Shown in pieces: positions 1 to 64,000 of a DNA stretch of 64,000 nucleotides (position 1 is its first letter; every line of letters begins with the position of its first letter). The stretch is from the NCBI GenBank assembly GCA_964438385.1, contig CAYTKI010000028.1, positions 6,521 through 70,520 on the forward strand, in the 5' to 3' direction. A model generated the notes under the pieces. It was not told where the DNA came from. It did not search any database and saw only the letters and a program-made list of their open reading frames with translations. Both the position numbers and the translations under genes were made by a program. The stretch comes from an uncultured Methanosarcinales archaeon (lineage in GTDB: Archaea > Nanobdellota > Nanobdellia > Woesearchaeales > GW2011-AR4).

Positions 1-75
1 ACCACCAGAATACCACAAAGAGGATAATGACCATCGCCCCGATTAGCTCGAACGCGCCAGAGATAGCTTTTTTTT

Positions 76-744
76 TTAGCATGATGGAATCTTTGAAGGT
101 ATATTTTTGACGCAGGAATCTCTGATTCCTTCCTTGGTGTATGCGCACCAGAATAGCCAGGATTGCGCGACAGGGATGAAGCAAGAGTTTCCTTCATCAT
201 TTATATACAGATAGGGTGCAATGGTCTCTTTTGTGAACGTGCGCGATGTGATGGGGGAAGTTATCTTTTGATTGGGCGGGCAGGATGCCTTATCTTTTAA
301 CTTACATTCATAGAACAATGTGGGGTCCGCAAGGCATAATTTTCCCTTGGATGAAGTTCCCGAATGGCGCAGGAGTGCTTTTCCTTGCTTTTCTATGATG
401 GTGAAAGTCACTTCCCCTCCTGATTCGCTAGATTCTATCTCATAATCACCGAGATTATTAAGACCTTCAAATGGGATGATGCAGTCTTTCTTTGCGTTTC
501 CTGAAACACCCTTAAAGGATTCTACAAGAGTGTTGCTGCTTTTGGTTACACTCTCAGGAACGGTGCTCTGGTAGGCAATTTGAGGGGATGGCTTGAGGGG
601 GAGGAATTTATCCACTCCAAGAAGAGTCTTTGCGATTTTTGGCGTGAGACCAAGCTCCGGGGCAAAAAAAGTGATGGAAACCAGGATGAAGACGATGAGC
701 GCGATGATAAGGAGCGCGATGGTTGAGAGTGAAAGTCTTTCCAT
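76..744 (-). CDS. hypothetical signal-anchored extracellular protein
   Basis: 222-aa ORF; N-terminal hydrophobic helix (IALLIIALIVFILVSITFF) then soluble Cys-containing domain; last gene of long minus-strand surface-protein locus. Confidence 0.5.
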   Translation of the reverse strand: MERLSLSTIALLIIALIVFILVSITFFAPELGLTPKIAKTLLGVDKFLPLKPSPQIAYQSTVPESVTKSSNTLVESFKGVSGNAKKDCIIPFEGLNNLGDYEIESSESGGEVTFTIIEKQGKALLRHSGTSSKGKLCLADPTLFYECKLKDKASCPPNQKITSPITSRTFTKETIAPYLYINDEGNSCFIPVAQSWLFWCAYTKEGIRDSCVKNIPSKIPSC

Positions 745-890
745 GCCTTACCACCAATTAAAGAGAAGAATTTCCACTCCACTATCCTTGAATTGAATAT
801 ATGCATAAAATGCTGCGCCGATGAGCAAAATACCAAGAAGGATTTCTATCACTAGCCATATCCCATCCACCGCCTTCTTTCCTTTGATTC

Positions 891-1997
891 TCATCTGCTT
901 GCTTGGATACTGCATTTGCTTGAAATCGCGTCATATCTTGAGATGAAGATGCGATTGTGATCATCGAAGAATGTGCTGCCCGCGGTTTGGTAGAGCGCCG
1001 CAGATTCTGTGGTGAGGAGGATTGCGATGGGAATTATTCCTATGCCAGTACCAATTGCTGCTGCGATGACAGCGCCTCCCAGAACCGAGGTTGCTGCTCC
1101 CGCAGTGGTCTTGAGCCCATAGGTCTCAGTTGGGCTTACGAAAGTTACCGCATATAATTGTTTTGATACGAGCGGATCCTCTGTAGTAAAATAGCCCACT
1201 CCAACGCCTACACCTTTCATTCCCTGGATATAATCAAGATAGGATGCTGAGCGATCAAGAGGCACATAGCAGTTGCCTGCAGGACATTTCCATTGCGAAA
1301 AATATGCTCCATCTTTTTGAAAATCGGATGAGCAGGTTCCTCCCTTGCTCTTGCATTCATTGCCGGGGATTGTGCAGCAAGTGCTTCCCTTCTGGCATCG
1401 TGAGGAAGAAACTGGTTGCTCTCCTTGAAGACAGGGTTTGGATGTTCCGCTCCTGCACCACCCTCCTCCTCCTGGACCACATTTGTCTGATGAGTCGATG
1501 GTTTCATAGGGCTGAGCCATGGATCTGTAAACTTCCTCCTTAGCGCCAAGGGGGGCGGCACCGTTATCAAGAAAGAAAGTGTAACAGATAAAGCATCCAT
1601 CATTTGAGAGCGGGAACTTTGAGAACATGTTGCGCTCCCTTCCCTCAAGCCACATCCACCAGCATTTTCTACTCAGATCCCTGATTTCTCTGAGCGCCCC
1701 TTCTTTAAGTGTCCCTCCTTGTCCCCTATATCCCTTGGTTGGAAGGGCGTCTTTTTTTTCTATGGTTGCGCAGGCTCTGGGAGCATTAATTGCCTGGGTC
1801 ACCACCCCTAACTTTTCCTGGGCTCCGAACCTGATCGCATTGGATGATCGGCACAATGCTTCCTTTGAGGACTCATCTGCCTTTGATGCGCTAAGCGCAA
1901 TGAGGTAAATCACAAGAAATGTTCCTCCAAGGAGGAGAACAATACCTACCACAAACTGCCACCCTCCTTCTCCTTCTTTTGAATTCTTGAGGTTCAT
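891..1997 (-). CDS. hypothetical Cys-rich membrane protein (N- and C-terminal TM helices)
   Basis: 368-aa ORF; TM at N-term (FVVGIVLLLGGTFLVIYLIAL) and near C-term (GGAVIAAAIGTGIGIIPIAILL); many Cys (CQKGSTCCTIPGNECKSKGGTC). Confidence 0.5.
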   Translation of the reverse strand: MNLKNSKEGEGGWQFVVGIVLLLGGTFLVIYLIALSASKADESSKEALCRSSNAIRFGAQEKLGVVTQAINAPRACATIEKKDALPTKGYRGQGGTLKEGALREIRDLSRKCWWMWLEGRERNMFSKFPLSNDGCFICYTFFLDNGAAPLGAKEEVYRSMAQPYETIDSSDKCGPGGGGWCRSGTSKPCLQGEQPVSSSRCQKGSTCCTIPGNECKSKGGTCSSDFQKDGAYFSQWKCPAGNCYVPLDRSASYLDYIQGMKGVGVGVGYFTTEDPLVSKQLYAVTFVSPTETYGLKTTAGAATSVLGGAVIAAAIGTGIGIIPIAILLTTESAALYQTAGSTFFDDHNRIFISRYDAISSKCSIQASR

Positions 1998-2120
1998 TTG
2001 CTTAAAGCATCCTTTTTATAAAAAAGAAAAAGACCACTGCTAAGAATATTCCGGTCAACCAGACAAGAAGGGGTTTTGATAGAAACAATTCCTGTCCTTT
2101 CCTTGAGGAAGGGATAGGGC

Positions 2121-2381
2121 TCATGGAGCAAAAACTCCCTGAACGCAGCAAACTTTATTGTCTTTCTCACAATTGGTATTGGACAAGATAGTGTATCCTT
2201 GCTTGCCGCATTCTGATGTCCCAACGCACTTTCCAAGCTTTGCCTGACAGCTATCGATGTTTGAAGAGAAAGATTTTGCCTCACTGGTGAATATCACTGC
2301 GACCGTGATCAGCACGACAAAGGCAAGGATAGCCCCTATGAGGATTGGTATCGCCATGTCTGCCTTCTTGTGGTGGAACAT
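2121..2381 (-). CDS. small Cys-rich membrane-anchored protein, possible pilin-like
   Basis: 86 aa; short basic N-term (HHKKAD) followed by hydrophobic helix, C-terminal Cys cluster; overlaps alternative ORF 1994..2284 which looks non-coding. Confidence 0.4.
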   Translation of the reverse strand: MFHHKKADMAIPILIGAILAFVVLITVAVIFTSEAKSFSSNIDSCQAKLGKCVGTSECGKQGYTILSNTNCEKDNKVCCVQGVFAP

Positions 2382-2418
2382 GGGGAAAAACTGAAGAAAT
2401 CTATATATAAATCTTTGG

Positions 2419-2727
2419 CTAGCGGATGCAGCAGCAGATTCCCGGGGAAGTCTCGGTTATGTCGCTGAACTGGCCATAAATCCTAACGGAGTTGGCTGCT
2501 GAGCACGTTTGGCCGCTTCCTTTTTCTCCAGAAGTGTATCCGCTCACCTGACACTGCTGGCCGCAGCCGGTCAATTGCTGCTGCGTCTGATCTACATTCT
2601 TCCCAAAGATCCCAATCCTCCCTGTAAAGACTGCAAAGAGAACGACTAGGACGGCAAGCCCAAGAGCCGCAATAATAATGGTATTAATTGAAAGGCCCTG
2701 ACCCTTCGTGGAAATATAGGATTTCAT
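2419..2727 (-). CDS. type IV pilin-like protein with class III signal peptide
   Basis: 102 aa; N-term MKSYISTKGQ|GLSINTIIIAALGLAVLVVLF = basic residue-G-Q followed by hydrophobic stretch typical of archaeal prepilin-peptidase substrates. Confidence 0.5.
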   Translation of the reverse strand: MKSYISTKGQGLSINTIIIAALGLAVLVVLFAVFTGRIGIFGKNVDQTQQQLTGCGQQCQVSGYTSGEKGSGQTCSAANSVRIYGQFSDITETSPGICCCIR

Positions 2728-2898
2728 GGAACCATTCCTGAATATGCTGATATTTAAAAGTATCGGAATTCATCGCCCTATCGGATTTATCGGCAAGGGT
2801 GCGTGGAGGGCATAAAAATCCAGGTAAAGCGCGCTCAGATTGTACCCTCCCTGATTATTTTTTGCTGAGTTAGGGTAATGTTATTTTAATGAAGATTT

Positions 2899-3354
2899 TT
2901 ATCCGCAGATATCAAGCTTCACAAACATCGTCCCTGCACGCGTAGGCAGGGGGAATGTCTTTGAGCGCTTCTGGCCAGGACATGCTTGACCAAGCTGCAT
3001 AAGCGTTCTGCTGGTGCCAAGCGAGGCAGTCATCTCATACTTCCATTTCCACTGCTCAAATGTCTTGGAAAATATGGCTGCCGCAACTTCGCGCGCCTTC
3101 TCGCAGGAGGATTTTCCATCGGAGCATACTATGCCCCCCTGCACCGCGCAGTCCTGCAAAAGTTCGGTTGCTGTCAGGTAATTGCAGTCATTGACCGCGG
3201 TATTGAGATAGGTGGATACATAGTTGGAGGCGACCTGCGATTCCACAACTTCCTTGCGTATTGTGCTTGGCTTCTTCAAAGCGATGAATTTTATCGCGAA
3301 CACAAGGCCAAGGACAAGGAGGACTACAACAATTGCAAGTCCGAGGATCTCCAT
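2899..3354 (-). CDS. hypothetical N-terminally anchored membrane protein
   Basis: ORF 2899..3954 trimmed to internal Met (MEILGLAIVVVLLVLGLVFAIKF) because upstream 200 aa are R/S-rich low-complexity and overlap gene 3527..4015. Confidence 0.4.
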   Translation of the reverse strand: MEILGLAIVVVLLVLGLVFAIKFIALKKPSTIRKEVVESQVASNYVSTYLNTAVNDCNYLTATELLQDCAVQGGIVCSDGKSSCEKAREVAAAIFSKTFEQWKWKYEMTASLGTSRTLMQLGQACPGQKRSKTFPLPTRAGTMFVKLDICG

Positions 3355-3526
3355 TTGTGCTTTTCTGGAATGGCGATTTCTGGTGGGTGCGCTTGCGGTG
3401 ATGAAAGTGTGGGTGTGTGGAGGGCATCGTTTGCACATAAAGCGCATCCGTGTGGTTCCTTCCCTTAATTTTTTAATAGTCATTGTGGTGATTAGTGAAA
3501 TGTCGCCCGGTTTTCGTGTCCGTTCT

Positions 3527-4015
3527 TTATCTCGCATACGTCTCAATGGTGATGACACCAAAAGCGCTCCTATCCGTGATGGGATCGAGGAGCGAGATGG
3601 GAGTGTTGCTTGCTGATTTTGAAGTAAATCCCTGCAAAGGAGAGGAGTAAAGGGTATAGTCTCTGGCAGTGGGATAGACTTCCTTAACAGTAATTGTGCT
3701 GAAGCCGAGGATGTCAAAATAGTATTCCTTGTGCTGCGGCATGAGAATAGCCGCCGAACGCAGCTTGATGGTGTCAATGCATGAATCCGTGATGATGTTC
3801 TGCCTGCTGCACTGCAGTTCCGGAAGTGAGAGCGCCTTCTTGAGCACAGTGATGGAATCCAGCTGCACATGCTCATCTTTCTCCGTTGCCGCCTTGGATT
3901 TAAGGATGTTGACATAGAACACCATGCCGATGACCACCAAAAAGAAGAACACAAGTAGGATTGCGATGGTTTCTCCCATCTGCACCTGCCCTCTTGATTT
4001 TTTTGCGCTTTTCAT
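3527..4015 (-). CDS. type IV pilin-like protein with class III signal peptide
   Basis: 162 aa; MKSAKKSRGQ|VQMGETIAILLVFFFLVVIGMVF : RGQ motif, Glu at +5, long hydrophobic helix. Confidence 0.5.
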   Translation of the reverse strand: MKSAKKSRGQVQMGETIAILLVFFFLVVIGMVFYVNILKSKAATEKDEHVQLDSITVLKKALSLPELQCSRQNIITDSCIDTIKLRSAAILMPQHKEYYFDILGFSTITVKEVYPTARDYTLYSSPLQGFTSKSASNTPISLLDPITDRSAFGVITIETYAR

Positions 4016-4105
4016 TTTAAATTTAATTTGATAGTAAAGTATTTCAGTGTGATTTTAGTTTAATGGGGTCTTTTTTTATTGGCAGGGTTCTCACTTGCTT
4101 TCTTT

Positions 4106-5161
4106 TTAGTAAATAAGCGGGCAGGACTGCCTCTGGAGTTGTGAATTGAGGTTCTCAAGCTCAGAGATGGCATGGTTGGCCTGTTGAACAGTCCCTTCAT
4201 TAAGGACAATAGCTGCCGCCCGGATAAGGGAGAATTGAGATAATGCCTGCGTATAGGTCTGCTGGCATCTGAGCAGGCCTGCGGAAGAGGAAAGCTCCTC
4301 AGATCGGCGCTGGTAAATTTCTGTCACCAGAGCGACTTTTTTGAGCATGTTGTCTGCGATGCATTTGTAGAAGAGGTCTTCGCTATTTGATGCAGGCCTG
4401 GATTTTTCATCGCTATAGATTGCGCCAAGGAGCATTTCCTGCCTCAGGTAGGGATAGGTCTTTGCCAAGTCCCATCTGGATTCGATTTTCCTATAGAATG
4501 CGGCTGTTCCTCCGCTCAAGTCCCCGTTCACGCCAAGTGCGCTCATCTTGTTATTCTCGATTGTTGCGAACGATGGAGGAAATGTGGGAAGTGTGTCAAA
4601 AAAAATAAAGCGTGTGTGGTCGTCCTGCTCGGGACGCAGATCTTGGGGTAATATGGAGTGGAGTTCTACCCGTAATGAAGAATGCATGCTCTTATTCACT
4701 GCCCGCGCAAGAGGGGAATTTCCAACGAGGATGTAGCGTATTTTTGGGGAGGATATGTACACCACATTTGTGACGCGGTAGGGGATGCTCCATTCCCTTG
4801 TCTGCACGATGAGGGGGGAAGTGCGGACAACCGATGGCGCAAAAAGCATCATCTGTTGGAATTGCTGTGATTGGCTCCCGATACGCAAAAGGTTGCATTC
4901 AAATTCAATCGTCGCCTGGGGGAGCTCAAGGATGTTGGTTACTCCAAAGGACGCTTCAGAGCCGATTGCTATTGTGCTAAGAGTCTTAAGCAGCGTCGCG
5001 TGGGAAGAGACTTCAGAGATATTTTTTTGCTTGATGACAATCGTCGCAAACAGGGTGAGGATGGCTGCGCCTGCAATGAGGATGAATATCCAGTTGAACT
5101 GCACCTCAACCACTGCCTTCTTGCCAAGAAGGCGTCTATTGCCAATTCGAGAGGAGAACAT
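4106..5161 (-). CDS. hypothetical N-anchored extracellular protein (possible pilin-like)
   Basis: ORF 4106..5314 with start moved to MFSSRIGNRRLLGKKA|VVEVQFNWIFILIAGAAILTLF; exact start uncertain (overlaps upstream gene). Confidence 0.4.
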   Translation of the reverse strand: MFSSRIGNRRLLGKKAVVEVQFNWIFILIAGAAILTLFATIVIKQKNISEVSSHATLLKTLSTIAIGSEASFGVTNILELPQATIEFECNLLRIGSQSQQFQQMMLFAPSVVRTSPLIVQTREWSIPYRVTNVVYISSPKIRYILVGNSPLARAVNKSMHSSLRVELHSILPQDLRPEQDDHTRFIFFDTLPTFPPSFATIENNKMSALGVNGDLSGGTAAFYRKIESRWDLAKTYPYLRQEMLLGAIYSDEKSRPASNSEDLFYKCIADNMLKKVALVTEIYQRRSEELSSSAGLLRCQQTYTQALSQFSLIRAAAIVLNEGTVQQANHAISELENLNSQLQRQSCPLIY

Positions 5162-5630
5162 GGTCACCTTTGCCCTCAAGCCTAAGTTCAACGGCATTAT
5201 TGTGCGGTTCGATGCAAAGGACATCAAGTGGGAAAATAGCAATTGACTCGACAGTGAAGGATGCTTCAACGGTATTGGTGAGTAAAAACACATTCTTTCC
5301 AGTTCCAGAGGCAATGCTGTCCCGAATCAAGGGGTCAATTGTGAGTCCATCAAGAGAAGGGGTGGTGTGGCTCTCTACAAAGCAGATGCGGGAATATCCC
5401 TCCACGCGAAGCTCTATTTTTTTAATCGAGCCGAAGTCTGATGAAAGAGCATCAATTGCAGAGGAAAGTTCTGATTGCAGCTTGATTGCGGAAACTTGTT
5501 CCGATTGCCTGCGGAAATCGCTGATTGCATTGTAGCCGTAGATTAGGATGGCCCCCATGATGACGATGCCAAGGACATAGATAAAGACCTGCCCGACAAT
5601 CTGTGCGTTTCTTGTGGAGGGTAGTTTCAT
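5136..5630 (-). CDS. pilin/FlaF-like N-anchored protein with class III-like signal
   Basis: 164 aa; MKLPSTRNAQ|IVGQVFIYVLGIVIMGAILIYG then beta-rich soluble domain; 4-nt overlap with stop of the giant gene upstream suggests translational coupling. Confidence 0.45.
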   Translation of the reverse strand: MKLPSTRNAQIVGQVFIYVLGIVIMGAILIYGYNAISDFRRQSEQVSAIKLQSELSSAIDALSSDFGSIKKIELRVEGYSRICFVESHTTPSLDGLTIDPLIRDSIASGTGKNVFLLTNTVEASFTVESIAIFPLDVLCIEPHNNAVELRLEGKGDHVLLSNWQ

Positions 5631-8600
5631 GATTTCTTTCCGGGTTGGGTGATTTTTGTGATGGGATCTTTTGGGTTGTTTTTCATTTTTCCCGGTTTTG
5701 ATTGTGCAGCGCCTTTTTCTTTTGGCAGATTCTGCGCCGATCGCTGATGCTTCAGTGATTTGAGCATTTCAAATGCGTCTTTTTTTTGGAGTATTTTTTG
5801 CTGCGGCTTTCTGATGCGGATGATAATCTTTCTTTTTTGAGGTGTTTTGCTTTCCGGTTTTTGCGCTTCTTGCGATTGCTTCCCGGGCATGTCGCTGCTC
5901 ATCTTTTCCAGATGTTCTGGCTGTTCAGTTTTGTGGGAGAAGATGCTGAAGATGTTTTCTCGTTCATTTCTTTCCTTGTCGTGCTTTTCTTGTGATTTTT
6001 CCTTGATCATCTCCTTTTTCTGCTCGGTTAGCTCCGCACTCTGGCGTGCGATTGGCGCCTGCTCCGTGCGCTCTTCAGGCAGGGGCGGCAACGGCTGCTG
6101 TCCAAAAGTGGAAAAATCAGTGGATGATTGCTTGGAATTGTTAAGGTAATAGCGCGCATAGGCATAATATCCGCCTGCCCCAAGAATGCCTAAGACGAGA
6201 AGCCCAATGAGGATGCCTTTAACAGATGAAGGAGGGTAGTCATTTGGGTCAAGCGGATTTGTTCCGGCATCAATTTCATCCCCATCAGTTGCTCCATCTC
6301 CATCAGTGTCTGGGTTTAAGGGGTCTGTAGAGAATGAGAACTCTTTTCTGTTGGTCAATCCATCGGAATCAGGGTCTTCTTCTCCAAGATTGGGATTGTT
6401 TACATCAAAGCCGTGCTCAATAGCCCATTGGATGAAGGAATCTGCCGATGTGCCGCTTTCAGTGTCAGTGACTCCATCGCAATTGGTGTCGTCCGTTGAG
6501 CAGATCTTGCACGTTCCCTGCCTGCATTCAAGGCCCGCGACGCAGTCCCCACTGGAAATGCATCCGTCCCCCTGCCCGCATCTCTTTTCGCAGGTTCCTC
6601 CGCAGTCGACTCCCACTTCTCCTGGAGAGAGCTTGCCATCTGCGCACTCTTCCATTGGCTTGCAAAACCCGAAACTGCAGGATTGTTCACCACAGTCCTT
6701 GTTCTCGCGGCAACGCTCTCCTTCTCCGCACGCCTTGCAGGTTCCTCCGCAGTCGACTGCAGATTCTTCCTGATTTGTTATGCTATCAGAACATGTTGCA
6801 GCAGCGCATTTCCCGAGATTGCAGAATCCACTCCCGCAGTCAGCGCTTGCTGTGCAATTGGCTCCGGTGGCGCAGTCTCCCCGGTCATTGCATCGTAAAT
6901 TCAGGCTTTCGTTTGAGAGGCAGCCATCTGTGGTGAGCCGGCATACTCTGCAATTGAGCGTGCCATTGAGGAAATAGGGGCTGTAGCCGCGGCAGCTGAT
7001 ATCGCTGATGTTTCCAATGGTGTTTCCATCGCATAACTCCCCAATATCCAGCTTGCCATTGCCGCAGGGATCATCCTGGGAAGTTCGGCATTCTTTGGTG
7101 TTAAGCTTGCAGGAACTGCAGGAGATTTTTCCAGTTTTGAAGGAAGGAGTGTAGTCTGCGCATTGTAGTGGAATCGGGCCAAGGGTTGCTCCTTCGCAGG
7201 ATTCTCCTGCATCGATGATGCCGTTGCCGCAGCTTGATACTTCAATGCAGCCGGAAGTATTGAGTGCACACCCTTGGCTGCATGATATGGTTCCTCCGGT
7301 GAAGGAGGGATAAGCTGTGCAACTGGCAATGGTGCCAAACGCAGTGCCATCGCATTCTTCGTCCTTGTTGAGCGATCCATCTCCGCAAAGCCCGGCAGAA
7401 GTGTCTTGGCACCCTGAAGTGTCTACGTGGCAGTTAGTGCACTTCAGTGTTCCTGAGGTAAAGCGCAGTGGACTGTAAGAGGTGCAAGAGCCATCAAGAG
7501 GCCCAAATGAATTTTTGTCGCAGGATTCTCCTGCATCGATGATGCCGTTGCCGCAGGCAGCTTTTTCAGTGCAGGAAGTGGTATCAAGTTCGCAGGAGGG
7601 GGTGCAGCCAATTGTTCCTGAGCTGAAAGATCCATTGTATGAGGAACAGCTTGTGATTTTGCCGAATGTTGTCCTGTCGCACGCTTCGCCAGGATCCAAA
7701 ATGCCATTCCCGCAGCGGGATTCTGGATTGCAGCCGGAAGTGTCTATTCTGCACTGGGGCGAGCATTTCAGGGTACCGGAAGCAAAATTGGAGTATTGGG
7801 TGCATCCCTTGATAGTGCCAAAAGTAGTTCCATCGCATTCTTCTCCTGCTGTATTGATATTGCCGTCACCGCATTTCGCGGATTGGAGGCATAGCGATGT
7901 ATCCACAATGACGCCATCGCTCAGAAGCGGCTGACTTTCAAGGTCCACAAAATCTTTGGCCTTCACCTTAAACACATACTTAGTGTTATCTTGGAGGGAG
8001 AGGTTTTTGACAAAAAGGAACTCGTTTGAGACTAGGGCTCTTGTGAAACCGACAATTTCAGTGCTTCCTTGGAGCAGGGAATAGAAATACTCCCGAACAC
8101 CGCTGCCTCTGTCTTCAGCCAGCCATTTCACCCTCAGCCGGTCGGTAAGGCAGCTCTGCTGGGGCAGGGACTCAAAAGTGCTGGAATCATCCACAAAAAG
8201 CATGGAAGGTGGCTGGGTGTCAACGGTGAAGTTGACTACAATCGCGGGGGAGAAGGTAGTGAGGGACTGATCCCTGCATGCGACAAAAAAGGTATAGTGA
8301 CCATCATCCAGCGCAAGAGTTGTCGAATGCACAAGTGCCGGAGGCCCGAAAAGCGAGCCGGAAACTGCAGTCCTATCGGTTTGGCTGAATCTGCATTGCA
8401 TTGTCTTGCTTGTTTTCACAAGGAGCTGAGTAGCCGTCTTGCTTATGATGGAAGGGGTAAGGGAAGTGATAAGCGCGGGAAGGGTGTGATTGACGGTGAA
8501 AAAAATGTTTTGGGAAGGTGAGATAAGCTGTGCCTTATTCTGGCAAGCGACAAAGTAAGTGTATTTTCCATCACCGCCCTCAGTAACCCGTTGCCTGCTG

Positions 8601-11600
8601 ATTGTGCTGAAATTTGAGGAAACGAAAGAGTCGAACGGAATCATTTGCGCAAAAAGGGGGTTTGTCCTGCTGTATTTGCAGATGGATTCATCATCGGTCT
8701 GCACCGTGAGTGAGGTGCTGTTGTCTTCATCCTGGATAGGATTAGGGAAGGCAAATGAGGTGATGATGAAGGGAGAGGTGTTGTCAAAAGAGAGTGTAAA
8801 AGATGAGGTTTTCTGCCCTTGGAGGATATCATTGCAGGTGACAAATAATGTCACTTGGGAGGGGAAAGCGCCGGAAAATGCTGCAAGCTTGTGCTCGGTG
8901 CCTCCGCTTGGTAAAAATGGTTCCATGAATTGAAAATCAGCTTTGGATCCGATGCTGTGCCTGCACTGTGCGTCGTTGTCTGTTCCCACAATCACATCAA
9001 AGGAGCGCTGCGCAGAGACGCCATAGGGAGGGGAAATTAGTGTGATTTCAAGGGGCCTTGCATTCATGACAAAATAAAGGGGGATTGTTGTGGTGATGCC
9101 TGCGAATGATGTGGCAGTTATGAGCATGAATTTGTTGCCGTCGCTGATATTGACGCTTGCGCTGTAAACCTTGTTATTAAGGGTGGTGAAGTTTTTTGAG
9201 AAGTCCTTGCCATCTATCCACACACTCGTAAGGATTGCCTCCCGTGCAAAGCCAAGAGAGAATGATGCTGATGAAAAGCGGAGAAGCGAGCCATTTGCAG
9301 GGGTGCTGTTGAGAATCCTTGGCGGCTTGCTGTCCACAACAATTGTTTTGGAAAATAAGGGACTCATGAACACCCCTTCTTGGTTTTTTGCATTGATTTC
9401 AAGAGTGTACTCTCCGTCTGGTATGGGAGAAGTGAAAGTGAGCCGTGTTATTGTTTGCTCTGAAGCGCTAAAAGATGGTTGGAACCGATCACCAGTTGCC
9501 GGGTTCTTAAGCTGAGCAAAAGTGATGATTGCCGGCTCCAGGAAAATTATTTCTGCAGTGGAAACTCTTCCGGCAAAAAGTGCATCAAAGTGCTCTGTTG
9601 CTCCGGGAATTGAAAGATTGCCAACTATTGGGCCGGTGGAGGTGCTAGGCGCAGTAAAGGTGATTGATTTTATTTCTCCTACGTTTTTTGAGGGATCGCG
9701 TGAATAGTACTTCAGTGTGTTCTCTCCGGGAGTGAGGTTCATGATGTTCTTGAGTGTGTTTTTGTCAAAGAGCTTGCGGTTGGAATAAAGCAATGTTTGG
9801 GAAGTTGTTGAAATTCCGAAGGGATGGTTTATTGGGCAGGCATTCTTGCAGAGAAAGGTTTCATAATCAGGCGTTGTCCGTAGCGCAAGGGCGCCATTTG
9901 GGCCTGCCTTGTCCCGAATGTCCATGCGGATCTGATTCAGGCTGCCATTCGAGATGATGGCCACAAATGAAGTGTCAGGTGGAAAAATGTCTGCTTCGCA
10001 TGAGGCAATGGAGCAATCAGCATTGCCATCGGCATCTGCGTCTTTTCTGCATTTGTTGCTGAATTTTCTGCACATGTCTGCTCCGCATTGGATTCCTCTC
10101 GGCACAAGTTTGTTATTTGTGGAGAATTGTACAGGGGTTGATGGGCAGTTTGCGGCAATGATGTCTGTACATATAACAGCATCGCAGGTTTTGGCAGAGG
10201 TGCCGGTAAAAATGCATTGTGCCAAGGGCGTGGAGAGCTGATCTGCCTTTTCCTTGGTGCATCCCCCATATACTTTGTTATGCGCCCTATTGGATTCCAT
10301 TCCTTCTGTACCTGACTTGTCGCACCACACACAATTTTTTTCCTGCATGGTGATGCATGCCCCAACGCCAAGCTCTGTGGAGATGGTTTTCCATTGGCAG
10401 TTGCTCACACCGCAGTTGTCCCTCCCACATGTTCCCTGCGATTTATAATCGTAGCAGTTCATTTCCGGCTTGCATGCATAGCAGGCATCGATGGGAGATG
10501 TGGATTTGTCATAGAAGCAGTACTTGCCATTCTCGCATGCCAATTCAAAGCCAAAGAGCTGAAAAGCGTTGAAGCCCTCCTGCTGGCACTTATCCGTTGG
10601 CACGCATGTGGGCACGCTTCCCTTGACAATGCACGCCTCTTCAGGAGAGCAGGATACGCCGGCATACTGCAGGACATTTGCTGAGTCGCAGGAGAATCCT
10701 TTGTTTATCTTTGAGGAGAATTTCCCCCTCACTTCGCTTATGAAATTGGCAGTGGAAAAATTAAGTGGAAAATTGATGATGAGGTAGTCCTTTGAGGCAA
10801 GATAGGTGGATGGCTGCACGCAGAATTTCTCAAAAGTTGATTTGCCCAGGCATTCGATATTTCCAAGTGATGCTGTTTTCTGGACTTGGGGAGTTGCGGA
10901 CCGGATGCTGTAATGCGCCCTCACTAAGTAGCTGTAATGGGTATCAAATAGCAGCGAGTCCGAGGAGTCGGTGAATGTTTGGGTAGAAGAGCTGCCGATG
11001 CGTGTGAAGGTTGTGCAGCCATCGCCAAGGCATCGGAAGATATCGTAGGAAAGCGAATTTTGACTGCACTCGTCTTGCCAGCTAAGCAGGAATTGTTTCT
11101 TGCCCTTCAGAGGTATGACTGAGAAGGCGCTTAGGGCAGGCACGTAGGTCGGATCAGAGCATCCCTGGCTGCTGCCTATGCAGATGCCATTTTCTTCCCT
11201 CGTGTCACTTGGGGAGACACACCCTGTATCTGAGCTGTCTGTGCATCCGTTGTTATCATTGTCAATGCCATCATTGCATTGCGGCGTCTGGCAGGACACT
11301 TGGGAGCAGGGATTGTTAAAAAATTCAGTTCCGGTGCCTGTGCAGTGCACTTTTGTTTTTGTTGATGGTCCGGATGGCTCGCAGCAGCATCCAATCTTGC
11401 AGGAATCAACGGCGTCGCAGGCGCTGTTTGCCAAAAAGAAGTTGGTTTCGCAGTCCTGCGCATTTAAGGGGTAACTGGGAAAACTTGCCGATTTGTAGAA
11501 AGAAGGGTTTGCTGTTTCCGGCTTTGGGCAGCAGTCCTGATCTTTTGAGACAAAGGATTGGAAGTTACATGTTGCGGCGATGCTCGCTCCCGGGTTAAAG

Positions 11601-11695
11601 CAGCATCCAGAGGCCTGTGCAATGGTAAGGGGAAGGATAAATGTAAAGAGAGTAGTGATGAGAAGCATCAGGCAAAGTGATTTTTTTGTGTCCAT
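5627..11695 (-). CDS. giant (2022 aa) type-I membrane surface protein with Cys-rich repeat array
   Basis: Sec signal peptide (MDTKKSLCLMLLITTLFTFILPLTIAQA); 6 tandem CG[DN]G...E.CD...FG...C repeats plus CGGTC modules; Asp-rich DPDSDG/DTDGDG calcium-binding-like motifs; single TM helix (ILIGLLVLGILGAGGYYAYARYY) at 6158..6223; Lys/Glu-rich cytoplasmic tail. Confidence 0.85.
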   Translation of the reverse strand: MDTKKSLCLMLLITTLFTFILPLTIAQASGCCFNPGASIAATCNFQSFVSKDQDCCPKPETANPSFYKSASFPSYPLNAQDCETNFFLANSACDAVDSCKIGCCCEPSGPSTKTKVHCTGTGTEFFNNPCSQVSCQTPQCNDGIDNDNNGCTDSSDTGCVSPSDTREENGICIGSSQGCSDPTYVPALSAFSVIPLKGKKQFLLSWQDECSQNSLSYDIFRCLGDGCTTFTRIGSSSTQTFTDSSDSLLFDTHYSYLVRAHYSIRSATPQVQKTASLGNIECLGKSTFEKFCVQPSTYLASKDYLIINFPLNFSTANFISEVRGKFSSKINKGFSCDSANVLQYAGVSCSPEEACIVKGSVPTCVPTDKCQQEGFNAFQLFGFELACENGKYCFYDKSTSPIDACYACKPEMNCYDYKSQGTCGRDNCGVSNCQWKTISTELGVGACITMQEKNCVWCDKSGTEGMESNRAHNKVYGGCTKEKADQLSTPLAQCIFTGTSAKTCDAVICTDIIAANCPSTPVQFSTNNKLVPRGIQCGADMCRKFSNKCRKDADADGNADCSIASCEADIFPPDTSFVAIISNGSLNQIRMDIRDKAGPNGALALRTTPDYETFLCKNACPINHPFGISTTSQTLLYSNRKLFDKNTLKNIMNLTPGENTLKYYSRDPSKNVGEIKSITFTAPSTSTGPIVGNLSIPGATEHFDALFAGRVSTAEIIFLEPAIITFAQLKNPATGDRFQPSFSASEQTITRLTFTSPIPDGEYTLEINAKNQEGVFMSPLFSKTIVVDSKPPRILNSTPANGSLLRFSSASFSLGFAREAILTSVWIDGKDFSKNFTTLNNKVYSASVNISDGNKFMLITATSFAGITTTIPLYFVMNARPLEITLISPPYGVSAQRSFDVIVGTDNDAQCRHSIGSKADFQFMEPFLPSGGTEHKLAAFSGAFPSQVTLFVTCNDILQGQKTSSFTLSFDNTSPFIITSFAFPNPIQDEDNSTSLTVQTDDESICKYSRTNPLFAQMIPFDSFVSSNFSTISRQRVTEGGDGKYTYFVACQNKAQLISPSQNIFFTVNHTLPALITSLTPSIISKTATQLLVKTSKTMQCRFSQTDRTAVSGSLFGPPALVHSTTLALDDGHYTFFVACRDQSLTTFSPAIVVNFTVDTQPPSMLFVDDSSTFESLPQQSCLTDRLRVKWLAEDRGSGVREYFYSLLQGSTEIVGFTRALVSNEFLFVKNLSLQDNTKYVFKVKAKDFVDLESQPLLSDGVIVDTSLCLQSAKCGDGNINTAGEECDGTTFGTIKGCTQYSNFASGTLKCSPQCRIDTSGCNPESRCGNGILDPGEACDRTTFGKITSCSSYNGSFSSGTIGCTPSCELDTTSCTEKAACGNGIIDAGESCDKNSFGPLDGSCTSYSPLRFTSGTLKCTNCHVDTSGCQDTSAGLCGDGSLNKDEECDGTAFGTIASCTAYPSFTGGTISCSQGCALNTSGCIEVSSCGNGIIDAGESCEGATLGPIPLQCADYTPSFKTGKISCSSCKLNTKECRTSQDDPCGNGKLDIGELCDGNTIGNISDISCRGYSPYFLNGTLNCRVCRLTTDGCLSNESLNLRCNDRGDCATGANCTASADCGSGFCNLGKCAAATCSDSITNQEESAVDCGGTCKACGEGERCRENKDCGEQSCSFGFCKPMEECADGKLSPGEVGVDCGGTCEKRCGQGDGCISSGDCVAGLECRQGTCKICSTDDTNCDGVTDTESGTSADSFIQWAIEHGFDVNNPNLGEEDPDSDGLTNRKEFSFSTDPLNPDTDGDGATDGDEIDAGTNPLDPNDYPPSSVKGILIGLLVLGILGAGGYYAYARYYLNNSKQSSTDFSTFGQQPLPPLPEERTEQAPIARQSAELTEQKKEMIKEKSQEKHDKERNERENIFSIFSHKTEQPEHLEKMSSDMPGKQSQEAQKPESKTPQKRKIIIRIRKPQQKILQKKDAFEMLKSLKHQRSAQNLPKEKGAAQSKPGKMKNNPKDPITKITQPGKKS
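6920..7876 (-). repeat. in-frame tandem array of ~48-54-aa Myxococcus-type cysteine-rich repeats (aa 1274-1592 of giant protein)
   Basis: Repeats begin CGDGNINTAGEECDG, CGNGILDPGEACD, CGNGIIDAGESCD, CGDGSLNKDEECDG, CGNGIIDAGESCE, CGNGKLDIGELCD; near-identical nucleotide stretches e.g. 7190-7230 vs 7519-7560. Confidence 0.8.
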
Positions 11696-11746
11696 TTTTT
11701 TTGTGATGGTGCTGATGGTTCTTGAATAGTATGTAGGAATTTTAAA

Positions 11747-12949
11747 TTAAGGGGTGAAAGGGTTTCTGATAATGAAAATGTCCTGGTAATCTTCCAGTTC
11801 GCCATCAGACGCGGTGATGCGCACCGTCATATCGGGAGTGGTGATTGTCTGTGGCAATTGCGGCTTGCCGCTCCTGCTCTCAACGGTGAATTGGTAGGAT
11901 ATGGAATCTTCATCAGGGTCGTCTGCGGCCGGTGCCAGAAGGTAGGATGCGAGCAGTTCCTTGGTGATTTCCGTGTTGTGGGAAAAGTTGAGCTTGCCAA
12001 AAGAGAGGTAGTGGAATGTTTGGTTTGGCTTAAGGTAGTGGAGCGCGGGGTTGCGGTTATGGCGCGCAACATGGATTTCATAGGGCTTACCGCTGATAGA
12101 GGATTGGGTATCTTTTAGAATGAGGATATCATCATGGTTGTGTACATCATGGAGTATTGCAAGGGACATGTCCTGCGGAGCGTTTACCTTGGAAATGTTA
12201 AGCAAGATGTCATTCACTTCGTTATTCAGGATGGAAGAGAGCGCGGTATGCATGCCAAGAAGGCGTACGCCGTATATCGTCTTGAATTCCTGGAGGGAGA
12301 TTTCCTCTTGGGTGATGGAATTTGAGATGGTGAGGGGATAGGAAAGTGTGATGTCCACAGTCTGCTCGCCGAATGCCGCATGGGTGGATTTTTCTCCCTT
12401 GGAAAAAGAATATCCTTGCTTCTCAAAGAATGCATAATCGATGCAGGAATCTATTGCAGAGGAGATATACTGCTCAAGCTGGTATGCAAAAGATGAGCTT
12501 GAGCCGTTGATTGGAGGCAGGAGCACTGTGCCTAATGATATGCCTGGCGTTGGTTGATCTGGTCCATAAGGTGCGGAAGTGGTGGGGTATGCGGGCAACA
12601 AAACAAGCCCAGGTGAAATACCATAGTTCACCTTCTGTCCCTGAAATGGAGCGAAGAGTGCGCCGGCATGAAAATCAATTGGATCGGCAAAGATTCCCCC
12701 TTGGTTTCGATAAATGATTCCGCCTTGATCTCCCAATAGTTTGAGTGCATCGGCTGAGGTGGAATCAAGGCATGTGGTAATGTGCTGGATGATTGGTTTC
12801 ACTTCCGAAGTGGTTGTCTGCGTCTTGGTCATTTCCTGTGTGGTGCGCTTTGTGATGGCTGATTTGCCGATGGAAAATCCGATAGTGATCATGAGCAAAA
12901 GCGCAATGCCAAGGATGATGGCAATCGTTGCCTGTGATGTGCGGGCCAT
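11747..12949 (-). CDS. hypothetical N-anchored extracellular protein
   Basis: 400 aa; MARTSQATIAIILGIALLLMITIGF anchor then Thr-rich linker; 7-nt gap to upstream gene (operon). Confidence 0.6.
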   Translation of the reverse strand: MARTSQATIAIILGIALLLMITIGFSIGKSAITKRTTQEMTKTQTTTSEVKPIIQHITTCLDSTSADALKLLGDQGGIIYRNQGGIFADPIDFHAGALFAPFQGQKVNYGISPGLVLLPAYPTTSAPYGPDQPTPGISLGTVLLPPINGSSSSFAYQLEQYISSAIDSCIDYAFFEKQGYSFSKGEKSTHAAFGEQTVDITLSYPLTISNSITQEEISLQEFKTIYGVRLLGMHTALSSILNNEVNDILLNISKVNAPQDMSLAILHDVHNHDDILILKDTQSSISGKPYEIHVARHNRNPALHYLKPNQTFHYLSFGKLNFSHNTEITKELLASYLLAPAADDPDEDSISYQFTVESRSGKPQLPQTITTPDMTVRITASDGELEDYQDIFIIRNPFTP

Positions 12950-12956
12950 TGGTTCT

Positions 12957-15239
12957 CTAGGAGATACGCACTTTTGAAGTCAGGTCCGGCCATACTTGCT
13001 CTGGTTGGAAAGTTGTTAAGCCGCCGCCTTGCAGCAATAGGCGGTAAGTTTGCCCTGTTTTCACGCATTCAATGCCTGCATTTGTTCCCCCAAGCTGCTG
13101 GGTGAATTGGCTTGCAAACTCGCAGATGTTGATGTCGTTGAAGTTGGAGTATTCAATTGTGGCATGGTCCCCTTGCAGGACTCCAAAGATGCGTTTCCCG
13201 CCTTGCTCTGTGATGTAGAGCCGCTGGAATTTTGCACTCTGGCCTTCGAAAGAGGGAAGGGAAAATGATGAGGATTGTAATCTTTGCCTGAGTGCAAAGA
13301 GGAGGGCATCTAACGGGTCTTTGAGAAATGAGGCAAAAAAGGACTGTGTGCTCTGTGAATTGATGGAAAGGGAATTTTTGCCGTAAATAGCGGACTCCAA
13401 TTTTTTGTTGTACCAGAGCGTGCCTGAAGTGTCACATTTGTGGTACTGCCCATCATCCTGCTGGGCTCCCGAGCAGCTCTGCACAGAAAAAAGGTCGAGT
13501 GTAGCGGCAGAGGTAAGGGGGGTGTTGAAGCTTGCGCCAACGGCAATGTTATTGTTTTGCTGCAGTACGCAGACGTTATTCGCATTTGTTCCAAAATACA
13601 GCGATGCCTGCTTTCCCGATGGAGTGAGATAGTCAAGTAAATTGAGTGTATTCTCTGTCTTATCGCAGAAGAGAGTGTAGCTGCCTGAATTTTTCGAGGA
13701 AAGAAGTGTAAGTGCTATCTGAGCGGTCCGGCTGGACCAATCCCCCGAAGAGCAGTAATCATCCTTGATGAATTGTTGGGAAGCGATGCACTGTGGGTTC
13801 TTTGTAGGGTTGTTATTGTCTGCGGCATTGCCCGATGGGTTAACCATGCATTGGGTGGCATTGGGGCAGTAGCCCTCTGCCTCTCCGTTGATGGTTTTCT
13901 TCGGTACGGCAGTTATCCAGTTGCCCGCCATACAGCGGAAATCAGGGAGCGCATTTTCTGATGTAGGGTGGGGTGATTGGTCATCAATGCAGCTCTGCCC
14001 GTCCCAGCATTGCGAGGGCGCGCAGCATTCTGATTGGGAAGTTGAGTTTGTGTTGGGTACCTGAACTGGTGAAGTCTTGAATGATGAGCGATCCTTCCCT
14101 CCAGTCGCCATCCATTTTTCCCTAAAAGAGCAGTAGTAGCTCTTGTCGGGGTCATTTGTGCAATAGGGATCATCAGCAACAAGAATCTGGGATGTGTGCT
14201 TATCCGAAAGCGAGAGATAGGCGTTATTTTGGGAATTGTAATTACTTTTTGAGATGGCGCACCCATGAAATTTTCCATTGAAATTAACGACATCGTGGAC
14301 AGCATCGACAAAATTGATGCTGATCACAGGCTTTGAATTCCAGCATCCTCCGGTCTGGTCGTTATAGTATTCATGCGGATCATCTGCCTCGCTGCAGCAT
14401 TTTGTCCCGGTCCATGTGAGGTTTGCCGGATTCCCATCAGGAGTCTTCGCATTCTTGCAGCTCTGCTCATCTTTGGTGTCAAGATCAGTGGTGAAGGTGC
14501 GATCTGTTGCGCAGTAATGGGTTACTCCAGAGACGAGTGCAGAACCCCCTGCCGATAGGCGCTTGCCATTGGTCTTTGAATAGCAGGCAGCTGAGCCGCA
14601 GCATTCAATGAGGGATCCTTGCCCTCCTTGGCCGGTGCAGAGGTATTCATGCGCTGGGCTCCCTATGGGGCGCTTTGAAAAGGATGCGCAGTCTATCCAT
14701 GCGGTATTGTCAAGCACCTTCTCCTTGTTTTGGCAGCCCACAAAAATGATATCATTTTTGCTGCTTGAGGGAATCAGCCAGCGCGCAGACCTGCCTTCTG
14801 CATCTATTGCGCACAGGGCATTCTTGCTGAGCATGCCGCAGTCTGAGGAATCATCTCCGCAACAACGTTTTGCGGCATCTGCCTGTGAGTCAAAATCAGC
14901 TCCATCGATGCAGCCGCACGCGCCAATGTTATCATCTGGGTTGGTGATTTTTGCCTCATCGAGGCTTTTTGTGGCCCGTGCGGTGCAGCCGCCGGGGATA
15001 TAGGCGCTCTCTGATAAAAAATAGCTGAAAGTCTCAGCAGTCAGGCTGCCAGATTCCGCCTTATTGCCAAGAGAGTCATAGCATCCTGCCGGCTTGTTGA
15101 CGCAGTCCGGTGGGGGGGTTGGAGGGGATTTCGGGCTTGAGGAGAAAGCAGAGGCGGATGATGAGACAAGTACAAGCAAAGTAAAAAGGAATAATGATAA
15201 GGTGAATGTACTGAGAAGTATGGTATTAATCTGTTTCAT
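12957..15239 (-). CDS. secreted Cys-rich protein (760 aa)
   Basis: Classic signal peptide ...LVLVSSSASA|FSSSPKSPPTPPPD; >50 Cys; TATA-like tttaaatac ~40 nt upstream. Confidence 0.65.
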   Translation of the reverse strand: MKQINTILLSTFTLSLFLFTLLVLVSSSASAFSSSPKSPPTPPPDCVNKPAGCYDSLGNKAESGSLTAETFSYFLSESAYIPGGCTARATKSLDEAKITNPDDNIGACGCIDGADFDSQADAAKRCCGDDSSDCGMLSKNALCAIDAEGRSARWLIPSSSKNDIIFVGCQNKEKVLDNTAWIDCASFSKRPIGSPAHEYLCTGQGGQGSLIECCGSAACYSKTNGKRLSAGGSALVSGVTHYCATDRTFTTDLDTKDEQSCKNAKTPDGNPANLTWTGTKCCSEADDPHEYYNDQTGGCWNSKPVISINFVDAVHDVVNFNGKFHGCAISKSNYNSQNNAYLSLSDKHTSQILVADDPYCTNDPDKSYYCSFREKWMATGGKDRSSFKTSPVQVPNTNSTSQSECCAPSQCWDGQSCIDDQSPHPTSENALPDFRCMAGNWITAVPKKTINGEAEGYCPNATQCMVNPSGNAADNNNPTKNPQCIASQQFIKDDYCSSGDWSSRTAQIALTLLSSKNSGSYTLFCDKTENTLNLLDYLTPSGKQASLYFGTNANNVCVLQQNNNIAVGASFNTPLTSAATLDLFSVQSCSGAQQDDGQYHKCDTSGTLWYNKKLESAIYGKNSLSINSQSTQSFFASFLKDPLDALLFALRQRLQSSSFSLPSFEGQSAKFQRLYITEQGGKRIFGVLQGDHATIEYSNFNDINICEFASQFTQQLGGTNAGIECVKTGQTYRLLLQGGGLTTFQPEQVWPDLTSKVRIS

Positions 15240-15264
15240 TTAGTTCCTCTTTTTTTGTTCTGCT

Positions 15265-16398
15265 GTGAAGGACAAGGTATTTAAACATTTCTTAATGGTT
15301 TCACTGCGAAGCTGGGTGCTTTCTGTGCTGTTTCCAGCAACAAGGTTTATGGATGCCGAGAAGAGAAAGAAAGGAATGAGGGAGAATGGGGCAGTGTTCT
15401 GGATTATTGGGGCCATCTGCCTTGCGGCGTGGCTTGCTGACGCATATCTTGTGACTCAGATCTATCAGGAATATGGGCTATTGCTGTGGTATTGTAGTTT
15501 TATTTTCATGATGCTAGGATTTGGCGCCATTCTCAGGAGCCCTTCCCTGCTCATGGCATGCGCGGCGACTGGTGTTGTAATCCAGAGCATTTGGATAGCG
15601 GATTTTTCCTGGATGGCCTTTCTTGGGCGCCCACTTAGTGGGGTGGCACAATATTCGTTTGCTCCGGGATATAGTGGTATGGAATTTCTCATCAACGTCA
15701 GGCATTTCTTAATTATTCCTTTCTCCCTTTACCTCCTATTTCGTGTGGGGAAAAAAGGGAAGTGGAGTGCGGAGATTATAACCGGCACCTCGCTTCTCGT
15801 GTTTGTTTTGTCGTATGTGTTTGGAAGAGAGAAAAACGTGAATTGCGTGCTCAAGCCTTGCATTGCTGCGCTTGATTCAGGGATGCGTGGCCAGGAGTAT
15901 GTACTCATTCTCGCGGGAGTGTGCATTGCGTTCTTTTTATGTATGAAATTTATTTTGGAGTATATGATTGATAGAATGCGCGCTTTGCCTGCTTCGCAAT
16001 CGAAAGTGGTGCTGGATTGGTGCTTTATTGTTGTAATAATTATTTCATTCTTGATTCTAACAGCCGGCTACATGAGGTATACGCAGGTTCCAAAATATAG
16101 TTGTGCTTCTGTTGAATGCAGCGGCTGCCTCGTGAAAGCTGAGTGCCGGTATGTGAGGTTTTCTGATGACAAACGGCTGTGGGTGGAGTGGACGCTGCAA
16201 AACACAGGGCCCGTGGAATCCGTCTGTGATCTCACACTTAAGCAGCAGGCAAAAGCAAGCGATAAGGTGGGGGCTTCTGCGCTTGGGACGTTTTACATCA
16301 GGCCAGGAGAAAAAAGGAAGATGTCGAGAGAGTTGGAAGTTCCTGCCAAGGATACTCTGGTCTCATTCAATGCCTCGTGCCATCCAATTGGGGAGTAA
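15265..16398 (+). CDS. polytopic integral membrane protein, unknown function
   Basis: 377-aa ORF with >=7 hydrophobic helices; true start may be an internal Met (15352 or 15376) because a TATA-like element lies at 15283-15291. Confidence 0.5.
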   Translation: MKDKVFKHFLMVSLRSWVLSVLFPATRFMDAEKRKKGMRENGAVFWIIGAICLAAWLADAYLVTQIYQEYGLLLWYCSFIFMMLGFGAILRSPSLLMACAATGVVIQSIWIADFSWMAFLGRPLSGVAQYSFAPGYSGMEFLINVRHFLIIPFSLYLLFRVGKKGKWSAEIITGTSLLVFVLSYVFGREKNVNCVLKPCIAALDSGMRGQEYVLILAGVCIAFFLCMKFILEYMIDRMRALPASQSKVVLDWCFIVVIIISFLILTAGYMRYTQVPKYSCASVECSGCLVKAECRYVRFSDDKRLWVEWTLQNTGPVESVCDLTLKQQAKASDKVGASALGTFYIRPGEKRKMSRELEVPAKDTLVSFNASCHPIGE

Positions 16399-16429
16399 AA
16401 ACAGGGCTGTCTGGGCACGGTGGAGATGT

Positions 16430-16975
16430 TTAAGGGTGGAGCAGAGAAAGAATATCACTACTATCAATGCTGCCGCGCAATGCATAGGGGGAGCGGGCGC
16501 AGGAGAGAAGAAAAACCTGCACGTCGTATTTTTTCGCCAGGTGGATATTTTGCTTCGCCCGCCCAAGCAGCATCGCCCTCTCTTTGCCGGAAGCGGCAAG
16601 AATCATGGAAAAAGATATCCCTAACGCGATTCCTTTCTTTGCCAGAAGGGCGCAGAGCACCTGGTTCAGTCCGGAGTTGCGCGCGTGCAGGCCGTCTTTC
16701 GGTGCTGTTTTTTCCGGCTCAATGATCAGATCCGGCGCGGATTCGATTACCGCGACCTCATTGGTCGCTGTTGCAGAGAAAATTCCTTTTTGTTTTGCTT
16801 TCCTTATTTCATTTGGGTTGCTTGAGAGTATCCCGATGTGCCAAGTGGGATGCTCGTGTTTTTTCTCAATAGCGAGGGAAAAGGAATCGTAGAGAAACCT
16901 AAGTTCCAGAGTTCCAAGGCGCTTTGCCATTTCAAGGAACTCGTCCTCGTTGCCGTTTGGGATTGCAATGTCCAT
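16430..16975 (-). CDS. putative RNase P protein component 3 (Rpp30-like TIM-barrel)
   Basis: 181 aa; pattern ...NQVLCALLAKKGIALGISFSMIL... and C-terminal RGSIDSSDILSLL resemble Rpp30 family; unverified. Confidence 0.45.
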   Translation of the reverse strand: MDIAIPNGNEDEFLEMAKRLGTLELRFLYDSFSLAIEKKHEHPTWHIGILSSNPNEIRKAKQKGIFSATATNEVAVIESAPDLIIEPEKTAPKDGLHARNSGLNQVLCALLAKKGIALGISFSMILAASGKERAMLLGRAKQNIHLAKKYDVQVFLLSCARSPYALRGSIDSSDILSLLHP

Positions 16976-17155
16976 TTTGGTTTGTTTGGTATCCAGTTAT
17001 TTAATGGTTGCTCGCCAGGTTTTGTTTGGAGTATTGGGTAATTTCAGTAAAAATTAATGGGAGTACTCGATCAAAGAAAAATGGGGCGAAGTAAAATACA
17101 AAGAGAAAAAATAATAAAGGCAGCTTCAAGAATATGATTAGAAGAGGATGTTCTT

Positions 17156-17347
17156 ATGTCCAATCTTGATGCCATCGAAAAAAAGCTCAAAGAGCAGGGA
17201 AAGCGCGATTCTGGGTTTTCCACTTCCGTTACCACTCCTGATACGCCAAAGGCAAAGGTAAAGCGCCAGGAGGATTGTCCAAAGTGCAGGACCAGAAGCA
17301 TCGTCAAGGGGTTTTGCATCATCTGCGGCTACGAGACAAAGGATTAG
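17156..17347 (+). CDS. small zinc-ribbon protein
   Basis: 63 aa; Lys/Glu-rich N-term and C-terminal CPKC-x10-CIIC Cys4 motif; AGGATG-like RBS upstream. Confidence 0.35.
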   Translation: MSNLDAIEKKLKEQGKRDSGFSTSVTTPDTPKAKVKRQEDCPKCRTRSIVKGFCIICGYETKD

Positions 17348-17560
17348 GCATCTTGCAATATCGCAATTCTCTCTCCTTCTTCATCAATTTGTTGTATCAG
17401 GTCTCCATAAGAAGCCCAATTCATTGCGGGTTACATTAAATTTACAATATGGAAAATAATAAACTCCCTTCATAAATAGAGCATTAAAAAGAAAAAGGGG
17501 AAAAGTTCCATCGGAAATGAAGGAGGTTTGCCGTCTGAAATGTAATGGTGCAGATTGCTC

Positions 17561-17612
17561 TATTTAAAAATGAAAGTATTTATAAACTAGCGCCGGTGAG
17601 TGCCTTATATAC
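17561..17612 (+). promoter_or_regulatory. putative tbp promoter (TATA-like elements) with Shine-Dalgarno GGAGGT at 17633-17638
   Basis: tatttaaaaa, gtatttataaac, ccttatatac upstream of tbp ATG 17647. Confidence 0.4.
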
Positions 17613-17646
17613 ACACGGGGGTGTGTTGTAGTGGAGGTCGTTTTGT

Positions 17647-18231
17647 ATGGCAAAGAAAGTTGTCAAAGTGCAAAAAGTCGAGAAGAAAGATATCCAAGTG
17701 GTGAATATTGTTGTCTCCACCTCTCTTGAACATGCGATTCCTCTTGAGAAGATGGCTGCGACGCTTTCAAACACCGAGTATAATCCTGAGCAGTTTCCAG
17801 GGCTTGTCATCCGCATAAAGGAGCCAAAAACCTCTGCGCTGATTTTCTCATCGGGAAAAGTGGTCTGCACGGGCGCAAGGTCCATGGATAAAGTGGAGGA
17901 ATCCATCAAGAAGATCATCAAGTCACTTGAGAAAATCAACGTCAAGATAACCGTCAAGCCAAAAATAGAGATTCAAAATATGGTGGCGTCGGGAAGCGTT
18001 GGCATGGCTCTCAACCTCAATACACTTGCAATGAAGCTCGACAATACGGAATACGAGCCGGAGCAGTTTCCCGGTCTCGTCTACAAACTCGGCGGAAAAT
18101 CCGGCTATGAGAAAGCGACGTTCCTTCTCTTTAGCAACGGCAAGGTTGTCTGCACAGGAACAAAAAACGAGGGCGAAGTGCGCCAGGCGCTTGATAAGCT
18201 CATCGAAAATCTCAAGAAAGTGAAGGCATAG
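17647..18231 (+). CDS. tbp: TATA-box binding protein
   Basis: 194 aa with two direct repeats (…EYNPEQFPGLVIRIKEPKTSALIFSSGKVVCTGA… / …EYEPEQFPGLVYKLGGKSGYEKATFLLFSNGKVVCTGT…) diagnostic of archaeal TBP. Confidence 0.95.
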   Translation: MAKKVVKVQKVEKKDIQVVNIVVSTSLEHAIPLEKMAATLSNTEYNPEQFPGLVIRIKEPKTSALIFSSGKVVCTGARSMDKVEESIKKIIKSLEKINVKITVKPKIEIQNMVASGSVGMALNLNTLAMKLDNTEYEPEQFPGLVYKLGGKSGYEKATFLLFSNGKVVCTGTKNEGEVRQALDKLIENLKKVKA

Positions 18232-18236
18232 CCTGG

Positions 18237-18253
18237 CACTGGACACTGGACAT
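18237..18253 (+). promoter_or_regulatory. CACTGGA-CACTGGACAT motif between tbp stop and mcm start
   Basis: Shares 13-mer GGACACTGGACAT with 49247..49259 and 10-mer with 47242..47251. Confidence 0.4.
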
Positions 18254-18270
18254 CTGTGGGGGTAGTTTAA

Positions 18271-21200
18271 ATGGCAGAAAAGGATGTAGGGGTACCTATG
18301 GAAACCGAAGAAGCAGGGCTTGAGTTCAGCCCGCGCGCCCAGCCGCAGTACAATGCCCTTGAGCACATCAGAAAATTCAAGGAACTAATGGAGGCATCCT
18401 TCTATTCGGAGATTCTCAAGAGCATCCGCAAGGGTGAAAAATTCTTCGTAATTCCATTTCCCGAACTTTCAAAATTCGATCCTGATCTCGCAAACGATTT
18501 GCTTGACAATCCTGAAGAAGTCATCAAGGCAGCCGAGCTTGCGGTGCAGCAATTTGACCTGGGGATGGAAAACGGCCTGCCTCTTTTTATTCGAATAAGG
18601 TTCTCGGACTTGCCTGCATCCCAGGGAGTCATGATAAGAAATATCAGGAGCGTCCATCTCAACAAGTTTGTTGTTTTGGAAGGGGTAGTGAGGCAGAAAT
18701 CAGATGTCCGCCCACAGGTAACGACCAGCAAGTTCGAATGCCCTGCATGCGGAAACGTCATCAATGTCCTGCAGCTCGATACCACCTTCCGAGAGCCGTC
18801 AAAATGCGGCTGCGGGAGAAAAGGAAAATTCCTCATGCTAAGTAACGAGCTTGTGGATGCGCAGGGGATTGTCATTGAAGAGTCCCCGGAAGTGTTGGAG
18901 GGAGGCGAGCAGCCAAAACGCGTCAATGTCTTTCTAAAGGATGATTTAGTGAGCCCATTAAGCGAGAGGCGCACAAGCCCAGGCTCCAAGGTTGTGGTGA
19001 ATGGTATTGTGAAGGAAGTCCCAATACTCTCGCGCACAGGAGCAAAAATGACAAGATTCGATCTTTTGATTGAGGCGAATTTTGTTGGATCATCGCAGGA
19101 GAGCTTCTATGAGGTGGACCTCAATGAACAGGATATTGTCCAAATCAAGGAAATTGCAGAAGACCCGCGCGGCTATGAGAAAATCATCTCATCAATAGCT
19201 CCTTCCATCTACGGCTATGAGAAGATTAAGGAAGCGCTCTTGCTCCAGATGCTTGGCGGCGTGAGAAAAGTCCGCAACGACAAAGTGGTCAGTAGGGGGG
19301 ATATGCACATTTTGCTTGTCGGTGATCCGGGAGCTGGAAAGTCGCAGCTCCTAAAAAGGGTGGCAACCATTGCCCCAAAATCCCGTTATGTCTCCGGTAA
19401 GGGGGCTTCGGGGGCTGGGCTCACCGCATCAGTTGTTCGTGATGAGTTTCTTAAAGGATGGGCTCTGGAAGCAGGCGCTCTTGTCCTTGCGAGTGATGGA
19501 ATTTGCTGCATTGACGAACTCGATAAGATGGGCGTTGAGGACCGTGCAGCGATGCACGAGGCACTTGAACAGCAATGCTATCATTATGATACCATTATCA
19601 CGCTGGCCAATGGTGAAGAAAAAGTAATTGGGAAATTGGTCGAAGAGCTGCTGCAACAAAACAGTTCTCAGGTCATTCAAGGAAAGGATTGCCTTGTTCT
19701 GCCGATAGGGCATCTTGGCATTGAGATGCTCACAACGGATTGGAAAGATATATTTCCAATCAAAATCAATAGGATAAGCAAGCACATCGCCCCTAGCCAT
19801 TACATCAAAATACAGATCGGCAATGGGAGAAGTGTCATCGTAACGCCTGAGCATCCTTTCTTTTCTATAAATGATGGGAAGATTATCACAAAACGTGCGG
19901 ATGAAGTGATTGAGGGGGACTGGACTCCGGTGCCGCTCATTGCTCCCATCGAAGGAGAGAGGCAATTCTTCGGTGTAAATACAGAAAAGCTCTACAACAG
20001 CAGGGCTTTGAAGCACATCCTCATACCAAAAGGCAACTGCGAGGAGTTTTTCAAGATCGTAGGGTATCTTGCCGCTGAAGGATCGAAGGAGAGGAATAGG
20101 GGAAAACTCATAGGCATCAATTTCACCAATAAGGATCCTCTATTGCTTGAAGATTTCTCCCAGTGCATGCAGTATCTCTTTGGAATTGCCCCCTACAAGC
20201 AGGAGAGGAAAGACCATCATGATGCAAGGTGGATGCTTAGATACATCTCAACTGAGCTTGCGGAATTTTTCAGGAAAAACTGCCCCGGATTGCTTGAGCT
20301 CGCAGCTAAAAAAGAGCTTCCGCAGATTGTCATGCGCGGCGAGAAAAGAAATGTTGCAGCGATGCTGCGGTGCCTTTTTGAGGGAGACGGCCACGTCTCG
20401 AAAAAGACAAGGACGATTCGGATCGGCTACGCTTCAAACAGCGAGCGATTGGTCCACCAAGTGCAGGATCTGCTCTTGCGTTTTGCCATCCGGAGCAATC
20501 TGACGCTCCATGAGGGATCCTACAAGGTTGGCATCACCGGTTATGATAACATCAAGCGCTTTAGAGAGTATATTGGCTTTGTGACTAAGAACGGGAAAAT
20601 TGATGAATATTTGAGGCAGAAATCACCGATTCGGACTGTTAAGGATTTAATCCCAACTATTGCCCTAGAAGTGATTTCTTTGCTAAGAAAATACAAGATT
20701 GGGCAAATTGGAAACTATAAGACATATGATATGGAATATGATCACTGCAGGAGGGGTTTTGATTTTTCAAGAAAGCAGCTTCAGAAGATCGTGCTTGAGC
20801 TGGAACAAAAAATAGGTGAAGAGGACAATGCTGCCTTTTCCAGATTGAAAGGATATGCATTCGGGTCAATTGGATTCGAGCAGGTTCGTTCAGTTGAGCG
20901 AATCGAAGACCGCGACCAGAAATGGAGCTATGATGTCACCATTGAGCCAAATCATACATTTATTTCACAAAATATGGTGTTGCATAACACCGTCTCGGTG
21001 AGCAAAGCAAACGTGCAGGCAACCTTAATTGCTAGAGCAACCGTGCTCGCTGCCGCGAACCCAAAATTCGGTAGGTTTGATCCTTTTGATATCATCGCAA
21101 ACCAGATTGACTTGCCTCCGACTTTGATCAACCGCTTTGATCTCATTTTTCCCATAAAAGACATTCCTGATGAGGTGAGGGACGAGAAGCTCGCAGCCCA

Positions 21201-21789
21201 CATCTTGGGACTGCACCAAAATCCGGAGATCCAAAATACGGATATCTCAACTGATCTGCTCAAGAAATATATCGCATATGCGCGGCAGTTTGTCCGCCCC
21301 CGCCTCACTCCGGAATCCATTGAAGAGATAAAGTCGTTCTACCTCAAGATGCGCGTGTCAGGATCAGGGGAAGGGAGTATTAAGACCATTCCCATTTCAG
21401 CAAGGCAGCTTGAGGCGCTCGTGAGAATGGCAGAGGCCTCGGCAAAATCAAGATTGTCTGATGTGGTGCTAAGAAGGGATGCAAGAAAGGCAATTGAGCT
21501 GTTGGAGTATTGCCTGCTCCAGGTTGGATTTGACAAGGAGACGGGAAAGATAGATATTGACCGAATCGCAACTGGTGTTGGGGCTTCCCAAAGAAACACC
21601 ATCCTCATTGTCAAGGAGATCCTAAATGACCTTGAGATAAAAATGGGCAAGACCATCCCAATTGAAAGCATCGTGCAGGAAGCAAAAAATAGGGGGCTGG
21701 AAAGCGACAAAGTTGAAGAAGCCATCGAGAAACTGCGCCGAACAGGAGATATCTTCGAGCCGAGAAGAGGGTTCATTAGCAGACTGTAA
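18271..21789 (+). CDS. mcm: MCM replicative helicase, intein-containing precursor
   Basis: Walker A GDPGAGKSQLLK, Zn finger CPACGNV...CGCG, MCM core ...RAAMHEALEQQ|intein|TVSVSKANVQATLIARATVLAAANP; 1172 aa = ~701 aa MCM + 471 aa intein. Confidence 0.95.
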   Translation: MAEKDVGVPMETEEAGLEFSPRAQPQYNALEHIRKFKELMEASFYSEILKSIRKGEKFFVIPFPELSKFDPDLANDLLDNPEEVIKAAELAVQQFDLGMENGLPLFIRIRFSDLPASQGVMIRNIRSVHLNKFVVLEGVVRQKSDVRPQVTTSKFECPACGNVINVLQLDTTFREPSKCGCGRKGKFLMLSNELVDAQGIVIEESPEVLEGGEQPKRVNVFLKDDLVSPLSERRTSPGSKVVVNGIVKEVPILSRTGAKMTRFDLLIEANFVGSSQESFYEVDLNEQDIVQIKEIAEDPRGYEKIISSIAPSIYGYEKIKEALLLQMLGGVRKVRNDKVVSRGDMHILLVGDPGAGKSQLLKRVATIAPKSRYVSGKGASGAGLTASVVRDEFLKGWALEAGALVLASDGICCIDELDKMGVEDRAAMHEALEQQCYHYDTIITLANGEEKVIGKLVEELLQQNSSQVIQGKDCLVLPIGHLGIEMLTTDWKDIFPIKINRISKHIAPSHYIKIQIGNGRSVIVTPEHPFFSINDGKIITKRADEVIEGDWTPVPLIAPIEGERQFFGVNTEKLYNSRALKHILIPKGNCEEFFKIVGYLAAEGSKERNRGKLIGINFTNKDPLLLEDFSQCMQYLFGIAPYKQERKDHHDARWMLRYISTELAEFFRKNCPGLLELAAKKELPQIVMRGEKRNVAAMLRCLFEGDGHVSKKTRTIRIGYASNSERLVHQVQDLLLRFAIRSNLTLHEGSYKVGITGYDNIKRFREYIGFVTKNGKIDEYLRQKSPIRTVKDLIPTIALEVISLLRKYKIGQIGNYKTYDMEYDHCRRGFDFSRKQLQKIVLELEQKIGEEDNAAFSRLKGYAFGSIGFEQVRSVERIEDRDQKWSYDVTIEPNHTFISQNMVLHNTVSVSKANVQATLIARATVLAAANPKFGRFDPFDIIANQIDLPPTLINRFDLIFPIKDIPDEVRDEKLAAHILGLHQNPEIQNTDISTDLLKKYIAYARQFVRPRLTPESIEEIKSFYLKMRVSGSGEGSIKTIPISARQLEALVRMAEASAKSRLSDVVLRRDARKAIELLEYCLLQVGFDKETGKIDIDRIATGVGASQRNTILIVKEILNDLEIKMGKTIPIESIVQEAKNRGLESDKVEEAIEKLRRTGDIFEPRRGFISRL
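19576..20988 (+). mobile_element. intein with LAGLIDADG homing-endonuclease domain inside mcm
   Basis: Begins Cys (CYHYDTIITLANGE), ends ...VLHN followed by Thr; two LAGLIDADG-like blocks (VGYLAAEGS, LFEGDGHV); in-frame with mcm. Confidence 0.85.
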
Positions 21790-21800
21790 GTTATTCAAAT

Positions 21801-21834
21801 TTTTTATATTGGAATTGTTTTTATATTGGGATTG
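21801..21834 (+). promoter_or_regulatory. perfect tandem duplication of 17-mer TTTTTATATTGG(A/G)ATTG (two TATA-like boxes) upstream of 21883 gene
   Basis: Seen directly at 21801..21817 and 21818..21834. Confidence 0.35.
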
Positions 21835-21882
21835 GGTGCCCACGAAGGAATATGAAGTTGATGTGCATAGTATCTCACTAAA

Positions 21883-22551
21883 ATGGACCAGGAGCAAAGA
21901 AAGCGGGCAACGGCAGTTAGGTTTTCCATCGCAGAACTGAAAAGCGCGCCTTATGTTAAGGAGGGCGGCTGGGCATCAGGCTACCTGCAGGCAGGTGGGC
22001 AGGTTTCCCGCATATGGATAATGGGGACTGTAGTGCAAAAAGCTCAGGACAATCTTTCTTTGGTGGTCGATGATGGCTCTGGCTCTGTTGCGCTGCGCGT
22101 ATTTGAAGACCATGGATTATTATTTAATATGGATGTTGGTGGGACTATTCTTGTGATTGGAAAGCCGCGTGAATTTGGGGGTGAGAGGTATGTGCTGCCC
22201 GAGATAGTGCGGAATGTGCACACGGACTGGCTCAAGGTGCATAATAAGGAGATTTCCAGGAGGGGAAAAATAGCTGCACCTCTGGAAAGCCCGATACCGA
22301 TCAAAAAAATTGTTGGGGTTGCTCAAAGTGATGCTCAAGAAAATAATAGTGGTCAGAATGAAAATAGTGGTGAAAGTCCAATAGAATTGGTGTGTGCATT
22401 CATCAGACAGCACGACTCGGGCAATGGTGTTGATGTTGAGGAAGTCATCAAATCAAGCGGAGTTGGGGATTGTGAGCACCTGATTTCACAGCTACTGCGT
22501 AGTGGGGGGATTTTTGAGATACGGCCGGGAAGAGTTAAGGTGCTGGAGTGA
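21883..22551 (+). CDS. OB-fold nucleic-acid-binding protein with C-terminal winged helix (RPA32/Stn1-like)
   Basis: 222 aa; OB-like core RIWIMGTVV...SLVVDDGSGSVALRVFED...GGTILVIGKPREFGGERYV; C-terminal wH-like segment; located directly downstream of mcm. Confidence 0.4.
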   Translation: MDQEQRKRATAVRFSIAELKSAPYVKEGGWASGYLQAGGQVSRIWIMGTVVQKAQDNLSLVVDDGSGSVALRVFEDHGLLFNMDVGGTILVIGKPREFGGERYVLPEIVRNVHTDWLKVHNKEISRRGKIAAPLESPIPIKKIVGVAQSDAQENNSGQNENSGESPIELVCAFIRQHDSGNGVDVEEVIKSSGVGDCEHLISQLLRSGGIFEIRPGRVKVLE

Positions 22552-22555
22552 ATTC

Positions 22556-23410
22556 TTAGAAAAATATCGGAGTCACATACACTTCCAAGAACGCAGCCAC
22601 AAGAAGGAACGCAATGGCAATCATGATGAGTTCTGAAAAATCCATCAGAACTGTCCTAAACTGCGGCAGCTGGTAGTGTTTCCTGATGATGGCAACTGAG
22701 AGGATGCCTCCCGCGAGCCCACCATAGAAATACGCCGCAATTTCTGGAACGCCATGCAGGGCATATTTCAAAAGGCCAATAGAGACAATGTGGAAATAGG
22801 AATTCTCACCAACCAATCTGATGGCGGTCACATAATAGTCGATGTTTGTCCTGACAAAATTGCCGATTGCCGTGCCGATGACCGTGGCATTCCATGTCAG
22901 GATGAAGATGGCCCCTGCTCCATAGATAAAGGCAAAAAATATGGAGAACGCGAGCACTTTGGCATTGTTAAGAAAAATAAGTGAGAACATGGTGAGCTGG
23001 TTAATCACATTCCCTGTGGTGGGATTGCCGTTGATGGCTTGCAGGGTTTCCGTCTGTTTTTGAAAAATAATGGAGGCAGTGTCTGATGGCAGCACAATAT
23101 ACCATAGCATGCTTGAGAGGGTGACGCCAAGGAATAGGAACATGAGAAAGGAGATTGCCTTATTATGCTCCTTGAGAAGAGAGGATTCACTCGATATGGA
23201 CATGTCCTTTTCCTCTTCAAGTTGGATGGTGGAATACATAATGGGAACAGCCGCCATGACGATGAGAAGCACCATGACCATGCTCGCCTGGTCCTCGAAT
23301 ATCCAAAGGGAGAGCAGGATGGCTACAGAAGAGTACACAAAGCCGATGAAGAACATCTCCCAGGGGTTTTTCTCCGCCTTGAGGGGGTTGAGCAGCGACT
23401 CGAGAACCAT
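22556..23410 (-). CDS. integral membrane protein, SpoIIM/DUF95-like
   Basis: ORF 22556..23617 trimmed to MVLESLLNPLKAEKNPWEMFFIGFVYSSVAILL; 6+ TM helices; divergent from aIF2-beta. Confidence 0.5.
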   Translation of the reverse strand: MVLESLLNPLKAEKNPWEMFFIGFVYSSVAILLSLWIFEDQASMVMVLLIVMAAVPIMYSTIQLEEEKDMSISSESSLLKEHNKAISFLMFLFLGVTLSSMLWYIVLPSDTASIIFQKQTETLQAINGNPTTGNVINQLTMFSLIFLNNAKVLAFSIFFAFIYGAGAIFILTWNATVIGTAIGNFVRTNIDYYVTAIRLVGENSYFHIVSIGLLKYALHGVPEIAAYFYGGLAGGILSVAIIRKHYQLPQFRTVLMDFSELIMIAIAFLLVAAFLEVYVTPIFF

Positions 23411-23477
23411 GGGTATATTTTTGGATTTGTGCTTTAAAAAGATTACCTTTAAATATGCAGTTCCATGCCCAAAGCCA

Positions 23478-23891
23478 ATGGATGAGTACAAAAAAATGCT
23501 TGAGGAAGCGCGAAAGGCGATGCCAAAATCAGTCTTTGAGAAGGAGCGTTTCACCATCCCAAAAGTGATGGGGCATCTCCAGGGATCGCGAACAGTCATC
23601 AGCAATTTCCTGCCCATAGCAAACGCGTTTCAGCGGGAGCCTGCGCACATGCTCAAGTACATCCTGCGGGAATTGGCGACTCCAGGAGAGCTTAAGCGCT
23701 CAGGCTCAGTCATCATGGGCACTAAAGTTCCCGCTTCCAGAATCAATGAAAAAGTTCAGCAGTACGCAAACGAGTTTGTCTTCTGCCCCGAGTGCGGAAA
23801 GCCAGATTCAAAATTGGAGAAAGATGGCCAGTTCCTCTACCTCAAATGCGCGGCGTGCGGCGCGAGGAATATTGTGAAGTCTAAGATTTAA
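23478..23891 (+). CDS. eif2b: translation initiation factor 2 beta subunit (aIF2-beta)
   Basis: Start MDEYKKMLEEARKAMP...; conserved FTIPKV...GSRTVISNF...LKYILRELATPGEL and C-terminal Zn ribbon CPECGKPDS...LKCAACGA. Confidence 0.85.
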   Translation: MDEYKKMLEEARKAMPKSVFEKERFTIPKVMGHLQGSRTVISNFLPIANAFQREPAHMLKYILRELATPGELKRSGSVIMGTKVPASRINEKVQQYANEFVFCPECGKPDSKLEKDGQFLYLKCAACGARNIVKSKI

Positions 23892-23941
23892 TCTTTCTTA
23901 ATACCTGCATGATGAAATGGATTGGTATTATTAATACTCCC

Positions 23942-23979
23942 AAAATATGCTCTGTCCCGAATCTCGCTTCGCTCGGGCA
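23942..23979 (+). repeat. 38-bp dispersed repeat copy A (TCTGTCCCGAATCTCGCTTCGCTCGGGCAGCGCCAAGC)
   Basis: Reverse complement recurs at 38733..38771 with one mismatch; contains internal CCCGA...TCGGG inverted repeat. Confidence 0.6.
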
Positions 23980-24062
23980 GCGCCAAGCTCACTTATGGAT
24001 GTCGCAATCAGATATGTGGTTCCCTTCCATAGGGACTTCCCCTTCCACATTTTCTGAAGCAA

Positions 24063-24512
24063 TTGCTGATTCGCTCACGGAAAAGACGCTGCCTTCATTC
24101 GGAACAGAGCCCCCGAAATAGAAAGTATAATAAATTAAATTACATCATTAAGACTGTGATTAAAAAATGTTATTTGTTTTGTGGGTTATTAGTGGTATTT
24201 ATTTTGTTCTTTGTTAGTATAGCATATTTTAACAAATCTTTCAAATCCAATCTAGAATGTGATGCGGATCTTGATTGCATCCTTACCCATAGAGATTCCT
24301 TAGAACTCAATTCTTGCTGGAAAAATGCGTGCGGTGATATTGATTACTCTCAAGAGGGATATATCGCCGTAAATGAAAATTTGATTCCGAAGTTATCTAA
24401 AATAGAAAAGAAGGTTTTGTGCGGTCCAGCACCTAACTGCCCTTCTAAAATAATTAACAATAATTATATGGCAAAGTGTATAGACCAACAATGTAAAAAG
24501 GTTCAAAAATAA
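24063..24512 (+). CDS. hypothetical small secreted Cys-rich protein in AT-rich patch
   Basis: ORF with TM (LFCGLLVVFILFFVSIAYF) then Cys-rich domain; no in-frame ATG near TM (GTG/TTG start likely); local GC much lower than flanks. Confidence 0.25.
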   Translation: MLIRSRKRRCLHSEQSPRNRKYNKLNYIIKTVIKKCYLFCGLLVVFILFFVSIAYFNKSFKSNLECDADLDCILTHRDSLELNSCWKNACGDIDYSQEGYIAVNENLIPKLSKIEKKVLCGPAPNCPSKIINNNYMAKCIDQQCKKVQK

Positions 24513-24725
24513 TTTATGATATTTTAATTATAGGGGAGTTGAATTAACTACACTTTCAATTTGAACATAGCTCCTTTTCAATTAAATTCCTTCCAATCAT
24601 CAGGTAAGTGAAGTGTAAGATCTTTGCTTATACCAAAGTCTGTACCAATAAAATTACCACTGTGTGCTTCTTGGGTGTACATGCTTTTTCTCCCTAGCAT
24701 TATACGGTAATAATTTTTCATACGT

Positions 24726-27700
24726 TCACCCAAACCACCGTCCCAGCCCCTCCTGCTTCTCTTTCTCCCTTCCAAATGTCTCCTCAACCCTATCTTTGGT
24801 CAATGCAAGGCTCTGCTGCAGGTACGCCGGTAGATGGTACTTTGCAGCAAGGGAGATTGCCGGCTCAAGGTATTTGATGACAGACCCTTCCGAGACAGTA
24901 AATAAAATCCTCCCAGAGCATTTCGTGCATTTACCGATCAATGGCGGCCTGCGGAATTTCTCATTGCATTTCACGCAGCGAAATTCCTGCGTCGAGAATT
25001 TGCGCAAATTCCCTCGAATGTCCCTGATGAGGTGCTTCTCAATCACCAATCTAGCGACATCAGCCGCGTCCACTGCCCGAATCCTGTCCGCAAGGTCCAT
25101 CTGCCCGCGGAGCTTCTCCTCCATTGAAGGCAATATTTTGTAGGCGGAGCACAGCACACCGTTATTGATGTTGGATGTCCCGTGGGTGAAACCAATCCCC
25201 TCATACTGCAAAGGAGTGTTGATGCGCTTGCCCATTTTTTCTATGGGTACTTCCCACGGCTTCTTGAACTGCAGGCATGCTTCATAGAATTCTAAGGGGT
25301 ATGTCCAGGCAACATCCAGGTCAAAAAGCATATCATCAACTTCCGAAGGGACAACTTTTGATGTCAAAACTAAGGGGGCATCCTGCGTCGCGCCGCGGGT
25401 TGCTGGCAAGAACTGCCGTGAAAAATTCAGCAGCCCATCAAGGAGCAGCGTGACGCATGCCTCATCCCCATCGCAGTCCCTGCGGGTGGCGGCATGGAGC
25501 ATCGGGTGCGCAAGCAATCCCTGAGTTTGGGAAAATCCAAGAATTCTTCCAACTATTGCTGCAGAAGTATGCGGGGCAAGAACCATCACCAGATGGCCAA
25601 CAAGATCCTGTGCTGAGGAAAGGTTGTAGTAGCCATTCAATCCATACATAAGCGCGAGCATGTCATCTATGCATTTGGTGGTATTGAAAAGCACCTTGTC
25701 CGCCCCGGCATCCGGGGAATCGGGGCATGCAGGAAGTATCAGGTCTTGCGGCTTTAGTTCAAGGAGTTGGTCATCATCCATCAATTCCCTCCCATGGATA
25801 TCCTTTAAGTATCCTAATTCCTTGAGCCGTAAAATGCCAGTTCCTATTTCATTGGGCTTAAAATGAGTGATGGGTAATTGGGTTGCGTCATAGCGGGACG
25901 TCCCATCCTTATTCACCGCTATATCATATTTGGCCCGCAGTATCCCCTTGAGCGGGTGTTCTGGGATGTGGTCCTTGCTCGATGTTCCCTTGACTCCCTT
26001 GATAAGGTCGGGAATCACATCCATCTTCATGGTCTTTGCCACATCATCAAAGATTTGATTGATGTTGATTTTTTGTTTGGTGAATGTTGCTGCCTTGCCG
26101 TGGATCTTGCAGTGTGTCATTTCTATGAGACCGCACATCTTGCAGTGGTAAAGTTTTATTGCCTGCCGGCCGCACTTCTCGCAAACACCAAGGACCGTAT
26201 GGTGGTTGCACTGCTTGCAGATAAAATTTGGAAATTCCCCTTCCACAACCCCTTCACCCATTGCGCTTTGGAATGATCGTAATCTTCCGCCCTCTTCTCC
26301 GACGGGAAAAAGCACATGAGGGCTTCCGGTTAGTTTGCGCAGTTTTGCTTTCTCCGGCCTCCCCATGCGTGCCCCTATGAAGGTGCCTGATTTGTCACGG
26401 AGAATAATCCCGCAAACTGCGCTGAGTGATTCCAAAATCTCTTTCTCTGCAAGCTCCTTGAGAAGGAGGGCGTGCCAGTCGTCTTTGAGCATGGCTAAAG
26501 TGGAAACAAGCGCAGTGCATTCCTCTCCCTTTATCACCACAAACTCATTTTGCGCGACAGTGTGTGGTATTCCAAGGATCTCAAGCACGCGCTTTGAATC
26601 TGTGATGAGGGGGAGCACTAGCTTGTGTTTTCCTTCCTGAGTGATTTCAAGCTGGCCGTCCCTAAGCCAGTTAATGAGAAGTGAGAGCTGTTCTTTGGAA
26701 ATGGTTTTCCAGTGATAAGTATAGAGGGGATGTAGGGGGATTCCATATGATTTTGAGATGAGTAATGCAAGGCCGCAGCCAGGTTTCACTTGGAGGGGAT
26801 TCCCGATAAGCCCGCGGATAAGCTCTTCATTCTGGTTCAGCTCATCGGAAGAAGTGGGAAAATCAAGCGAGCCGTGCTTCTTGGTAATCGCGCATTCGAG
26901 TTCTCGCGCCCACCATTCCTCGCAATATCCGGCAGGAACGAGGGGATGTGCACGGTTGAAAAAGTCGCCGTAGCTGAAGAGGATGTCACCTAGGAAAAGA
27001 ATCTCTGCAACCTCCCGCGCGGCCGCCTTTGCTTTTTGCTCTGTGTCCAGTAGGACAACGTCCCCATTCTTAAGCTTCACAATCGGCCCCTCTATGGAGT
27101 CGCAGCTTGCGAGAGCCGCGGCTTTTCCTGGGCGCTCCACCTTGAGCTGGGTTCCGATGGCAATATACCTATTGAGGATGTGCATCGTCGCAGGATGAAT
27201 GGCTGCTGCCGAATAGCCGGTTGTTCTTCCCCTTCCGTAGCGCAGCCGAAATCCGCCAACCGCAAGAGGGTGAGTGAGAACAGGGCGTCCTGCCACCAGG
27301 TCTTTGATGTAGGTGTACACAGGGGAGATTTTTTCTTCTTTATCTGCGACTTTGCTCTTTGACTTGATGCTGTTTTGCAGTGCAAGGAAGTCCTTGAGAA
27401 AAATCCAGTGCTCAAGGTTGAAATCCTTTCCCCATTTCGAGAGCTGCGTCCATACTTTGGATGCTTTTTGTGCAATGCATTCTCCGGTGACAAGACAAAA
27501 TCCTCCTCTGATTTTGTTGGTATCAATGCGCGGTATGTCCTTGTGGTTGGACACCTCGATGTCTTCAGAGGGGTCGCCATCGATCTGCACAGGGATGTGC
27601 CTTGTGAGGAAATGGATCTCCTCTTCGCTTGGGAGATATTGAAGGTTTGTGATGCGGTCGTGATAGTCATGCAGCTCTGTTGCTGAGCGCTTGACTTCTT

Positions 27701-28277
27701 CCTCTGTTGGGTCATAAGGCTCATAGCCCATCATGACGCGGATATAGTCCGCAACGAGGAGTGAGACCGCTCCTGCGGTGCCTCCCGCGCTTCTGATGGG
27801 CCCAGAAAACATCAGCGCAAAATAGTCCTTGCCATCTTTTCTTTTTTTGAGCTTAAGTTCCACAAATCCCTCAAGTGGCGATGCGACTACCCCTAAAGTA
27901 AGATAGGCAATTCCAATCCGAATTCCGGTCTCCATCGCTTCCCTTTCTGTGGCAAATGCGCAGTACTTCTGTTGGGAGACCTCAAGTGAGACTTGCAGCG
28001 CGACCCTCCAATCCAGTTTCCCGAATTTCTGCTCAAGCTCCTGGATGCGCTGTGGAATTCCTTTACCTCGGATCTGTGGCATGGCAGCGCTCACAAGCCC
28101 CTCAACTCTTTCTGAGAGGTTTTTTGCAAGGGGGATATTCACATCCATTTCAGGGTCAAATCCCTTGGAGCGCGCCTGCTGCGCAAGCGTATATGCTTCC
28201 TGCACCTGCGAGAAGATGGAATCTGTGTATGCCTGCATCTCCTCACTCATTTCATTGTTAATGTGTGTTATAGCCAT
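24726..28277 (-). CDS. polC: DNA polymerase II (PolD) large subunit DP2
   Basis: Start taken at MAITHINNEMSEEMQAY; conserved DP2 blocks (FSGPIRSAGGTAG..., Cys clusters CKQCNHH...CEKCG...CKMCG); no intein. Confidence 0.9.
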   Translation of the reverse strand: MAITHINNEMSEEMQAYTDSIFSQVQEAYTLAQQARSKGFDPEMDVNIPLAKNLSERVEGLVSAAMPQIRGKGIPQRIQELEQKFGKLDWRVALQVSLEVSQQKYCAFATEREAMETGIRIGIAYLTLGVVASPLEGFVELKLKKRKDGKDYFALMFSGPIRSAGGTAGAVSLLVADYIRVMMGYEPYDPTEEEVKRSATELHDYHDRITNLQYLPSEEEIHFLTRHIPVQIDGDPSEDIEVSNHKDIPRIDTNKIRGGFCLVTGECIAQKASKVWTQLSKWGKDFNLEHWIFLKDFLALQNSIKSKSKVADKEEKISPVYTYIKDLVAGRPVLTHPLAVGGFRLRYGRGRTTGYSAAAIHPATMHILNRYIAIGTQLKVERPGKAAALASCDSIEGPIVKLKNGDVVLLDTEQKAKAAAREVAEILFLGDILFSYGDFFNRAHPLVPAGYCEEWWARELECAITKKHGSLDFPTSSDELNQNEELIRGLIGNPLQVKPGCGLALLISKSYGIPLHPLYTYHWKTISKEQLSLLINWLRDGQLEITQEGKHKLVLPLITDSKRVLEILGIPHTVAQNEFVVIKGEECTALVSTLAMLKDDWHALLLKELAEKEILESLSAVCGIILRDKSGTFIGARMGRPEKAKLRKLTGSPHVLFPVGEEGGRLRSFQSAMGEGVVEGEFPNFICKQCNHHTVLGVCEKCGRQAIKLYHCKMCGLIEMTHCKIHGKAATFTKQKININQIFDDVAKTMKMDVIPDLIKGVKGTSSKDHIPEHPLKGILRAKYDIAVNKDGTSRYDATQLPITHFKPNEIGTGILRLKELGYLKDIHGRELMDDDQLLELKPQDLILPACPDSPDAGADKVLFNTTKCIDDMLALMYGLNGYYNLSSAQDLVGHLVMVLAPHTSAAIVGRILGFSQTQGLLAHPMLHAATRRDCDGDEACVTLLLDGLLNFSRQFLPATRGATQDAPLVLTSKVVPSEVDDMLFDLDVAWTYPLEFYEACLQFKKPWEVPIEKMGKRINTPLQYEGIGFTHGTSNINNGVLCSAYKILPSMEEKLRGQMDLADRIRAVDAADVARLVIEKHLIRDIRGNLRKFSTQEFRCVKCNEKFRRPPLIGKCTKCSGRILFTVSEGSVIKYLEPAISLAAKYHLPAYLQQSLALTKDRVEETFGREKEKQEGLGRWFG

Positions 28278-28328
28278 TTTTTTGTTTTTAATCTTGGATG
28301 GTGGTTTTAAAGGCAATGCCCTGTTATT

Positions 28329-29912
28329 TTATTGGTTTCCAAATTTCAAAATCTTGATCTCTCTTGTCTGCAAGTTCACAACAGGGACCCTACCGGGCTC
28401 GGGGTGGTGCCCGACTTTTTCCTGGAATGCAGTTTTGGACTGCCAGCAGGATCCGCAAATCAGTGTGGTTCCTTTGTAGTTTGCGGAGACTGATTTGTGG
28501 ATGTGCCCGCTGATGAAAAAATCTGGGACGGTCTCGATGACTAGCGGGTCGCGATTCCTGTCGGGGACATATTGGTTTGAAGTGTGTGTGGGTGCAAGGT
28601 GCCTTCTTTGGAGGAGAAATTTCATGATGAGGTCGGCGCGGTCATAGCCGCCCTGGTTTCGCAGCGAATTCACTTCAGCGACAAAATGATCAAAGGAATA
28701 GCCATGATACATAAGGACATTGAAGCCGGAAAAATCTCTGGAGGAGTGGATGTTGATGAGCGCGGGGTTTGAAACGATGGTTGCATTTGGAATCTCGTAA
28801 ATTGGGGCAGAATAGGTCTTGGTGAATAATGGCTGCGGCTCTGCGAGCCGAACGGCATCATGATTTCCAGGGCAAATAATCATCTGGATATTTTGTGGGA
28901 TTCTCTTGAGAAGATCGGCGCAGATTCTGTATTGGTCATAGATATCCTTGATATCAAGCTCATCTTCCTGGCCAGGGTAGATGCCGACCCCATCCACCAA
29001 ATCACCGGTGACGAAAAGGTATTTTACTTTGGATGCAATCTCTCTCTGCTTCTCATTGCCCACTTCTCCATTTATCCATTTGAGGAATTTTTCAAAGTCT
29101 TCCGCCAGGAACTTGGCGGAGCCGAGGTGGATATCGGATATGAAAGCGGCATATACTTCATCTGTGGATTTTTTCGTGTCTGTGGAGGGGATATCTGGCA
29201 GAAACAGCTCATTTGCAAAAACAATGGCATCCCCATTCACCCCTATGACACCGATGACTTCATCCATCACGATGTCCGAGGCCTTGCGATAGAGCTCCGG
29301 CTTGTTTTTGTTAACAAGCACCTTGATGGCGCCGGTCGGATCTTCTAAAGTGAGCATGAGGTTTCCATTTTTGGTTGTGTCCTTCCCATTCACCATACCG
29401 ATGAGTGCCAAGGGCTCTTTTTCCCTTCGCTTCAGGAGATGTTTTATTGAGATGGTTGACTGCAGAGCTTGCCGTGTCTTGAGTATCTTTTCGATGGCGC
29501 GAAAGCGGTGGTTGAAGTAGTCAACAAAATCCTGTACGTTGCGCTTGATGTTTTCTTCGTTATAGGAAAATTCCACCTTGACAGGATATTTTTGGTTTGG
29601 GAAGTGTTGTGCGAGGGGGGTCTCCTGAAGAAGGGAGATTTTTTCCATTGCCCTTTCGTAGCTTGCCTTGTTGCCTTTTTCCTGCAATACTTTGATCCTC
29701 TCAAGTTCAGTCCAGTTGAGTCCTTTGGTGTGGTGTTGTGTTACCTCTGTGCTCATCACCGTCGCACCAGAAGTGGCATGCATGCGCGCATAGAAACTCT
29801 CAAAATCATCATCTTCTGTGATGGAGTTAAGAAGGTCTGCGCTCAGTAGTATCCCGCGCTTGAGGAAATTGGAAACGATTTCTTTTTTCCGGAGGATTGG
29901 GTGCTCGTGCAT
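28329..29912 (-). CDS. polB: DNA polymerase II (PolD) small subunit DP1
   Basis: Calcineurin-like phosphoesterase motifs FISDIHLGS, GNHD, GHIH; N-terminal region typical of DP1; start overlaps cdc6 stop by 1 nt (TGATG). Confidence 0.9.
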   Translation of the reverse strand: MHEHPILRKKEIVSNFLKRGILLSADLLNSITEDDDFESFYARMHATSGATVMSTEVTQHHTKGLNWTELERIKVLQEKGNKASYERAMEKISLLQETPLAQHFPNQKYPVKVEFSYNEENIKRNVQDFVDYFNHRFRAIEKILKTRQALQSTISIKHLLKRREKEPLALIGMVNGKDTTKNGNLMLTLEDPTGAIKVLVNKNKPELYRKASDIVMDEVIGVIGVNGDAIVFANELFLPDIPSTDTKKSTDEVYAAFISDIHLGSAKFLAEDFEKFLKWINGEVGNEKQREIASKVKYLFVTGDLVDGVGIYPGQEDELDIKDIYDQYRICADLLKRIPQNIQMIICPGNHDAVRLAEPQPLFTKTYSAPIYEIPNATIVSNPALINIHSSRDFSGFNVLMYHGYSFDHFVAEVNSLRNQGGYDRADLIMKFLLQRRHLAPTHTSNQYVPDRNRDPLVIETVPDFFISGHIHKSVSANYKGTTLICGSCWQSKTAFQEKVGHHPEPGRVPVVNLQTREIKILKFGNQ

Positions 29913-31117
29913 CAGAGGTGCAATTGCTCGGAGAGCTGCTGCTTTATTTTTGGTATGATTTGTTGTGGGAGGGAAAGGGAGATTTCGCGCATCCTCCCAT
30001 ACCTCCCTTTGGAGATGATTTTTGCGTTGATGAATCCGAGCATATCAAATTCGCCTAGGATGTCAGATATTCTTCTTTGGGTGAGTGGCCTCATTCCTGC
30101 TTTTGCGCAATGGAGTTTGTAGAGTGAGTATACTTCTCCTGTGAAGATGTTGGAATTTCTCGGTTGGATAGAGAGTATGGTGTAAAGCGCAAGCTGGTGC
30201 TGCGCTGGTTGTGTGGAAATGAGTTCTGTGAAGCGATCCCTATCAATCTTCTCATCCGCTTCATCGAGGTGGAGGAGTGTTATTTTTGGTGAGTTTGCCC
30301 GCTCAGCCAGCTCTCCTGAGATGCGTAAGAGGTCAAGTGCCCTCCTCGCATCCCCATGCTCGCGAGCAGCGAGCGCCGCGCATTTCTCAATAACACCCTC
30401 TTCTACTATGCCTTGTTTAAATGCAGAATTTGCGCGATGGTGAAGGATATGTTGGAGTTGCGGCGCATTATAAGGAGGAAACACTATCTCTTCCTGAGAA
30501 AGTGATGATCTCACTCTGGGATCGATATGGTCGATGAGGGTAAGGTCATTGGAGATTCCGATAAGAGAGAGGTGGTTTGTCTGGTGATCTTCATTGATGC
30601 GTAGGAGATTATAGAGGGTATTGTCCCCTGCTTTATTGAGGAGGTGATCAACTTCATCCAATATAACAATCACATTTTTTCCCCGTTTCGCAAGCGCACT
30701 GAGAAAATGCTTATAGATATCCTTTGTTGGAAGCCCTGTAGAGGGAACTTCTCTTCCCAAGGCGGAGCAGAGTTCTGCCATGAGGCGATATTCAGTGTCT
30801 GCAGTGCGGTTGAGTTTGCAGTTAACATATACTATATCGAGGGGGATATTTTCCTTCTGTGCAACTGCTAGAAGCCCTGCTGCAGTGTATCTGACTGTAA
30901 GTGTTTTTCCACTGCCGGTTTTTCCATAGATAAAAATATTTGAAGGGCGTTCCTGCTTAAGCGCTGGTGCAAGTGTGTGCGCGAGAAGATTGATTTGATC
31001 CTCCCTATGGGGAAGCTTTTCAGGGATGAATGAGTTTTGTAGTGCCTTCTTTTCCAAAAAAAGCGATTCTTTTTTGAGAAAATTCTCAAAAAATATATTC
31101 AATCCACTTTCCCCCAT
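29912..31117 (-). CDS. cdc6: Orc1/Cdc6 origin-recognition/initiator protein
   Basis: AAA+ Walker A IYGKTGSGKT, Walker B IVILDEVD, C-terminal winged helix; start set to MGESGLNIFFENFLKK (31117) because TATA-like tatataaatata lies 25-35 nt upstream; ORF alternatively extends to 31177. Confidence 0.9.
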   Translation of the reverse strand: MGESGLNIFFENFLKKESLFLEKKALQNSFIPEKLPHREDQINLLAHTLAPALKQERPSNIFIYGKTGSGKTLTVRYTAAGLLAVAQKENIPLDIVYVNCKLNRTADTEYRLMAELCSALGREVPSTGLPTKDIYKHFLSALAKRGKNVIVILDEVDHLLNKAGDNTLYNLLRINEDHQTNHLSLIGISNDLTLIDHIDPRVRSSLSQEEIVFPPYNAPQLQHILHHRANSAFKQGIVEEGVIEKCAALAAREHGDARRALDLLRISGELAERANSPKITLLHLDEADEKIDRDRFTELISTQPAQHQLALYTILSIQPRNSNIFTGEVYSLYKLHCAKAGMRPLTQRRISDILGEFDMLGFINAKIISKGRYGRMREISLSLPQQIIPKIKQQLSEQLHL

Positions 31118-31177
31118 AAAGATTCCAAACGAAATGGAGGTATATAAATATATGGTTTTTCTCTTTCCTACCCCCAC

Positions 31178-31508
31178 CCCACCACTTCCTATGGAAAATA
31201 AAAAATACTCACATTCCCTTCATTTTTCTAACAAAAAAAACAACAAAAAACCCTTATTATTATTATTTTCTATATAGATAAATTATTATTATTATTAAAA
31301 ATAAAAAAATAATAAAAAACACCTCCAAAGGAAATGATGGTGTAACACTATCACTATTAATAATAAAAAACACACACCAAATCAACCATTAAAAAATCCA
31401 CCACAAAGAAAAAGAGAGGAATAAGAAAGGTGGTGGACAGCACCATATATTCTCACCCAAACAAAAAGCAGCATATACTTTTAAATAAACAAAGCCGTTC
31501 ATTTCATT
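31178..31508. other. candidate replication origin (oriC) upstream of cdc6
   Basis: Non-coding, strongly AT/purine-skewed; (TTA)4 tracts at 31255-31267 and 31283-31297; mini-ORB-like cTTCCtaTGGAAAa (31186-31198) and cTCCaaaGGAAAt (31323-31335); 8-bp inverted repeat TCCACCAC/GTGGTGGA (31397-31404/31430-31437). Confidence 0.4.
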
Positions 31509-32414
31509 ATGTGTGTGGTTGTTGGTGGTTCTGGTTTTATAGGAAGGGTTCTTGTACAAAAATTACTTGAGCAGGGGAAAAAAGTGAAAGTAATTGATAT
31601 ATCTCCTTTCCCCTTCACCCATAAAAACCTCACTTTCACTAATAAATCAATCCTAGATGACCTCTCTACAGACTTTAAAGATTGTGAGGTTGTTTACCAT
31701 TTTGCCGCTGTTCTCGGAGTCGCAAATTCTGACCAGCACCCCTTAAAAACACTCGAGATCAATCTCCTAGGCGCGCGCAACGTATTCAAGACAGTAGTTG
31801 AGCAGAATGTCAAGACAATCATTTTCTCATCATCCTCGGAAGTGTATGGGGAGCCACGCGAGCTTCCCATCAGGGAAGATACTATAAAAGGCCCAGTCTC
31901 TATATATGGAGTCTCAAAACTTGCAGCGGAGATGTATGCGCTCGCATACTTCAAGGAGAGTGGTGTGGATTTTCGTATTGTCCGGTTTTTTAATGTCTAT
32001 GGGCCTGGCCAGGAGCCTCAATTTGTTATCCCTCTCTTCATCAAAAGTGTTCTTGAAGGCAAGCCACCAAAAGTGTATGGCAGCGGCAGCCAGACAAGGT
32101 GTTTCACGTATGTTGAGGACGCAGTTGATGGGGTGTGTGCTGTTTTGAATAAAGGAAAGCCAGGAGAGGCCTACAACATAGGCAACAACCAGCAGACAAC
32201 CATCCTTGAGCTCGCAAAGATTGTGATTAAGGTATCAGGTAAAAATATCGAACCGGACACAGTTCCTTTCGGCAGCACAACACGGCAAAAAGAGCGTGAG
32301 ATAAACTACAGGCAGCCGGACATCTCAAGGATGAATAGTCTGGGATGGAAGCCCCTTGTTATGGTGGAGGAAGGTGTCCAAAAGACATACGAGTCAATGG
32401 CCAAACAGAAATGA
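31509..32414 (+). CDS. NAD-dependent epimerase/dehydratase (extended SDR; UDP-sugar 4-epimerase/decarboxylase-like)
   Basis: GGSGFIGRVL Rossmann motif, catalytic YGVSK (YxxxK). Confidence 0.8.
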   Translation: MCVVVGGSGFIGRVLVQKLLEQGKKVKVIDISPFPFTHKNLTFTNKSILDDLSTDFKDCEVVYHFAAVLGVANSDQHPLKTLEINLLGARNVFKTVVEQNVKTIIFSSSSEVYGEPRELPIREDTIKGPVSIYGVSKLAAEMYALAYFKESGVDFRIVRFFNVYGPGQEPQFVIPLFIKSVLEGKPPKVYGSGSQTRCFTYVEDAVDGVCAVLNKGKPGEAYNIGNNQQTTILELAKIVIKVSGKNIEPDTVPFGSTTRQKEREINYRQPDISRMNSLGWKPLVMVEEGVQKTYESMAKQK

Positions 32415-34087
32415 GCACAAGGAAATCAGGCATCCAAAAGTCAACAACAAAGCGGGATATTATCCTCCTCATTGTAGCCGTTTTTCTCCTTACCCTCCCT
32501 TTTCTCAACAAAGCTGTGCACGTGGATGATATCTACATTCTCGCAGCCAAGGATAATATTCTCAATCACCCTCTCAACCCCTATGGCTTTGATTTCGATT
32601 TCGCGCAGGGCCACACGGATTTTTATTCCCATTATTCAGGGCCGCCTACACTTGCCTATTATTTTGCCCTCATCTCTCTCTTTCTTTCTAACTCACTTAT
32701 CCTTTTTCATCTCTTCATGATTATTTTTCCCCTCAGTGCTGTAATATCCCTCTATTTTCTTTCCAAAAAGTATGTCAAAAACCCACTCTGGCCGCCGCTC
32801 CTCATGCTCTCCACACCAACATTTCTCGTGACGTCCCACAACTTTATGCCGGATGTGCCAGTCGCCTCAATGTTTATTCTCTCAATTACTCTGTTTTTGT
32901 ATGGGCTGGAGAAAAACAGCAGGATGCTTCTCCTCACCGGAGCAATCGCGGCAGGGGCTGCAATGCTTCTCAAGTATACCGCACTGCTCCTCTTTCCCCT
33001 CATCATCCTTATCTGCATCATCTCGGGAAAGGCTTCAAAAATGAAATATCTTCTTATCTCCTTCGCAATACTGCTCTCCTGGTCCATTCCTTCATTTCTT
33101 CTCTATGGAAATTTCCATCTGGTTGAGATTTTTTCCTTTTATGAAAGCGGCAAAGGTGTTGGCAGTTTTTCACTCCAAATCATCATTCCATATGTTACAC
33201 TCATCATCTCCCAGCTTTCCCATTTTGGCGGGGCATCCATTTTCCCTTTAGCGCTTACACTTCCTTTCCTCAAGGGGAGAAAAAACCGCATGGCATTTCT
33301 CATCAGCATGCTCCTCCCCCTCCCATTCTTGGCATTCCTCTACAATTTTTCCTCAACCTTTATTTCCGGCCAATATTCATTTGTCCAGCTTGCGCTGCTC
33401 GAAATTTTTATTTCCTCCGCCTTTTTCTTCCTTTATCTCCTCCTCCGCTTTTTACCTACATCAGTATCCTCCCTCAAAAATCCCCTCTCCCTGCTATCCA
33501 TATGGTTTTTTACCGTCTATGCAGCTAACTCCCTAGTTGTAGGGGGAGCCGCGCGCTACAACACCCTCCTACTCGCGCCGCTTGCCATACTCTTTTGCGT
33601 GCTTATAGAGTCCCACAATCCTTCCACTCAACAGAAACGGGCGCTGCAAACAACTTTCATCCTCACCCTTCTCCTTGGTATCGGCGTTGCGGTTGCAGAC
33701 TATACATATGCAGATTCCTACAGGGAATTCGCGCAGCACAACCCAACATACAAAACACAAACAAACACCGTCTGGTTTTTGGGCCATGGGGGATTTGCCT
33801 ACTACATGAAGCAGGAAGGGTATTCCATGCTCCCTGCACTAAGCGAGTTCCCAAGGCAAGGGGACTACATCATAAAAGCGCAAATCCCATTCCCCCGGCC
33901 CTTAAGCGGCCAGCTATTCAGCCGCATAGAATTAATTTCCACTACCTCTACTCAAAGCCCATTCCCTCTTCGTGTAGAACATCCCCCCTCACACGCCGGG
34001 TTATATACATATGGATCGGGATTCCTTCCTTACTCATTCTCCACACAGCCACTTGAGCGTTTTGAAGTCTATAAGGTGATAAGATAA
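32411..34087 (+). CDS. polytopic membrane protein, putative GT-C fold glycosyltransferase (ArnT/PMT-like)
   Basis: >=12 predicted TM helices; acidic VHVDDIY motif in first extracytoplasmic loop; ATGA overlap with upstream epimerase. Confidence 0.45.
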   Translation: MSTRKSGIQKSTTKRDIILLIVAVFLLTLPFLNKAVHVDDIYILAAKDNILNHPLNPYGFDFDFAQGHTDFYSHYSGPPTLAYYFALISLFLSNSLILFHLFMIIFPLSAVISLYFLSKKYVKNPLWPPLLMLSTPTFLVTSHNFMPDVPVASMFILSITLFLYGLEKNSRMLLLTGAIAAGAAMLLKYTALLLFPLIILICIISGKASKMKYLLISFAILLSWSIPSFLLYGNFHLVEIFSFYESGKGVGSFSLQIIIPYVTLIISQLSHFGGASIFPLALTLPFLKGRKNRMAFLISMLLPLPFLAFLYNFSSTFISGQYSFVQLALLEIFISSAFFFLYLLLRFLPTSVSSLKNPLSLLSIWFFTVYAANSLVVGGAARYNTLLLAPLAILFCVLIESHNPSTQQKRALQTTFILTLLLGIGVAVADYTYADSYREFAQHNPTYKTQTNTVWFLGHGGFAYYMKQEGYSMLPALSEFPRQGDYIIKAQIPFPRPLSGQLFSRIELISTTSTQSPFPLRVEHPPSHAGLYTYGSGFLPYSFSTQPLERFEVYKVIR

Positions 34088-34171
34088 ATAAGGTAAAGTG
34101 ATAAGGTAAATAAGGACTACTGCACTATAGTTTCTCCAAACCTTTAAAAAAACCAGTTTTTCATACCGGTT

Positions 34172-35617
34172 ATGCTCTTCAACTCATTGGGATTTTTGGT
34201 TTTTTTCACTGTAATCATTTTTCTGTACTTCTCACTTCCCCACCGCTTCCGCTGGATTCTCCTTCTCATAGCAAGCTACTGGTTCTACATGAGCGCAAAG
34301 GCAGAGTATGGGATTCTCCTCTTGATATCCACCCTTCTTGGCTACTTCGGTGCCGTGTGGATAGGAAAAACTGAAGACCAAATAAAAAGAAAATGGCTGC
34401 TTTGGGCAAGCATACTTGGGAACCTTTCCCTGCTCCTCTATTTCAAGTATGCAAACTTCATCAGCGATAACATCAGTGCAGCATTCAAGCTCATGAGCAT
34501 TGAATTTTCACCCCTGATGCTGAAAATTGTGCTCCCAATAGGCATTTCTTTCTACACTTTCCAGGCAATCAGCTACACGATTGATGTCTACCACAAAAGG
34601 ATTCCTGCTGAGAGGCATTTTGGATTATATGCAGTCTACCATGCGTTCTTCCCGCAGCTCGTTGCAGGCCCAATCGAGAGGGGAGGTCATCTCTTACCGC
34701 AGTTTCGAGAAGAGCATTCATGGAGCTATGGCAACCTTATTTCCGGACTTTGGCTTATGCTCTGGGGCTTTTCCAAGAAAATCGTGATTGCGGACAATCT
34801 TGCCGTGGTGGTCAATCTTATCTACAATAATCCCGCCGCATATGAAGGGTGGCCGCTTCTCCTCGCAACACTCTTTTTCACCTTTCAGATTTACTGCGAC
34901 TTTTCCGGCTATTCGGATATCGCCCGCGGCTCAGCAAAGGTCATGGGCTTTGACCTTGTCATTAATTTCAACCGGCCGTTCATATCAAGAAACATAGGTG
35001 AATTCTGGAGGAGATGGCACATATCCCTTTCGAGCTGGTTTCAGGACTATGTTTTCACTCCATTTTATCTTAGGGTAACGAGGTGGAAAAAGATTGCACC
35101 CCTCGATACGGGAAAGAGGCACGCTCTCTCATTTCTCATCGCCATTGTCATCGTTGAAGTCCTATTGGGGATTTGGCACGGCGCGAATTGGACATTTGCC
35201 CTCTTTGGGCTCTATCATGGGCTTCTCATCCCTGCGTACTATTTTGGGAGAAAATGGTGGGATCGCATGCCAAAATTCCTGCAGGTTTCTGCTACGTTTG
35301 CCCTCATCAATATTGGCCTCCTTCTCTTCAGGTCGGTTACTATTGCAGATGGGGGGTATATCCTCACCCATCTCTTTTCAGGGCTTGGAAAAGGGATATT
35401 CTCATTCAACCTCGGCTTTTTCCTTCCAGGGCTGCTCTTTTACCTGGGGATGATATTCTTTTTGGTGATTGCGGAAGAGATCATCGAAACAAAAAAAGCA
35501 GTGCAGCTCTTTGAATCATCCATCTCCGCAAGATGGGCAGTTTCCACTTTCCTTATCATCGTGATCCTGCTATTCGGCAACTTCAATAAGGTTCAATTCA
35601 TTTACTTCCAATTTTGA
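34172..35617 (+). CDS. MBOAT family membrane-bound O-acyltransferase (AlgI/DltB-like)
   Basis: Multi-TM; conserved MBOAT His region FWRRWHISLSSWFQDYVF and upstream YTFQAISYTIDVY. Confidence 0.8.
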   Translation: MLFNSLGFLVFFTVIIFLYFSLPHRFRWILLLIASYWFYMSAKAEYGILLLISTLLGYFGAVWIGKTEDQIKRKWLLWASILGNLSLLLYFKYANFISDNISAAFKLMSIEFSPLMLKIVLPIGISFYTFQAISYTIDVYHKRIPAERHFGLYAVYHAFFPQLVAGPIERGGHLLPQFREEHSWSYGNLISGLWLMLWGFSKKIVIADNLAVVVNLIYNNPAAYEGWPLLLATLFFTFQIYCDFSGYSDIARGSAKVMGFDLVINFNRPFISRNIGEFWRRWHISLSSWFQDYVFTPFYLRVTRWKKIAPLDTGKRHALSFLIAIVIVEVLLGIWHGANWTFALFGLYHGLLIPAYYFGRKWWDRMPKFLQVSATFALINIGLLLFRSVTIADGGYILTHLFSGLGKGIFSFNLGFFLPGLLFYLGMIFFLVIAEEIIETKKAVQLFESSISARWAVSTFLIIVILLFGNFNKVQFIYFQF

Positions 35618-36615
35618 TGGCAATGGAAAACTACAAAAAGCAGATCATCAGGGGAATGGTATTTGTAATCATAGTCCTCGCGCTCATTTTCCTTGTTAAT
35701 GCCCTCTACTGGAATATCACCATCATAAAAACTGAGGAATACCGGCAGGAGGTAGAGTATCAAAAGTTCCTCTCATCAGGGGAACGGAAGCTGGATTACA
35801 CCTTCTTTGGAGACTCCCACCTCATGCTCGGGCTCGATCCACATATCATCCCCAACTCTTTCAACTTTGGAACAGTGGGTGAAAATTATGCCATCACCTA
35901 TTATCGGCTCAAGCGAGTAGTAGAGGAGGATGGAGTGGATATCGCAACTATTGTTCTCCCCCTCGATCCCCACTCTTTCTCCAGCTTCTTTGTAGAAAAG
36001 AAACTCCAGTTTCCCAACCTTTGGCTCTCCTCACAATATATCCCTCTCCGGGAAATTGCAAAATTCAGAAACGACTCCCTCCCCGTGCTCTGGCTCGATA
36101 CCAATTTTCCCTTCATCGGCAAGGGGCAATTCCTCATGGGAGATCTCATTGTCAAAAAATCATACCATTCTTCCTATCGGGGATGGTTCAATTATTCGGA
36201 TAATTTCTCGGCCATGGATAGAGCAGAGTATGCGCAGCGTAAGTACACGCAATTTTATGGCGGCCAGGAGGAGATAACCCCCCTCTCACTCGAATATTTC
36301 AAAAAGACACTCTCTCTTGCCCAAAACAGTAACATCACCATAATTCTTGTGAAATTTCCCCATTCAAGGGAATATGATGATCTCACCAAAAAGAATGGGC
36401 GCGACATGGAAAGGTACTACTCTACGCTCTTCCGGCACGCGAATGAGACGCTCACTCAGCCCTATTATTTCTTTGATTATTACTCTCTCTTTTTCAATAA
36501 TTCTGACTACCTCAAGGACCCAGATCATGTGAATTATCGGGGAGCGGAGATACTCTCACGCACCTTGTATGATGATTTGCAGAGCCGAGGCCTCACCCTG
36601 GTGGGAAAAGCTTAA
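35614..36615 (+). CDS. N-anchored SGNH/DltD-like partner of MBOAT
   Basis: Single N-terminal TM then domain with FFGDSH (GDS block); 4-nt overlap with MBOAT gene. Confidence 0.5.
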   Translation: MMAMENYKKQIIRGMVFVIIVLALIFLVNALYWNITIIKTEEYRQEVEYQKFLSSGERKLDYTFFGDSHLMLGLDPHIIPNSFNFGTVGENYAITYYRLKRVVEEDGVDIATIVLPLDPHSFSSFFVEKKLQFPNLWLSSQYIPLREIAKFRNDSLPVLWLDTNFPFIGKGQFLMGDLIVKKSYHSSYRGWFNYSDNFSAMDRAEYAQRKYTQFYGGQEEITPLSLEYFKKTLSLAQNSNITIILVKFPHSREYDDLTKKNGRDMERYYSTLFRHANETLTQPYYFFDYYSLFFNNSDYLKDPDHVNYRGAEILSRTLYDDLQSRGLTLVGKA

Positions 36616-36639
36616 ATCCCTCGTTTCAATCCACCCTCT

Positions 36640-37614
36640 ATGGCAAAACCCCTTCCACTCATCTCTGTAGTTTTTGTGACATATAATGGAAAATCTCTGC
36701 TCGCTAAGGCACTAAAATCCCTGAAAAATTCAACATTTAAAAGCTACGAGGTTCTTGTGGTGGACAATGCATCCACTGATGGCACTTCCAAATTCCTTAT
36801 CAAACAATTTCCTTCGATAAAGATTATCCTAAACAAAGAAAATCTTGGCTACACCGGAATCAACACAGCGCTGCCACATTGCAGGGGAAAGTTCATCCTT
36901 TTCCTCAATAACGATCTTGAGTTGCACAAAAACGCAATGGAGGAGATGCTCAATGCGCTGCAAAAAGACCGGCTCGCAGCCCTTGCTGCACCAAAGCTCG
37001 TCAACTATTATGATCGCAAGGTGGACTCAGCAGGCACCTGGGTCTCGCGCAGCTTTTATAACGGCCACTTCAGGGCGGAGAATGTGGATGATTCAATCAA
37101 AGAAATCCCCTACATGGGTATCGGGCTCATCAGAAAAGAGATTGTTGTTAAGTTTGGGCACCTCTTTGATCCGGATTATTTCATCTATGCCGAAGACCTT
37201 GACCTTGGCCTGCGCATCCGCATGCTGGGCATGAAGGTGCTTACTGTCCCAAAGGCAATCTGCTACCACATGCACTCCCAGACCATGAAAAATGTTCCGG
37301 ATGCCAAAAAGACATTCCTCCTTGAGCGCAACCTCCTCACTACGTTCTACAAAGATCTTTCTTTCCAATCTATTGTTTGTCTATTGCCCTATGTCTATGG
37401 TATGAGAGTAGTTGCCATCCTAAAAGACCTATTCTCAGGAAACGTGAGCATTGCGATAGCAAGAGTGAAAGCAATGACCATCGTGCTATTCAATCTACCC
37501 TCAATCATCAAAAAGCGAAGGCATGTTCAGCAGCTGCGCACTATGCCTGATTCATATGTGTTCAGGATTTTCACAGAAAAGCATTTATTCTCAAGCGACA
37601 AGACAAACGTATAG
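36640..37614 (+). CDS. family 2 glycosyltransferase
   Basis: VVFVTYNG...VLVVDNASTDGT and DxD-like motifs typical of GT2. Confidence 0.8.
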   Translation: MAKPLPLISVVFVTYNGKSLLAKALKSLKNSTFKSYEVLVVDNASTDGTSKFLIKQFPSIKIILNKENLGYTGINTALPHCRGKFILFLNNDLELHKNAMEEMLNALQKDRLAALAAPKLVNYYDRKVDSAGTWVSRSFYNGHFRAENVDDSIKEIPYMGIGLIRKEIVVKFGHLFDPDYFIYAEDLDLGLRIRMLGMKVLTVPKAICYHMHSQTMKNVPDAKKTFLLERNLLTTFYKDLSFQSIVCLLPYVYGMRVVAILKDLFSGNVSIAIARVKAMTIVLFNLPSIIKKRRHVQQLRTMPDSYVFRIFTEKHLFSSDKTNV

Positions 37615-38520
37615 GTGAATGGAATGAAAGTGCTCGTTTTAGGGGTATCGGGGATGCTGGGCCACAAGGCCTACGAAACCCTCAGGGAAGGCGGTTTTGA
37701 TACGTATGGGATTATGCGCCGGCCGCTTGCGGATTTTAGGCACTTCACTCTTTTTGACAAAAAGACCATCATCGATAATCTGGATATCACTGATATCGGA
37801 AAGCTCGATTCGGCGATGAGAAAAATAAGGCCGCAGCTCGTCATCAACGCGGTTGGTGTCGTAAAGCAGGTATGTGATGAGCCGGTTCCAGCAATCACCC
37901 TCAACTCCCTCTTTCCGCACCAGTTGGCTAGGATTTGCTCAAATTCAAAAGCCAGACTCATCCAGGTAAGCACTGATTGTGTTTTCTCAGGAAAAAAAGG
38001 TGATTATGCTGAAGACAATTCTCCTGATGCGGATGATCTCTATGGCAGAAGTAAGCTGCTCGGAGAAGTGACCTATGGCAATCACCTCACCTTGCGCACT
38101 TCAATCATAGGGCGTGAGCTCTTCACTAGTCACGGGCTTGTGGAATGGTTCCTCTCCCAGAAAGGGGAAGTGAATGGGTATACCAAGGCAATCTTTAGTG
38201 GTCTTTCAACCAAAGAGATCTCCCGCGTTCTTATCCAGCTCTCAAAGCGTCCGGAAATCACAGGCCTTCTCAACATAGGGACTAAAAAAATTGACAAATA
38301 CTCTCTGTTAAGGATAGTAAGAAAGGAATTTGGAAAAGAGGATATCACCATTAAACCTTACAGCAAGTTTGTCTGCGACCGAAGTCTGGATACATCCAGA
38401 ATGAGAAAGCTCGGCATCAAAACAAAGCTATATCCTGAAATGGTGAGTGAGATGGCAAAGGACTCGCTCTATGGGCAGCCCACGGCTCTGTCCCGAATGA
38501 AGGCAGCGCCTCCTTTGTGA
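37615..38520 (+). CDS. RmlD-like NAD(P)-dependent sugar reductase/epimerase (dTDP-4-dehydrorhamnose reductase family)
   Basis: VLVLGVSGMLG Rossmann, YGRSK catalytic motif; ORF begins with GTG at 37615, first ATG at 37624. Confidence 0.7.
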   Translation: MNGMKVLVLGVSGMLGHKAYETLREGGFDTYGIMRRPLADFRHFTLFDKKTIIDNLDITDIGKLDSAMRKIRPQLVINAVGVVKQVCDEPVPAITLNSLFPHQLARICSNSKARLIQVSTDCVFSGKKGDYAEDNSPDADDLYGRSKLLGEVTYGNHLTLRTSIIGRELFTSHGLVEWFLSQKGEVNGYTKAIFSGLSTKEISRVLIQLSKRPEITGLLNIGTKKIDKYSLLRIVRKEFGKEDITIKPYSKFVCDRSLDTSRMRKLGIKTKLYPEMVSEMAKDSLYGQPTALSRMKAAPPL

Positions 38521-38732
38521 GCGAATCGGCAATTGCGGCGTACAAAGTGGAAGGGGATGCCCCAAAGCTTTTCTTCCCTTCGCCTTCGGCTCAGGCAAGA
38601 AAAGCTTTACCAAAAGAAAGGGCTACGCCTACCGTTTCTTTTCGCCAGCGTTTTCTTTGCCCGACCGCAGGGAGGGGAAAGAAAAGGCTGACGTGGAGGG
38701 AACCACTTATCCAATGCGATAGAGGGAAGCGA

Positions 38733-38771
38733 GCCTGGCGCTGCCCGAGCGAAGCGAGATTCGGGACAGAG
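38733..38771 (-). repeat. 38-bp dispersed repeat copy B (inverted relative to 23942..23979)
   Basis: GCCTGGCGCTGCCCGAGCGAAGCGAGATTCGGGACAGAG; lies in 330-bp non-coding region after the glycosylation cluster. Confidence 0.6.
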
Positions 38772-38847
38772 CCGAAGCCCACGAAAAGTATTTAAAGCCA
38801 ATTCAAGAGTGATGAGCCAATAAAGAGTTCATAAAAAGAGGTGCACT

Positions 38848-39051
38848 ATGGTTTTCACGTTGGATATTCAGAATCTTACTCTTGCCGTCATCATCGGAAC
38901 CTTGGCAGCAATCGTCTATTCCCTGCGCGTCCTTGTCCTCATGGAACGCCGCATGGCAAATATTGAGGGCCACATAGAAAGAGTCATCGAGAAGATTATG
39001 CACGAGGAAATCGTGATTGAGAAAGAAGTTCGGGGAATGAGGAAAAAATAA
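38848..39051 (+). CDS. small membrane protein, unknown function
   Basis: 67 aa, one TM (LAVIIGTLAAIVYSLRVLVL); AGGTG RBS-like sequence 8 nt upstream. Confidence 0.4.
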   Translation: MVFTLDIQNLTLAVIIGTLAAIVYSLRVLVLMERRMANIEGHIERVIEKIMHEEIVIEKEVRGMRKK

Positions 39052-39070
39052 AATATTATCTTTAATTTTT

Positions 39071-39457
39071 TTAATTCTGAGAAATCTCTTCAAACGTGAG
39101 TCCCTTTGATTCTGCAAGATCCTTGTTGATGGCATACCCCTTCAAAGTCTCCCTCACATCCTCAAGCATCAAAAATCTCCAGATATGGGATATTTTTACC
39201 GCTATCCACGCCTCAGCCCCAAATGCTTTCGCGAACGTGCGGATTTGCTCTATATCTTCCTTGCCAAGATACTTCGCCTCTCCCGTGGTCATTTTGCATT
39301 CAATGGCAAGTTTTCTTCTCGCGTTTCCCGCCAATAGATCAGGACTCGGATACCGCGAGGAGCCGCTCCCCGCAACCCGAATGCACGCCCATCCGGCTGC
39401 CCAGAACTTATGAACCAATTCGCGCTCTGCGTTGATGCCTCTTGATTTGAGAGACAT
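39071..39457 (-). CDS. hjc: Holliday junction resolvase Hjc
   Basis: GINAERELVHKFWAAGWACIRVAGSG...PDLLAGNARRKLAIECKMT = Hjc PD-(D/E)XK core (D..E.K). Confidence 0.8.
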   Translation of the reverse strand: MSLKSRGINAERELVHKFWAAGWACIRVAGSGSSRYPSPDLLAGNARRKLAIECKMTTGEAKYLGKEDIEQIRTFAKAFGAEAWIAVKISHIWRFLMLEDVRETLKGYAINKDLAESKGLTFEEISQN

Positions 39458-39459
39458 TA

Positions 39460-40350
39460 CTACACCTTAATCTTCAGAAAATCATAGGCGCACGTGCTAT
39501 TTTCAAAAGTCCTCTTTGCTTCCTCTTCAAGTTCAGACACATCCTTGTAGCGCGCGCTGAAATGGGTCAGGTAGAGCTTGTCAACTCCAGCACGCGCGGC
39601 TATCTGCGCCGCCTGGGAGGCAGTCATGTGGCTATACTCTTCCCCCTTGCCTTCGAGTGATGAGCCATAGGTCGATTCGCAAATAAGAACATCAGACCCA
39701 TGCGCCAAGGCAAAGCAGTTCTCGCAGAGCTTGGTGTCAGTAATATAGGTAATCTTCTTTCCTTTCTCTACGATGGAGACATCATCAGGATGCACTTTTC
39801 CCCCCTTAATATCAACCGCGTGACCTGCCTGGAGCTTCCCAACGATTGGACCCGGCTTTATCCCAAGCTGCTGGAGCTTTTTTGGAAGAATTTTTCTTTT
39901 GTCCTTTTCGATAAACGAGTAGCCCAAGGTCTCGATGCCATGCTCTAAAGGCAGCGCCTCAAGTGTGAAATCATTCCCGTCGTAGAATTTCCCTTCCCTC
40001 ACTTCAACGACTTTTAGCTCAATGTCCTTATCAAAGACAAACGCCTTGAACAGATGGTCGATGCGCTGCTTTGTTCCGCGGGGTCCATAGATTTCAAGAT
40101 TCCTTCCGTACTCCGCAGCGCTTAGGGTTTGCACAAGTCCCGGAAGCCCAAGCACGTGATCGCCATGCCAATGGCTCAGGATTATTTTTGTGACTGATGT
40201 GATCTTAAGCCCCGCCACCTTGAACTGCCTCTGAATGCCCTCTCCGCAGTCAAAGAGCAGCCCTTCAGTGCCGTAGCTAAGAAAGACTCCGCTCTGGTTT
40301 CTCTCCTTTGTCGGGACCATTGATGAGGTGCCTAAAAATGTGATTTCCAT
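39460..40350 (-). CDS. rnz: ribonuclease Z (tRNA 3' endonuclease, metallo-beta-lactamase fold)
   Basis: ITFLGTSSMVPTKERN..., HWHGDH motif; 2-nt gap to hjc (operon). Confidence 0.8.
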   Translation of the reverse strand: MEITFLGTSSMVPTKERNQSGVFLSYGTEGLLFDCGEGIQRQFKVAGLKITSVTKIILSHWHGDHVLGLPGLVQTLSAAEYGRNLEIYGPRGTKQRIDHLFKAFVFDKDIELKVVEVREGKFYDGNDFTLEALPLEHGIETLGYSFIEKDKRKILPKKLQQLGIKPGPIVGKLQAGHAVDIKGGKVHPDDVSIVEKGKKITYITDTKLCENCFALAHGSDVLICESTYGSSLEGKGEEYSHMTASQAAQIAARAGVDKLYLTHFSARYKDVSELEEEAKRTFENSTCAYDFLKIKV

Positions 40351-40672
40351 GTGGGTGAGGTGGGAAACGCTCTATTTAATTGTTTCATTTTTAATTGTGA
40401 TAGCAAAGCGCTTACGCCCTACTCAGCAAGAAGAGCACCAAAATAATCAGGGAGGGTACTTCCAGAGTGCGCCAAATGTTCGCTTTGCGTCCTTTTCTCT
40501 GTGAAAAGGCTCGTTTGCGCGGGCTGCCTCTCGACGAGCCCTCGTGGAACGCAAAGCTTTGCAAATGATGCCCTCCACTCACCCTTTCCCCCTAATTAGC
40601 AAGCGCACAAAAATCCATTGCAGCGCCTCGTTATAAGGAAAGTATATAAAGTGTTTTTCAGTCCAATGCGCA

Positions 40673-41242
40673 ATGGCAGTAAAGAAGGAAATCACAGAAG
40701 AGCACAAGCCAAAGGAAGATCCTATTACAATTCTCTTCACCAAAGACCGCATCACAACCGAGAATTCAGATGCTGCGCGAGACCTCTTCAACCAAAGCAG
40801 GTACGGCGCGCTTCTCGAGAGCGGAAAAGTGCAGCTATCCCTCATTGAAGCCCTCTATCTCCTTGATAAGAAAAAGATTAAGGTGATTGATGGCAAAGAC
40901 AAAGCGGTTGATTTCGATGCCCTCCTAAAAAAAGGGCAGAAAATTGATCCCAATCTCTATGTGCGCTATGCGGTTTACAAGGACATCAGAAACAAGGGAT
41001 ACATCATAAAGACTGCCCTCAAATTCGGCGCTGATTTCCGCGTGTATGATAGGGGGGTGAAACCGGGTGAGGATCATGCGCGATGGGTGGTGTTTCCGGT
41101 ACATGAGTCATCTTCATTTACTTGGTACGAGTTTTCAGCTAAAAATCGAGTAGCACATTCTACAAAGAAACGGCTGCTTTTGGCGATTGTAGACGACGAA
41201 GGGGATGTCACATTCTACGAGAACAGATGGTTGCGGCCATAA
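40673..41242 (+). CDS. endA: tRNA-splicing endonuclease
   Basis: 189 aa; C-terminal catalytic block KFGADFRVY...H; TATA aagtatataaag 20-30 nt upstream. Confidence 0.85.
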   Translation: MAVKKEITEEHKPKEDPITILFTKDRITTENSDAARDLFNQSRYGALLESGKVQLSLIEALYLLDKKKIKVIDGKDKAVDFDALLKKGQKIDPNLYVRYAVYKDIRNKGYIIKTALKFGADFRVYDRGVKPGEDHARWVVFPVHESSSFTWYEFSAKNRVAHSTKKRLLLAIVDDEGDVTFYENRWLRP

Positions 41243-41278
41243 GGTTTATATCTCCATTTTTTCTTATCTTTTGTTGAG

Positions 41279-44200
41279 ATGCGCGCGCCAATCATCGTAT
41301 TTTTCCTTTTTCTCACTCCATTAGTTTCTGCTCTTCCTATTAACCTTGGCTTTGAACTGGGAAATATGAGCAACTGGCTCATCACCTATGAGGGGCTTGG
41401 ACTCGACTACACATCAACAGCATCCACTAATTTCAGCACCGAGGGAAACTATTCTGTTCTTTTTGGAGGGGCTTTGGGCTATATGAATAATTTTAATACC
41501 CATTTCTCCGCAATCAACCACTCTACCCAGATGGTTCGGCAGAATGATTTGGTCTGTCTTGACATCAAAAAAGACACTACGGGCTTAGGCAACTGGAAGC
41601 TCTATTCCTCGCTCATGGGAATATTCAAGTCCTCTTCAGTGGACGGCTTTGCCGATGGAAGCTATAATAACACCTGCCTCGCTTCTCCTGAAGAAGGGAA
41701 ACTTGACCTTATCGTGCGGGGGCTTGACGGGAGCTGCGGCTCCACGTGCCGCGTTCGCATCTATGTTGATAACATCCGCGTCTTTCCCTGCAACGACACC
41801 ATCAAAAATGGTGATGAGACGGATATTGACTGTGGGGGGCACTGCGGCCAGTGCGCGAACGGGCTGAACTGCACTAAGCATGCCGATTGCTCCTCTTTCT
41901 ACTGCCAATCAAACTCAACATGCAGGGAAGCGCCCTCCTATCCTTATTACCTCAACACCAACTGGGAATCGGGATTGACAACGTTTTGGGGCTTTTCGTG
42001 GCTGGCAGAAGGGACTTCCACTCTTGATGCCGGGACAAGGTACGCGAGTGAAGGCAACTATTCCTTCATCATAGACAGCCCATCCGGAGGATTGAATTCG
42101 CAATCAGGAAACTCAAACATCGTGAACATGATTCATAATTCAACAAGAGTGGAGCCGGGAGAGGAGGTCTGCCTTGACTACAAGAAGAACGCCACTTCTG
42201 ATACAGAGTATACCATAAAGCTCTACACAAATGGCACAATAAACACTTCCATCCCCACAGGCGAGCACAAGGGGCATTGCGCCACTTCTCTTGGCAACGG
42301 AAGCCTCGGGGTTGTCGTTTTGGGCACGAAAGGAAGCGGCTGCGGAGGCGACTGCATTGGCAACTTCTTTATTGACAACATCACAATTGGGCTTCGCAAC
42401 TGCACAGATGGAAATAAGGACCGGCTTGAGACTGATGTTGACTGTGGCGGCTTTTGTGGCAAATGTGTTGCAGGAAGAAGCTGCCTATTTGGCTTTGATT
42501 GTGTATCTGGCAACTGCTCTTCTTCGGCATGCACGGCTCCTTCCTCCTGCTCCAACCTTGCGCTGGACTCCGGAGAGGAAGGCATTGACTGCGGCTCAGT
42601 GTGCAACATCACCTGCGAGAGGGCACTATTGGAAAGGTATGCTCCTGTGTTGTATTTCCATCCTGACGAGCAGTTCTTTCCGACATCAATAGAGGCGATG
42701 CTGAATGAGAGTGATTTGAGAAATCGCACTTTTTTTACTGATGAAATCTTGGACAATCTTCCAGTTGATCAAAATAGTATACTGTTTGCACCAAATACAA
42801 GCTACTTGGATTTACAAAATTCTAGCGCATTAACAGGCAATTTCGGTGTTCCCGAAGGTACACGTTTTACCAAATATGGATACAAAATATATGGAAGAAA
42901 AGTTGAAATAAACTCTACATACATTTTTCTACAATATTGGGTTTTTTACCCATTTAATGATTGGAATAACAACCATGAAGGTGACTGGGAGATGATTCAA
43001 CTTAAACTCAATTACTCCAATCAGATTCCAATTGAATCTACATATTCCTTCCATTGGGGAGGCATTACTCATAATTGGTCTAGTATTGGAAAAAATGGAA
43101 CCCATCCCAAAGTATATGTTGTTGAAGGAGGTCATGGAAGCTGGAGTACACCTGGAGATCATGATTGGGCACAAGACGTACTAGGTCTTTATTGTCAATC
43201 TTTAACTGATAGAACTTCTAATAATGGAAGTTTTATAGAAATTTATACTAATTATAGTTTAGAAGTCATAAATAATAATAGTGTCTTTGTTAATTTTAAA
43301 GGAAAATGGGGGGAAATCAACACGGAAGGCACAACCGGACCGGATAGTCCAAACAGAATAAATTATGGCGCAGGAAATAGATGGGAAGATCCCTTATCGT
43401 GGGCAAACAATCCTTTACCAAATTCTTATGCGGCTTGTACAGGAAGCCCTGTTAATTTGTATGCTGTTGATCATAATGGCAATAGAATAGGGTTAAATTC
43501 ATCCGGAAACATTACTATTAACATTTCTAATACTTACTTCTATTTAACTTCTGATGGGGGTCAAGAGGCAATAGTAATCTTAAATTCAAATCCAATCACT
43601 TTTATTATAAATGCGACGGGGAACGGAGCATTTAATCTTTCTATAAGTAATTACAACAGTACTTCCTTTTCACGAAAAAACATTGAATACAAAAATGTCA
43701 AAATTACAAACTTTACTACTGCCTTCGTAAGCATTTCTGAAACAAACCCTAACTTTATCATGAGAATAGATAATGACGGGGATGGCAACATAGACTCTAC
43801 ACTCTCCCCAAATAACCTAACAATTAATAACAATGGATCAACTGAAGCAGATTCAGACAACGACAGTTACTCCGATACTATTGATAATTGTCCTCAATTC
43901 TATAACCCCCATCAATTAAACGATACCGATAAGGATGGTTTTAAATCAATCTCCTGCGGAGGTAATGACTGTAATGACGCTAATGTTAACATTAATCCTC
44001 TGGCCTCGGAAATTTGTAATGGATTAGATGATAATTGTGATGGACTTACAGATTCAACCTGCCAAACGGCATCCTCAGGCTCGTCATCCGGGGGAGGGGG
44101 AAGTGGAGGTATACTCTCCACCAAAACAATCAAAGAATGTGAAGGAGAAACTTGCCGGAAGACCCAATCCCCTATACCAGATATAGACTCATATATACAT

Positions 44201-44464
44201 TCTGATCAGTCAAAAAATATCCCTAATTCATTTGAATTAAGTACGGCAGAAAGATTGGCACTAGTAGGAATTTGCTTAGATACTTCTAGTCCTACTCGAA
44301 TAAATTCTCCATGTAATATTAAACTAAACATAGATCGATCTGAAGAATCTGCCTCTTTTAAAGGAATAACTGGAAACACAATTTCTAATAAAAATCAGTT
44401 CTCTCTAGAAGAACTTGGGAGAGCTATCAAAGAATGGTTTTTAAAAATTTTTAATTTTAACTAG
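41279..44464 (+). CDS. large secreted multidomain protein (Cys-rich modules, Vps62/DUF946-like region, MopE-like metal-binding motifs)
   Basis: Signal peptide MRAPIIVFFLFLTPLVSA; CGGHCGQC/CGGFCGKC modules; YAPVLYFHPDEQFFPTS Vps62-like; CGGNDCNDANVNINPLASEICNGLDDNCDG motif; Gly/Ser linker; 3' third is AT-rich. Confidence 0.75.
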   Translation: MRAPIIVFFLFLTPLVSALPINLGFELGNMSNWLITYEGLGLDYTSTASTNFSTEGNYSVLFGGALGYMNNFNTHFSAINHSTQMVRQNDLVCLDIKKDTTGLGNWKLYSSLMGIFKSSSVDGFADGSYNNTCLASPEEGKLDLIVRGLDGSCGSTCRVRIYVDNIRVFPCNDTIKNGDETDIDCGGHCGQCANGLNCTKHADCSSFYCQSNSTCREAPSYPYYLNTNWESGLTTFWGFSWLAEGTSTLDAGTRYASEGNYSFIIDSPSGGLNSQSGNSNIVNMIHNSTRVEPGEEVCLDYKKNATSDTEYTIKLYTNGTINTSIPTGEHKGHCATSLGNGSLGVVVLGTKGSGCGGDCIGNFFIDNITIGLRNCTDGNKDRLETDVDCGGFCGKCVAGRSCLFGFDCVSGNCSSSACTAPSSCSNLALDSGEEGIDCGSVCNITCERALLERYAPVLYFHPDEQFFPTSIEAMLNESDLRNRTFFTDEILDNLPVDQNSILFAPNTSYLDLQNSSALTGNFGVPEGTRFTKYGYKIYGRKVEINSTYIFLQYWVFYPFNDWNNNHEGDWEMIQLKLNYSNQIPIESTYSFHWGGITHNWSSIGKNGTHPKVYVVEGGHGSWSTPGDHDWAQDVLGLYCQSLTDRTSNNGSFIEIYTNYSLEVINNNSVFVNFKGKWGEINTEGTTGPDSPNRINYGAGNRWEDPLSWANNPLPNSYAACTGSPVNLYAVDHNGNRIGLNSSGNITINISNTYFYLTSDGGQEAIVILNSNPITFIINATGNGAFNLSISNYNSTSFSRKNIEYKNVKITNFTTAFVSISETNPNFIMRIDNDGDGNIDSTLSPNNLTINNNGSTEADSDNDSYSDTIDNCPQFYNPHQLNDTDKDGFKSISCGGNDCNDANVNINPLASEICNGLDDNCDGLTDSTCQTASSGSSSGGGGSGGILSTKTIKECEGETCRKTQSPIPDIDSYIHSDQSKNIPNSFELSTAERLALVGICLDTSSPTRINSPCNIKLNIDRSEESASFKGITGNTISNKNQFSLEELGRAIKEWFLKIFNFN

Positions 44465-44778
44465 AAACCCAACTTAAAATTAACTAAGGTGAGTAAGTTA
44501 GCAGTTATTTTTATGCCATATAGTAATACCAGCAACGAAATCCAGATTAAATCTCTAGTGACTAACTTCTCCTTTTTTCCAATATATATAAAAATAATTA
44601 TTCCTAAAATAAAGAATAAAACTGGTAAATAAAAGACGAGTGAAGAAAATAAAAAGAAAAGATTCAGATCGCGAAGGAAAACCTCTATACCATAGTTCAA
44701 ACCTATAAAATCAAAAAAAACCATAAGTGTTAATAGGATTAAAATTAAAATCTGAATTTTTTTGTTCATCATTTCCAT
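44461..44778 (-). CDS. small hydrophobic membrane protein
   Basis: 105 aa, 3 predicted TM; very AT-rich; 31 nt downstream of methyltransferase gene on same strand. Confidence 0.35.
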   Translation of the reverse strand: MEMMNKKIQILILILLTLMVFFDFIGLNYGIEVFLRDLNLFFLFSSLVFYLPVLFFILGIIIFIYIGKKEKLVTRDLIWISLLVLLYGIKITANLLTLVNFKLGF

Positions 44779-44809
44779 AGAATAACTACCAGATATAACA
44801 ATATATAAA

Positions 44810-45622
44810 CTATTCTATCCCCACCTCAACATCCCCAATCGTCCTCTGTGGCGGATTCAACCTCTTTTTGATAATCCCCTCATACCTGCGATCCTTTTCA
44901 ATTCCCACTGAATTTCTGCCAAGCATCTTAGCCACGGCAGATGTCGTTCCTGAGCCAAGGAAGGGGTCCAAAATAGTCTCACCTGGTTTTGAGCAGGCCA
45001 AAATGATGCGCCTTAAAAGCTCTATTGGCTTCTGGGTGGGATGCGCCCCTGCCCATTTTTCCTGTTTTGGGGTCACCGGGATCCACCAGACATTGCGTGT
45101 CTGCTTGCCTATCGGATTGAGGTTATCACTAATCAATTTCTTGGTGTCTTCATAGTTAAATGTCCATCTTTTTCCCTTTCCGTTCTTGGTCGCCCATATC
45201 AGATGCTCGCAGCTCTCTGTAAACATGCGGCAGGAGATGTTTGGCTGCGCATTTGGCTTAAACCACACAATGGAGTTGTTTATCTTCAGGTCAGTCATGG
45301 TCTGGATGATGTTGCCAACTTGGTAGATATTATGGAATGAGCCGCATATCCAAAGAGAGCCACCATGTTTGAGCACTCTGTAGCATTCCTGTATCCACTT
45401 CACATTAAACTTGAAGAATTCGTCCTTGGAGAAGATATCCCACGGTTCTTCCAGGGTGATGTGCTTGCTGTATTTCCAGCCAAGGCCTTTTTTCTTGGCG
45501 AGGCCGTAGGGCGGATCGGCGAAGATGAGCTCAAAATATCCATCAGGAAAAGTTGGAAGGATTTCAAGGCAGTTACCAATGAAAATCCTATGGCTCGTCT
45601 TTTGGAAATCTGAGGGGAACAT
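44810..45622 (-). CDS. beta-class N6-adenine DNA methyltransferase (DpnA/M.MboIC-like)
   Basis: Motif IV IFADPPYGL near N-term, motif I DPFLGSGTTSAVA near C-term (beta permutation); multiple blocks matching DpnA as recalled (WICGSFHNIY, KWAGAHPTQKP). Confidence 0.85.
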   Translation of the reverse strand: MFPSDFQKTSHRIFIGNCLEILPTFPDGYFELIFADPPYGLAKKKGLGWKYSKHITLEEPWDIFSKDEFFKFNVKWIQECYRVLKHGGSLWICGSFHNIYQVGNIIQTMTDLKINNSIVWFKPNAQPNISCRMFTESCEHLIWATKNGKGKRWTFNYEDTKKLISDNLNPIGKQTRNVWWIPVTPKQEKWAGAHPTQKPIELLRRIILACSKPGETILDPFLGSGTTSAVAKMLGRNSVGIEKDRRYEGIIKKRLNPPQRTIGDVEVGIE

Positions 45623-45706
45623 CAGATCCCAGACATTTAAAGTGACTGGTATTTATACTGATGTGACCAGATTGTGACCTAAGTTACGCAATCCTGTAAC
45701 ATAGAT

Positions 45707-46477
45707 TCATTCCACTAAAATATATTTTCCCTTCCCTTCAAACTTGAGAATTCCTTTATTCCGAAGGAATTGAAGCTGCTGCCGGATTTTGTCCTTTATA
45801 TGCCTATTTTGTGGATGGTTTTTCTCAAAGGTCTCTTCAAGGGAATAAATATCCCCCAATTCAAATCTTTTTTGCTCAAGGGAATGGACAGCATTGAGCA
45901 CGTCAACAATCCACCCCCTTTCTGGCAATGATGTTTTCTCCATGAAAGAAATTTTTTTCCATTTGTCCCTGACAATTCTCCGAGGAATCTCTTTTTTGTC
46001 GCCCACAATAGTTATTTTGCCCTCAGGCGGAACTTTGTAAAGGAGCAGATTGCAGCCAACCCAGCCCTTTCTGTCAGCGGATGGCTTGAGTGGCTTCCTT
46101 TTCTCAATAATCGACTCCGTAAAGAAGAAGTGAGGAACGACAAACAAGTCATCAATACAATAGTCGGCATCATATTTCATAAAGAGGAAATTTGGGCGGA
46201 CTAGGTTCCTTATAGAATCTATCATCTTGTGGTATTGACCGTCATTAACACTTTTTCCAAATCTAGACTTTTGACTTTTAAGCTGGAACTCTTCCTTGCA
46301 TTTTTCACAGAAGAAATCGGCAACAGGATAATTGTTTGGAAAAGCGGAAACTTTTGATTCAGAACAAGAGAAGCAGAAGAGATTATTCAATGCCCAATTT
46401 TCCGTAAGTCTTCTCGCAATCTGAGACTTGCTTTTGTACCCTTCGATGAGTCCTTTCTCGTAAAAGCAAAGTTCCAT
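45707..46477 (-). CDS. DpnI-like (Dam-replacing protein family) methyl-directed type IIM restriction endonuclease
   Basis: Start set at MELCFYEKG; blocks YKSKSQIARRLTENW, C4 CFSC...PVADFFCEKCKEEFQLKS (PD-(D/E)XK D..E.K), RKPLKPSADRKGWVGCN, NHIKDKIRQQLQFLRNKGILKFEGKGKY closely parallel DpnI as recalled; length 256 aa. Confidence 0.65.
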   Translation of the reverse strand: MELCFYEKGLIEGYKSKSQIARRLTENWALNNLFCFSCSESKVSAFPNNYPVADFFCEKCKEEFQLKSQKSRFGKSVNDGQYHKMIDSIRNLVRPNFLFMKYDADYCIDDLFVVPHFFFTESIIEKRKPLKPSADRKGWVGCNLLLYKVPPEGKITIVGDKKEIPRRIVRDKWKKISFMEKTSLPERGWIVDVLNAVHSLEQKRFELGDIYSLEETFEKNHPQNRHIKDKIRQQLQFLRNKGILKFEGKGKYILVE

Positions 46478-46512
46478 GACTCTTCTTCTGGGATATTTCT
46501 TAATAAACCTTC

Positions 46513-47184
46513 TCAAAAATCCTGTTTTCTCGATTCACCCACTTCTCCAGTCCTCTCCACCTCCGCAACCACGCACTTTATCTCCCCATACGAGATATCA
46601 TTAGGCAGTTTCTCCTTGACTTCACCCAGCTTTGGACGTGCTGAAAACCCCTTTCGCGCTTCAACAATCATGTCAATTCTCTCCTGTGAAATGAAAGTAA
46701 GGGGATGAGCAAGGTCATCCTTGACGAGCCTGAAGAGGTGATCGTAGATGGTGGACAAAGCAAACCCCCTGGCATGGGCAATCTCCTGCGGATTCTTGCC
46801 TGATAAGAGGTGGCCAAGGGTAATGCGTTCAGACTCCCCAGCATGCTCTTCCTTTATTGTCCTCTCGTGCCGCAAGGGAATGTCAATTTTCTCCTCAAGC
46901 GCCTTGCGTCCGGCATCGGCCATTTCAAGAATCTCATAGAACGGGCCAAGATCAGGAAGCGCTTTTTTCCAGATAAGCTCCATTTGCAAAAGCTGCTCTA
47001 TGAAATTCTCTATAACATCAATGCTAAGCCAGCACAGGCCGCCAAAACCGCGATCCCCCTCAAGAAAATCTATCTTATGGGAAGCAGATCCTTTGAGGAA
47101 AAGCGCCATCTTATGCTTTCCGATGCGATTGCATGAAACGGCATTCAGTATGACCCTGGCAACCTCTCCTGAGCGTTCCATCAT
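46513..47184 (-). CDS. RecQ C-terminal-like DNA-binding protein (RQC winged helix + HTH_40), no helicase domain
   Basis: VARVILNAVSCNRIGKHKMALFLKGSASHKIDF...GGLCWLSIDVIENFIEQLLQMELI resembles RecQ RQC; C-terminal HTH (EIAHARGFALSTIYDHL); start at MMERSGE with TATA 30 nt upstream. Confidence 0.55.
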   Translation of the reverse strand: MMERSGEVARVILNAVSCNRIGKHKMALFLKGSASHKIDFLEGDRGFGGLCWLSIDVIENFIEQLLQMELIWKKALPDLGPFYEILEMADAGRKALEEKIDIPLRHERTIKEEHAGESERITLGHLLSGKNPQEIAHARGFALSTIYDHLFRLVKDDLAHPLTFISQERIDMIVEARKGFSARPKLGEVKEKLPNDISYGEIKCVVAEVERTGEVGESRKQDF

Positions 47185-47214
47185 CTTTAAACCCCCATAC
47201 TCGCTGATGTGTAT

Positions 47215-47274
47215 TTTGAAAGTATAAAACCTTTGCGCCGCCACTGGACATCCGCCTGCGCATCATATATAAAC
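47215..47274. promoter_or_regulatory. divergent promoter: two opposed TATA boxes flanking CACTGGACAT motif
   Basis: ggttttatac (47221-47230, minus gene), motif 47242-47251, atatataaac (47265-47274, plus gene). Confidence 0.45.
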
Positions 47275-47295
47275 CAGGAAAACAGCCAGATTCCC

Positions 47296-48135
47296 ATGGA
47301 TAAGGACAATGCCCTTGTGGTGTTTGAGGATAGGAAAATACGCAGGATTTGGCACGAAAAAGAGTGGTATTTCTCTGTCATCGATGTTGTGGATGCCCTA
47401 GATGCAAGTAATCTCCCAAAAAGATACTGGTCCGACCTTAAAGTCAAGCTTTCAGAAGAAGGGTTTGAAGCGTACGATAAAATCGTACAGTTGAAATTGC
47501 CAGCAGAGGATGGCAAGCTAAGGGAAACGGACTGCGCAAGCACCAAGAGCATGTTCCGTATCATCCAATCCATCCCCTCCCCCAAGGCAGAGCCCTTCAA
47601 GCAGTGGCTTGCGCAGGTGGGCTACGAGCGTGTCCAGGAGATTGAAAACCCTGAACTCGCCCAAGAGAGGATGATAGGCCTTTACGAGCAAAAAGGATAC
47701 TCAAAGCCGTGGATTGACAAGAGGATAAGGGGCATTGCCGTGCGCCATGAACTCACTGATGAATGGAAGAAGAGAGGGGTTGAAAGCAAGGCCGATTTCT
47801 CCATACTCACTTCAGAGATCTCAAAAGCAAGCTTCGGCATGACTCCCAAAGAATACCGTAAGCTCAAGGGGCTTGATAAAGAAAATCTTCGTGACCACAT
47901 GACTGGTCTTGAACTTATTTTCTCCATGCTTGGCGAAGCCTCTACCTCGGAAATCGAGAAGGCGAAAGATCCCAAAACATTCGATGAGCATAAGATTGTA
48001 TCACAGGAAGGTGGAAGCGTGGCAAAGAGCGCTAGGCTTGATCTGGAGCATAAGACCAAGAGAAAGATCATCTCCAAAGATAATTACCTCAATGAGCCGG
48101 AAAAAGAGAAGCGAAAGAAGCTCCAAAAACAATAA
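47296..48135 (+). CDS. Bro-N domain / DinD-like (DNA-damage-inducible protein D family) protein
   Basis: Start MDKDNALVVFEDRKIRRIWHEKEWYFSVIDVVDAL (Bro-N); conserved FRIIQSIPSPKAEPFKQWLAQVGYERV; basic C-terminal tail. Confidence 0.7.
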   Translation: MDKDNALVVFEDRKIRRIWHEKEWYFSVIDVVDALDASNLPKRYWSDLKVKLSEEGFEAYDKIVQLKLPAEDGKLRETDCASTKSMFRIIQSIPSPKAEPFKQWLAQVGYERVQEIENPELAQERMIGLYEQKGYSKPWIDKRIRGIAVRHELTDEWKKRGVESKADFSILTSEISKASFGMTPKEYRKLKGLDKENLRDHMTGLELIFSMLGEASTSEIEKAKDPKTFDEHKIVSQEGGSVAKSARLDLEHKTKRKIISKDNYLNEPEKEKRKKLQKQ

Positions 48136-48213
48136 CAACCAAGTTTTCTTTGTGTAGCTGATAGCTTATCTCCCAGAAAAACCTTTAAATACACTTCCCC
48201 CAACCAGCAAATC

Positions 48214-49242
48214 ATGGACAATGAAGAGAGATTCAATCTCATCAAGCGCAACACCCAGGAGATTCTCACCGAAGATGAGCTAAGAAAACTCCTCGAAGAG
48301 AAGAAGCATCCCAAGGGATACATCGGATTAGCAACGACAGGAAGAGTCCACATCGGCTACTTTATTCCCATGATGAAGGTCGCTGATTTCCTAAAAGCCG
48401 GCTTTCATTTCAAGATTCTTTTAGCAGACATCCACGCCCATTTGGATGACCAAAAAACCCCATTTGAGCTCCTTGACCATCGGGTGGAGTACTACAAGGA
48501 GGTGATTGAAGCCCTCATCTCTTCATTGGGTGCAGACACCAAGCACCTTGAGTTCGTGAGGGGCTCTGATTTTGAGCTGGAGAAAAAATACACCCTGGAT
48601 ATGTACAAGCTTTCCGCATTGAACACTTTCGATAGGTGCAAGCGCGCAGCAGCAGGAGTTGTCCGCTTCGGTGAAAACCCAAAAGTTTCAGGATTCCTCT
48701 ATCCAATCCTTCAGGCGCTTGATGAACAGTACCTTGATGTGGATGTACAGTTTGGCGGCATTGACCAAAGAAAAATCTTGGCATTCGCAAGAGAAAATCT
48801 GCCAAGATTGGGTTATCGGCCAAGAGTGGAAGTCATGACTCCCATGCTTCCGGGACTCAAGGGATCAAAGATGTCCTCCTCTGATGAAGGATCAAAGATA
48901 GACTTATTGGACTCCCCAGAAATCATAACAAAAAAAATCAACGGAGCTCATTGCCCGGTAGCGGTTGAAGACAACGGCGTCCTGGCGTTTGTGAAGCACG
49001 TCATTATGCAAAATAAAATGGACAAAGGAGAATCAATAGTAATCAAGCGCCATGAGAAGTGGGGCGGAAACATCACTTATAACATCTACGAAAAGCTAGA
49101 AGAGGATTTTCTCGGAAATAAGCTGCACCCGCAGGACATCAAATCAACGGTCGCGCAGGAAGTGAACTCTTATCTTGAACCGATCAGGAAAAAAATGAAG
49201 GGAAAAGAGAAACTCTTGGAGAAGGCGTTTCCTTCCGCATAG
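48214..49242 (+). CDS. tyrS: tyrosyl-tRNA synthetase (archaeal type)
   Basis: HIGY (HIGH-class), KMSSS (KMSKS), strong block similarity to M. jannaschii TyrRS (ENPKVSGFLYPILQALDEQYLDVDVQFGGIDQRKI). Confidence 0.9.
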   Translation: MDNEERFNLIKRNTQEILTEDELRKLLEEKKHPKGYIGLATTGRVHIGYFIPMMKVADFLKAGFHFKILLADIHAHLDDQKTPFELLDHRVEYYKEVIEALISSLGADTKHLEFVRGSDFELEKKYTLDMYKLSALNTFDRCKRAAAGVVRFGENPKVSGFLYPILQALDEQYLDVDVQFGGIDQRKILAFARENLPRLGYRPRVEVMTPMLPGLKGSKMSSSDEGSKIDLLDSPEIITKKINGAHCPVAVEDNGVLAFVKHVIMQNKMDKGESIVIKRHEKWGGNITYNIYEKLEEDFLGNKLHPQDIKSTVAQEVNSYLEPIRKKMKGKEKLLEKAFPSA

Positions 49243-49246
49243 CATA

Positions 49247-49259
49247 GGACACTGGACAT
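49247..49259 (+). promoter_or_regulatory. GGACACTGGACAT motif upstream of TATA (49270-49281) of Bro-N/DinD-like pseudogene
   Basis: Same motif and same spacing to TATA as at 47242-47251. Confidence 0.4.
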
Positions 49260-49301
49260 TCTTACGTGAAATTTATAAGCATGGGTATTTTGCTCTTTTC
49301 T

Positions 49302-50142
49302 ATGGGTAAAGATAATTCTCTAGTAGCGTTTCAAGACAAGAAAATCAGGTGAATTTGGCATAATAGTGAGTGGTATTTCTCAGTTGTCGATGTGGTTGAG
49401 GCACTGACTGATAGTTCTAGTCCCCGACAATATTGGGGGGTCTTGAAGGGTAGGGAAAATCAGTTGTTAACATTTTGTTTACAACTGAAACTACCATCAA
49501 CCGATGGCAAGTCTTACTCAACAGACTGCGCCAACACTAAAAACATGTTCCGTATTATCCAATCCATCCCCTCCCCCAAGGCAGAGCCCTTCAAGCAGTG
49601 GCTTGCTCAGGTTGGCTATGAACGTGTGCTGGAGATTGAAAACCCGGAGATTGCCCAGAACAGGGTCAGGGAATACTATGAGCTCAAAAATTACCCAAAA
49701 GATTGGATAGACAAGCGACTCAGAGGAATGGTCATTAGGCAGGAACTGACTGGTGAGTGGAAAAACAGAGGTGTTACCCAAGAGACAGATTTTGCCATTC
49801 TCACTAACGAAATAAGCAAGGCAACATTCGGCAAGACAGTGCAAGAATACAAACAATTTAAAGGCATCGGGAGGAAGAACCAGAACCTGCGCGATCACAT
49901 GACTGATTGGGAGATTATCTTTACCATGCTTGGAGAGAAAGCCACAACAGACATCACCAAAGCAAGAGATGCCAAGGGGCTTGAGGAAAACAAGCAGACC
50001 GCGCGAAGAGGGGGGGCAGATAGCACACATTGCGAGAAAGGAGATTGAGAAGGAGACGGGAAAGTCAGTGGTTTCAACAATAAATTTTCTCAGCATCACA
50101 GAAAAGAAAGCGCTAAAACTTAAGAAGAAAAACAGCAAGTGA
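49302..50142 (+). pseudogene. disrupted paralog of the Bro-N/DinD-like gene
   Basis: MGKDNSLVAFQDKKIR*IWHNSEWYFSVVDVVEAL: in-frame TGA at 49350-49352; ~60-nt stretch identical to copy 1 (49555-49614 vs 47560-47619); C-terminal tail continues in another frame (frameshift near 49990). Confidence 0.6.
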
Positions 50143-50282
50143 GCAATACGATGAAAAAATCAAAAATCAAGAATAAAAAACCAACTGCCGGAAATATCAT
50201 GAAACTTTTCGGCGCCCTAAAAAGAAAGAGCAAGAAAAAACCCCAACAAATCATGGCTGAAATAGACGAGGGTTATGACTGA

Positions 50283-51479
50283 CTAAGGCCCAATCACTGC
50301 AAGCGCATACGGGCGGGAAAAATATTTTTTCTGCGCCAGAATAATCTCCCTATAGGGGACCTTCCTGATTTTTCTCACATACGCCCCAATCTCCTCAGCA
50401 GTTGAAAGATACTCCATCAGGCACAGCTCATCCGCCCGCTCCTCAGGGCTCTCCTGCTCCAGTACAAAATTTCCCTCAAGGAAAGTCTTGGCATCGGCAA
50501 CTTCCTTTGAAGAAACAGGCCTGCGAAACTCTTCAAGCATCAGCTTCTTTGCACGGTCTGCTTTTTTAGCGTCAGTTGATGCATGCGCCGCGATATAGCC
50601 GATGTCTTTTCCCAAATCAAGCCGAACTCCTACCTCATACGATAGTCCATACCTTGTGCGGATGGCATCAAATACCCTTCCGGATTGCCCCCTGCCAAGG
50701 ACTGCCTCCAAAATATCGAGCGCAAAAGAATCCTTATGGTTTCTCCCGCAGGTCAAAAACCCGAGCACTGTGTATGCGCTCTGCGTCTTTCTATGCTCAC
50801 GGCGCACCCGTGAAAACTGCAAAGTAGGCTCCTGTGGATACTTCTTCACCATGACTTTCCCAAATGGCATGGAGAATGCCTCCTCTATCTTCTGCCTGAT
50901 TTTTGGGACGTTTCCAATCACCCCAACTATCATGTTTTTTGGGACATAATGCGAATGGTAGAAGCGCACAAGCTTCTCCCTATCCATGCTGGACACATCC
51001 TCAACGCTACCATAGGTGGGAAATCTCATCGGATGCCTGCGGAAAAGCGCCCTCTCGAATAGCACCCACTTATAATGCCTCGGCTCATCAAGCACCATGT
51101 GGATTTCCTTCAAAATCACTTTGCGCTCCTTTTCAATCATCTTCTTCGGGAATGTGGAATGGAGCAGCATGTCGGAGAGCACATCAATTGCAGTGTCCGC
51201 GTGCTTTGCAAGCACCTTGATGTGGTACGCGGTAACTTCTGAATTGGTGTAGGCGTTCATCTCACCTCCCAGATCCTCAATTTCTGATGCAATCATCTTG
51301 CTATCCTTCCGTTTTTCAGTTCCTTCAAAAAGCATATGCTCAAAGAAATGAGCGATTCCCCGAATGCCTTTTCCTTCATCATTGGAGCCCACTTTCACCA
51401 GTGCCTGGATCACTAGTGACTTGGAATGGGTGTTCTCATGCACAAGAGTCATTCCATTCCTAAGCTTGTATTTTTTCAT
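50283..51479 (-). CDS. M16 family zinc metallopeptidase (insulinase-like)
   Basis: Inverted zinc motif HFFEHMLFEGT (HxxEH); start set to MKKYKLRNGMTLV. Confidence 0.8.
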   Translation of the reverse strand: MKKYKLRNGMTLVHENTHSKSLVIQALVKVGSNDEGKGIRGIAHFFEHMLFEGTEKRKDSKMIASEIEDLGGEMNAYTNSEVTAYHIKVLAKHADTAIDVLSDMLLHSTFPKKMIEKERKVILKEIHMVLDEPRHYKWVLFERALFRRHPMRFPTYGSVEDVSSMDREKLVRFYHSHYVPKNMIVGVIGNVPKIRQKIEEAFSMPFGKVMVKKYPQEPTLQFSRVRREHRKTQSAYTVLGFLTCGRNHKDSFALDILEAVLGRGQSGRVFDAIRTRYGLSYEVGVRLDLGKDIGYIAAHASTDAKKADRAKKLMLEEFRRPVSSKEVADAKTFLEGNFVLEQESPEERADELCLMEYLSTAEEIGAYVRKIRKVPYREIILAQKKYFSRPYALAVIGP

Positions 51480-52033
51480 GGAATCTTTGATTAAAGGGAT
51501 ATTATTAAGTCTTTCCCATAGAACGCGCCCAATGCGGGGCGCCAAACTATTGCGAGCAGCAGGCGAGCATGATGGGGAGATGATTAAGAGAGATAAAATG
51601 AGGGCAGAATAGTTTTTAAATTCTTAAAACAAAGTTTAATCATATGGATATTCAAGCTTATAAAAGATATGGTTTACCATCTTTTCTTTTTATCCTTACG
51701 ATTTTGCCAATGATTGGTTATGGACAGAATTTAGTTAGCTTAAAAGCCCATATTGATTACCTAGCTTACTATTTTTTATTTGACATTCTCGATATATATT
51801 CCGATTATAGTAGCAGTTTCATTAGAAGTAATTATTGTGTTTTTTTAGTGTTAAAAAAAAGATACATCTCGGTTACATGATTTGGATGATGATGTTTGTT
51901 CTCGTGTATGTTTCTTTAATTTCTCAAAGATTCTTCAATGTAACTATTCCTTTAGTGTGATTACTTATCAAAATCTTAAAAAGAATTCATTAAAACAGAA
52001 AAGGATATAAAACAAAATGCAGCCATCCCCCCC

Positions 52034-53095
52034 ATGCGCCTAAAAGAATTCCAAAACATCCTCTCAGAGCAGAAGATTGGCGCGGCAGTGTTCATAAGCA
52101 TGGGGATGGATTCAAATCCAAACATACTCTATTTCTCGCAATACCCTGGAGTGGGAGCATTAATAATACCAAAAGAGGGCAAGCCATCCTTACTGGTGCC
52201 GAAGATGGAGATGGAGCGGGCAAAGGATTCCTTCATCAGGCGCGTGCTTCCCCTGGAGAAAAAAATGCTCTTTGAAAGCGTCGCAAAAGAGATGGGAAAA
52301 GGCAGAATGACCGTCGGAGTGGATGGGTCTTCCATCACAATGAACATGAAAAATGCCCTGCAGAAAGCGATGAAAAAAATACGGCTCAGGGATATCTCCC
52401 AACAGGCCCTACAGCTCCGCTCAATCAAGACAAAAGCGGAAGTTGGCTATCTTAGGACCTCCTGCGCGCACGCGGATGCCATACTCAAGAAAACGTTCAG
52501 CGAATTCAGCGAATTCAAGACAGAGAGCGATGTGGCATCATTTTTACAATACCAAACCTTCAGGAGGGGATTGGATGTTTCCTTCAAGCCCATTGTCGCA
52601 TCCGGAAAAAACGGCAGCATGCCCCATTATGAGCCAAAAAATACCCCATTGAATAAGGGAATGTGTGTCATCGACTTCGGTGTCAAAAACAAGGGCTATT
52701 GCTCGGATATCACACGGACAATAGGCATCAAAAGCATCAACAAAATAGAAAAAGAAAAATACCAAATGCTTAACTCAGTGCAAAAAAACTCAGTAGCATC
52801 AATAAAAGAAAATACGACTTGCGCAAAAATCTACGGTGATGTCATCAAGGATTTGGGAGAGGACTCGCCGTACTTCACCCACGGCCTTGGGCATGGTGTT
52901 GGCGTTGAGATCCACGAACTGCCAAACCTTACGGCGAATTCAAAGGATACAATTCAAAACAGCATGGTCTTCACTAGTGAGCCAGGAATCTACTACCCTG
53001 GCAAATTCGGCATTAGAATTGAAGACACCCTTCTCTTCCAAAAAAAGCCAATCACGCTGACGACAACCACAAAAGAGCTGCAGATTTTAGGGTGA
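52034..53095 (+). CDS. M24 family Xaa-Pro aminopeptidase/dipeptidase
   Basis: Creatinase/prolidase fold motifs HGLGHGVGVEIHE, metal ligands D..D..H..E..E pattern. Confidence 0.8.
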   Translation: MRLKEFQNILSEQKIGAAVFISMGMDSNPNILYFSQYPGVGALIIPKEGKPSLLVPKMEMERAKDSFIRRVLPLEKKMLFESVAKEMGKGRMTVGVDGSSITMNMKNALQKAMKKIRLRDISQQALQLRSIKTKAEVGYLRTSCAHADAILKKTFSEFSEFKTESDVASFLQYQTFRRGLDVSFKPIVASGKNGSMPHYEPKNTPLNKGMCVIDFGVKNKGYCSDITRTIGIKSINKIEKEKYQMLNSVQKNSVASIKENTTCAKIYGDVIKDLGEDSPYFTHGLGHGVGVEIHELPNLTANSKDTIQNSMVFTSEPGIYYPGKFGIRIEDTLLFQKKPITLTTTTKELQILG

Positions 53096-53099
53096 AACC

Positions 53100-54869
53100 A
53101 TGGCCAGCAAATATGACATGCGAGCATTCGATTCGGCAGTTGCATCATATAAGGACACATTTGCCAAATGGAAGAATAAAAGTGTTCTCATCCTCTTCTC
53201 AAGCCAAGACAAGCCGGCATTCTATTCTCTCGCGCCCTTATCACGCGCGCTGCACGAGCTGAAATGCAGTGTCTATGCAATCGGGACTGGAAAAGAAAGG
53301 GAAGGGCTTGATGCAGTCTTTGACGTGTGGAAATGCTATGTAGATCTCAAAGAGGGTATAAAGAATACAAAAACTGCTGCACTGGAAGGATTCATTAGCG
53401 AGCTGAAGAAGAAAATAAAAAATTGCAGTGAATTGTTTGAGAATCCTCTTGTGCTCGAGGCAAAAAGCGGAAAATTCCAAGGGGATATCTCAGCAAAATA
53501 CAGCACTTCCTGGATGAGTGAATACCGCGCAGCCGATCTTGAGAAGACATCTAAGCTGCTCTGGAAAGAAGTCTATAACATCAAAGATGATGAGCGGGTC
53601 GGCTGCGGCTTCTGCCTCATACTGGAAGATGCCATGCTCGGTCATCCGCTTGAGGACTATCTTGATTCCTACCAGATCGCCTGGGCCATGGCACAATCCT
53701 GCAATGGAAGGATTGCACTATCCGCATACACCTCGCGCGCATCTCAGGTCGAGCCATCTGAAAAAACCTCAGATTTGAGGGCAATGCTACTTGGCTGTGA
53801 ATATGACAAGGAGATTGATGAGCAGCCATTCATCGCATTCAAGAAACTATCAAAAGAGCTGAATTTATCGCGGATAAAGCCGTTGGACGCGAGCTTTTCA
53901 GTTTCAGGAAAAGGTTATCCCGGAAAGCATCGATTTGGGGATGCGTTCGGCTATCCTTCTGCAAACAAGCTGACAAAATGGAAGACTCCGGGACAGATGC
54001 TTTCAAAGTTCGACTTTTATCCTCAGACCAAGGATGAGCCGCGCGATCCGCAGTTAAGGGTTGCATTCACCGAAACCCTTCCCATCGATGTCTTCATCGA
54101 GACAAATCTTGTGGATTGGGATGATATCCGCGCACGGAATCAGAAAATAAAGGAGGTTATGGACAAATGCGACGTCATTTATGTCAAAGGGAAGCTCAAG
54201 GAAAAATACACCACCAATCTTGAAGTTGGATTGGTGAAAAAAGATGGCACCAGGCGCTGGGTGAGGCGCTCAGACACAGATGTCCGTGAGAAACTCAATC
54301 AAGAATACCTTAAGCGCACAGGCATTCGCGCGGGCTGCATGGGAAACATTCCCGGAGGGGAAGCATTCGTTACACCGGAATATGTCAGGGGAATTTTTGT
54401 CGGTGATGTGGTCATAGCAATTGATCAGAGCTATCCCCTCTCCCCAAAGGATCCCTTTGTCGTTGAGTGCATGGGAAACAGCTACAAGGTCCTCTCCGCT
54501 CCAAAGGATGTCCTTAAAAAATTTGAGCAGCGAAAATCGGAATCCTGGGATTTGCTCATGGAAAACAAGAGGAACAAATCCCTTCCGGAGCCAATCATCA
54601 GGATGAAAGAGGAAAACTTCCAAAACATCGGCGAGTTCGCAATCAACACCAACCCGAAAGCGAAGTTATGCGACTATCTTATCGTGAACGAGAAGATAGC
54701 GAAGATGATGCACATTGCCCTTGGCAGCGGCTACGAGGAGGACCGCTCAACCGACTACCACATCGATATCGTTTTTGACGCTCCCAGGCAGAAGCTTGAT
54801 GTCTATGGCACGGGAAAAGACGGCAAAGAGCACTGGATACTTAAAAATGGTGATTTTGTTGCCATATAG
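53100..54869 (+). CDS. M29 (aminopeptidase T/AmpS)-like protein with N-terminal extension
   Basis: C-terminal half shows M29-like blocks (IPGGEAFVTPE, HIALGSGYEE); 589 aa is longer than canonical M29. Confidence 0.55.
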   Translation: MASKYDMRAFDSAVASYKDTFAKWKNKSVLILFSSQDKPAFYSLAPLSRALHELKCSVYAIGTGKEREGLDAVFDVWKCYVDLKEGIKNTKTAALEGFISELKKKIKNCSELFENPLVLEAKSGKFQGDISAKYSTSWMSEYRAADLEKTSKLLWKEVYNIKDDERVGCGFCLILEDAMLGHPLEDYLDSYQIAWAMAQSCNGRIALSAYTSRASQVEPSEKTSDLRAMLLGCEYDKEIDEQPFIAFKKLSKELNLSRIKPLDASFSVSGKGYPGKHRFGDAFGYPSANKLTKWKTPGQMLSKFDFYPQTKDEPRDPQLRVAFTETLPIDVFIETNLVDWDDIRARNQKIKEVMDKCDVIYVKGKLKEKYTTNLEVGLVKKDGTRRWVRRSDTDVREKLNQEYLKRTGIRAGCMGNIPGGEAFVTPEYVRGIFVGDVVIAIDQSYPLSPKDPFVVECMGNSYKVLSAPKDVLKKFEQRKSESWDLLMENKRNKSLPEPIIRMKEENFQNIGEFAINTNPKAKLCDYLIVNEKIAKMMHIALGSGYEEDRSTDYHIDIVFDAPRQKLDVYGTGKDGKEHWILKNGDFVAI

Positions 54870-55830
54870 CGCTGCATCAAAAATCCTTAGGCAGTGCATG
54901 GGCTTAAAGGGTAGTGAAAGCTTTCTTGTGGTCACCGATTATGAGCTACTTCCCCTCGCAGCAGAATTTTTCTTAGCAGCACAGGGGATAACTAAAAAAT
55001 CCCGCCTGGTGACTATCGACATCCCAGACGTCAATGGCATTGAGCCGCATCCGGATATCGCTCGCATGATGAAAAAACACGATGTCTGCCTGCTCATCAC
55101 ATCAAAATCCCTCAGCCACACCAAATCAAGAAATGCAGCATCCAAGGCAGGCGCGCGCATCGCAAGCATGCCAGGGTTAACCATTGGGATGTTTAGGACA
55201 GCCCTGCAAGAAAATCCAAAAAAATTATCATCAATCAACGCCAAGCTCAGAAAATTATTGTCAGGAAAAAAGAGAATCACTATCACCACGAGGAAAGGGA
55301 CTCACATCACCTTTAGCATTGCAGGCATGAAATGGCTCGCAGACAGCGGAATCTACACAAAAAAAGGAGCATTTGGCAATTTGCCCGCAGGAGAAGTCTT
55401 CATCGCGCCACTTGAAGGAACAGCAGAAGGAAAGCTCGCGGTTGATGCGAGCATTGCTGGAATCGGCATCGTGAAAAAGACGATAATGATGGAATTCAAA
55501 AAGGGCATGCTCACCAAAATTTCAGGTGGAGTTATGGCACATCAGCTGGCATCGCAATTAAAGGATGATCGCTACCGAAACGTCGCTGAGCTTGGAATTG
55601 GAACTAACAGCAGGGCGCGTGTCACAGGAAATGTGCTTGAGGATGAGAAAGTCCTTGGTACATTCCATGTGGCTCTTGGAAATAATATTCATTTCGGCGG
55701 CAAGGTTGACGTGCCATTCCACGTCGACTCCGTTCTCAAAAGGCCGACAATAATTGCAGACGGTAAAATGATCATGAAAGAGGGGAAAATATTGAAAAAT
55801 GCTCTCAAATCAGACCTATCAAAAAAATAG
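54847..55830 (+). CDS. M29 family aminopeptidase (AmpS/PepS-like)
   Basis: LPAGEVFIAPLEGTAEGKL, TFHVALGNNIHFGG; start uncertain (overlaps upstream paralog by ~23 nt). Confidence 0.65.
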   Translation: MVILLPYSAASKILRQCMGLKGSESFLVVTDYELLPLAAEFFLAAQGITKKSRLVTIDIPDVNGIEPHPDIARMMKKHDVCLLITSKSLSHTKSRNAASKAGARIASMPGLTIGMFRTALQENPKKLSSINAKLRKLLSGKKRITITTRKGTHITFSIAGMKWLADSGIYTKKGAFGNLPAGEVFIAPLEGTAEGKLAVDASIAGIGIVKKTIMMEFKKGMLTKISGGVMAHQLASQLKDDRYRNVAELGIGTNSRARVTGNVLEDEKVLGTFHVALGNNIHFGGKVDVPFHVDSVLKRPTIIADGKMIMKEGKILKNALKSDLSKK

Positions 55831-55873
55831 CAAAATCCAAACATTTTTATATGCCATTCTATTATCCTCGTCT

Positions 55874-57025
55874 ATGCCTGCGAAGGAAAAAGAGAAGAAT
55901 CTCATCGACAGCGTCATGTACTCTTATACGGCAACAACAAACCCGTATGAAGAGGAGAATAAGGTCCTGAAAGAGACCCTGAGCAAGTTCAAGGATGAGC
56001 TGGAGAAATTCAAGACTCCCCCACTTATGGTCTCTGAAGTGCGCGATATTCTTGGCGAGAATGTCATCATCCGCATCCCGAATGGAAACCTTTTCTATGT
56101 GAATGTATCCAGTGATTGCGATAAGATTTTCTCAGGAGACCTCGTCCTCACAGACCAAAAAAATCTTACCATCATCAATAAGGTGCCCATAGCAAAGCAT
56201 TTCAATGTTGAAAAGTTTGTCATCATCGAGAAGCCAAATGTCACCTGGGACAGCGTCGGTGGATTGGATGAGCAGATACGGGAGGTCAAGGAAGTTGTCG
56301 AATTGCCGCTCAAAAAGCCGGAGCTCTTCAAGAAAGTTGGCATCCAGCCGCCGAAAGGGATACTCTTCTATGGCGAGCCGGGAACCGGAAAGACGCTTCT
56401 TGCAAAAGCGGTCGCGGCATCAACCAACTCGACCTTTATCGAGGTCGTGGGTTCGGAGCTGGTGCAGAAATTCATCGGCGAGGGAGCGAAGCTCATCAAG
56501 GATATATTCGAATTGGCAAGGAAGAAGGCGCCATCTATAGTGTTCATCGATGAGATTGACGCATTGGCAGCCAAAAGGGTGGAGCTTGGCACCTCTGGCG
56601 AGCGGGAAGTCAACAGGACATTCATGCAGCTCCTTGCGGAGCTCGATGGATTTAAGCCCCTTGATAATGTCAAGATTATCGGCGCGACAAATAGAAAGGA
56701 CATACTCGATCCGGCAATCACGCGCCCGGGAAGATTGGACAGGATGATCGGCATTCCAAAGCCAGACAAGAAATCGCGCGTCTCCATCTTTAAGATTCAT
56801 TCCAGAAACATGAGCATAGACCCCTCCATAACTGCTGAAGAAATATCAGATAAGATGAATGACTTCTCTGGGGCAGAAATCAAGGCGACGTGCACTGAAG
56901 CAGGATATTTCGCAATCCGTGAGGATCGTACCAAGATAACTAGGCACGATTTTCTAGGCGCGATAGAGAAAATCCGCCGCAATAAGGAAGAGGAGAGCGA
57001 TGAGTATAAGCAGATGTTTGGATAA
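55874..57025 (+). CDS. pan: proteasome-activating nucleotidase (AAA+ ATPase)
   Basis: N-terminal coiled coil, OB domain, Walker A GEPGTGKTLLAKAVA, Walker B IVFIDEIDA, second region of homology; start set at MPAKEKEK. Confidence 0.9.
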   Translation: MPAKEKEKNLIDSVMYSYTATTNPYEEENKVLKETLSKFKDELEKFKTPPLMVSEVRDILGENVIIRIPNGNLFYVNVSSDCDKIFSGDLVLTDQKNLTIINKVPIAKHFNVEKFVIIEKPNVTWDSVGGLDEQIREVKEVVELPLKKPELFKKVGIQPPKGILFYGEPGTGKTLLAKAVAASTNSTFIEVVGSELVQKFIGEGAKLIKDIFELARKKAPSIVFIDEIDALAAKRVELGTSGEREVNRTFMQLLAELDGFKPLDNVKIIGATNRKDILDPAITRPGRLDRMIGIPKPDKKSRVSIFKIHSRNMSIDPSITAEEISDKMNDFSGAEIKATCTEAGYFAIREDRTKITRHDFLGAIEKIRRNKEEESDEYKQMFG

Positions 57026-57195
57026 GCCAATCCATTTCTCACTTTTTTTTAAAGCAAAAAACTTCACATATACCTTCTTTGGAAAACCATTAAAAGCAGT
57101 AAAAAATATCCACTCATCGTGCGCGATGATGAAGTGAACACCCTAATATCCCACAAGGAAATGATTGGAATTTGTAACTGCAGAGCGCACTTTTT

Positions 57196-58038
57196 TTAGA
57201 GAACAACGAAGTCCGCGCAGACCCGGAAATGCCCTGGTGAATACTGCCCGCAGGGAAAAACACCAATTAATTTATGTTTTTTTCCCGCTTTATCACAAGC
57301 CAGTTCTATATTCTCCTTAACTTTTCCGAATTCAGATTCACTGGCAAAATCATAGAAATGCACAGTCCCACCTTTCCTGATGGCCGAAAGCGCAATCGGA
57401 AGGTACTCTTCGGCACCTTTGGGAAGGGGCAACAGGATGCGATCAAACTGCATGCCGAGCTGGGGGACTATCTTTTTCACATCCCCAAGGAAAAGTTGCA
57501 CTTTCTTTCCCACTTTGTTCTTGATGACATTGACTTCCGCGTAATGGTGAGCGATCGGATTGATTTCAACGCCATACACAGCCTTGCAGGGGGTGAGCTT
57601 CGCAAGCTCAATAACAAATGGCCCGATGCCGGAAAACATCACAAGGATGGTTTCGCCTTCCTTCACCAGCTGAGCGATGCGCATGCGCTCAGTTCCTGAT
57701 CTGGGGGAGAAGTATGCCTTCTCCACATGAAGCTCAAGGAGCACTCCATTCTCCCGATGGATAGTCTGCTTTCTTCGCTCACCCCCTATGATGCGAATTG
57801 TTGGCAGGCGGAACTTGCCGGAAAACTGCTTCGTTTTCTTCGCAACCACTTTTATTTGCGGATAGTTTGCAAGAATCACCTTAGAAATCTCCTTTTCCTT
57901 CTTCACAATCCCTTTTGGGAAATTAGCAAATATCATAATATCCCCTACCACATCAAATGCTGTTGGTATGATAGCTAGCTCTTTTGCGCTAAGAACATTC
58001 TTCAGATAATACTTGAGGTTTTTCTTTGGTTTCTCCAT
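57196..58038 (-). CDS. Trm5/Taw2 (Met-10+) family tRNA methyltransferase
   Basis: AFDVVGDIMIFANFP, SAM-binding VYGVEINPIAHHYA, LLPLPKGAEEYL. Confidence 0.65.
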   Translation of the reverse strand: MEKPKKNLKYYLKNVLSAKELAIIPTAFDVVGDIMIFANFPKGIVKKEKEISKVILANYPQIKVVAKKTKQFSGKFRLPTIRIIGGERRKQTIHRENGVLLELHVEKAYFSPRSGTERMRIAQLVKEGETILVMFSGIGPFVIELAKLTPCKAVYGVEINPIAHHYAEVNVIKNKVGKKVQLFLGDVKKIVPQLGMQFDRILLPLPKGAEEYLPIALSAIRKGGTVHFYDFASESEFGKVKENIELACDKAGKKHKLIGVFPCGQYSPGHFRVCADFVVL

Positions 58039-59078
58039 CAGAAAAACTCCCCCAGCCCCTTCTGCATCCTGTCCTTCTGCGATTGCACCAATGGCTTAAT
58101 GGCAAAATCAACGCGTTCCTGTGAGAAATCATGCGCGGTGAGCATGCGCATGATGGCATCGGCATCAGGTGATTTCCAGCAGAGAGTGTACTCATTGGCA
58201 GTTTTTGTGTGCTTGAAAAGATCAAAGACCTCCTGCCAGGAATGTGCAAAGGAATCTTCCCATTTGACATGGGAAAACAGGGCATCTTTGTCTTCGCCAT
58301 GCTGCTTCACAAGCTTGAGAGCATTTCTTGGGCCGATTCCTTTGATGCCTTTTGGGTTGTAATCCGTTCCGACCAGCATCGCAAGCATGATAAGCTGATC
58401 CTGCGTGATGCCGAGATGTGACAGGTTTTCTTCCAGAGAGATGATATCCGGAACAATTGTCTCATACGCAAGGCGATTTGATTTCTTCTTCTTGCCCACC
58501 ATGTTTAAATTGCGCACTATGCGCGGTGCGCCAAAAAGCAGCGCATCAGCATCGGTAGTGGCAATCGCGTAGGCATCTCCCCTCTTCACAAGAATGGCTG
58601 CCTGGGCTTCCGCCTCAGAGGGTGCTTCTATGACGGGTAAGCCGAACGCAGAGACGAGCTCTTTTGCCTCCTTGACCATATCCTTGGTGAGCCGAGTGCT
58701 CATGGCAGCGTATTTTCTCATCCCTTCCACGTCTTCAATTCGCAGCGCCTCCTGGTATTTTTTCTCCGCCTCTTCCTTAATCCTTCTGCGCTCCTGCAGG
58801 ACCTGCTTCTTGAGCGCAGGCGGCTCACCATCAAACACAAAGGCAAGCCGGATATTTTCCTGCATAAGGTTCGAGATTCTGCTCAAAAGACCGGCCAGAT
58901 GCGAGGTCACATGTCCCTGCGAGTCCCTAAGAAGCGCTCCATCCCTCTGCCGAATTGAGCTGAGAAACTGGTAGAGCCACATCGAGGTATCGACCGCAAT
59001 GGTTTTTCCCCGAAGATCATCAAGCGAGATGTCTTTTTTCACTAAGAGCTCAGTGAGTGCGACGCCCATGTTACTCAA
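58038..59078 (-). CDS. fen: flap endonuclease 1
   Basis: MGV...ELL, IAVDTSMWLYQFL, FVFDGEPPALKK, helix-3-turn-helix GTDYNPKGIKGIGPRNALKLV, C-terminal PIP box QKGLGEFF. Confidence 0.9.
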   Translation of the reverse strand: MSNMGVALTELLVKKDISLDDLRGKTIAVDTSMWLYQFLSSIRQRDGALLRDSQGHVTSHLAGLLSRISNLMQENIRLAFVFDGEPPALKKQVLQERRRIKEEAEKKYQEALRIEDVEGMRKYAAMSTRLTKDMVKEAKELVSAFGLPVIEAPSEAEAQAAILVKRGDAYAIATTDADALLFGAPRIVRNLNMVGKKKKSNRLAYETIVPDIISLEENLSHLGITQDQLIMLAMLVGTDYNPKGIKGIGPRNALKLVKQHGEDKDALFSHVKWEDSFAHSWQEVFDLFKHTKTANEYTLCWKSPDADAIMRMLTAHDFSQERVDFAIKPLVQSQKDRMQKGLGEFF

Positions 59079-60012
59079 TCCTATAAAATGTTACCCCTTT
59101 CAATGATCCCAGAATTTCAGCGCCTTTTTTGGTGAGTTCGCCAGTTGAGAGGAGAATGACCGGCAGCTTCCGAAACTGCCCCTGAACATATGCGTTTGAC
59201 ACATCGGAATCAGTGAGTTTTTTCTTGTTCTTCGCGCGGCAATAGTACTCAAGTTGCCCAAAAGCGCTTGGAACGCCAAGGACATAGTCCATCTCCGCCC
59301 CCTTCTTGAGGACATTCTGCTCCTTGATAGTAATCTTGTTTTTTGAAAAGAATGCTGCAATATTTTCTGCAAACTCATCTGGCCACTTCATTATCTTTTC
59401 CTTCTTTTCTTTTTTCATTGAAGTAGGAGCCGCTAATGGTGGGGGGGCGGAAATTGGCTGCTCGTCCGGCTGCTCTTTTTTTAGCATAGGTGTTGGTGGC
59501 AATACTTTTTGCCTCTCTTCTTTTGCTGACTGCTCTTTCTTTCGGATTGGCTGCGCTCGCTCCTCTTTATCTTTGGACATCTCCTTTAGGATGTGCTCAA
59601 CTTCGCCATTGGAAAGCGAATGCCACTTCCAGAACAGCTCCTCAGTGCCGTCGTGCGAGACGTTGAGTCCAATCGCGAAATCCTTGATGTTTCTCAGCGC
59701 AACGCGCGTCAATGGATCCAGCTCCCTATCATTGAGAACCTTCGCTTCCTTGAGAAGATCATAGGCGCGTTTGTCTTTTTCCTGAAGGCTCTCAGAGAAT
59801 TTCTCAAGAAGGGATTCTTGTCCCGGGATCAGATAAAGCGGAGAACTCCCTATCTTGAGATTGGACACTTTGAGTTTTCCCGTAGCGCTCATCTCCGCAA
59901 GATGTGCTGATGCCATTAGGTTGCTCATAGCAAGATGCTTTGCAATAGCCGCAGGAAGTATTGGGCCATTCTGCCTGATGAAACTTAGAATTGACTCGCG
60001 GTTGTCTACCAT
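59071..60012 (-). CDS. hypothetical DNA-binding protein: N-terminal winged helix, Lys/Glu-rich linker, C-terminal ~100-aa globular domain
   Basis: ILSFIRQNGPILPAAIAKHLAMS wH-like; low-complexity KEKEERAQPIRKKEQSAKEERQK; overlaps fen stop by 8 nt (co-transcribed). Confidence 0.45.
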   Translation of the reverse strand: MVDNRESILSFIRQNGPILPAAIAKHLAMSNLMASAHLAEMSATGKLKVSNLKIGSSPLYLIPGQESLLEKFSESLQEKDKRAYDLLKEAKVLNDRELDPLTRVALRNIKDFAIGLNVSHDGTEELFWKWHSLSNGEVEHILKEMSKDKEERAQPIRKKEQSAKEERQKVLPPTPMLKKEQPDEQPISAPPPLAAPTSMKKEKKEKIMKWPDEFAENIAAFFSKNKITIKEQNVLKKGAEMDYVLGVPSAFGQLEYYCRAKNKKKLTDSDVSNAYVQGQFRKLPVILLSTGELTKKGAEILGSLKGVTFYRIE

Positions 60013-60085
60013 GGACTAAGAAGGGTGATGATATTTTATATATCTTGTCATTAGAGAAAAATCTCTCTTATCGAGAGGGGAGCAT

Positions 60086-60736
60086 TTACTTTTTCTTCGG
60101 CACTTTCTTCCAGTCCTCAAGAAACTTCGCGACGCCGACGTCAGTGAGCGAGTGCATAAAGAGCTGCTCCCATACCTTATAGGGTATAGTCGCAATATCT
60201 GCCCCAATCATTGCCGCTTCCTTCACATGAATAGGATGCCGAACAGAGGCCACGAGAATTTTAGTTTGGAAATTATAATTGTTATAGATCTGCCTCATCT
60301 CCTTAATCAAGTCCATCCCACTCTGCCCGATATCATCCAATCTACCAACAAAAGGTGAGATAATAAATGCCCCCGCCTTCGCTGCCATGAGTGCCTGGTT
60401 TGCTGAGAAGCATAAGGTGACATTGACGCGTATACCCTCTTTTGTCATGAGCCAGCATGCCTTGAGCCCCTGCTGAGTAAGGGGGACCTTGACAATGATA
60501 TTTTTATGAATCTTTGCAAATGCGCGACCTTCCTTTAGCATCCCTTCCGCATCCAGCGCAACGGTCTCCGCACTCACCGGGCCATTGACAATTTGGCAGA
60601 TTTCTTTCAGGGTTTCATTGTAATCTCGGCCTTCTTTTGCGATAAGGGAGGGGTTGGTTGTAACACCGTCTAAATTTAATATCTCATTTGCCCTGCGAAT
60701 CTCATCAATATTTGCGCTGTCAATGTAGATGTCCAT
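60086..60736 (-). CDS. transaldolase / fructose-6-phosphate aldolase (TalC/FSA type)
   Basis: [13 protein letters not shown]...VTTNPSLI, Schiff-base Lys region IIVKVP. Confidence 0.8.
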
Positions 60737-60738
60737 TT

Positions 60739-61683
60739 TTACTTCTTCCTCCCTATAGCCTTCTTCGCCGCCTGCGCGATGTGCTTTGGGGTAAGCCCAT
60801 ACTTCTCATACAGTTCGCTTGGCTTTCCCGACTCCCCAAATCTATCCTCGACACCAACCATCTCGATGGGTGTTGGGCAGTTACGGGAAGTGAATTCGGC
60901 AATTGCTCCACCCAACCCCCCAATGACATTGTGATCCTCTGCGGTGACAAAGCACCCAGTCTTCTTCGCCAGCTTTGAGATCAGTTGAGCATCCAATGGC
61001 TTGATGGTGTGCATATTGACGATGGTTGCGGAGATCTTCTCTTTTTTCAACAGGTCAATGGCAGCCAATGCCTCATGGACCATAGTACCTGTCGCGAAAA
61101 TAGCTACATCACTTCCTTCCTGCAGGATATCTCCCTTTCCAATTTTGAAATTATACTCATCGGCATGAATGAGGGGCAGTGCATTCCGAAGCAGCCTCAT
61201 ATAGGATGGCCCATAATAATCAGCAAGAGCAAACACCGCTTTTTTTGTCTCCACAGAATCGCAAGGTTGGATCAAGGTCATGTTTGGTAGCGCGCGATAG
61301 AACGCGATGTCTTCAATCGCCTGGGCAGATTTTCCATCTTCTCCAGTGTGGATCCCTGCATGGCTGCCAGCGATCTTAACATTCAATTTATTCCTGGCGA
61401 CAATATTACGCGTGAATTCAATCGCCCTCTCACTGAAAATGGCAAAGGTAGATGCATAGGGGATTTTCCCTGAAACCGAAAGCCCGGCGGCCATGCCAAT
61501 CATGTTCTGTTCTGCGATTCCTGCATTGAAGAATCTGTCTGGAAATGCCTCTCTAAAATAATCACTCTTTGTGGAGTCATTGAGATCGGCATCAAGGACG
61601 ACGACATCTTTTCGGAGTTTTCCTAGTTCAACAAGGGCTTTCCCGTACCCTTCTCTTGTCGCTTCTTTTTTTATGTCCACCAT
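60739..61683 (-). CDS. transketolase, C-terminal section
   Basis: Split-transketolase pyrimidine-binding/C-terminal domains ([17 protein letters not shown]). Confidence 0.85.
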
Positions 61684-61844
61684 GATAATTTTACTCAGCT
61701 ACCCAATGAGGTTTTTCATTATTAATTTTTTTTAATGAGTATCTTCTTTTTTATTTTCAACAATTTTTTAAGCAATTAATTACTGTTTAATTTATCAATG
61801 TGTTTTTGTTAGTTTTAGTTAATGGATAGTGTTGTTAATGGGTT

Positions 61845-62687
61845 TTATTTGAAAGTATGTGCATCAATCGTCTCAATCTCTACACAGGCCTTCTTGTACT
61901 CCTCATCGTTTGGCGCTTTTCCGTGGAATTTATGGTTGAGTTCCATGAAAGACACACCCTTCCCCTTGATGGTATTGGAAACAATCATCGTCGGTTTGCC
62001 AGTATTCATTTCCCAGGCCCTATCGAGCGCATCGATGACCTGCCCCATGTCGTGGCCGTTTATCTCAAGTACATTCCAGCCAAACGCCTTCCACTTTTCA
62101 GCAGCAGGATCGATGTTCATTACTTCTTTTGTCTTTCCTGTTTCCTGCACCTGGTTCTTATCAAGGATAGCGATAAGATTTCCAAGCTTATGGAATGATG
62201 CGGCCATTGAGGCCTCCCACACCGCCCCTTCCTGAGATTCCCCATCACCAATCATCACCACAACCTTTGCGGGATTTCCATCAATTTTGTTCGCAAGCGC
62301 AAGTCCAAGAGAAAAGCAGATGCCCTGCCCAAGCGAGCCGCCGGCGAATTCAATGCCTGGCGTCGCAAGCTCAGGATGGCCCTGAAGCATTGAGCCAATC
62401 TTTCGGAAGGACTCAAGCTCTTTCTTTGGAAAAAATCCCCGATCAGCAAGCACAGCATAGAGTCCTGGTGAGGCATGGCCCTTGCTGAGGACAAACTTGT
62501 CCCGCGCAGGATCTTTTTGGTTTTTTGGATGTACTTTGAGCTTGTAGTGGTACAGCGCAACAAGCACATCAATCTCGCTTAGCGATCCGCCAGGATGGCC
62601 AGACTGCGCCCTATATACTACATCGAGAATAACCCTTCGAAGCTCCTTTGCCTTTCTCCTGAGCGCAAGAATATTTGGCTTTGCCAT
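61845..62687 (-). CDS. transketolase, N-terminal section
   Basis: TPP-binding GHPGGSLS..., GDGESQEG; start set at MAKPNILALRRKAKELR. Confidence 0.85.
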   Translation of the reverse strand: MAKPNILALRRKAKELRRVILDVVYRAQSGHPGGSLSEIDVLVALYHYKLKVHPKNQKDPARDKFVLSKGHASPGLYAVLADRGFFPKKELESFRKIGSMLQGHPELATPGIEFAGGSLGQGICFSLGLALANKIDGNPAKVVVMIGDGESQEGAVWEASMAASFHKLGNLIAILDKNQVQETGKTKEVMNIDPAAEKWKAFGWNVLEINGHDMGQVIDALDRAWEMNTGKPTMIVSNTIKGKGVSFMELNHKFHGKAPNDEEYKKACVEIETIDAHTFK

Positions 62688-62777
62688 GGGGGGAAAGTAC
62701 ACTTTGCCCATTTTTAATAGTTTTGTAGAATCAGCATAATAAACCAATAAAAATAAAAGAAAAAAAGAATGAAAAAA

Positions 62778-63614
62778 TTACTTCCTCACTTCAATCGTCT
62801 TAAGAGACTTCCAGGCGAGCTCGAAAAGTTCCTCAAGTGCTGCGGAGAAGAACGGCGTGTTGACCCAGATGCCAACATCATAGGTCGGATGCACTTCCTC
62901 ATCATCCATCACCATGAAGATAATTTCTTTCTTATCAACAATGCAGAAGCGCGCCTTGGTGTCAGAATGCTTGATTTCAGCAATCCCCTTCAGTTCTTTC
63001 ACCACGTGCTCATTCTCCTTGGTGATGGGCGCGGCAATCCTAATCTTCACTCCGCGCTTCTTGAGCTTCTCAAAGGTTGGCAAAAATCCTTCAATCTTTC
63101 TGAGCAATCCCTGCGCAGTTGTCATCAGGGTGACAGATTCCTCGGCATTGCGAATCGTCAGTTCAAGGTGATTGTAGAGGTTGTGCCTCCCCTTCAGGCT
63201 TCCCGAGAGATCAGAGGGCTCGACCAGTTCAACGCCCTGGGTATGGAGGGTATTGAGCTCTTCAATGACATCAGTTCCCCGTAAGTCGGTAAGGCGCTTG
63301 ACAGATTCTTTTGCTTCCTGTTCCACATTTCTCTTGACGCGCTCAAGGACTTCTTTCGGGGGAATGGCGATGTATTTGATGGGCTTGCCGAGTTTCATGA
63401 TGACAAATCCCTTCTTCTCCAATGACTCCAGAACGTCATAGGATCTGCTGCGCGGGACATTCGCGATATCGGAAAGCTCCCCTGCAGTCGAGACTCCCCT
63501 GGAGAGCAAAGCTGTCCAAATCTTCACTTCGTAGAGGTTCAAATTAAAGAACCTTCTCAGTTTTGACAAAAATTCTTCTTTTATTATCATACGATACACA
63601 CCCCCTTTTATCAT
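62778..63614 (-). CDS. TrmB family transcriptional regulator
   Basis: N-terminal HTH LNLYEVKIWTALLSRGVSTAGELSDIANVPRSRSYDVLESLEKKGFV; ~270 aa with sugar-binding-like C-term. Confidence 0.7.
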   Translation of the reverse strand: MIKGGVYRMIIKEEFLSKLRRFFNLNLYEVKIWTALLSRGVSTAGELSDIANVPRSRSYDVLESLEKKGFVIMKLGKPIKYIAIPPKEVLERVKRNVEQEAKESVKRLTDLRGTDVIEELNTLHTQGVELVEPSDLSGSLKGRHNLYNHLELTIRNAEESVTLMTTAQGLLRKIEGFLPTFEKLKKRGVKIRIAAPITKENEHVVKELKGIAEIKHSDTKARFCIVDKKEIIFMVMDDEEVHPTYDVGIWVNTPFFSAALEELFELAWKSLKTIEVRK

Positions 63615-63811
63615 TAACAGGGGATAATTTTTCCTTCACTACTATTAAAACATTACGTTTTTTACCCACTCTGAGTAGTTTCATCAACCAGGGGTATAAA
63701 CTAATATTTACTGAATAGTTATAACAGATAACGCCATGCCCATATATAAATCTTTTGCATTTTATGAAGGAAACAGTGCCAGGTGGAGCAGAAAGCAAGA
63801 AGTGCGAAGGG

Positions 63812-64000
63812 TTATACAATCCTTTCCTTGGCCAATTTCTCAACAATGCCCGGATCAGCGAGTGTAGTAATATTTCCAAAATCCCTGCCGCCTTCTGCAA
63901 TTGCCCTAAGAATTCGCCTCATGATCTTTCCAGAGCGGGTTTTCGGCAGCTCATCCGCGAACTGCACTTTCTCTGGCTTTGCTATGTGGCCCATGTGCTC
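63812..64000 (-). CDS. acs: acetyl-CoA synthetase (AMP-forming), C-terminal fragment; gene continues beyond window end
   Basis: [21 protein letters not shown]...[13 protein letters not shown] is the conserved ACS C-terminus. Confidence 0.7.

Follow-up and report, generated by a model that had tools for sequence, protein, structure and literature searches.

A conserved Woesearchaeota gene cluster that may encode the subunits of a type-IV-filament-like surface organelle

Introduction

At one end of the archaeal DNA analysed here (64,000 nucleotides, referred to below as the window) lies a run of minus-strand genes whose products appear destined for the membrane or the cell surface. Two questions arise: (i) whether the small proteins carry class III (prepilin-like) signals or ordinary Sec signals; and (ii) what kind of structure such proteins, together with much larger neighbours, might build. 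A preliminary description had proposed an eleven-gene surface locus of pilin-like and adhesin-like proteins, without assembly machinery or characterised homologs.

Results

Extent and conservation of the cluster

The eleven minus-strand reading frames described earlier were all found where they had been placed, and they are real genes: homologs were recovered for g7 (n = 161), g4 (n = 91) and g6 (n = 24), and 82 related loci keep a collinear gene order. The count of eleven was too low, however. It missed g1b and the start of g0 at position 82; positions 1-15239 hold 12 complete minus-strand genes and the start of a 13th (Table 1), and the cluster continues leftward beyond the window. Past that edge, Logan contig L001 supplies g0 and gm1, and synteny supplies h1 to h5. 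The whole cluster is roughly 25 kb, of which about two thirds is inside the window, and the co-directional surface locus had thus been understated, with about half of its pilin-like genes seen.

Table 1. Genes of the cluster at positions 1-15239 of the window. A slash marks the junction at the end of a leader or signal.
Gene	Coordinates	Strand	Product	N-terminus
g0	1..82	minus	start (27 codons) of a pilin-like gene for 96 aa; rest left of the window	MLKKKA/ISGAFELIGAMVIILFVVF
g1	76..744	minus	222 aa; N-terminal transmembrane anchor; 8 Cys	
g1b	748..915	minus	55 aa, pilin-like; called on Logan contig L001	…RIKGKKA/VDGIWLVIEILLGILLIG
g2	891..1997	minus	368 aa; Cys-rich ectodomain (16 Cys) between two transmembrane helices	
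g3	2121..2381	minus	86 aa, small pilin-like; Cys-rich head	KKA/DMAIPILIGAILAFVVL
g4	2419..2727	minus	102 aa	leader MKSYISTKG, then QGLSINTIIIAALGLAVLVVLFAVFTGR, then head
g5	2899..3447	minus	about 182 aa; alternative start ATG 3483	long leader ending RKA/QMEILGLAIVVVLLVLGL
g6	3527..4015	minus	162 aa, pilin-like	SRG/QVQMGETIAILLVFFF
g7	4106..5161	minus	351 aa (363 aa from start 5197)	leader …GKKA, then VVEVQFNWIFILIAGAAIL
g8	5136..5630	minus	164 aa, pilin-like	RNA/QIVGQVFIYVLGIVIMGAILIYGY; homologs KKAQ
g9	5627..11695	minus	2022-aa giant type I membrane protein; 121 Cys	Sec signal …TIAQA/SG
g10	11747..12949	minus	400 aa; only 2 Cys	MARTSQ/ATIAIILGIALLL
g11	12957..15239	minus	760 aa, Sec-secreted, Cys-rich; 38 Cys	Sec signal …SSASA/F

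Related loci (85, totalling 1.28 Mb) were fetched for comparison, and 82 of them contain the cluster. Across these 82 loci, from about 80 species, the approximately 19 genes found here fall into 17 protein families in strictly collinear order: g11-g10-g9-g8-g7-g6-g5-g4(n)-g3-g2-g1-g0-gm1-h1-h2-h3-h4-h5. Housekeeping genes flank the cluster, with RNase P p30/TBP/MCM on one side and an RPA-like gene on the other, and both this position and the gene order are kept at 25-40% identity. GC content resembles that of the flanks. The distribution is Woesearchaeota-wide; a g7 profile reached 2117 clusters at 50% identity in a representative library, and the named homologs belong to Woesearchaeota or Nanoarchaeia. 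The likeness to loci of uncultivated archaea suggested earlier is borne out, the source being itself an uncultivated, tiny-celled DPANN archaeon. We found no description of the collinear 17-family arrangement in the literature searched.

A prepilin-like signal in most families

In about 15 families (14-15) the protein opens with a short basic leader whose last two residues are [KR][GAS]; Q is often the next residue. Directly after the leader comes a hydrophobic helix, about 20 residues long and strongly conserved. The [KR][GAS] motif stands immediately before the first transmembrane helix in 79-100% of the members of 14 families (100% for g0, found in 36 related loci) and in 68% of g10 members, compared with 36% (54/148) of control ORFs outside the cluster that have an N-terminal transmembrane helix. 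The extended motif [KR][GAS]Q is more discriminating, being present in 97% of g6, 85% of g4 and 74% of g8 members as against 3% (5/148) of the controls. Endings of the KK[A/G]Q type occur in nearly every small gene of three related loci (L003, L004 and L005) and in family consensus sequences, and the shortest leaders have only 4-5 residues (MNKKA). At least four genes had been credited with a basic-G/A-Q start; the motif is in fact carried by more, including g3 (KKA/D), g5 (RKA/Q), g1b (KKA/V), g0 (KKA/I) and g10 (TSQ here, KSQ in homologs).

The helices themselves are conserved in sequence: QFNWIFVL.AGAAILLFF in 120 homologs of g7, Q[GS][IL]SINTIIIAA..L.VLVVL…FTGR in homologs of g4, and ETIA[IV]L..FF in the g6 alignment. 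Judged from these alignments, such conservation appears greater than a membrane anchor would need. We interpret leader and helix together as a putative class III (prepilin) signal of the Methanococcus EppA/Epd type, with Gln at +1. This agrees with the earlier assignment of class III rather than Sec signals to the small proteins, as the motif precedes a hydrophobic segment of 20-25 residues in about 80 species. The Methanococcus pattern is not followed throughout: position -1 is occupied by Ala or Ser, and the Glu falls at +2, +3 or +6 instead of +5.

Individual genes and predicted structures

The small proteins g3 and g4 are paralogs (BLAST E = 3e-6); either profile retrieves about 155 copies, from one shared set of 60 loci, with most of the copies hit by both. 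In g4, which is present in 2-5 tandem copies per locus, the N-terminal 35 residues are near-invariant (91 homologs) and the head is variable, spanning about 45 aa and containing 5-6 Cys. A TATA box, TTTATATA, lies at -30 of g3 and a TATA-like box at -31 of g4. Because the two are small tandem paralogs with Cys-rich heads and a TATA-like box each, their sequences mark them as the best candidates for the major subunit.

TATA-like boxes also precede g2 (at -27/-25), g11 (at -46), which is the first gene of the cluster, and g5 (30 nt before ATG 3447). The start of g5 lies upstream of the called MEILGL, at ATG 3447 or 3483; the gene is found in 76 loci. g2, in 47 loci, has one N-terminal transmembrane helix and a second at residues 301-319. 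Between g2 and g0, the g1 family is conserved in position; no clear class III motif is seen at the N-terminus of its 222-aa product. The weakest gene call is g1b, because phmmer finds no homolog of it in related loci.

Predicted structures were obtained for g6 and g7, and in both an N-terminal helix of 50-56 residues is followed by a beta-sheet domain (AlphaFold models). g6, whose family is in 77 loci and shares the motif LPELQCS…C.D..KL, is modelled as a helix (residues 7-62) and a 4-stranded antiparallel sheet (AF2, pLDDT 84). The g7 model (pLDDT 91.6, pTM 0.84) combines a helix at 21-70 with a beta domain and a helical bundle, consistent with a large globular domain after an N-terminal segment that is nearly invariant among 120 homologs. 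Foldseek retrieved no solved pilin for either model (best E-values 0.03 and 0.02, TM-scores <=0.31), and g7 had no fold match in PDB or BFVD, viral folds included. Homologs of g8 are found in 67 loci and those of g10 in 34.

The giant Cys-repeat protein and the Cys-rich secreted protein noted earlier correspond to g9 and g11. g9, found in 72 loci and often duplicated, contains six repeats of about 53 aa (CGNG..D.GE.CD) at residues 1275-1600. Further along, Pfam places a TSP3 Ca-binding repeat at 1796-1817, inside a wider region 1756-1817; a transmembrane helix spans 1824-1842, and the cytoplasmic tail, about 180 aa long, is rich in K, E and Q. g11 is present in 22 loci. Both look like adhesins, and their signals are of the ordinary Sec type.

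Assembly machinery and known homologs

Domain searches of 50 window ORFs, including every non-overlapping ORF of at least 120 aa, gave no T2SSE/FlaI, T2SSF/TadC or A24 peptidase domain. The lack of assembly machinery in the window noted earlier extends to the related loci, because no ATPase, platform protein or prepilin peptidase was found within 10 kb of g7 in the 82 cluster-bearing loci, or anywhere in the 85 fetched. Separation of this kind is unremarkable by itself, since archaeal pilins, including those of euryarchaea, are commonly encoded apart from their machinery (PMC4858521, PMC3875500). Both flaI, flaJ and flaK (PMC5994134) and CpaF/TadC loci (PMC11291902) have been reported in Woesearchaeota genomes.

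As the preliminary description had it, characterised homologs are lacking: none of the cluster proteins hit a pilin or class III model in Pfam or NCBIfam, and profile searches against PDB sequences gave nothing. An NCBIfam match to BasB (E = 0.066) was rejected as noise. Because there is no Pfam, NCBIfam or PDB pilin match, the case for these proteins being pilins is built on the motif and on the modelled architecture.

Discussion

We consider it reasonably likely (probability roughly 0.62) that the cluster encodes structural subunits of a type-IV-filament-like surface organelle. In such a scheme the precursors would enter the membrane in N-in orientation and be cut after G/A/S by a prepilin peptidase (A24) of the FlaK/PibD/EppA type, encoded elsewhere; a FlaI/CpaF-type ATPase and a FlaJ/TadC-type platform, also encoded elsewhere, would extract and polymerise the helices. 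The shaft would consist of the g3/g4 paralogs, the larger pilin-like proteins (g5-g8, g10, g0, gm1 and h1-h4) may be minor, priming or tip subunits, and adhesion to a partner cell or surface could come from membrane-anchored g9 and secreted g11.

Several observations sit uneasily with a filament. About 15 pilin-like families is far above the needs of any characterised pilus, and the want of any pilin match in Pfam, NCBIfam or PDB sequences, the missing pilin fold match of g6 and g7, the lack of linked machinery and the -1 and Glu departures point the same way. The second transmembrane helix of g2, and the C-terminal anchor and cytoplasmic tail of g9, do not suit a simple fibre subunit or tip adhesin.

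An unlikely alternative is a non-filamentous envelope complex, in which uncleaved signal anchors would hold a fixed surface or S-layer-anchoring structure around g9, independent of type IV machinery. Those same features of g2, g9 and the models, and the unlinked machinery in 82 loci, would suit it; the strict order of at least 15 distinct families suggests a defined stoichiometry over a fibre, and the conserved helices could reflect intramembrane packing. A signal anchor, however, needs no small residue and Gln exactly at the basic/hydrophobic junction, where g8, g4 and g6 exceed the controls so markedly. The leaders are also as short as those of prepilins, and the continuous helices of the models would reach well past the bilayer. 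Quite improbable, in our judgement, is a bindosome- or pseudopilus-like device, a short periplasm-like scaffold that would display adhesins and enzymes at the cell surface on probably cleaved class III proteins without forming a long pilus. Class III signals are known on non-pilus proteins of Sulfolobus and have been proposed to be so used archaea-wide (bioRxiv 10.64898/2026.04.22.720090). In the Sulfolobus bindosome (Bas system) they sit on large non-fibre proteins, which bind sugars. A comparable case is seen in two related genomes (L004 and L059), where the pilin-like N-terminus of h1 is fused to an N-acetylmuramidase, so that a pilin-like stem bears catalytic cargo; large "minor" components are also numerous in the cluster. 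Yet domain searches found no substrate-binding or enzyme domain in the window proteins, neither an ATPase of the BasEF kind nor a platform protein is linked, and g3/g4, being small, highly conserved and multi-copy, resemble a polymerising subunit.

It is very improbable that class I signal peptides mark the small proteins for ordinary Sec-dependent secretion. g9 and g11 do have the classical arrangement of an h-region followed by AQA/S or ASA/F, but in the small proteins the conserved small residue precedes the hydrophobic segment instead of trailing it, and the segment continues into a long helix with no AxA-type site. We give hardly any credence to the idea that the region is a provirus or an integrated mobile element, with genes for membrane or virion proteins. 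The dense "dark matter" and the many small membrane proteins would fit, but position and gene order are constant over about 80 species, GC content is flank-like, and the cluster shows no integrase or capsid genes, attachment sites or patchy presence among close relatives; nor does g7 have a viral fold match.

Among known systems, the Epd type IV-like pili of Methanococcus maripaludis (system 1, EppA-processed) are similar in leader and +1 Gln, the latter linked to EppA processing (PMC3875500); archaeal TFF "system 1" has been reported in DPANN (bioRxiv 10.64898/2026.04.22.720090). Sizes also correspond: the Epd major pilin is small, the minor ones measure 130-156 aa, and the larger pilin-like proteins span 200-299 aa. 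The M. maripaludis genome encodes many class-3 proteins, 14 over at least 4 loci, with some pilin genes away from the ATPase/platform genes (PMC3875500). Unlike Epd, the cluster has no DUF361/PF04021 match, mostly Ala or Ser rather than Gly at -1, no Glu at +5, and about 15 families in one collinear locus with embedded giant Sec-type proteins, from which EppA, ATPase and platform protein are missing. DPANN CpaF/TadC and coiled-coil pilus loci (Hamm et al. 2024) and "dark-matter" pilin islands (Makarova et al. 2019) occur in the same lineages, including Woesearchaeota; their diverged pilins are likewise recognisable only by signal peptides, and a host-interaction role has been proposed. Those loci are defined by ATPase and TadC genes, whereas the cluster has neither, and no coiled-coil sigma-1-like protein was identified in it.

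The bacterial fimU-pilVWXY1E minor-pilin/adhesin operon brings several pilin-like genes together with the gene for one very large, adhesin-like protein that binds Ca, and the motor genes lie elsewhere. The cluster similarly pairs several pilin-like genes with giant g9 in the absence of motor genes; however, there is no sequence or fold relationship, the cluster has three times as many pilin-like families, and g9, unlike a soluble tip protein, is a type I membrane protein with a C-terminal anchor and a cytoplasmic tail.

Finally, we suggest that the cluster is probably a parts list for a surface filament or contact device, and that a role in attachment or cell contact, as far as function can be inferred, is plausible.

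Extent and conservation of the cluster

The finding of a pilin-like surface locus is real, bigger than was claimed in the preliminary description, and right in outline in its interpretation. All eleven minus-strand genes (g1-g11) are found where they had been placed; what was overlooked is a 55-aa gene (g1b), together with a thirteenth gene (g0) that begins inside the window and exits it on the left, and whatever lies beyond. A Logan contig overlapping that edge, L001, supplies g0 (96 aa) and its neighbor gm1 (232 aa), both with N-termini of the same kind. Homolog counts of 161 for g7, 91 for g4 and 24 for g6 indicate that the ORFs are real genes, and a g7 profile gives 2117 clusters at 50% identity among 1.84 billion representatives. 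All named sources of these homologs are 'Candidatus Woesearchaeota', 'Nanoarchaeota' or 'Nanoarchaeia', and the window carries the housekeeping genes of an archaeal chromosome (TBP, an intein-containing MCM, PolD DP1 and DP2, Cdc6/Orc1, RNase P p30, tRNA-splicing endonuclease and Hjc). The window accordingly stems from a DPANN archaeon of the Woesearchaeota. Among the cluster-bearing GTDB records (L009, L018, L019, L022, L024 and others), many go under the title 'uncultured Methanosarcinales archaeon' and a single one under 'Dehalococcoidales bacterium'; since all have the cluster, the titles are probably taxonomic misassignments of MAGs that belong to the Woesearchaeota group.

For comparison, 80 loci were taken from GTDB genomes around g7 homologs, along with three contigs encoding specific homologs, and the window proteins, one by one, plus the downstream genes from one related locus (L003) served as queries in a local search of the fetched loci. 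Related loci occur in 170 species-level genomes of the Woesearchaeota/Nanoarchaeia group, and the order is strictly collinear: g11-g10-g9-g8-g7-g6-g5-g4(1-5 copies)-g3-g2-g1-g0-gm1-h1-h2-h3-h4-h5, where h1-h5 are further downstream families known from synteny. Of 82 loci, 67-82 have the core genes g8-g7-g6-g5, 72 have g9 and 60 have g3/g4, with the lower counts for outer genes due mainly to the ends of the fetched flanks. The start of the cluster adjoins RNase P p30/TBP/MCM, in the window included, and its other end precedes an RPA-like gene. Because the order is collinear between fixed flanking genes, the ~25-kb cluster, about two thirds of which is inside the window, is part of the core genome and not an island. 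It takes up a few percent of a ~1-Mb genome, and the keeping of one gene order in ~80 species implies an important, selected structure.

Positions of the features discussed and N-terminal patterns of the cluster proteins (window coordinates unless a related locus or contig is named)
Feature	Position	Strand	Description
g3-g8, g0, g1b	window	-	basic leader, small residue, hydrophobic stretch
g0	from 82	-	exits window
g1b	748-915	-	55 aa
g7	4106-5161	-	
g10	window cluster	-	prepilin-like leader, Ser at -1
gm1	contig L001		same N-terminal pattern as a prepilin leader
h1-h4	related loci		prepilin-like leader
h1 fusions	L004 18336-21047; L059 18844-21039		N-acetylmuramidase (PF11860, E = 2e-34)
TATA-like boxes of g3, g4, g2	2382-2450, 2728-2800, 1998-2060		25-32 nt upstream of ATG
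Polytopic protein	15265-16398	+	377 aa, ~7 transmembrane helices
MCM helicase	18271-21789	+	intein
AT-rich intergenic stretch	31178-31508		upstream of cdc6/orc1
Large Cys-rich secreted protein	41279-44464	+	1061 aa, 40 Cys
Low-GC region	42000-50100		
N6/N4 DNA methylase	44810-45622		
DpnI-like restriction enzyme	45707-46516		
Bro-N domain proteins	47209-48135, 49392-50048		
M29-like ORFs	53100-55830	+	589 aa and 371 aa, overlapping

N-terminal signals

The small cluster proteins have a short positive leader ending in a small residue (G/A), with ~20 hydrophobic residues directly after it. In the related locus L004, for example, nearly all of the small genes show …KKAQ, …KRGQ, …KKAM or …KKGD right before the hydrophobic stretch, and the leader pattern is seen in the family consensus of g8, g7, g6, g5, g4, g3, g0, h1, h2, h3, h4 and gm1/x283, with KSQ in g10. 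Leaders are often only 4-5 residues long, as with MNKKA in most g7 homologs.

The motif [KR][GAS] was scored in the residues immediately ahead of the first transmembrane helix, with 148 non-cluster ORFs of the related loci that have an N-terminal transmembrane helix as controls. It is found in 79-100% of members in 14 families compared with 36% (54/148) of controls, which bears out the claim of class III-type signals on the small proteins. By family, the share is 100% in g7, g0 and h1, 99% in g4, 97% in g6, 96% in g3, 95% in g5 and h3, and 79-83% in g8, gm1, g2, h4 and h2; it is 68% in g10, 14% in h5 and 10% in the Sec-type g9. The extended motif [KR][GAS]Q occurs in 97% of g6, 85% of g4, 74% of g8 and 55% of g3 members versus 3% (5/148) of controls, and Gln is at +1 in window genes g4, g5, g6 and g8. 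On inspection, a Sec-type signal (h-region of ~7-15 residues and AxA-type site) was recognized only in g9 (…LTIAQA|SG) and g11 (…SSASA|F), and in none of the small cluster proteins.

The helices themselves are conserved far beyond the needs of membrane anchoring in g7 (E-x-Q-F-N-W-I-F-V-L-x-A-G-A-A-I-L-L-F-F; 120 homologs of 30-40% overall identity), g4 (Q-[GS]-[IL]-S-I-N-T-I-I-I-A-A-x-x-L-x-V-L-V-V-L…F-T-G-R, then a hypervariable head with 5-6 Cys) and g6 (Q-x-x-x-x-E-T-I-A-[IV]-L-x-x-F-F). As read from sequence, this N-terminal pattern is what marks class III (prepilin) signals and the alpha-1 helices of type IV pilins, and an aspartic A24 prepilin peptidase would be expected to cleave off the leader.

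Folds and novelty

Type IV pilins generally consist of a continuous ~50-residue N-terminal helix bearing a beta-sheet head. In the AlphaFold2 model of g7 (61-sequence alignment; pLDDT 91.6, pTM 0.84), residues 21-70 form a helix, 75-239 a beta-rich domain and the C-terminus a three-helix bundle; in that of g6 (22 sequences; pLDDT 84), a helix over 7-62 is joined by two short helices and an antiparallel sheet of four strands. The predicted folds are supportive of pilin status at the architecture level only. Neither model has a PDB match, and the modelled globular domains look new.

Apart from a TSP3 calcium-binding repeat in g9, the window cluster proteins have no Pfam or NCBIfam matches; the downstream families outside the window have no Pfam match either, and curated pilin and class III models (Pfam PF04021, PF07790 and N_methyl; NCBIfam) gave noise-level matches only. 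By membership, the cluster is outside every curated sequence model and has no solved structural relative. In putative function its nearest analogs are the methanococcal Epd or 'system 1' pili and the minor-pilin/PilY1 operons of bacteria. In the Epd pilins of Methanococcus maripaludis the leader is 5-13 residues long with Gly as its last residue, and Gln is at +1 and Glu at +5 (PMC3875500). The +1 Gln, a hallmark of these EppA-processed pilins, recurs in several cluster families; however, the -1 residue of the cluster proteins is mostly Ala, also Gly or Ser, in place of the Gly of Epd/DUF361 pilins, and the Glu of g5 is at +3, that of g6 at +6 and that of g7 at +2 or +3, while g4 has none. DPANN 'dark-matter' pilins adjoining ATPase/TadC genes were noted earlier (PMC6393860), and type IV pilus loci with coiled-coil proteins have been described (PMC11291902). 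In a literature whose coverage here is incomplete, so that absence is not proof, we found no published account of the present cluster, with its 17 collinear families and no ATPase.

Assembly machinery

The preliminary description held that the pilins appear uncoupled from their machinery in the window, and the domain scan agrees: T2SSE/FlaI, T2SSF/TadC and A24 peptidase domains are absent from the 50 ORFs scanned across it with Pfam. The absence holds in related loci, with no FlaI/PilB-type Walker A ORF and no polytopic membrane protein recurring beside the cluster in 85 fetched loci (1.28 Mb; 82 carry the cluster), and no A24 prepilin peptidase (PibD/FlaK/EppA) in window or related loci. An EppA-type pilin operon, in contrast, has its own peptidase, ATPase and two platform genes. 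Beside g11 and divergent from it is a polytopic protein that has no Pfam match and, in 82 related loci, no counterpart around the cluster; the GTG annotated as its start is just 25 nt away from that of g11 and probably lies upstream of the true start.

The lack of a linked ATPase and platform does not disqualify the proteins as pilins, because pilin genes and ATPase/TadC operons are often apart in archaea (PMC4858521). For example, the pilus genes of M. maripaludis are in at least four loci (PMC3875500). Among Woesearchaeota, flaI, flaJ and flaK (PMC5994134) and CpaF/TadC loci (PMC11291902) have been reported.

Proposed roles of the components

The smallest members are g3 and g4 (86 and 102 aa; about 80-93 aa when mature, as predicted), paralogs in tandem with 2-5 copies per locus that combine the most conserved helix with the most variable head. 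The TATA-like boxes before g3, g4 and g2 imply separate, probably leaderless, transcription units within the co-directional cluster. Small size, tandem copies, conserved helix, variable head and TATA-like boxes are what one would look for in the major subunit of a filament, which g3/g4 would be. The proteins of 150-400 aa (g5-g8, g10, g0, gm1 and h1-h4) would serve as minor subunits, for priming or at the tip, or as a scaffold at the base.

The giant protein g9 is a type I membrane protein with a Sec signal, ~1800 extracellular residues, a single transmembrane helix and, on the cytoplasmic side, a K/E/Q-rich tail of ~180 aa. Its ectodomain has six CGNG..D.GE.CD repeats of ~53 aa and the TSP3 repeat, and in related loci the gene is often duplicated and variable in size. 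It and g11, a secreted protein of 760 aa with 38 Cys, look like adhesins. Elsewhere in the window a second large Sec-secreted protein, which combines a MopE-type metal-binding motif with a Vps62-like region, has Cys-rich modules in common with g9 (34% identity over 90 aa, E = 7e-10).

Fusions of the pilin-like N-terminal module of h1 to an N-acetylmuramidase occur in two related genomes; the full L004 fusion protein has 1459 aa, with an Amidase_2 domain further along. That an archaeon should mount a peptidoglycan hydrolase on a pilin-like stem hints at bacteria as its partners.

Other features of the window

An intein with LAGLIDADG homing-endonuclease domains (Pfam Intein_splicing, LAGLIDADG_3) splits the gene for the MCM helicase. 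The very AT-rich stretch upstream of cdc6/orc1, adjacent to PolD DP1/DP2, is a candidate replication origin because it is at the maximum of cumulative GC skew; no clear ORB repeats were identified in it. The low-GC region, where GC falls to 0.39-0.40 at 42-46 kb, also encodes an RQC/HTH protein besides those tabulated, and may be a defence or mobile island. The two adjacent ORFs with weak or partial matches to the peptidase M29 model perhaps go back to duplication or frame disruption of an aminopeptidase gene.

Interpretation

We favor type IV filament subunits as the candidate function of the cluster, with a probability of roughly 0.62, and there is a non-trivial chance of a different kind of contact machine. 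The main alternative has the helices stay uncleaved, as anchors of a fixed envelope complex. Such a complex would fit the number of families, the two transmembrane helices of g2, the membrane anchoring of g9 and the lack of linked machinery. Against it are the conservation of the [GAS]-Q junction, leaders that are very short and the length of the helices, and we consider it unlikely, at about one chance in five. Less probable again is a bindosome-like or pseudopilus-like display device, which would be a variant of the filament model. Sec-type secretion of the small proteins is excluded by the position of the motif, with very little probability left to it, and a mobile-element origin of the cluster, excluded by synteny, has marginally less.

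A more speculative scenario, which we regard as improbable to about the same degree as the fixed complex, is that of a Woesearchaeota-specific multi-component cell-contact machine. In it, ~15 pilin-like subunits would surround the giant transmembrane protein as a pseudopilus-type piston or stalk docking onto a host cell, with breach of the host wall where h1 is fused to muramidase/amidase. Because the type IV ATPase, platform protein and peptidase are never linked to the cluster, such a machine would perhaps use an unrecognized assembly pathway.

If the filament reading is correct, the cluster would add ~15 protein families to the type IV filament repertoire, all missed by current Pfam and NCBIfam models, and two of them are modelled as high-confidence folds without a PDB match. 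With their tiny genomes, Woesearchaeota rank among the most abundant of the uncultivated DPANN archaea, and they probably depend on partner cells. The cluster provides concrete candidates for attachment to such partners, in which g3/g4 may form the fibre, g9 and g11 may act as adhesins, and the h1-muramidase fusions may also take part.

Follow-up and report, generated by a model that had tools for sequence, protein, structure and literature searches.

The 391-bp non-coding spacer between cdc6 and a divergent epimerase gene, at positions 31118-31508 of the 64-kb stretch of DNA analyzed here (the window), is very probably, judging from its sequence, the oriC1-type chromosomal replication origin of its host, a DPANN (Woesearchaeota) archaeon, lying beside its own initiator gene. 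The spacer has an ordered sequence anatomy that is unique in the window and conserved in the lineage, and it contains a minimum of duplex stability and a local switch in strand composition. A candidate oriC upstream of cdc6 had been proposed in a sequence-only reading of the same DNA, and is supported by the conservation of its ORBs, by its duplex unwinding element (DUE), and by the window-scale skew switch. The genes and spacer elements are as follows:

17647-18231, plus strand: TBP gene (Pfam TBP, 4.6e-60)
18271-21789, plus strand: MCM helicase gene with a LAGLIDADG intein (Pfam MCM, MCM_OB, MCM_lid, Intein_splicing, LAGLIDADG_3)
24726-28316, minus strand: PolD large subunit DP2 gene (Pfam PolC_DP2_N, central, and catalytic domains; E-values down to 1e-119)
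28329-29912, minus strand: PolD small subunit DP1 gene (Pfam DNA_pol_E_B, Metallophos, OB-fold)
29912-31117, minus strand: orc1/cdc6 initiator gene, predicted Orc1-1 type, 401 aa (Pfam Cdc6_C, Cdc6_lid, AAA)
31124-31143, plus strand: ORB-a, TCCAAACGAAATGGAGGTAT; extended-pattern match, 89% identical in relatives
31141-31148, minus strand: cdc6 TATA box, TTTATATA as read on that strand; alignment A2 shows the block TTATATACC without variation, 87% identity
31167-31195, minus strand: ORB-b, TCCATAGGAAGTGGTGGGGT then GGGGGTAGG; exact pattern match at 31195-31176, 70% identity in relatives
31196-31323, no strand: DUE, 128 bp, 85-85.9% AT, holding both TTA microsatellites; AT maximum and stability minimum
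31263-31280, minus strand: mid-DUE element, reading TATCTATATAGAAAATAA along the cdc6-sense strand, which differs from the family consensus TTTCTATATAGAAAATAA at one position
31324-31343, plus strand: ORB-c, TCCAAAGGAAATGATGGTGT, inverted relative to ORB-b; exact pattern match, 79% identity in relatives
31344-31475, no strand: variable filler, A/C-rich as numbered and G/T-rich in the cdc6 sense; 28% identical in relatives, the spacer minimum
31479-31488, plus strand: epimerase TATA box, TTTTAAATAA, ~26 nt before ATG 31509; block TTATTTAAAAGTAT conserved in alignment A2, 64% identity
31509-32414, plus strand: epimerase gene, divergent from cdc6 (Pfam)

The gene order oriC-cdc6-dp1-dp2 is kept in relatives, where cdc6-DP1 synteny is maintained; in the window, the start of DP1 overlaps the stop of cdc6. 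Pfam assignments bear out the Pyrococcus-like order cdc6-polB-polC that had been read from the sequence (PMC1904270), as well as the placement of tbp and mcm about 10 kb away (9-13 kb from the spacer). Among solved structures, the window's Cdc6 is best matched by S. solfataricus Orc1-1 (2qby_A, 3.4e-104) and A. pernix ORC1 (2v1u_A, 1.6e-91), the two archaeal initiators crystallized on ORB DNA, with Orc1-3 (2.7e-43) and ORC2 (1.3e-14) further down the same ranking. This ranking by similarity, rather than by a tree, suggests an initiator of the Orc1-1 (Cdc6-1) type and not an Orc1-2/Orc1-3 paralogue. No second Orc1/Cdc6 paralogue was found within the 64-kb window.

The spacer measures 391 bp because cdc6 starts at ATG 31117 and not at GTG 31177, which is merely the longest-ORF start. 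The 401-aa product from this ATG is the form found in the protein database (P0001, 100% identity), and relatives align starting at the same codon. The 330-bp non-coding region described earlier (31178-31508) was thus too short. That region is indeed AT-rich, at 73% against 53.6% across the window, but the extreme purine skew ascribed to it is not there: purines make up 55.6%, and the true asymmetry is of A over T (+0.31) and C over G (-0.42). The distance from an archaeal TATA box to the transcript start is usually ~26 nt, which would place the start of the cdc6 transcript at ~31118 and therefore predicts a leaderless mRNA. A search of positions 30500-32000 against Rfam returned no RNA family. 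A scan for sigma-70 promoters and intrinsic terminators was set aside as irrelevant for an archaeon, its “terminator” matches being ORB dyads. The 8-bp inverted repeat noticed near the epimerase, TCCACCAC (31397-31404) and GTGGTGGA (31430-31437), is real but lies inside the variable filler, where the spacer is least conserved (28%), and was dropped as an origin element; it is absent from relatives, whose filler is unrelated G/T-rich sequence.

Three ORBs lie in the spacer, each consisting of a dyad core and a G-rich tail; ORB anatomy has been described as a core plus a “G-string” (PMC1868953), the dyad core of oriC1-type origins having the form TTCC...GGAA(A). Their core matches published Orc1 sites, namely P. 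furiosus ORB1/2, TTCCAGTGGAAATGAAACTCTGGGGG (PMC1904270), and the S. solfataricus mORB, GATTTTCAGATGAAACG (PMC3089459). ORB-b and ORB-c are inverted around the DUE, with their dyad cores inward, each adjoining the DUE, and their G-rich tails outward, the G-string of ORB-b being directed toward cdc6. The third box, ORB-a, follows the cdc6 TATA box and precedes the ATG, 6 nt from the gene start. Scanning the 64 kb for the bare Pyrococcus 11-mer TCCAGTGGAAA with up to two mismatches gave 37 matches against 24.6 expected, and TCCNNNGGAAA gave 7 against 3.7. Allowing mismatches, the bare 11-mer is not separable from chance as a test for ORBs, and we therefore used an extended 20-bp pattern with the G-rich tail, TCCANANGAANNNNNGGNGT. 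This pattern has three matches in 64 kb against 0.38 expected, all of them in the spacer and within 220 bp, a number reached in none of 100 shuffles. Both weak mini-ORB-like elements of the sequence-only reading are confirmed as cores (TTCCTATGGAAAA at 31186-31198 and CTCCAAAGGAAAT at 31323-31335), but their number and extent need correction to three ORBs, each of 20 bp with a G-rich tail; ORB-a (31124-31143) and the mid-DUE palindrome (31263-31280) were absent from that reading.

Conservation of the ORB-like elements, on which the earlier proposal had been made to depend, is found at two scales. We compared the window with five lineages of close relatives (Cdc6 identity 71-80%), and obtained identities of.89 for ORB-a,.87 for the cdc6 TATA box,.70 for ORB-b,.76 for the mid-DUE element, and.79 for ORB-c. 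The remaining spacer is mostly.28-.44 identical, with one T-rich, low-complexity DUE segment at.60. In the alignment of relatives, the conserved form of ORB-b is TTCCAmArGAAAcGArGGrGTAGGAC. We also surveyed 86 Woesearchaeota loci for the core TCCANNNGAAR, comparing the 600 bp upstream of cdc6 with sequence elsewhere: its density is 4.32 per kb in the former and 0.19 per kb in the latter, a 23-fold enrichment. Across these loci the layout is fixed: one box lies near -16 and another between -65 and -110, and those farther out, from -180 to -480, are inverted. The box at about -16, found in 48 loci, has the consensus TTCCAnAnGAAAtg.AGGT and directly adjoins the TATA box. In the ORB-b class (75 copies), G frequencies along the G-string are.88/.88/.56/.80, compared to.32/.51/.23/.25 in background core matches, and the 54 copies of the distal class share this consensus of core and G-string; the lineage ORB consensus is TTCCAnAnGAAAt.AAGGgGT. 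An inverted core pair is present in 33 loci, enclosing a spacer with a median of 196 bp and 81.5% AT (60.4% for whole loci).

The DUE is the most AT-rich 128-bp stretch of the 64-kb window, and the window's least stable 100 bp lie inside it (-98.5 kcal/mol against a mean of -137.4, s.d. 8.0). Its plus strand has one G against 18 C. An unwinding element had been suggested at two (TTA)4 microsatellites, and the 128 bp around them do stand out in the window as its AT maximum and its least stable part; the first repeat is (TTA)4, at 31254-31265, while the second is (TTA)5, at 31283-31297.

Taken as an origin, the spacer would work as follows. The Orc1-1-type protein from the adjacent gene would bind the inverted ORB-b (31195-31176) and ORB-c (31324-31343), and the two bound initiators would bracket the 128-bp DUE and bring MCM, whose gene lies 10 kb off, to this DNA, with forks then departing in both directions. 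Initiator bound to ORB-a, downstream of the TATA box and ahead of the predicted transcript start, would shut off its own promoter, making ORB-a a putative autoregulatory operator as well as a third Orc1 site. The 18-bp palindromic element in the DUE would be a further cis element with a putative binding partner. That Orc1 binds, that MCM is loaded, that the initiator controls itself, and that the spacer fires are predictions from the arrangement of its parts. Thermococcus kodakarensis can dispense with its equivalent oriC and Cdc6 (PMC5663688), and canonical anatomy is therefore no proof of use. A purely regulatory region, in which the ORB-like boxes are operators for Orc1/Cdc6 control of its own and the divergent promoter while the site is dormant or replication uses another origin or recombination, would agree with this precedent of an archaeon that replicates without oriC or Cdc6. 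It would agree, too, with the exact placement of ORB-a, the best conserved box (.89), between TATA box and ATG, and with a report that paralogues of Orc1 can regulate transcription (PMC9738581). We consider it improbable: an operator needs neither two further inverted ORBs around the least stable DNA in 64 kb nor a conserved element within the AT-rich stretch, and would not cause a switch in strand composition at the site.

That switch is evident within the window. Cumulative GC skew peaks at ~31 kb, a per-gene regression gives a “side” effect of -0.096 +/- 0.014 that is independent of gene strand, and the sign of third-position GC skew follows orientation relative to the spacer in 39 of 43 genes. 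The sequence-only reading had asked for a skew minimum at the spacer; what the window shows is a maximum: polarity is the reverse of bacterial, and the leading strand is C-rich if the spacer is the origin. Under the bacterial rule, the leading strand is G-rich and the maximum of cumulative GC skew marks the terminus. Read as an origin signature, the switch requires C-rich leading strands, which have been reported for haloarchaea, where GC skew is inverted (PMC1868953). By the bacterial rule the spacer would instead be a replication terminus, with the mid-DUE palindrome a dif-like recombinase site. The sign of the switch and the arm-spacer-arm shape TTATTTTC-TATATA-GAAAATAA both fit, but the site is flanked by ORBs and adjoins the initiator gene in every lineage examined, the nearest genes diverge from it, and inverted skew is documented at proven archaeal origins (PMC1868953); we regard a terminus as very unlikely. 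In the +/-8-kb flanks of 39 distant relatives, there is no consistent side effect on GC skew (-0.005 +/- 0.007) and gene strand dominates, so we do not generalize the switch beyond the window. That the spacer is an ordinary AT-rich divergent-promoter region with accidental ORB-like words, as the near-expected counts of the bare 11-mer (37 against 24.6, up to two mismatches) and of TCCNNNGGAAA (7 against 3.7) might suggest, we consider already refuted, since the 20-bp extended pattern is found nowhere in the window but the spacer and is conserved while the surrounding spacer has diverged, and the core is enriched upstream of cdc6 in the 86 loci with its positions and orientations fixed.

The element in the middle of the DUE belongs to a family with the 18-bp consensus TTTCTATATAGAAAATAA. 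Within it, a perfect palindrome, TCTATATAGA, occupies 31269-31278; the arm-spacer-arm form has 8-bp arms and a 6-bp spacer, and in one locus (L219) the palindrome is perfect over 22 bp. Positions C4 and G11 of the 18-mer are nearly invariant. Allowing up to two mismatches, we counted 42 sites in the 56.6 kb of sequence that precedes cdc6 in the 86 loci and one in their remaining 1.11 Mb, and 28 of the 42 are flanked by inverted ORB cores. With no more than one mismatch, the element also occurs in a second lineage (L170 and its relatives), whose Cdc6 is ~35% identical and whose ORBs carry ATTACTCnCACTG as their tail in place of a G-string. A motif-first scan of metagenome contigs for TTTCWATATWGAAAATAA found a cdc6 homologue in 10 of 120 loci, within 1.2 kb in eight of them. 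The remaining loci are AT-rich genomes in which the word probably arises by chance; the 18-mer alone is therefore not diagnostic. A full-text search for CTATATAGAAAA retrieved only an unrelated primer, and we found no description of a conserved mid-DUE palindrome in the literature searched.

Two accounts of this element deserve consideration. In the first, which has a real chance of being right if something short of an even one, the element has no separate factor: it may be an Orc1 site that is weak or depends on ATP, a TATA-like palindrome at which bound TBP aids opening via transcription, or a purely structural feature (a cruciform or easily melted DNA). The element has TTTC...GAAA in common with the ORB core, its inverted half-sites resembling the GAAA half; its center is TATATA, with tbp nearby; and the 22-bp perfection in L219 would suit a structural role. 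Against an Orc1 site, the same 18-mer is kept where the ORB tail is ATTACTCnCACTG and Cdc6 is ~35% identical, which argues against recognition by a lineage-specific initiator. Against TBP, the element does not have the TTTAWATA form of promoters here. Against structure alone, symmetric palindrome positions show no compensatory change beyond expectation while C4 and G11 are nearly invariant, which together argue for base-specific recognition. In the second account, which we offer tentatively and think rather doubtful in its full form, TTTCTATATAGAAAATAA is an undescribed origin-specific cis element, common to at least two archaeal lineages with different ORB subtypes and initiators ~35% identical. 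It would be recognized by a conserved factor that is not the Orc1 of the lineage and that plays the part of UBP at ucm in Sulfolobus; this factor would work between the two MCM hexamers that the ORBs on either side load, and origin firing would require it.

Sulfolobus oriC1 lies beside orc1-1 and has three ORBs; an inverted pair of these encloses an AT-rich DUE of ~130 bp, with the motif ucm mid-way (PMC12141716). The window shares the adjoining initiator gene, the three ORBs with two inverted, a DUE of similar length (128 bp), and a short conserved motif inside the DUE between the inverted ORBs (31263-31280); its Cdc6 is also nearest to Sso Orc1-1 among solved structures. The motifs themselves differ: ucm (ATTATACAAAAG; probe AACCATTATACAAAAGAATT) matches the mid-DUE motif at only 10 of 13 positions in a by-eye alignment of AT-rich sequence, and its single C corresponds to G in the motif of the window's lineage. 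UBP, which binds ucm, is reported only in Sulfolobales and Desulfurococcales and has more than 300 genomic sites (PMC12141716), whereas the 18-mer is essentially origin-exclusive, with one site (up to two mismatches) in 1.11 Mb of non-origin Woesearchaeota DNA.

With Pyrococcus and other Thermococcales, the window shares the gene order oriC-cdc6-dp1-dp2, the ORB core TTCCAnTGGAAAT, and long ORBs in inverted orientation that include a run of G (PMC1904270). The G-string, however, follows the core by ~4 nt here and by ~10 nt in P. furiosus, and Pyrococcus carries numerous additional mini-ORBs of 13 bp, with its dp1 containing a second ORB cluster; the window's dp1 (28329-29912) has no extended-pattern match and one loose TCCNNNGGAAA at 29886-29896. 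Skew polarity is normal in Pyrococcus (PMC1868953) and inverted here. Haloarchaeal oriC1-cdc6 loci resemble the window in their core-plus-G-string ORBs around a DUE, G/T-rich tracts beyond the ORBs, and inverted GC skew (PMC1868953), but their ORBs have an extra halophile-specific G-string, and haloarchaea have many cdc6 genes and origins compared to the single initiator gene of the window. In the DPANN archaeon “Ca. Forterrea” (Diapherotrites), the predicted origin likewise lies beside cdc6; it was located by skew and Z-curve only, with no ORBs, DUE, or other cis elements described in the accessible part of the report (PMC5905446).

DPANN origins have so far been placed solely by skew, beside cdc6 (PMC5905446), and our limited literature search found no cis-element description for Woesearchaeota origins. 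The locus provides a base-resolved origin map with three ORBs, a DUE, and a putative operator overlapping a promoter. This map transfers to dozens of MAGs, and could anchor read-depth estimates of growth rate and checks of genome closure in an uncultured lineage. Whether an accessory origin element or factor like ucm/UBP exists outside Sulfolobales was raised as a question in 2025 (PMC12141716), and the conserved mid-DUE palindrome, a short and defined sequence, bears on it. The source samples with the window's contig are ERR3478687 and ERR4904393.

The spacer between the orc1/cdc6 gene and the divergent epimerase gene is very likely a canonical oriC1-type origin, as predicted from its anatomy: we directly observe its sequence architecture and uniqueness in the window, its conservation, a stability minimum and a local skew switch. 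Going by the source names attached to its closest Cdc6 homologues and to related genome contigs, the window belongs to a DPANN archaeon of the Woesearchaeota/Nanoarchaeia group. Cdc6 heads a run of replication genes, and tbp and mcm lie 9-13 kb to the left, as the sequence-only reading had proposed.

Genes around the spacer (window coordinates)
17647-18231, left of the spacer: TBP
18271-21789, plus strand, left of the spacer: MCM helicase, containing a LAGLIDADG intein
24726-28316, minus strand: PolD large subunit DP2 (Pfam domains)
28329-29912, minus strand: PolD small subunit DP1, its start overlapping the cdc6 stop
29912-31117, minus strand: Orc1/Cdc6 (Pfam), 401 aa, start ATG 31117
From 31509, plus strand: NAD-dependent epimerase gene, divergent from cdc6

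We rejected the longest-ORF start of cdc6 (GTG 31177), as the database protein comprises 401 aa from ATG 31117, and all relatives align from this ATG. The spacer therefore spans 31118-31508 (391 bp), which corrects the 330-bp non-coding region (31178-31508) described earlier. Among solved structures, Cdc6 best matches the two initiators whose crystals contain origin DNA, S. solfataricus Orc1-1 (2qby_A, 3.4e-104) and, next, A. pernix ORC1 (2v1u_A, 1.6e-91), and is far less similar to the paralogues Orc1-3 and ORC2. The MCM intein, which carries a LAGLIDADG homing-endonuclease domain, is inserted in the P-loop domain (MCM plus intein, 1172 aa in total). Directly 3' of mcm (21883-22551, plus strand) is encoded a 222-aa protein with weak OB-fold/RMI2-like Pfam matches only, possibly one that binds single strands or assists replication. 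The largest ORF of the window (2022 aa) lies at 5627-11695 on the minus strand.

We compared the spacer with five close relatives, scoring each segment by the fraction of relatives matching the window base.

Elements of the spacer, with identity in five relatives
31124-31143, plus strand: ORB-a, TCCAAACGAAATGGAGGTAT, between the cdc6 TATA box and ATG; 0.89
31148-31141, minus strand: cdc6 TATA box, TTTATATA; 0.87
31195-31176, minus strand: ORB-b, TCCATAGGAAGTGGTGGGGT, then GGGGGTAGG; 0.70
31196-31323: duplex unwinding element (DUE), 128 bp, 85.9% AT, the window's AT maximum at that length
31263-31280, cdc6-sense strand: mid-DUE element, TATCTATATAGAAAATAA; 0.76
31281-31323: T-rich DUE segment; 0.60
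31324-31343, plus strand: ORB-c, TCCAAAGGAAATGATGGTGT; 0.79
Beyond ORB-c: variable A/C-rich filler, 130 bp, containing the 8-bp inverted repeat noted earlier
31479-31488: epimerase TATA box, after the filler; 0.64
Most of the remaining spacer: 0.28-0.44
Flanking coding sequence: 0.57-0.76

ORB-b and ORB-c are mutually inverted, with their dyad cores adjoining the DUE and their G-strings facing outward. The DUE also contains the least stable 100 bp of the window (-98.5 kcal/mol versus a mean of -137.4, sd 8.0), and the plus strand of the central 128 bp holds 1 G versus 18 C. The cdc6 and epimerase promoters each lie ~26 nt from the start codon, a spacing from which we infer that both mRNAs are probably leaderless. 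The sequence-only reading had placed TTA microsatellites, two ORB-like cores, the inverted repeat and AT richness correctly, and overstated a purine skew: purines amount to 55.6%, and what is actually asymmetric is an excess of A over T and of C over G.

Both of the weak ORB matches it reported exist as cores, and by themselves are unremarkable: the bare Pyrococcus 11-mer with up to 2 mismatches finds 37 matches in the window versus 24.6 expected. Alignment of relatives' cdc6-upstream regions reveals a longer conserved unit of 20 bp, TCCA-N3-GAAA followed after 4 nt by GGnGT, or a dyad core plus G-rich tail, present in three copies rather than two. This pattern has three matches in 64 kb (0.38 expected), all in the spacer and within 220 bp of one another, and 0 of 100 shuffles gave three matches. 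It is absent from other strongly AT-rich or low-stability stretches of the window (73-83% AT; 61712-61840, 24117-24570, 43179-44820 and 51578-52020).

The sequence-only reading would have counted a lack of conservation of the ORB-like elements in relatives against the call; in close and distant relatives alike they are clearly conserved, by segment identity, by enrichment and by orientation. With one exception, close relatives (Cdc6 71-81% identical) retain the order of epimerase, 370-420 bp spacer and cdc6-DP1-DP2. In the exceptional lineage (loci L086:1087-3157 and L087; Cdc6 80% identical), the flank of the origin away from cdc6 carries an IS200/Y1-type transposase gene and a hairpin-rich sequence, ACACCACTGGTGAAACACCAGTGGAAAGC, instead of the epimerase neighbour; the origin elements are intact. 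Adding 80 distant genomes (Cdc6 53-61% identical) to the window and close relatives gave 86 loci, in which the density of the core TCCANNNGAAR is 4.32 per kb within 600 bp upstream of cdc6, compared with 0.19 per kb across the remaining 1.13 Mb. Core copies fall into three classes of fixed orientation: one at ~-16 from cdc6, adjoining the TATA box (48 loci); a single copy between -65 and -110, directed toward cdc6; and one or more copies between -180 and -480, directed away from it. The latter two share the consensus TTCCAnAnGAAAt.AAGGgGT, with a G-string of 80-88% G (56% at the third position) versus 23-51% G in chance core copies elsewhere. In the 33 loci with an inverted core pair, the intervening spacer has a median length of 196 bp and is 81.5% AT, versus 60.4% AT for the loci overall.

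Cumulative GC skew provides a further indication: it climbs to a maximum at ~31 kb and then declines, so that the polarity switch sought earlier is present at the 64-kb scale, with a sign opposite to the bacterial rule. Because genes diverge from the spacer, we separated gene strand from position. Length-weighted regression over 43 genes yields a strand effect of +0.035 ± 0.014 and a side effect of -0.096 ± 0.014, and at third positions genes transcribed outward from the spacer are C-rich, those transcribed toward it G-rich (39/43 genes, on both sides). Since these analyses agree, the switch is real and reaches both window ends. AT skew depends on gene strand alone (+0.084) and shows no effect of side. 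If the spacer is the origin, the leading strand is C-rich, the opposite of the bacterial rule; inverted skew has likewise been reported in four haloarchaeal chromosomes whose origins are mapped or assumed (PMC1868953). Among 39 distant relatives, no side effect is consistently present within ±8 kb.

What exceeds expected origin anatomy is a conserved, origin-restricted palindrome, the 18-bp mid-DUE element. Inter-ORB spacers of distant relatives are unalignable save for one island, TTTCTATATAGAAAATAA. Allowing up to 2 mismatches, 42 sites occur in 56.6 kb upstream of cdc6 versus 1 in the remaining 1.11 Mb, and 41 of the 68 loci whose upstream sequence is long enough contain a site. Inverted ORB cores bracket 28 of the 42 sites, and the AAATAA extension is oriented toward cdc6 in 31. 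C4, G11 and the central ATAT hardly vary, and symmetric positions show no compensatory change. The word alone is not diagnostic, since a motif-first scan of metagenome contigs returned mostly unrelated AT-rich DNA, with cdc6 in only 10 of 120 loci. Candidate explanations are binding by a UBP-like accessory factor or TBP, a weak Orc1 site, or a structural role. Across the inter-ORB spacers of 28 related loci, G+T versus A+C bias often switches sign at the palindrome (mean +0.22 in the distal half, -0.21 in the cdc6-proximal half; 15/28 loci this way, 2/28 opposite), so that the T/G-rich strand runs 5' to 3' centreward from both sides; the window's own DUE (31196-31323) lacks this flip (+0.40 and +0.38).

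That scan also uncovered a second archaeal lineage (L170, 3580-3790), to which homologues of its Cdc6 added three loci (L218, L219 and L220, 2700-3000). Here GC is 40-46%, Cdc6 is ~35% identical to the window's, and the ORBs are of a different subtype, TCCACTGGAAAATTACTCnCACTG, lacking the G-string. The layout is nonetheless shared with the window's lineage: an ORB, the 18-mer again (0-1 mismatch), a second ORB in inverted orientation, the TATA box, an ORB at -20 and then cdc6, which sits among small genes without Pfam matches.

Archaeal ORBs are described as a core mini-ORB plus "G-string" (PMC1868953); published sites for comparison are P. furiosus ORB1/ORB2 (TTCCAGTGGAAATGAAACTCTGGGGG, reverse complement of the oligonucleotides; PMC1904270) and the S. 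solfataricus Orc1-1 mini-ORB (GATTTTCAGATGAAACG; PMC3089459). The spacer resembles Sulfolobus oriC1 in having three ORBs, two of them inverted around a ~130-bp DUE with an internal motif, adjoining orc1 (PMC12141716). In Sulfolobus that motif, ucm, sits halfway from ORB2 to ORB3, and firing depends on it; its binding protein, UBP, contacts MCM (PMC12141716). The mid-DUE element is alike in position and weakly alike in sequence (10/13 positions of the ucm probe AACCATTATACAAAAGAATT, aligned by eye); UBP sites are scattered across the genome, whereas the mid-DUE element is not. A full-text search for the mid-DUE sequence returned nothing relevant, and in limited literature searches no account of origin cis elements in Woesearchaeota came up.

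By analogy with the Sulfolobus, Aeropyrum and Pyrococcus systems, Orc1 monomers would occupy ORB-b and ORB-c in opposite orientations and recruit MCM onto the DUE between them, from which forks would depart bidirectionally. Orc1 on ORB-a, between TATA box and transcript start, may repress its own promoter, an autorepression that would couple initiator supply to origin occupancy.

Assemblies of Woesearchaeota MAGs also appear to break systematically at the origin, probably owing to its low-complexity TA/TTA runs. Contigs of 18 of the 80 related genomes terminate within 400 bp upstream of cdc6, in or bordering the AT-rich DUE (L002, L005, L006, L008, L014, L022, L029, L035, L040, L043, L044, L048, L051, L056, L064, L065, L070 and L079), and several metagenome contigs from the window's species and its closest relatives break likewise (also listed: L082-L085 and L094).

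Follow-up and report, generated by a model that had tools for sequence, protein, structure and literature searches.

Within the window, by which we mean the whole stretch of 64,000 nucleotides that was analysed, four co-directional genes occupy the minus strand: one for a protein with an RQC-like winged helix and an HTH_40 domain (46513..47184; 223 aa from its ATG), one for a DpnI-family type IIM (N6-methyladenine-dependent) endonuclease (45707..46477; 256 aa), one for a beta-class N6-adenine DNA methyltransferase with GATC as its predicted target (44810..45622; 270 aa), and one for a small membrane protein (44461..44778; 105 aa). The RQC-HTH and DpnI genes are separated by 35 nt, and the DpnI gene lies directly upstream of the methyltransferase gene, with 84 nt between them. 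This layout, gaps included, is as the original prediction had it, and all three of its family calls hold (Pfam and PDB matches, and an AlphaFold model for the first gene). A gene for a DinD/Bro-N protein lies on the plus strand (47297..48135) and forms a divergent pair with the RQC-HTH gene. The host is a DPANN archaeon, tiny and symbiotic, and this variable restriction-modification locus is flanked by a TyrRS gene on one side and a giant Vps62/MopE surface-protein gene on the other.

The RQC-HTH protein matches HTH_40 (1.2e-18) and RQC (1.1e-4, a score just under the gathering score) in Pfam, and stands alone, with no helicase core. With its AF2 model (pLDDT 81.6), Foldseek aligned about 100 residues with the RQC winged-helix domains of BLM, WRN and RecQ, and also matched PadR-like winged helices. 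Only 32 homologues were found. One that is 79% identical keeps the divergent DinD partner, with no DpnI gene downstream (L180), in L181 the C-terminus of an RQC-HTH protein is located upstream of an 87%-identical DpnI, and homologues of 42% identity lie within an unrelated conserved gene cluster (L010-L013). We infer that the protein is a DNA-binding neighbour tied to the divergent DinD gene, and no component of the DpnI-methyltransferase pair. The DinD/Bro-N protein, with its probable true start at 47297 (MDKDNALV), matches Bro-N (Pfam, 8e-12), DinD weakly (NCBIfam), and PADLOC PDC-S13 over its full length (3.6e-119), and is a candidate single-gene defence protein. The spacer between the two genes contains the exact 10-mer CACTGGACAT (47242..47251, plus strand), which occurs in three copies (18244, 47242 and 49250) vs 0.12 expected. 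This repeat had been read as an operator common to the operon promoter and DinD-like genes; the exact repetition stands, but each copy precedes the TATA box of a plus-strand gene by 13-14 nt (the genes being MCM, DinD1 and DinD2), and the motif therefore belongs primarily to these genes, and merely lies within a divergent spacer that the RQC-HTH gene shares. L180 keeps it in the corresponding spacer, and L001 and L002 have it after TyrRS.

The DpnI-like protein matches DpnI (2.4e-65) and DpnI_C (2.7e-27) in Pfam, R.DpnI (PDB 4esj) over its whole length (5.8e-67), and mREase_II in PADLOC (1e-78), with an N-terminal Cys4-Zn PD-(D/Q)xK domain and a C-terminal winged helix. It keeps S17, Q18, N48, D53, K66, R126, L129, R135, W138, G140, K229, R231, Q232, Q235 and the four cysteines, with E64 replaced by Q and E228 by D; judged by the roles known for DpnI residues (PMC4117772, PMC3424567), every residue known to read Gm6ATC is kept. 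The whole-length match and four-cysteine zinc site are as predicted, and the m6A pocket is conserved, but the catalytic core is D...QxK, and not D...ExK. Glutamine takes the place of the catalytic E64 in 29 of 97 DpnI homologues, all DPANN members among them. D53 and K66 are invariant even in these 29 sequences, which argues for retained catalysis in Q64 enzymes, and PD-QxK is among the nuclease motifs listed by PMC11037411. Pocket residues that bind the methyl group (L129, R135, W138, G140), and those of the winged helix, are kept in 96-97 of the 97. Compared with the L181 homologue, the window gene has a dN/dS of 0.11 at a dS of 0.55.

The methyltransferase matches N6_N4_Mtase (Pfam, 6.6e-56), with DPPY preceding FxGxG, and both its DPPY and DPFLGSGTT motifs are intact. 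It had been described as very close to DpnA/M.MboIC, which overstates the match: the enzyme is of the DpnA/CcrM lineage, M.LlaDCHIB, a DpnA orthologue, shares 43% identity with it vs 41.6% for CcrM, and CcrM provides the best-scoring PDB and NCBIfam matches. Only the contact loops and the gene context place it among the GATC enzymes. The CcrM C-terminal domain is absent, Loop-45 is DpnA-type, not CcrM-type, and matches GATC enzymes (loop comparison; PMC6787082, PMC7672430), and residues fully conserved among CcrM-type enzymes (PMC7672430) are replaced both in Loop-45 (F125, G127, R129, N132) and in Loop-2B (R44). Loop-2B, which reads G-A-N in CcrM, also differs from that of DpnA/LlaDCHIB. In L107 and L130, orthologues of 79% and 76% identity with near-identical contact loops have a DpnII-family restriction endonuclease (PF04556, 2e-20) on one side and a Dam-like methylase (PF02086, 2e-62) on the other, and 13 of 80 loci have a Dam-like gene downstream of the methyltransferase. 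On these loops and neighbours, the enzyme is very probably a GATC m6A methyltransferase of the DpnA lineage. Its dN/dS is 0.04-0.05, the window branch carries 65 synonymous and 11 conservative non-synonymous changes, and both window genes, DpnI and methyltransferase, appear functional by sequence. In L133, L135 and L148-150, no methylase other than one with the same contact loops was seen beside the type II endonucleases, implying that enzymes with these loops can protect duplex DNA.

Contrary to the original statement that GATC is not depleted in the window, it is the most under-represented 4-bp palindrome there, with 181 observed vs 335 expected under a maximal-order Markov model (O/E 0.54, z -11.4), and among palindromes it again ranks as the most depleted over 572 kb of loci with the methyltransferase (O/E 0.60, z -20.8), in support of the GATC assignment. 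GANTC is present 233 times in the window vs 247 expected from base composition.

The 84-nt spacer upstream of the methyltransferase gene (45623..45706, minus strand) contains a palindrome, GTTAC-N8-GTAAC (45700-45683), GGTCACA direct repeats, two TATA-like boxes (45657-45650; 45641-45635), and, 2 nt short of the ATG, a GATC (45628-45625) that could also belong to a Shine-Dalgarno-like element. Over the ~82 nt upstream of the ATG only 2 bases differ from the DpnI-less locus L100, and the coding sequences are ~83% identical. The palindrome/TATA/GATC layout was seen only in DpnI-linked loci, in loci linked to a second, NucS_C-like nuclease (c26), and in L100-102. Comparison with L100 suggests that the spacer is the methyltransferase's own promoter/operator; no repressor for the palindromic operator was identified in the window. 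The membrane protein had no Pfam, NCBIfam or PADLOC match. A 68%-identical homologue is encoded directly downstream of the methyltransferase in L103, the nearest syntenic relative, and other methyltransferase loci are without this gene.

Across genomes, the DpnI-methyltransferase pair is real and recurrent. DpnI is carried by 5 of the 80 methyltransferase loci, and among 80 DpnI loci, where most DpnI genes are solitary, a DpnA-type beta-methyltransferase homologue is present in 22 and a Dam-like gene in 11. At least seven distinct DPANN loci (the window and at least six others) have the two genes in this order and orientation, and there the slot upstream of the methyltransferase holds a DpnI gene ending just before the methyltransferase promoter. 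In relatives, this slot is taken by ordinary restriction partners, which are DpnII-family endonucleases, REase_II/DUF6996-6997 proteins (by PADLOC) or members of the uncharacterised c0/c1 family, often accompanied by a small wHTH or RHH gene. All eight DPANN methyltransferases linked to DpnI are intact and under purifying selection (dN/dS in the linked pair of L154/L163 is 0.067 for the methyltransferase and 0.079 for DpnI), and usually keep their own conserved promoter.

The survey yielded no conserved triad. RQC-HTH is found without DpnI in L180, the closest DpnI relative (L001, at the same TyrRS-Vps62 locus) is alone, without RQC-HTH and methyltransferase, and the same locus in L103 has the methyltransferase without DpnI, in the arrangement c1-wHTH-methyltransferase-membrane gene; because each of the three is thus found apart, the triad is, on this comparison of loci, a mosaic of independent modules, and not the single conserved defence system that had been proposed. 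The closest methyltransferase relatives are without DpnI, and L100-102 also have the methyltransferase alone at this locus, to the extent that their short upstream flank covers it. DpnI is probably the mobile partner of the pair. Between L121 and L014 the DpnI genes are 98% identical (dS 0.16) and the adjacent methyltransferases 85% (dS 1.33), and DpnI-linked methyltransferases are scattered across the methyltransferase tree, forming no clade. The closest DpnI homologues (86-87% identical) are on contigs of only 914-919 nt, and L181 is interrupted at the ends of the gene, the pattern that flanks varying between strains would produce.

Bacterial DpnI genes likewise lie inside DpnII-type cassettes, often truncating methylase or endonuclease genes: DpnI interrupts the beta-methylase near residue 130 (L064) or 170 (L083), and DpnII endonuclease remnants flank it in L015 and L083. 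The methylases adjoining bacterial DpnI are frequently truncated, frameshifted or stopped, with every stage of decay seen, whereas those of the DPANN pairs are intact in eight of eight. Some bacterial neighbours have a low dN/dS (Dam-like 0.09, DpnA-like 0.03), and low values are seen for the methylases of Bacteroidota Dam-like-DpnI-DpnA-like cassettes. To call the system undescribed was too strong, with drg (DpnI-like) followed by a DpnIIB-like methylase known at the NgoAXI locus of Neisseria gonorrhoeae (PMC4269198, PMC6789123) and DpnI-like enzymes adjoining 6mA methyltransferases discussed as a 'genomic conflict' (PMC11037411). The Neisseria arrangement is the same as that in the window, but its methylase is truncated, with no GATC methylation (PMC6789123), and the window methyltransferase is intact.

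The predicted conflict is real: a very probable GATC methyltransferase resides with a DpnI that keeps all Gm6ATC-reading residues, which requires that specificity has changed, that regulation intervenes, or that a new mode of action is at work. The explanation we favour, and to which we give about an even chance, is that this variable restriction-modification locus is a mosaic, in which a mobile DpnI gene sits beside a resident methyltransferase and the two coexist without full GATC methylation. Three modules would meet here, i.e. the divergent DinD/Bro-N (PDC-S13-like) and RQC-winged-helix/HTH_40 pair, the mobile type IIM endonuclease gene that landed in the locus, and the resident DpnA-lineage methyltransferase with its own promoter and the small membrane gene. 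DpnI alone would act as a restriction enzyme against incoming Gm6ATC DNA, e.g. that of Dam-positive hosts or of viruses that infect them, the methyltransferase would methylate GATC, and coexistence would be possible only because chromosomal GATC is not kept fully methylated on both strands. This could be achieved by repression through the conserved palindromic operator, or by mainly single-stranded DNA methylation that leaves hemimethylated sites, poorly cut by DpnI. DpnA methylates single-stranded DNA (PMC3573125), M.HinfI without its C-terminal segment loses its dsDNA activity and keeps that on ssDNA (PMC7672430), and DpnI is far less efficient on hemimethylated than on fully methylated sites (PMC3424567). 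Repression or a DpnA-like single-strand preference seems most likely; the ssDNA-only route is weakened because same-loop methyltransferases are the sole methylase beside type II endonucleases in several loci, and the original idea that ssDNA is marked and then cut is somewhat disfavoured, since duplex protection is implied there.

A transient or dead-end recombinant, with one gene effectively silent or recently inactivated in an invisible way, would make this hyper-variable locus a 'dam-replacing' snapshot. We consider this unlikely. It would suit the strong mosaicism, with each gene alone in close relatives, the short contigs and the L181 breaks, the methylase decay beside bacterial DpnI, and the Neisseria drg locus; it fits poorly with the few, conservative changes on the methyltransferase branch, the nearly invariant promoter, the low DpnI dN/dS over a dS of 0.55, and eight of eight intact DPANN pairs, improbable for short-lived lethal or neutral intermediates.

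The intact, selected DPANN methyltransferases and the low dN/dS of some bacterial neighbours are more than mere tolerance predicts, and leave room for functional coupling. In a coupled two-gene system, in our estimate somewhat less likely still, the methyltransferase would stay off or be limited to certain forms of DNA, and an infection would lead it to mark the GATC sites of DNA that is invading or replicating. The marked DNA or, as abortive infection, all DNA of the cell would next be destroyed by DpnI, either within that cell or, as in Pgl, within its clonal neighbours. Beyond purifying selection on both genes, it is favoured by the recurrent order and orientation, the distinctive promoter, the Bacteroidota cassettes and the modify-then-restrict precedent of Pgl (PMC4365076). 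However, DpnI is rare among methyltransferase loci and mostly solitary, close relatives keep only one gene at the same locus, the linked methyltransferases share contact loops with classical restriction-modification ones and form no clade, DpnI is much younger than its neighbour in L121/L014, bacterial adjacent methylases frequently decay, no conserved third or regulatory gene was found in the compared loci, and the module was not found on viral contigs.

There would be no conflict if the methyltransferase had another target, e.g. a CcrM/HinfI-like GANTC, and the genes merely shared a defence island. The CcrM scores and the divergent Loop-2B point that way, and sequence cannot give specificity with certainty, but the replaced CcrM-type residues, missing C-terminal domain, GATC-type Loop-45, complete DpnII-REase/Dam cassettes around near-identical loops, depletion of GATC and not GANTC, and repeated pairing of DpnI with exactly this lineage in archaea and bacteria make it improbable. 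That the DpnI homologue cuts unmethylated DNA like an ordinary type II enzyme or, through E64Q, reads m6A without cutting, in a conventional restriction-modification or reader-writer pair, is very improbable, for all the operon-like order and spacing and the Q64 of every DPANN member, given the conserved pocket and winged helix, invariant D53 and K66, the listed PD-QxK motif, and the presence of Q64 enzymes alone, without any methylase, in L001 and L003.

The four minus-strand genes of the locus encode, in order, an RQC-HTH protein (gene 1, 47184-46513; 223 aa, with HTH_40 and RQC-like regions), a DpnI homologue (gene 2, 46477-45707; 256 aa, full-length DpnI and DpnI_C), a beta-class DPPY amino-methyltransferase (gene 3, 45622-44810; 270 aa, Pfam N6_N4_Mtase 6.6e-56) and a membrane protein without family matches (gene 4, 44778-44461; 105 aa), with intergenic gaps of 35 nt between genes 1 and 2 and 84 nt between genes 2 and 3. 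Top matches for all genes were to MAGs of Woesearchaeota, Pacearchaeota and Nanoarchaeota, and reading of the translations gave archaeal-looking flanks (a tRNA-splicing endonuclease-like ORF, TBP and MCM), which together place the window in a DPANN archaeon. A scan with sigma-70 promoter and intrinsic-terminator models, which are bacterial and not relevant to an archaeon, gave fewer matches than shuffles and was set aside. DpnI and GATC methylation are textbook examples of mutually exclusive functions, as pneumococci show with their DpnI and DpnII cassettes and Neisseria with dam/drg. In pneumococci a DpnI cassette rules out the DpnII methylases, whereas gene 2 precedes an intact methylase of GATC lineage; the DpnI/methyltransferase paradox noted in the original prediction is real, largely right as an observation, and now better founded than it was from sequence alone.

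A metagenome scan returned 80 loci with methyltransferases 68-89% identical to gene 3, five of which (L118, L121, L124, L154 and L163) carry DpnI directly upstream on the same strand, at spacings from a 3-nt overlap to 164 nt; further DPANN pairs occur at L007-L009 (the same place as L124; L009 is Nanoarchaeota MAG GCA_018816725.1), L014 and L041. In 80 DpnI loci, taken as one genome per species from many bacterial phyla and some archaea, a homologous beta methylase lies nearby in 22 and a Dam-like gene in 11. At the N. gonorrhoeae locus L096, drg (2976-3716) is followed on the same strand by a DpnA-type beta methylase (4001-4687). This neisserial drg/NgoAXI order, a DpnI-like endonuclease and then a DpnIIB-like methylase, is that of the window pair, and its origin by insertion into a GATC methylase locus is a further likeness. 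The drg/NgoAXI endonuclease has been shown to cut GmeATC (PMC4269198) and drg strains are without GATC methylation (PMC6789123); the gonococcal methylase carries a stop or truncation, whereas that of the window is intact, keeps a conserved promoter and is under purifying selection. PD-(D/E)XK-wH enzymes beside 6mA methylases have also been noted, their survival being put down to frameshifts or regulation (PMC11037411). Considering the neisserial layout, that report and the recurrence of the pair, this is a known kind of conflict, between DpnI and GATC methylases, and not the undescribed system originally proposed; the window is a new archaeal, intact-methylase variant of it. Literature searches on DPANN methylomes or on a DpnI-plus-methylase system found nothing specific.

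In other methyltransferase loci, the partner position is held by a DpnII endonuclease, a DUF6996/6997 protein (a type II REase by PADLOC, 1e-16), a protein of the c0/c1 families or the NucS_C-like nuclease c26, often accompanied by a small gene for a wHTH or RHH protein whose translation is coupled to that of the methylase. The commonest are c0/c1, next to the methyltransferase on the opposite strand in 52 of 80 loci; they measure about 178 aa (c0) and about 190-287 aa (c1) (L100-L179, e.g. L145:2543-3079 minus and L158:5035-5898 minus), are homologous to each other (hhalign, 88% probability), and have no match in Pfam, NCBIfam, PADLOC or PDB (phmmer), nor by hhalign against DpnII REases. They take the place of the restriction endonuclease and could represent a new family of GATC-directed REases. 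The 328-aa c26 (L111:480-1466 plus, and L125) stands where DpnI does in sister loci, ahead of the same palindromic promoter, and joins a NucS_C-like PD-(D/E)XK C-terminal domain (4e-6) to an N-terminal domain without assignment.

DpnI-linked methyltransferases are scattered over the methyltransferase tree, with sisters that have ordinary partners. Between L121 and L014 the DpnI proteins are 98% identical (dS 0.16) and the adjacent methyltransferases 85% (dS 1.33); DpnI is the recently mobile element, landing beside resident methylases. Across bacteria and archaea, it lands preferentially in GATC restriction-modification cassettes. In bacteria these insertions are plainly destructive. DpnI has cut the beta methylase, directly abutting it, at about residue 130 (L064:2587-2973) or 170 (L083:2130-4034), and DpnII REase remnants lie downstream of DpnI in L015 (5544-7660) and L083, with a dam fragment upstream in L015. 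Many of the DpnA-type neighbours of bacterial DpnI, 55-60% identical to LlaDCHIB, are damaged by stops (L018, L039 and L096), frameshifts (L022 and L062) or 5' truncations (L026, L040, L046, L048 and L059). This is the 'dam-replacing' logic, by which a Gm6ATC-dependent nuclease can establish itself only if GATC methylation is lost simultaneously. A Bacteroidota cassette, Dam-like, DpnI and then DpnA-like, recurs with shared junctions (L017, L018, L026, L039, L048 and L059); its Dam C-terminus is swapped after RSINANPEK for a conserved tail, and its DpnA-like protein lacks about 20 N-terminal residues. Where measurable, pN/pS in these methylases is low (Dam-like 0.09, DpnA-like 0.03), and some DpnA-like copies carry stops. 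We had considered the Bacteroidota Dam-like genes as 3'-truncated pseudogenes, an idea dropped in view of the low pN/pS and of the conservation seen in the altered C-terminal tail itself. Viral contigs held no relative of the methyltransferase and only two full-length DpnI matches, so the module shows no obvious viral association.

In DPANN archaea the methylase outlasts the arrival of DpnI, intact and under selection. It is full-length and without stops in all eight window-type pairs, and gene 3 itself has intact catalytic motifs, a dN/dS of 0.04-0.05 against L100 and L103, and 65 synonymous versus 11 conservative non-synonymous changes on its branch. The linked pair of L154 and L163 likewise shows purifying selection on both genes (0.067 and 0.079). 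The roughly 82 nt before the gene 3 ATG differ at 2 bases from those of the DpnI-less L100, at which the coding sequence is about 83% identical (dS about 1.6). This spacer contains a palindrome (GTTAC-N8-GTAAC), GGTCACA repeats, TATA-like boxes and a GATC ending 2 nt upstream of the ATG, and the palindrome/TATA/GATC layout is confined to L100-102, the c26-linked loci and most of the DpnI-linked ones. The GATC before the start was considered as an autoregulatory methylation site, and this was dropped as ambiguous, since GATCC would equally match an anti-Shine-Dalgarno complement in its 3' part. The DpnI-linked methyltransferase of L163 (5793-6551) has NPPY, not DPPY, at motif IV, its other contact loops being unchanged. 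Intact methylases, purifying selection and the conserved spacer together suggest that coexistence of DpnI and the methyltransferase is physiologically tolerated and more than a snapshot. The pair might instead be a transient recombinant with one silent partner; set against that constraint on the methylase, such a reading is fairly unlikely.

The view that we favour, at about even confidence, is that DpnI acts alone as a type IIM restriction enzyme and that chromosomal GATC is not kept fully methylated. This could come about by two routes. Gene 3 may be repressed through the palindromic operator, or it may work mainly on single strands and leave hemimethylated sites that DpnI would cut poorly. 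For the second route there is precedent, since DpnA acts on single-stranded DNA (PMC3573125), C-terminally truncated M.HinfI acts mainly on single strands (PMC7672430), and hemimethylated sites are poorly cut by DpnI (PMC3424567). In L133, L135 and L148-150, however, a methyltransferase with the loops of gene 3 is the sole methylase seen next to the type II REase, which implies that such enzymes are competent on duplex DNA and favours regulation over an intrinsic single-strand preference. If the pair is merely tolerated, it offers a clean natural experiment on how an epigenetic conflict is resolved (repression, single-strand-only methylation or hemimethylation), as well as a mechanism for the spread of 'dam-replacing' events.

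A second reading of the same operator and single-strand chemistry is a coupled system that writes and then cuts, Pgl-like or abortive, which we consider decidedly unlikely. The methyltransferase would be silenced by the palindromic operator, or confined to single-stranded or replicating foreign DNA, and its activation would direct DpnI at the invader or at the infected cell's own DNA. The nearest precedent, and the only described mark-then-restrict logic, is Pgl of Streptomyces coelicolor, where phage DNA is first modified by a methyltransferase of the host and, once so marked, becomes the target of restriction (PMC4365076). It serves here as an analogy only: Pgl comprises four genes (PglW, X, Y and Z), includes a kinase and an ATPase, and has no DpnI-like enzyme. 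The further proposal that a DpnA-lineage methyltransferase and DpnI form a minimal two-gene immune module of this kind in DPANN, and possibly in Bacteroidota with their Dam-like-DpnI-DpnA-like cassettes, is equally doubtful; if coupled, the two genes would amount to a very compact immune system of the modify-then-restrict kind.

Raw similarity does not decide the target site of gene 3. It is 43% identical to M.LlaDCHIB of pSRQ700, a DpnA orthologue whose gene lies between a Dam-like methylase and a DpnII REase, and 41.6% identical to Sinorhizobium CcrM, and its best-scoring solved structure is CcrM (6pbd, 4.4e-53). Gene 3 has the beta-class motif order (DPPY before FxGxG) and about 270 aa, without the CcrM-type C-terminal domain; the protein ends at the linker and lacks the roughly 80-residue C-terminal DNA-binding segment of CcrM/HinfI. 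Loop-45, with which CcrM reads T and C (PMC6787082), is of the DpnA type in gene 3 (PNISCRMFT), not the CcrM type (PNFKGRRF), and carries the PN[LI]SCR[YM]FT motif of cassette-proven GATC enzymes (LlaDCHIB, S. aureus and L. plantarum); the stretch reads KPNAQPNISCRMFTES in gene 3, KTNPAPNLSCRYFTHS in LlaDCHIB and KTNPMPNFKGRRFQNA in CcrM. Residues R44, F125, G127, R129 and N132 are conserved in CcrM (PMC7672430), and gene 3 has at these positions R44 to G, F125 to I, G127 to C, R129 to M and N132 to E, plus a one-residue deletion. The features of the CcrM/HinfI GANTC group are thus missing, and we do not count gene 3 a member, although it shares the catalytic fold and motif order with CcrM and M.HinfI.

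Two orthologues bear directly on the target. The methyltransferases of L107 and L130 (79% and 76% identical to gene 3), with contact loops near-identical to its own, are flanked by a DpnII-family endonuclease (PF04556, 2e-20) and a Dam-like methylase (PF02086, 2e-62), i.e. a complete DpnII-type GATC cassette, from which GATC specificity can be proposed for gene 3. Of the 80 loci, 13 have a Dam-like gene downstream of the methyltransferase, and a DpnII-family REase was detected with the trimmed domain only in L107, L130 and L131; its apparent presence in nearly every methyltransferase locus was an artefact of an antisense ORF overlapping the methyltransferase gene. Gene 3 belongs to the beta-methylase lineage of the DpnII, LlaDCHI and MboI-type cassettes (Dam-like alpha methylase, DpnA-type beta methylase and DpnII REase); the window, in contrast, lacks both the DpnII REase and the Dam-like methylase, and gene 3 is paired with the methyl-dependent enzyme that characterises the opposite type of cassette. 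Composition agrees. The original prediction had GATC as not depleted, and the counts contradict this: no 4-bp palindrome is more depleted than GATC, be it in the window (181 copies where 335 are expected, O/E 0.54, z -11.4) or across 572 kb of methyltransferase-bearing loci (O/E 0.60, z -20.8), while GANTC shows no depletion (233 observed against 247 expected from base composition). The missing C-terminal segment, the DpnA-type Loop-45, the L107/L130 cassettes and the depletion all point to GATC, which is very probably the target; certainty is tempered by Loop-2B, which is unlike that of bacterial DpnA enzymes. The same difference is what a non-GATC methylase would have in its favour, and against the evidence just given such an enzyme is highly unlikely.

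The DpnI homologue is closely matched to its family. Gene 2 scores 2.4e-65 to Pfam DpnI and 2.7e-27 to DpnI_C, aligns over its full length with R.DpnI (PDB 4esj, 5.8e-67), and is called a 'type II methyl-directed restriction enzyme' by PADLOC (1e-78). Functional residues of R.DpnI (PMC3424567, PMC4117772) were mapped onto an alignment of 97 homologues, with the roles of the zinc cysteines taken from PMC3424567 and those of the methyl pocket and the G:C readout from PMC4117772. All four cysteines of the two CXXC motifs (C34, C37, C56 and C59) are kept; the guanine/thymine contacts (S17, Q18, N48, R126 and R135) and the methyl pocket (L129/R135/W138/G140) are identical to R.DpnI, as are winged-helix residues K229, R231, Q232 and Q235, with E228 replaced by D, the commonest family residue in the alignment. 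Among the catalytic residues, D53 and K66 are kept and E64 is Q, as in 29 of the 97 homologues, including every DPANN one, with or without an adjacent methylase. Since D53 and K66 stay invariant within those 29, Q64 looks like a lineage variant and not decay. Against its closest relative (L181, 87% identical), gene 2 has a dN/dS of 0.11 at dS 0.55, and with the conserved specificity residues and D53/K66 this predicts a Gm6ATC-dependent endonuclease carrying the Q64 variant. Compared with R.DpnI of Streptococcus pneumoniae (dpnC; type IIM, PDB 4esj/4kyw), the two-domain architecture, Cys4 zinc site, D53/K66, guanine-reading R126/R135/N48, m6A pocket and winged-helix K229/R231/Q232/Q235 are common to both, and the differences are Q for E64, D for E228 and an archaeal host. 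No dpnD-like gene was recognised beside gene 2. That gene 2 is a non-canonical DpnI homologue, as Q64 might suggest, is extremely unlikely given the conservation of every other catalytic and specificity position except 228.

The original prediction had joined gene 1 to this pair as one three-gene system. Among 161 loci collected around DpnI or the methyltransferase, not one has all three genes, and RQC-HTH homologues lie elsewhere, so this grouping is not supported. Gene 1 has a full HTH_40 (1.2e-18) and an RQC match of 1.1e-4 that is sub-threshold (22.5 against the Pfam cutoff of 23 bits). Over about 100 residues its AlphaFold model (32 homologues, mean pLDDT 81.6) matches (TM about 0.7) the winged helix of the RQC domain in BLM, WRN and RecQ, and it resembles PadR-type winged-helix regulators about equally well. 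Relative to the C-terminal RQC and HTH_40 of Bacillus-type RecQ, it would be an RQC-like winged helix by predicted fold with a full HTH_40, lacking the helicase core; no helicase domain is present in gene 1 and none is encoded adjacent, and the neighbour conserved with it is DinD/Bro-N rather than a helicase or DpnI. Only 32 homologues are detectable, and those 42% identical sit in an unrelated conserved cluster in Woesearchaeota. DinD1 (47297-48135, plus), divergent from gene 1, matches the PADLOC candidate PDC-S13 along its entire length (3.6e-119). L180 (RQC-HTH 79% identical) keeps the divergent DinD/Bro-N partner and the spacer, and its DNA homology to the window ends exactly at the RQC-HTH stop codon, with a different methylase fragment next. 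The only case of an RQC-HTH C-terminus upstream of DpnI (87% identical) is L181, a 914-nt contig whose downstream side lies beyond its end. The pairing with DinD without DpnI in L180, and the homologues elsewhere, show that RQC-HTH goes with DinD and that the 'triad' is three abutting modules.

The relatives agree with such a patchwork. L001 (DpnI 70% and TyrRS 81% identical) has the order TyrRS, DpnI, two small ORFs and Vps62, with no methyltransferase, no RQC-HTH, and no methyltransferase remnants found 3' of DpnI. L103 (methyltransferase 88% identical) has c1, wHTH, methyltransferase, membrane gene and Vps62, without DpnI, and in L100-102 (89%) the upstream sequence, of which roughly 820 nt is available, carries a divergent wHTH but no DpnI. 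The stretch between TyrRS and Vps62/MopE is thus variable among relatives, and the window triad is a mosaic. The giant secreted/surface protein bordering this variable R-M locus (41279-44464, plus; 1061 aa) has Vps62, MopE metal-binding and TSP3 repeats, and is 38-56% identical (L001, L100-L103) among relatives whose methyltransferases are 88-89% identical; GC content falls to 0.35 over the 3' end of its gene and the membrane gene (43-45 kb). DinD/Bro-N (PDC-S13-like) genes also lie 1-3 kb from DpnI or methyltransferase genes on unrelated DPANN and Parcubacteria contigs (L003-L006:8192-9025, L058, L136, L141 and L172); the HEPN/nucleotidyltransferase or PIN modules that accompany some of them point to defence-island surroundings. 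DinD2 (49308-50048, plus) has an in-frame stop about 15 codons past its DinD1-like N-terminus (KDNSLVAFQDKKIR*IWH...) and is probably a pseudogene, or, from the listed GTG start at 49392, a truncated remnant.

The 10-mer CACTGGACAT has three exact copies in the window against 0.12 expected, all on the plus strand, at 18244-18253, 47242-47251 and 49250-49259, upstream of MCM (18271), DinD1 and DinD2 respectively, each 13-14 nt upstream of the TATA-like box of a plus-strand gene. It is kept in the DinD/RQC-HTH spacer of L180 (715-724) and after TyrRS in L001/L002 (L001:4891-4900). These positions mark it as a putative lineage-specific regulatory motif, and it may be the operator of a replication- or damage-related regulon. 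The earlier proposal had the operon promoter share this operator with DinD-like genes; the link of the motif to the DpnI/methyltransferase pair is positional only. The MCM helicase ORF itself (18271-21789, plus; 1172 aa) contains, by eye, an intein-like insertion after ...MHEALEQQ, which begins CYHYDTIITLANGEE and ends ...VLHN ahead of TVSVSKA.
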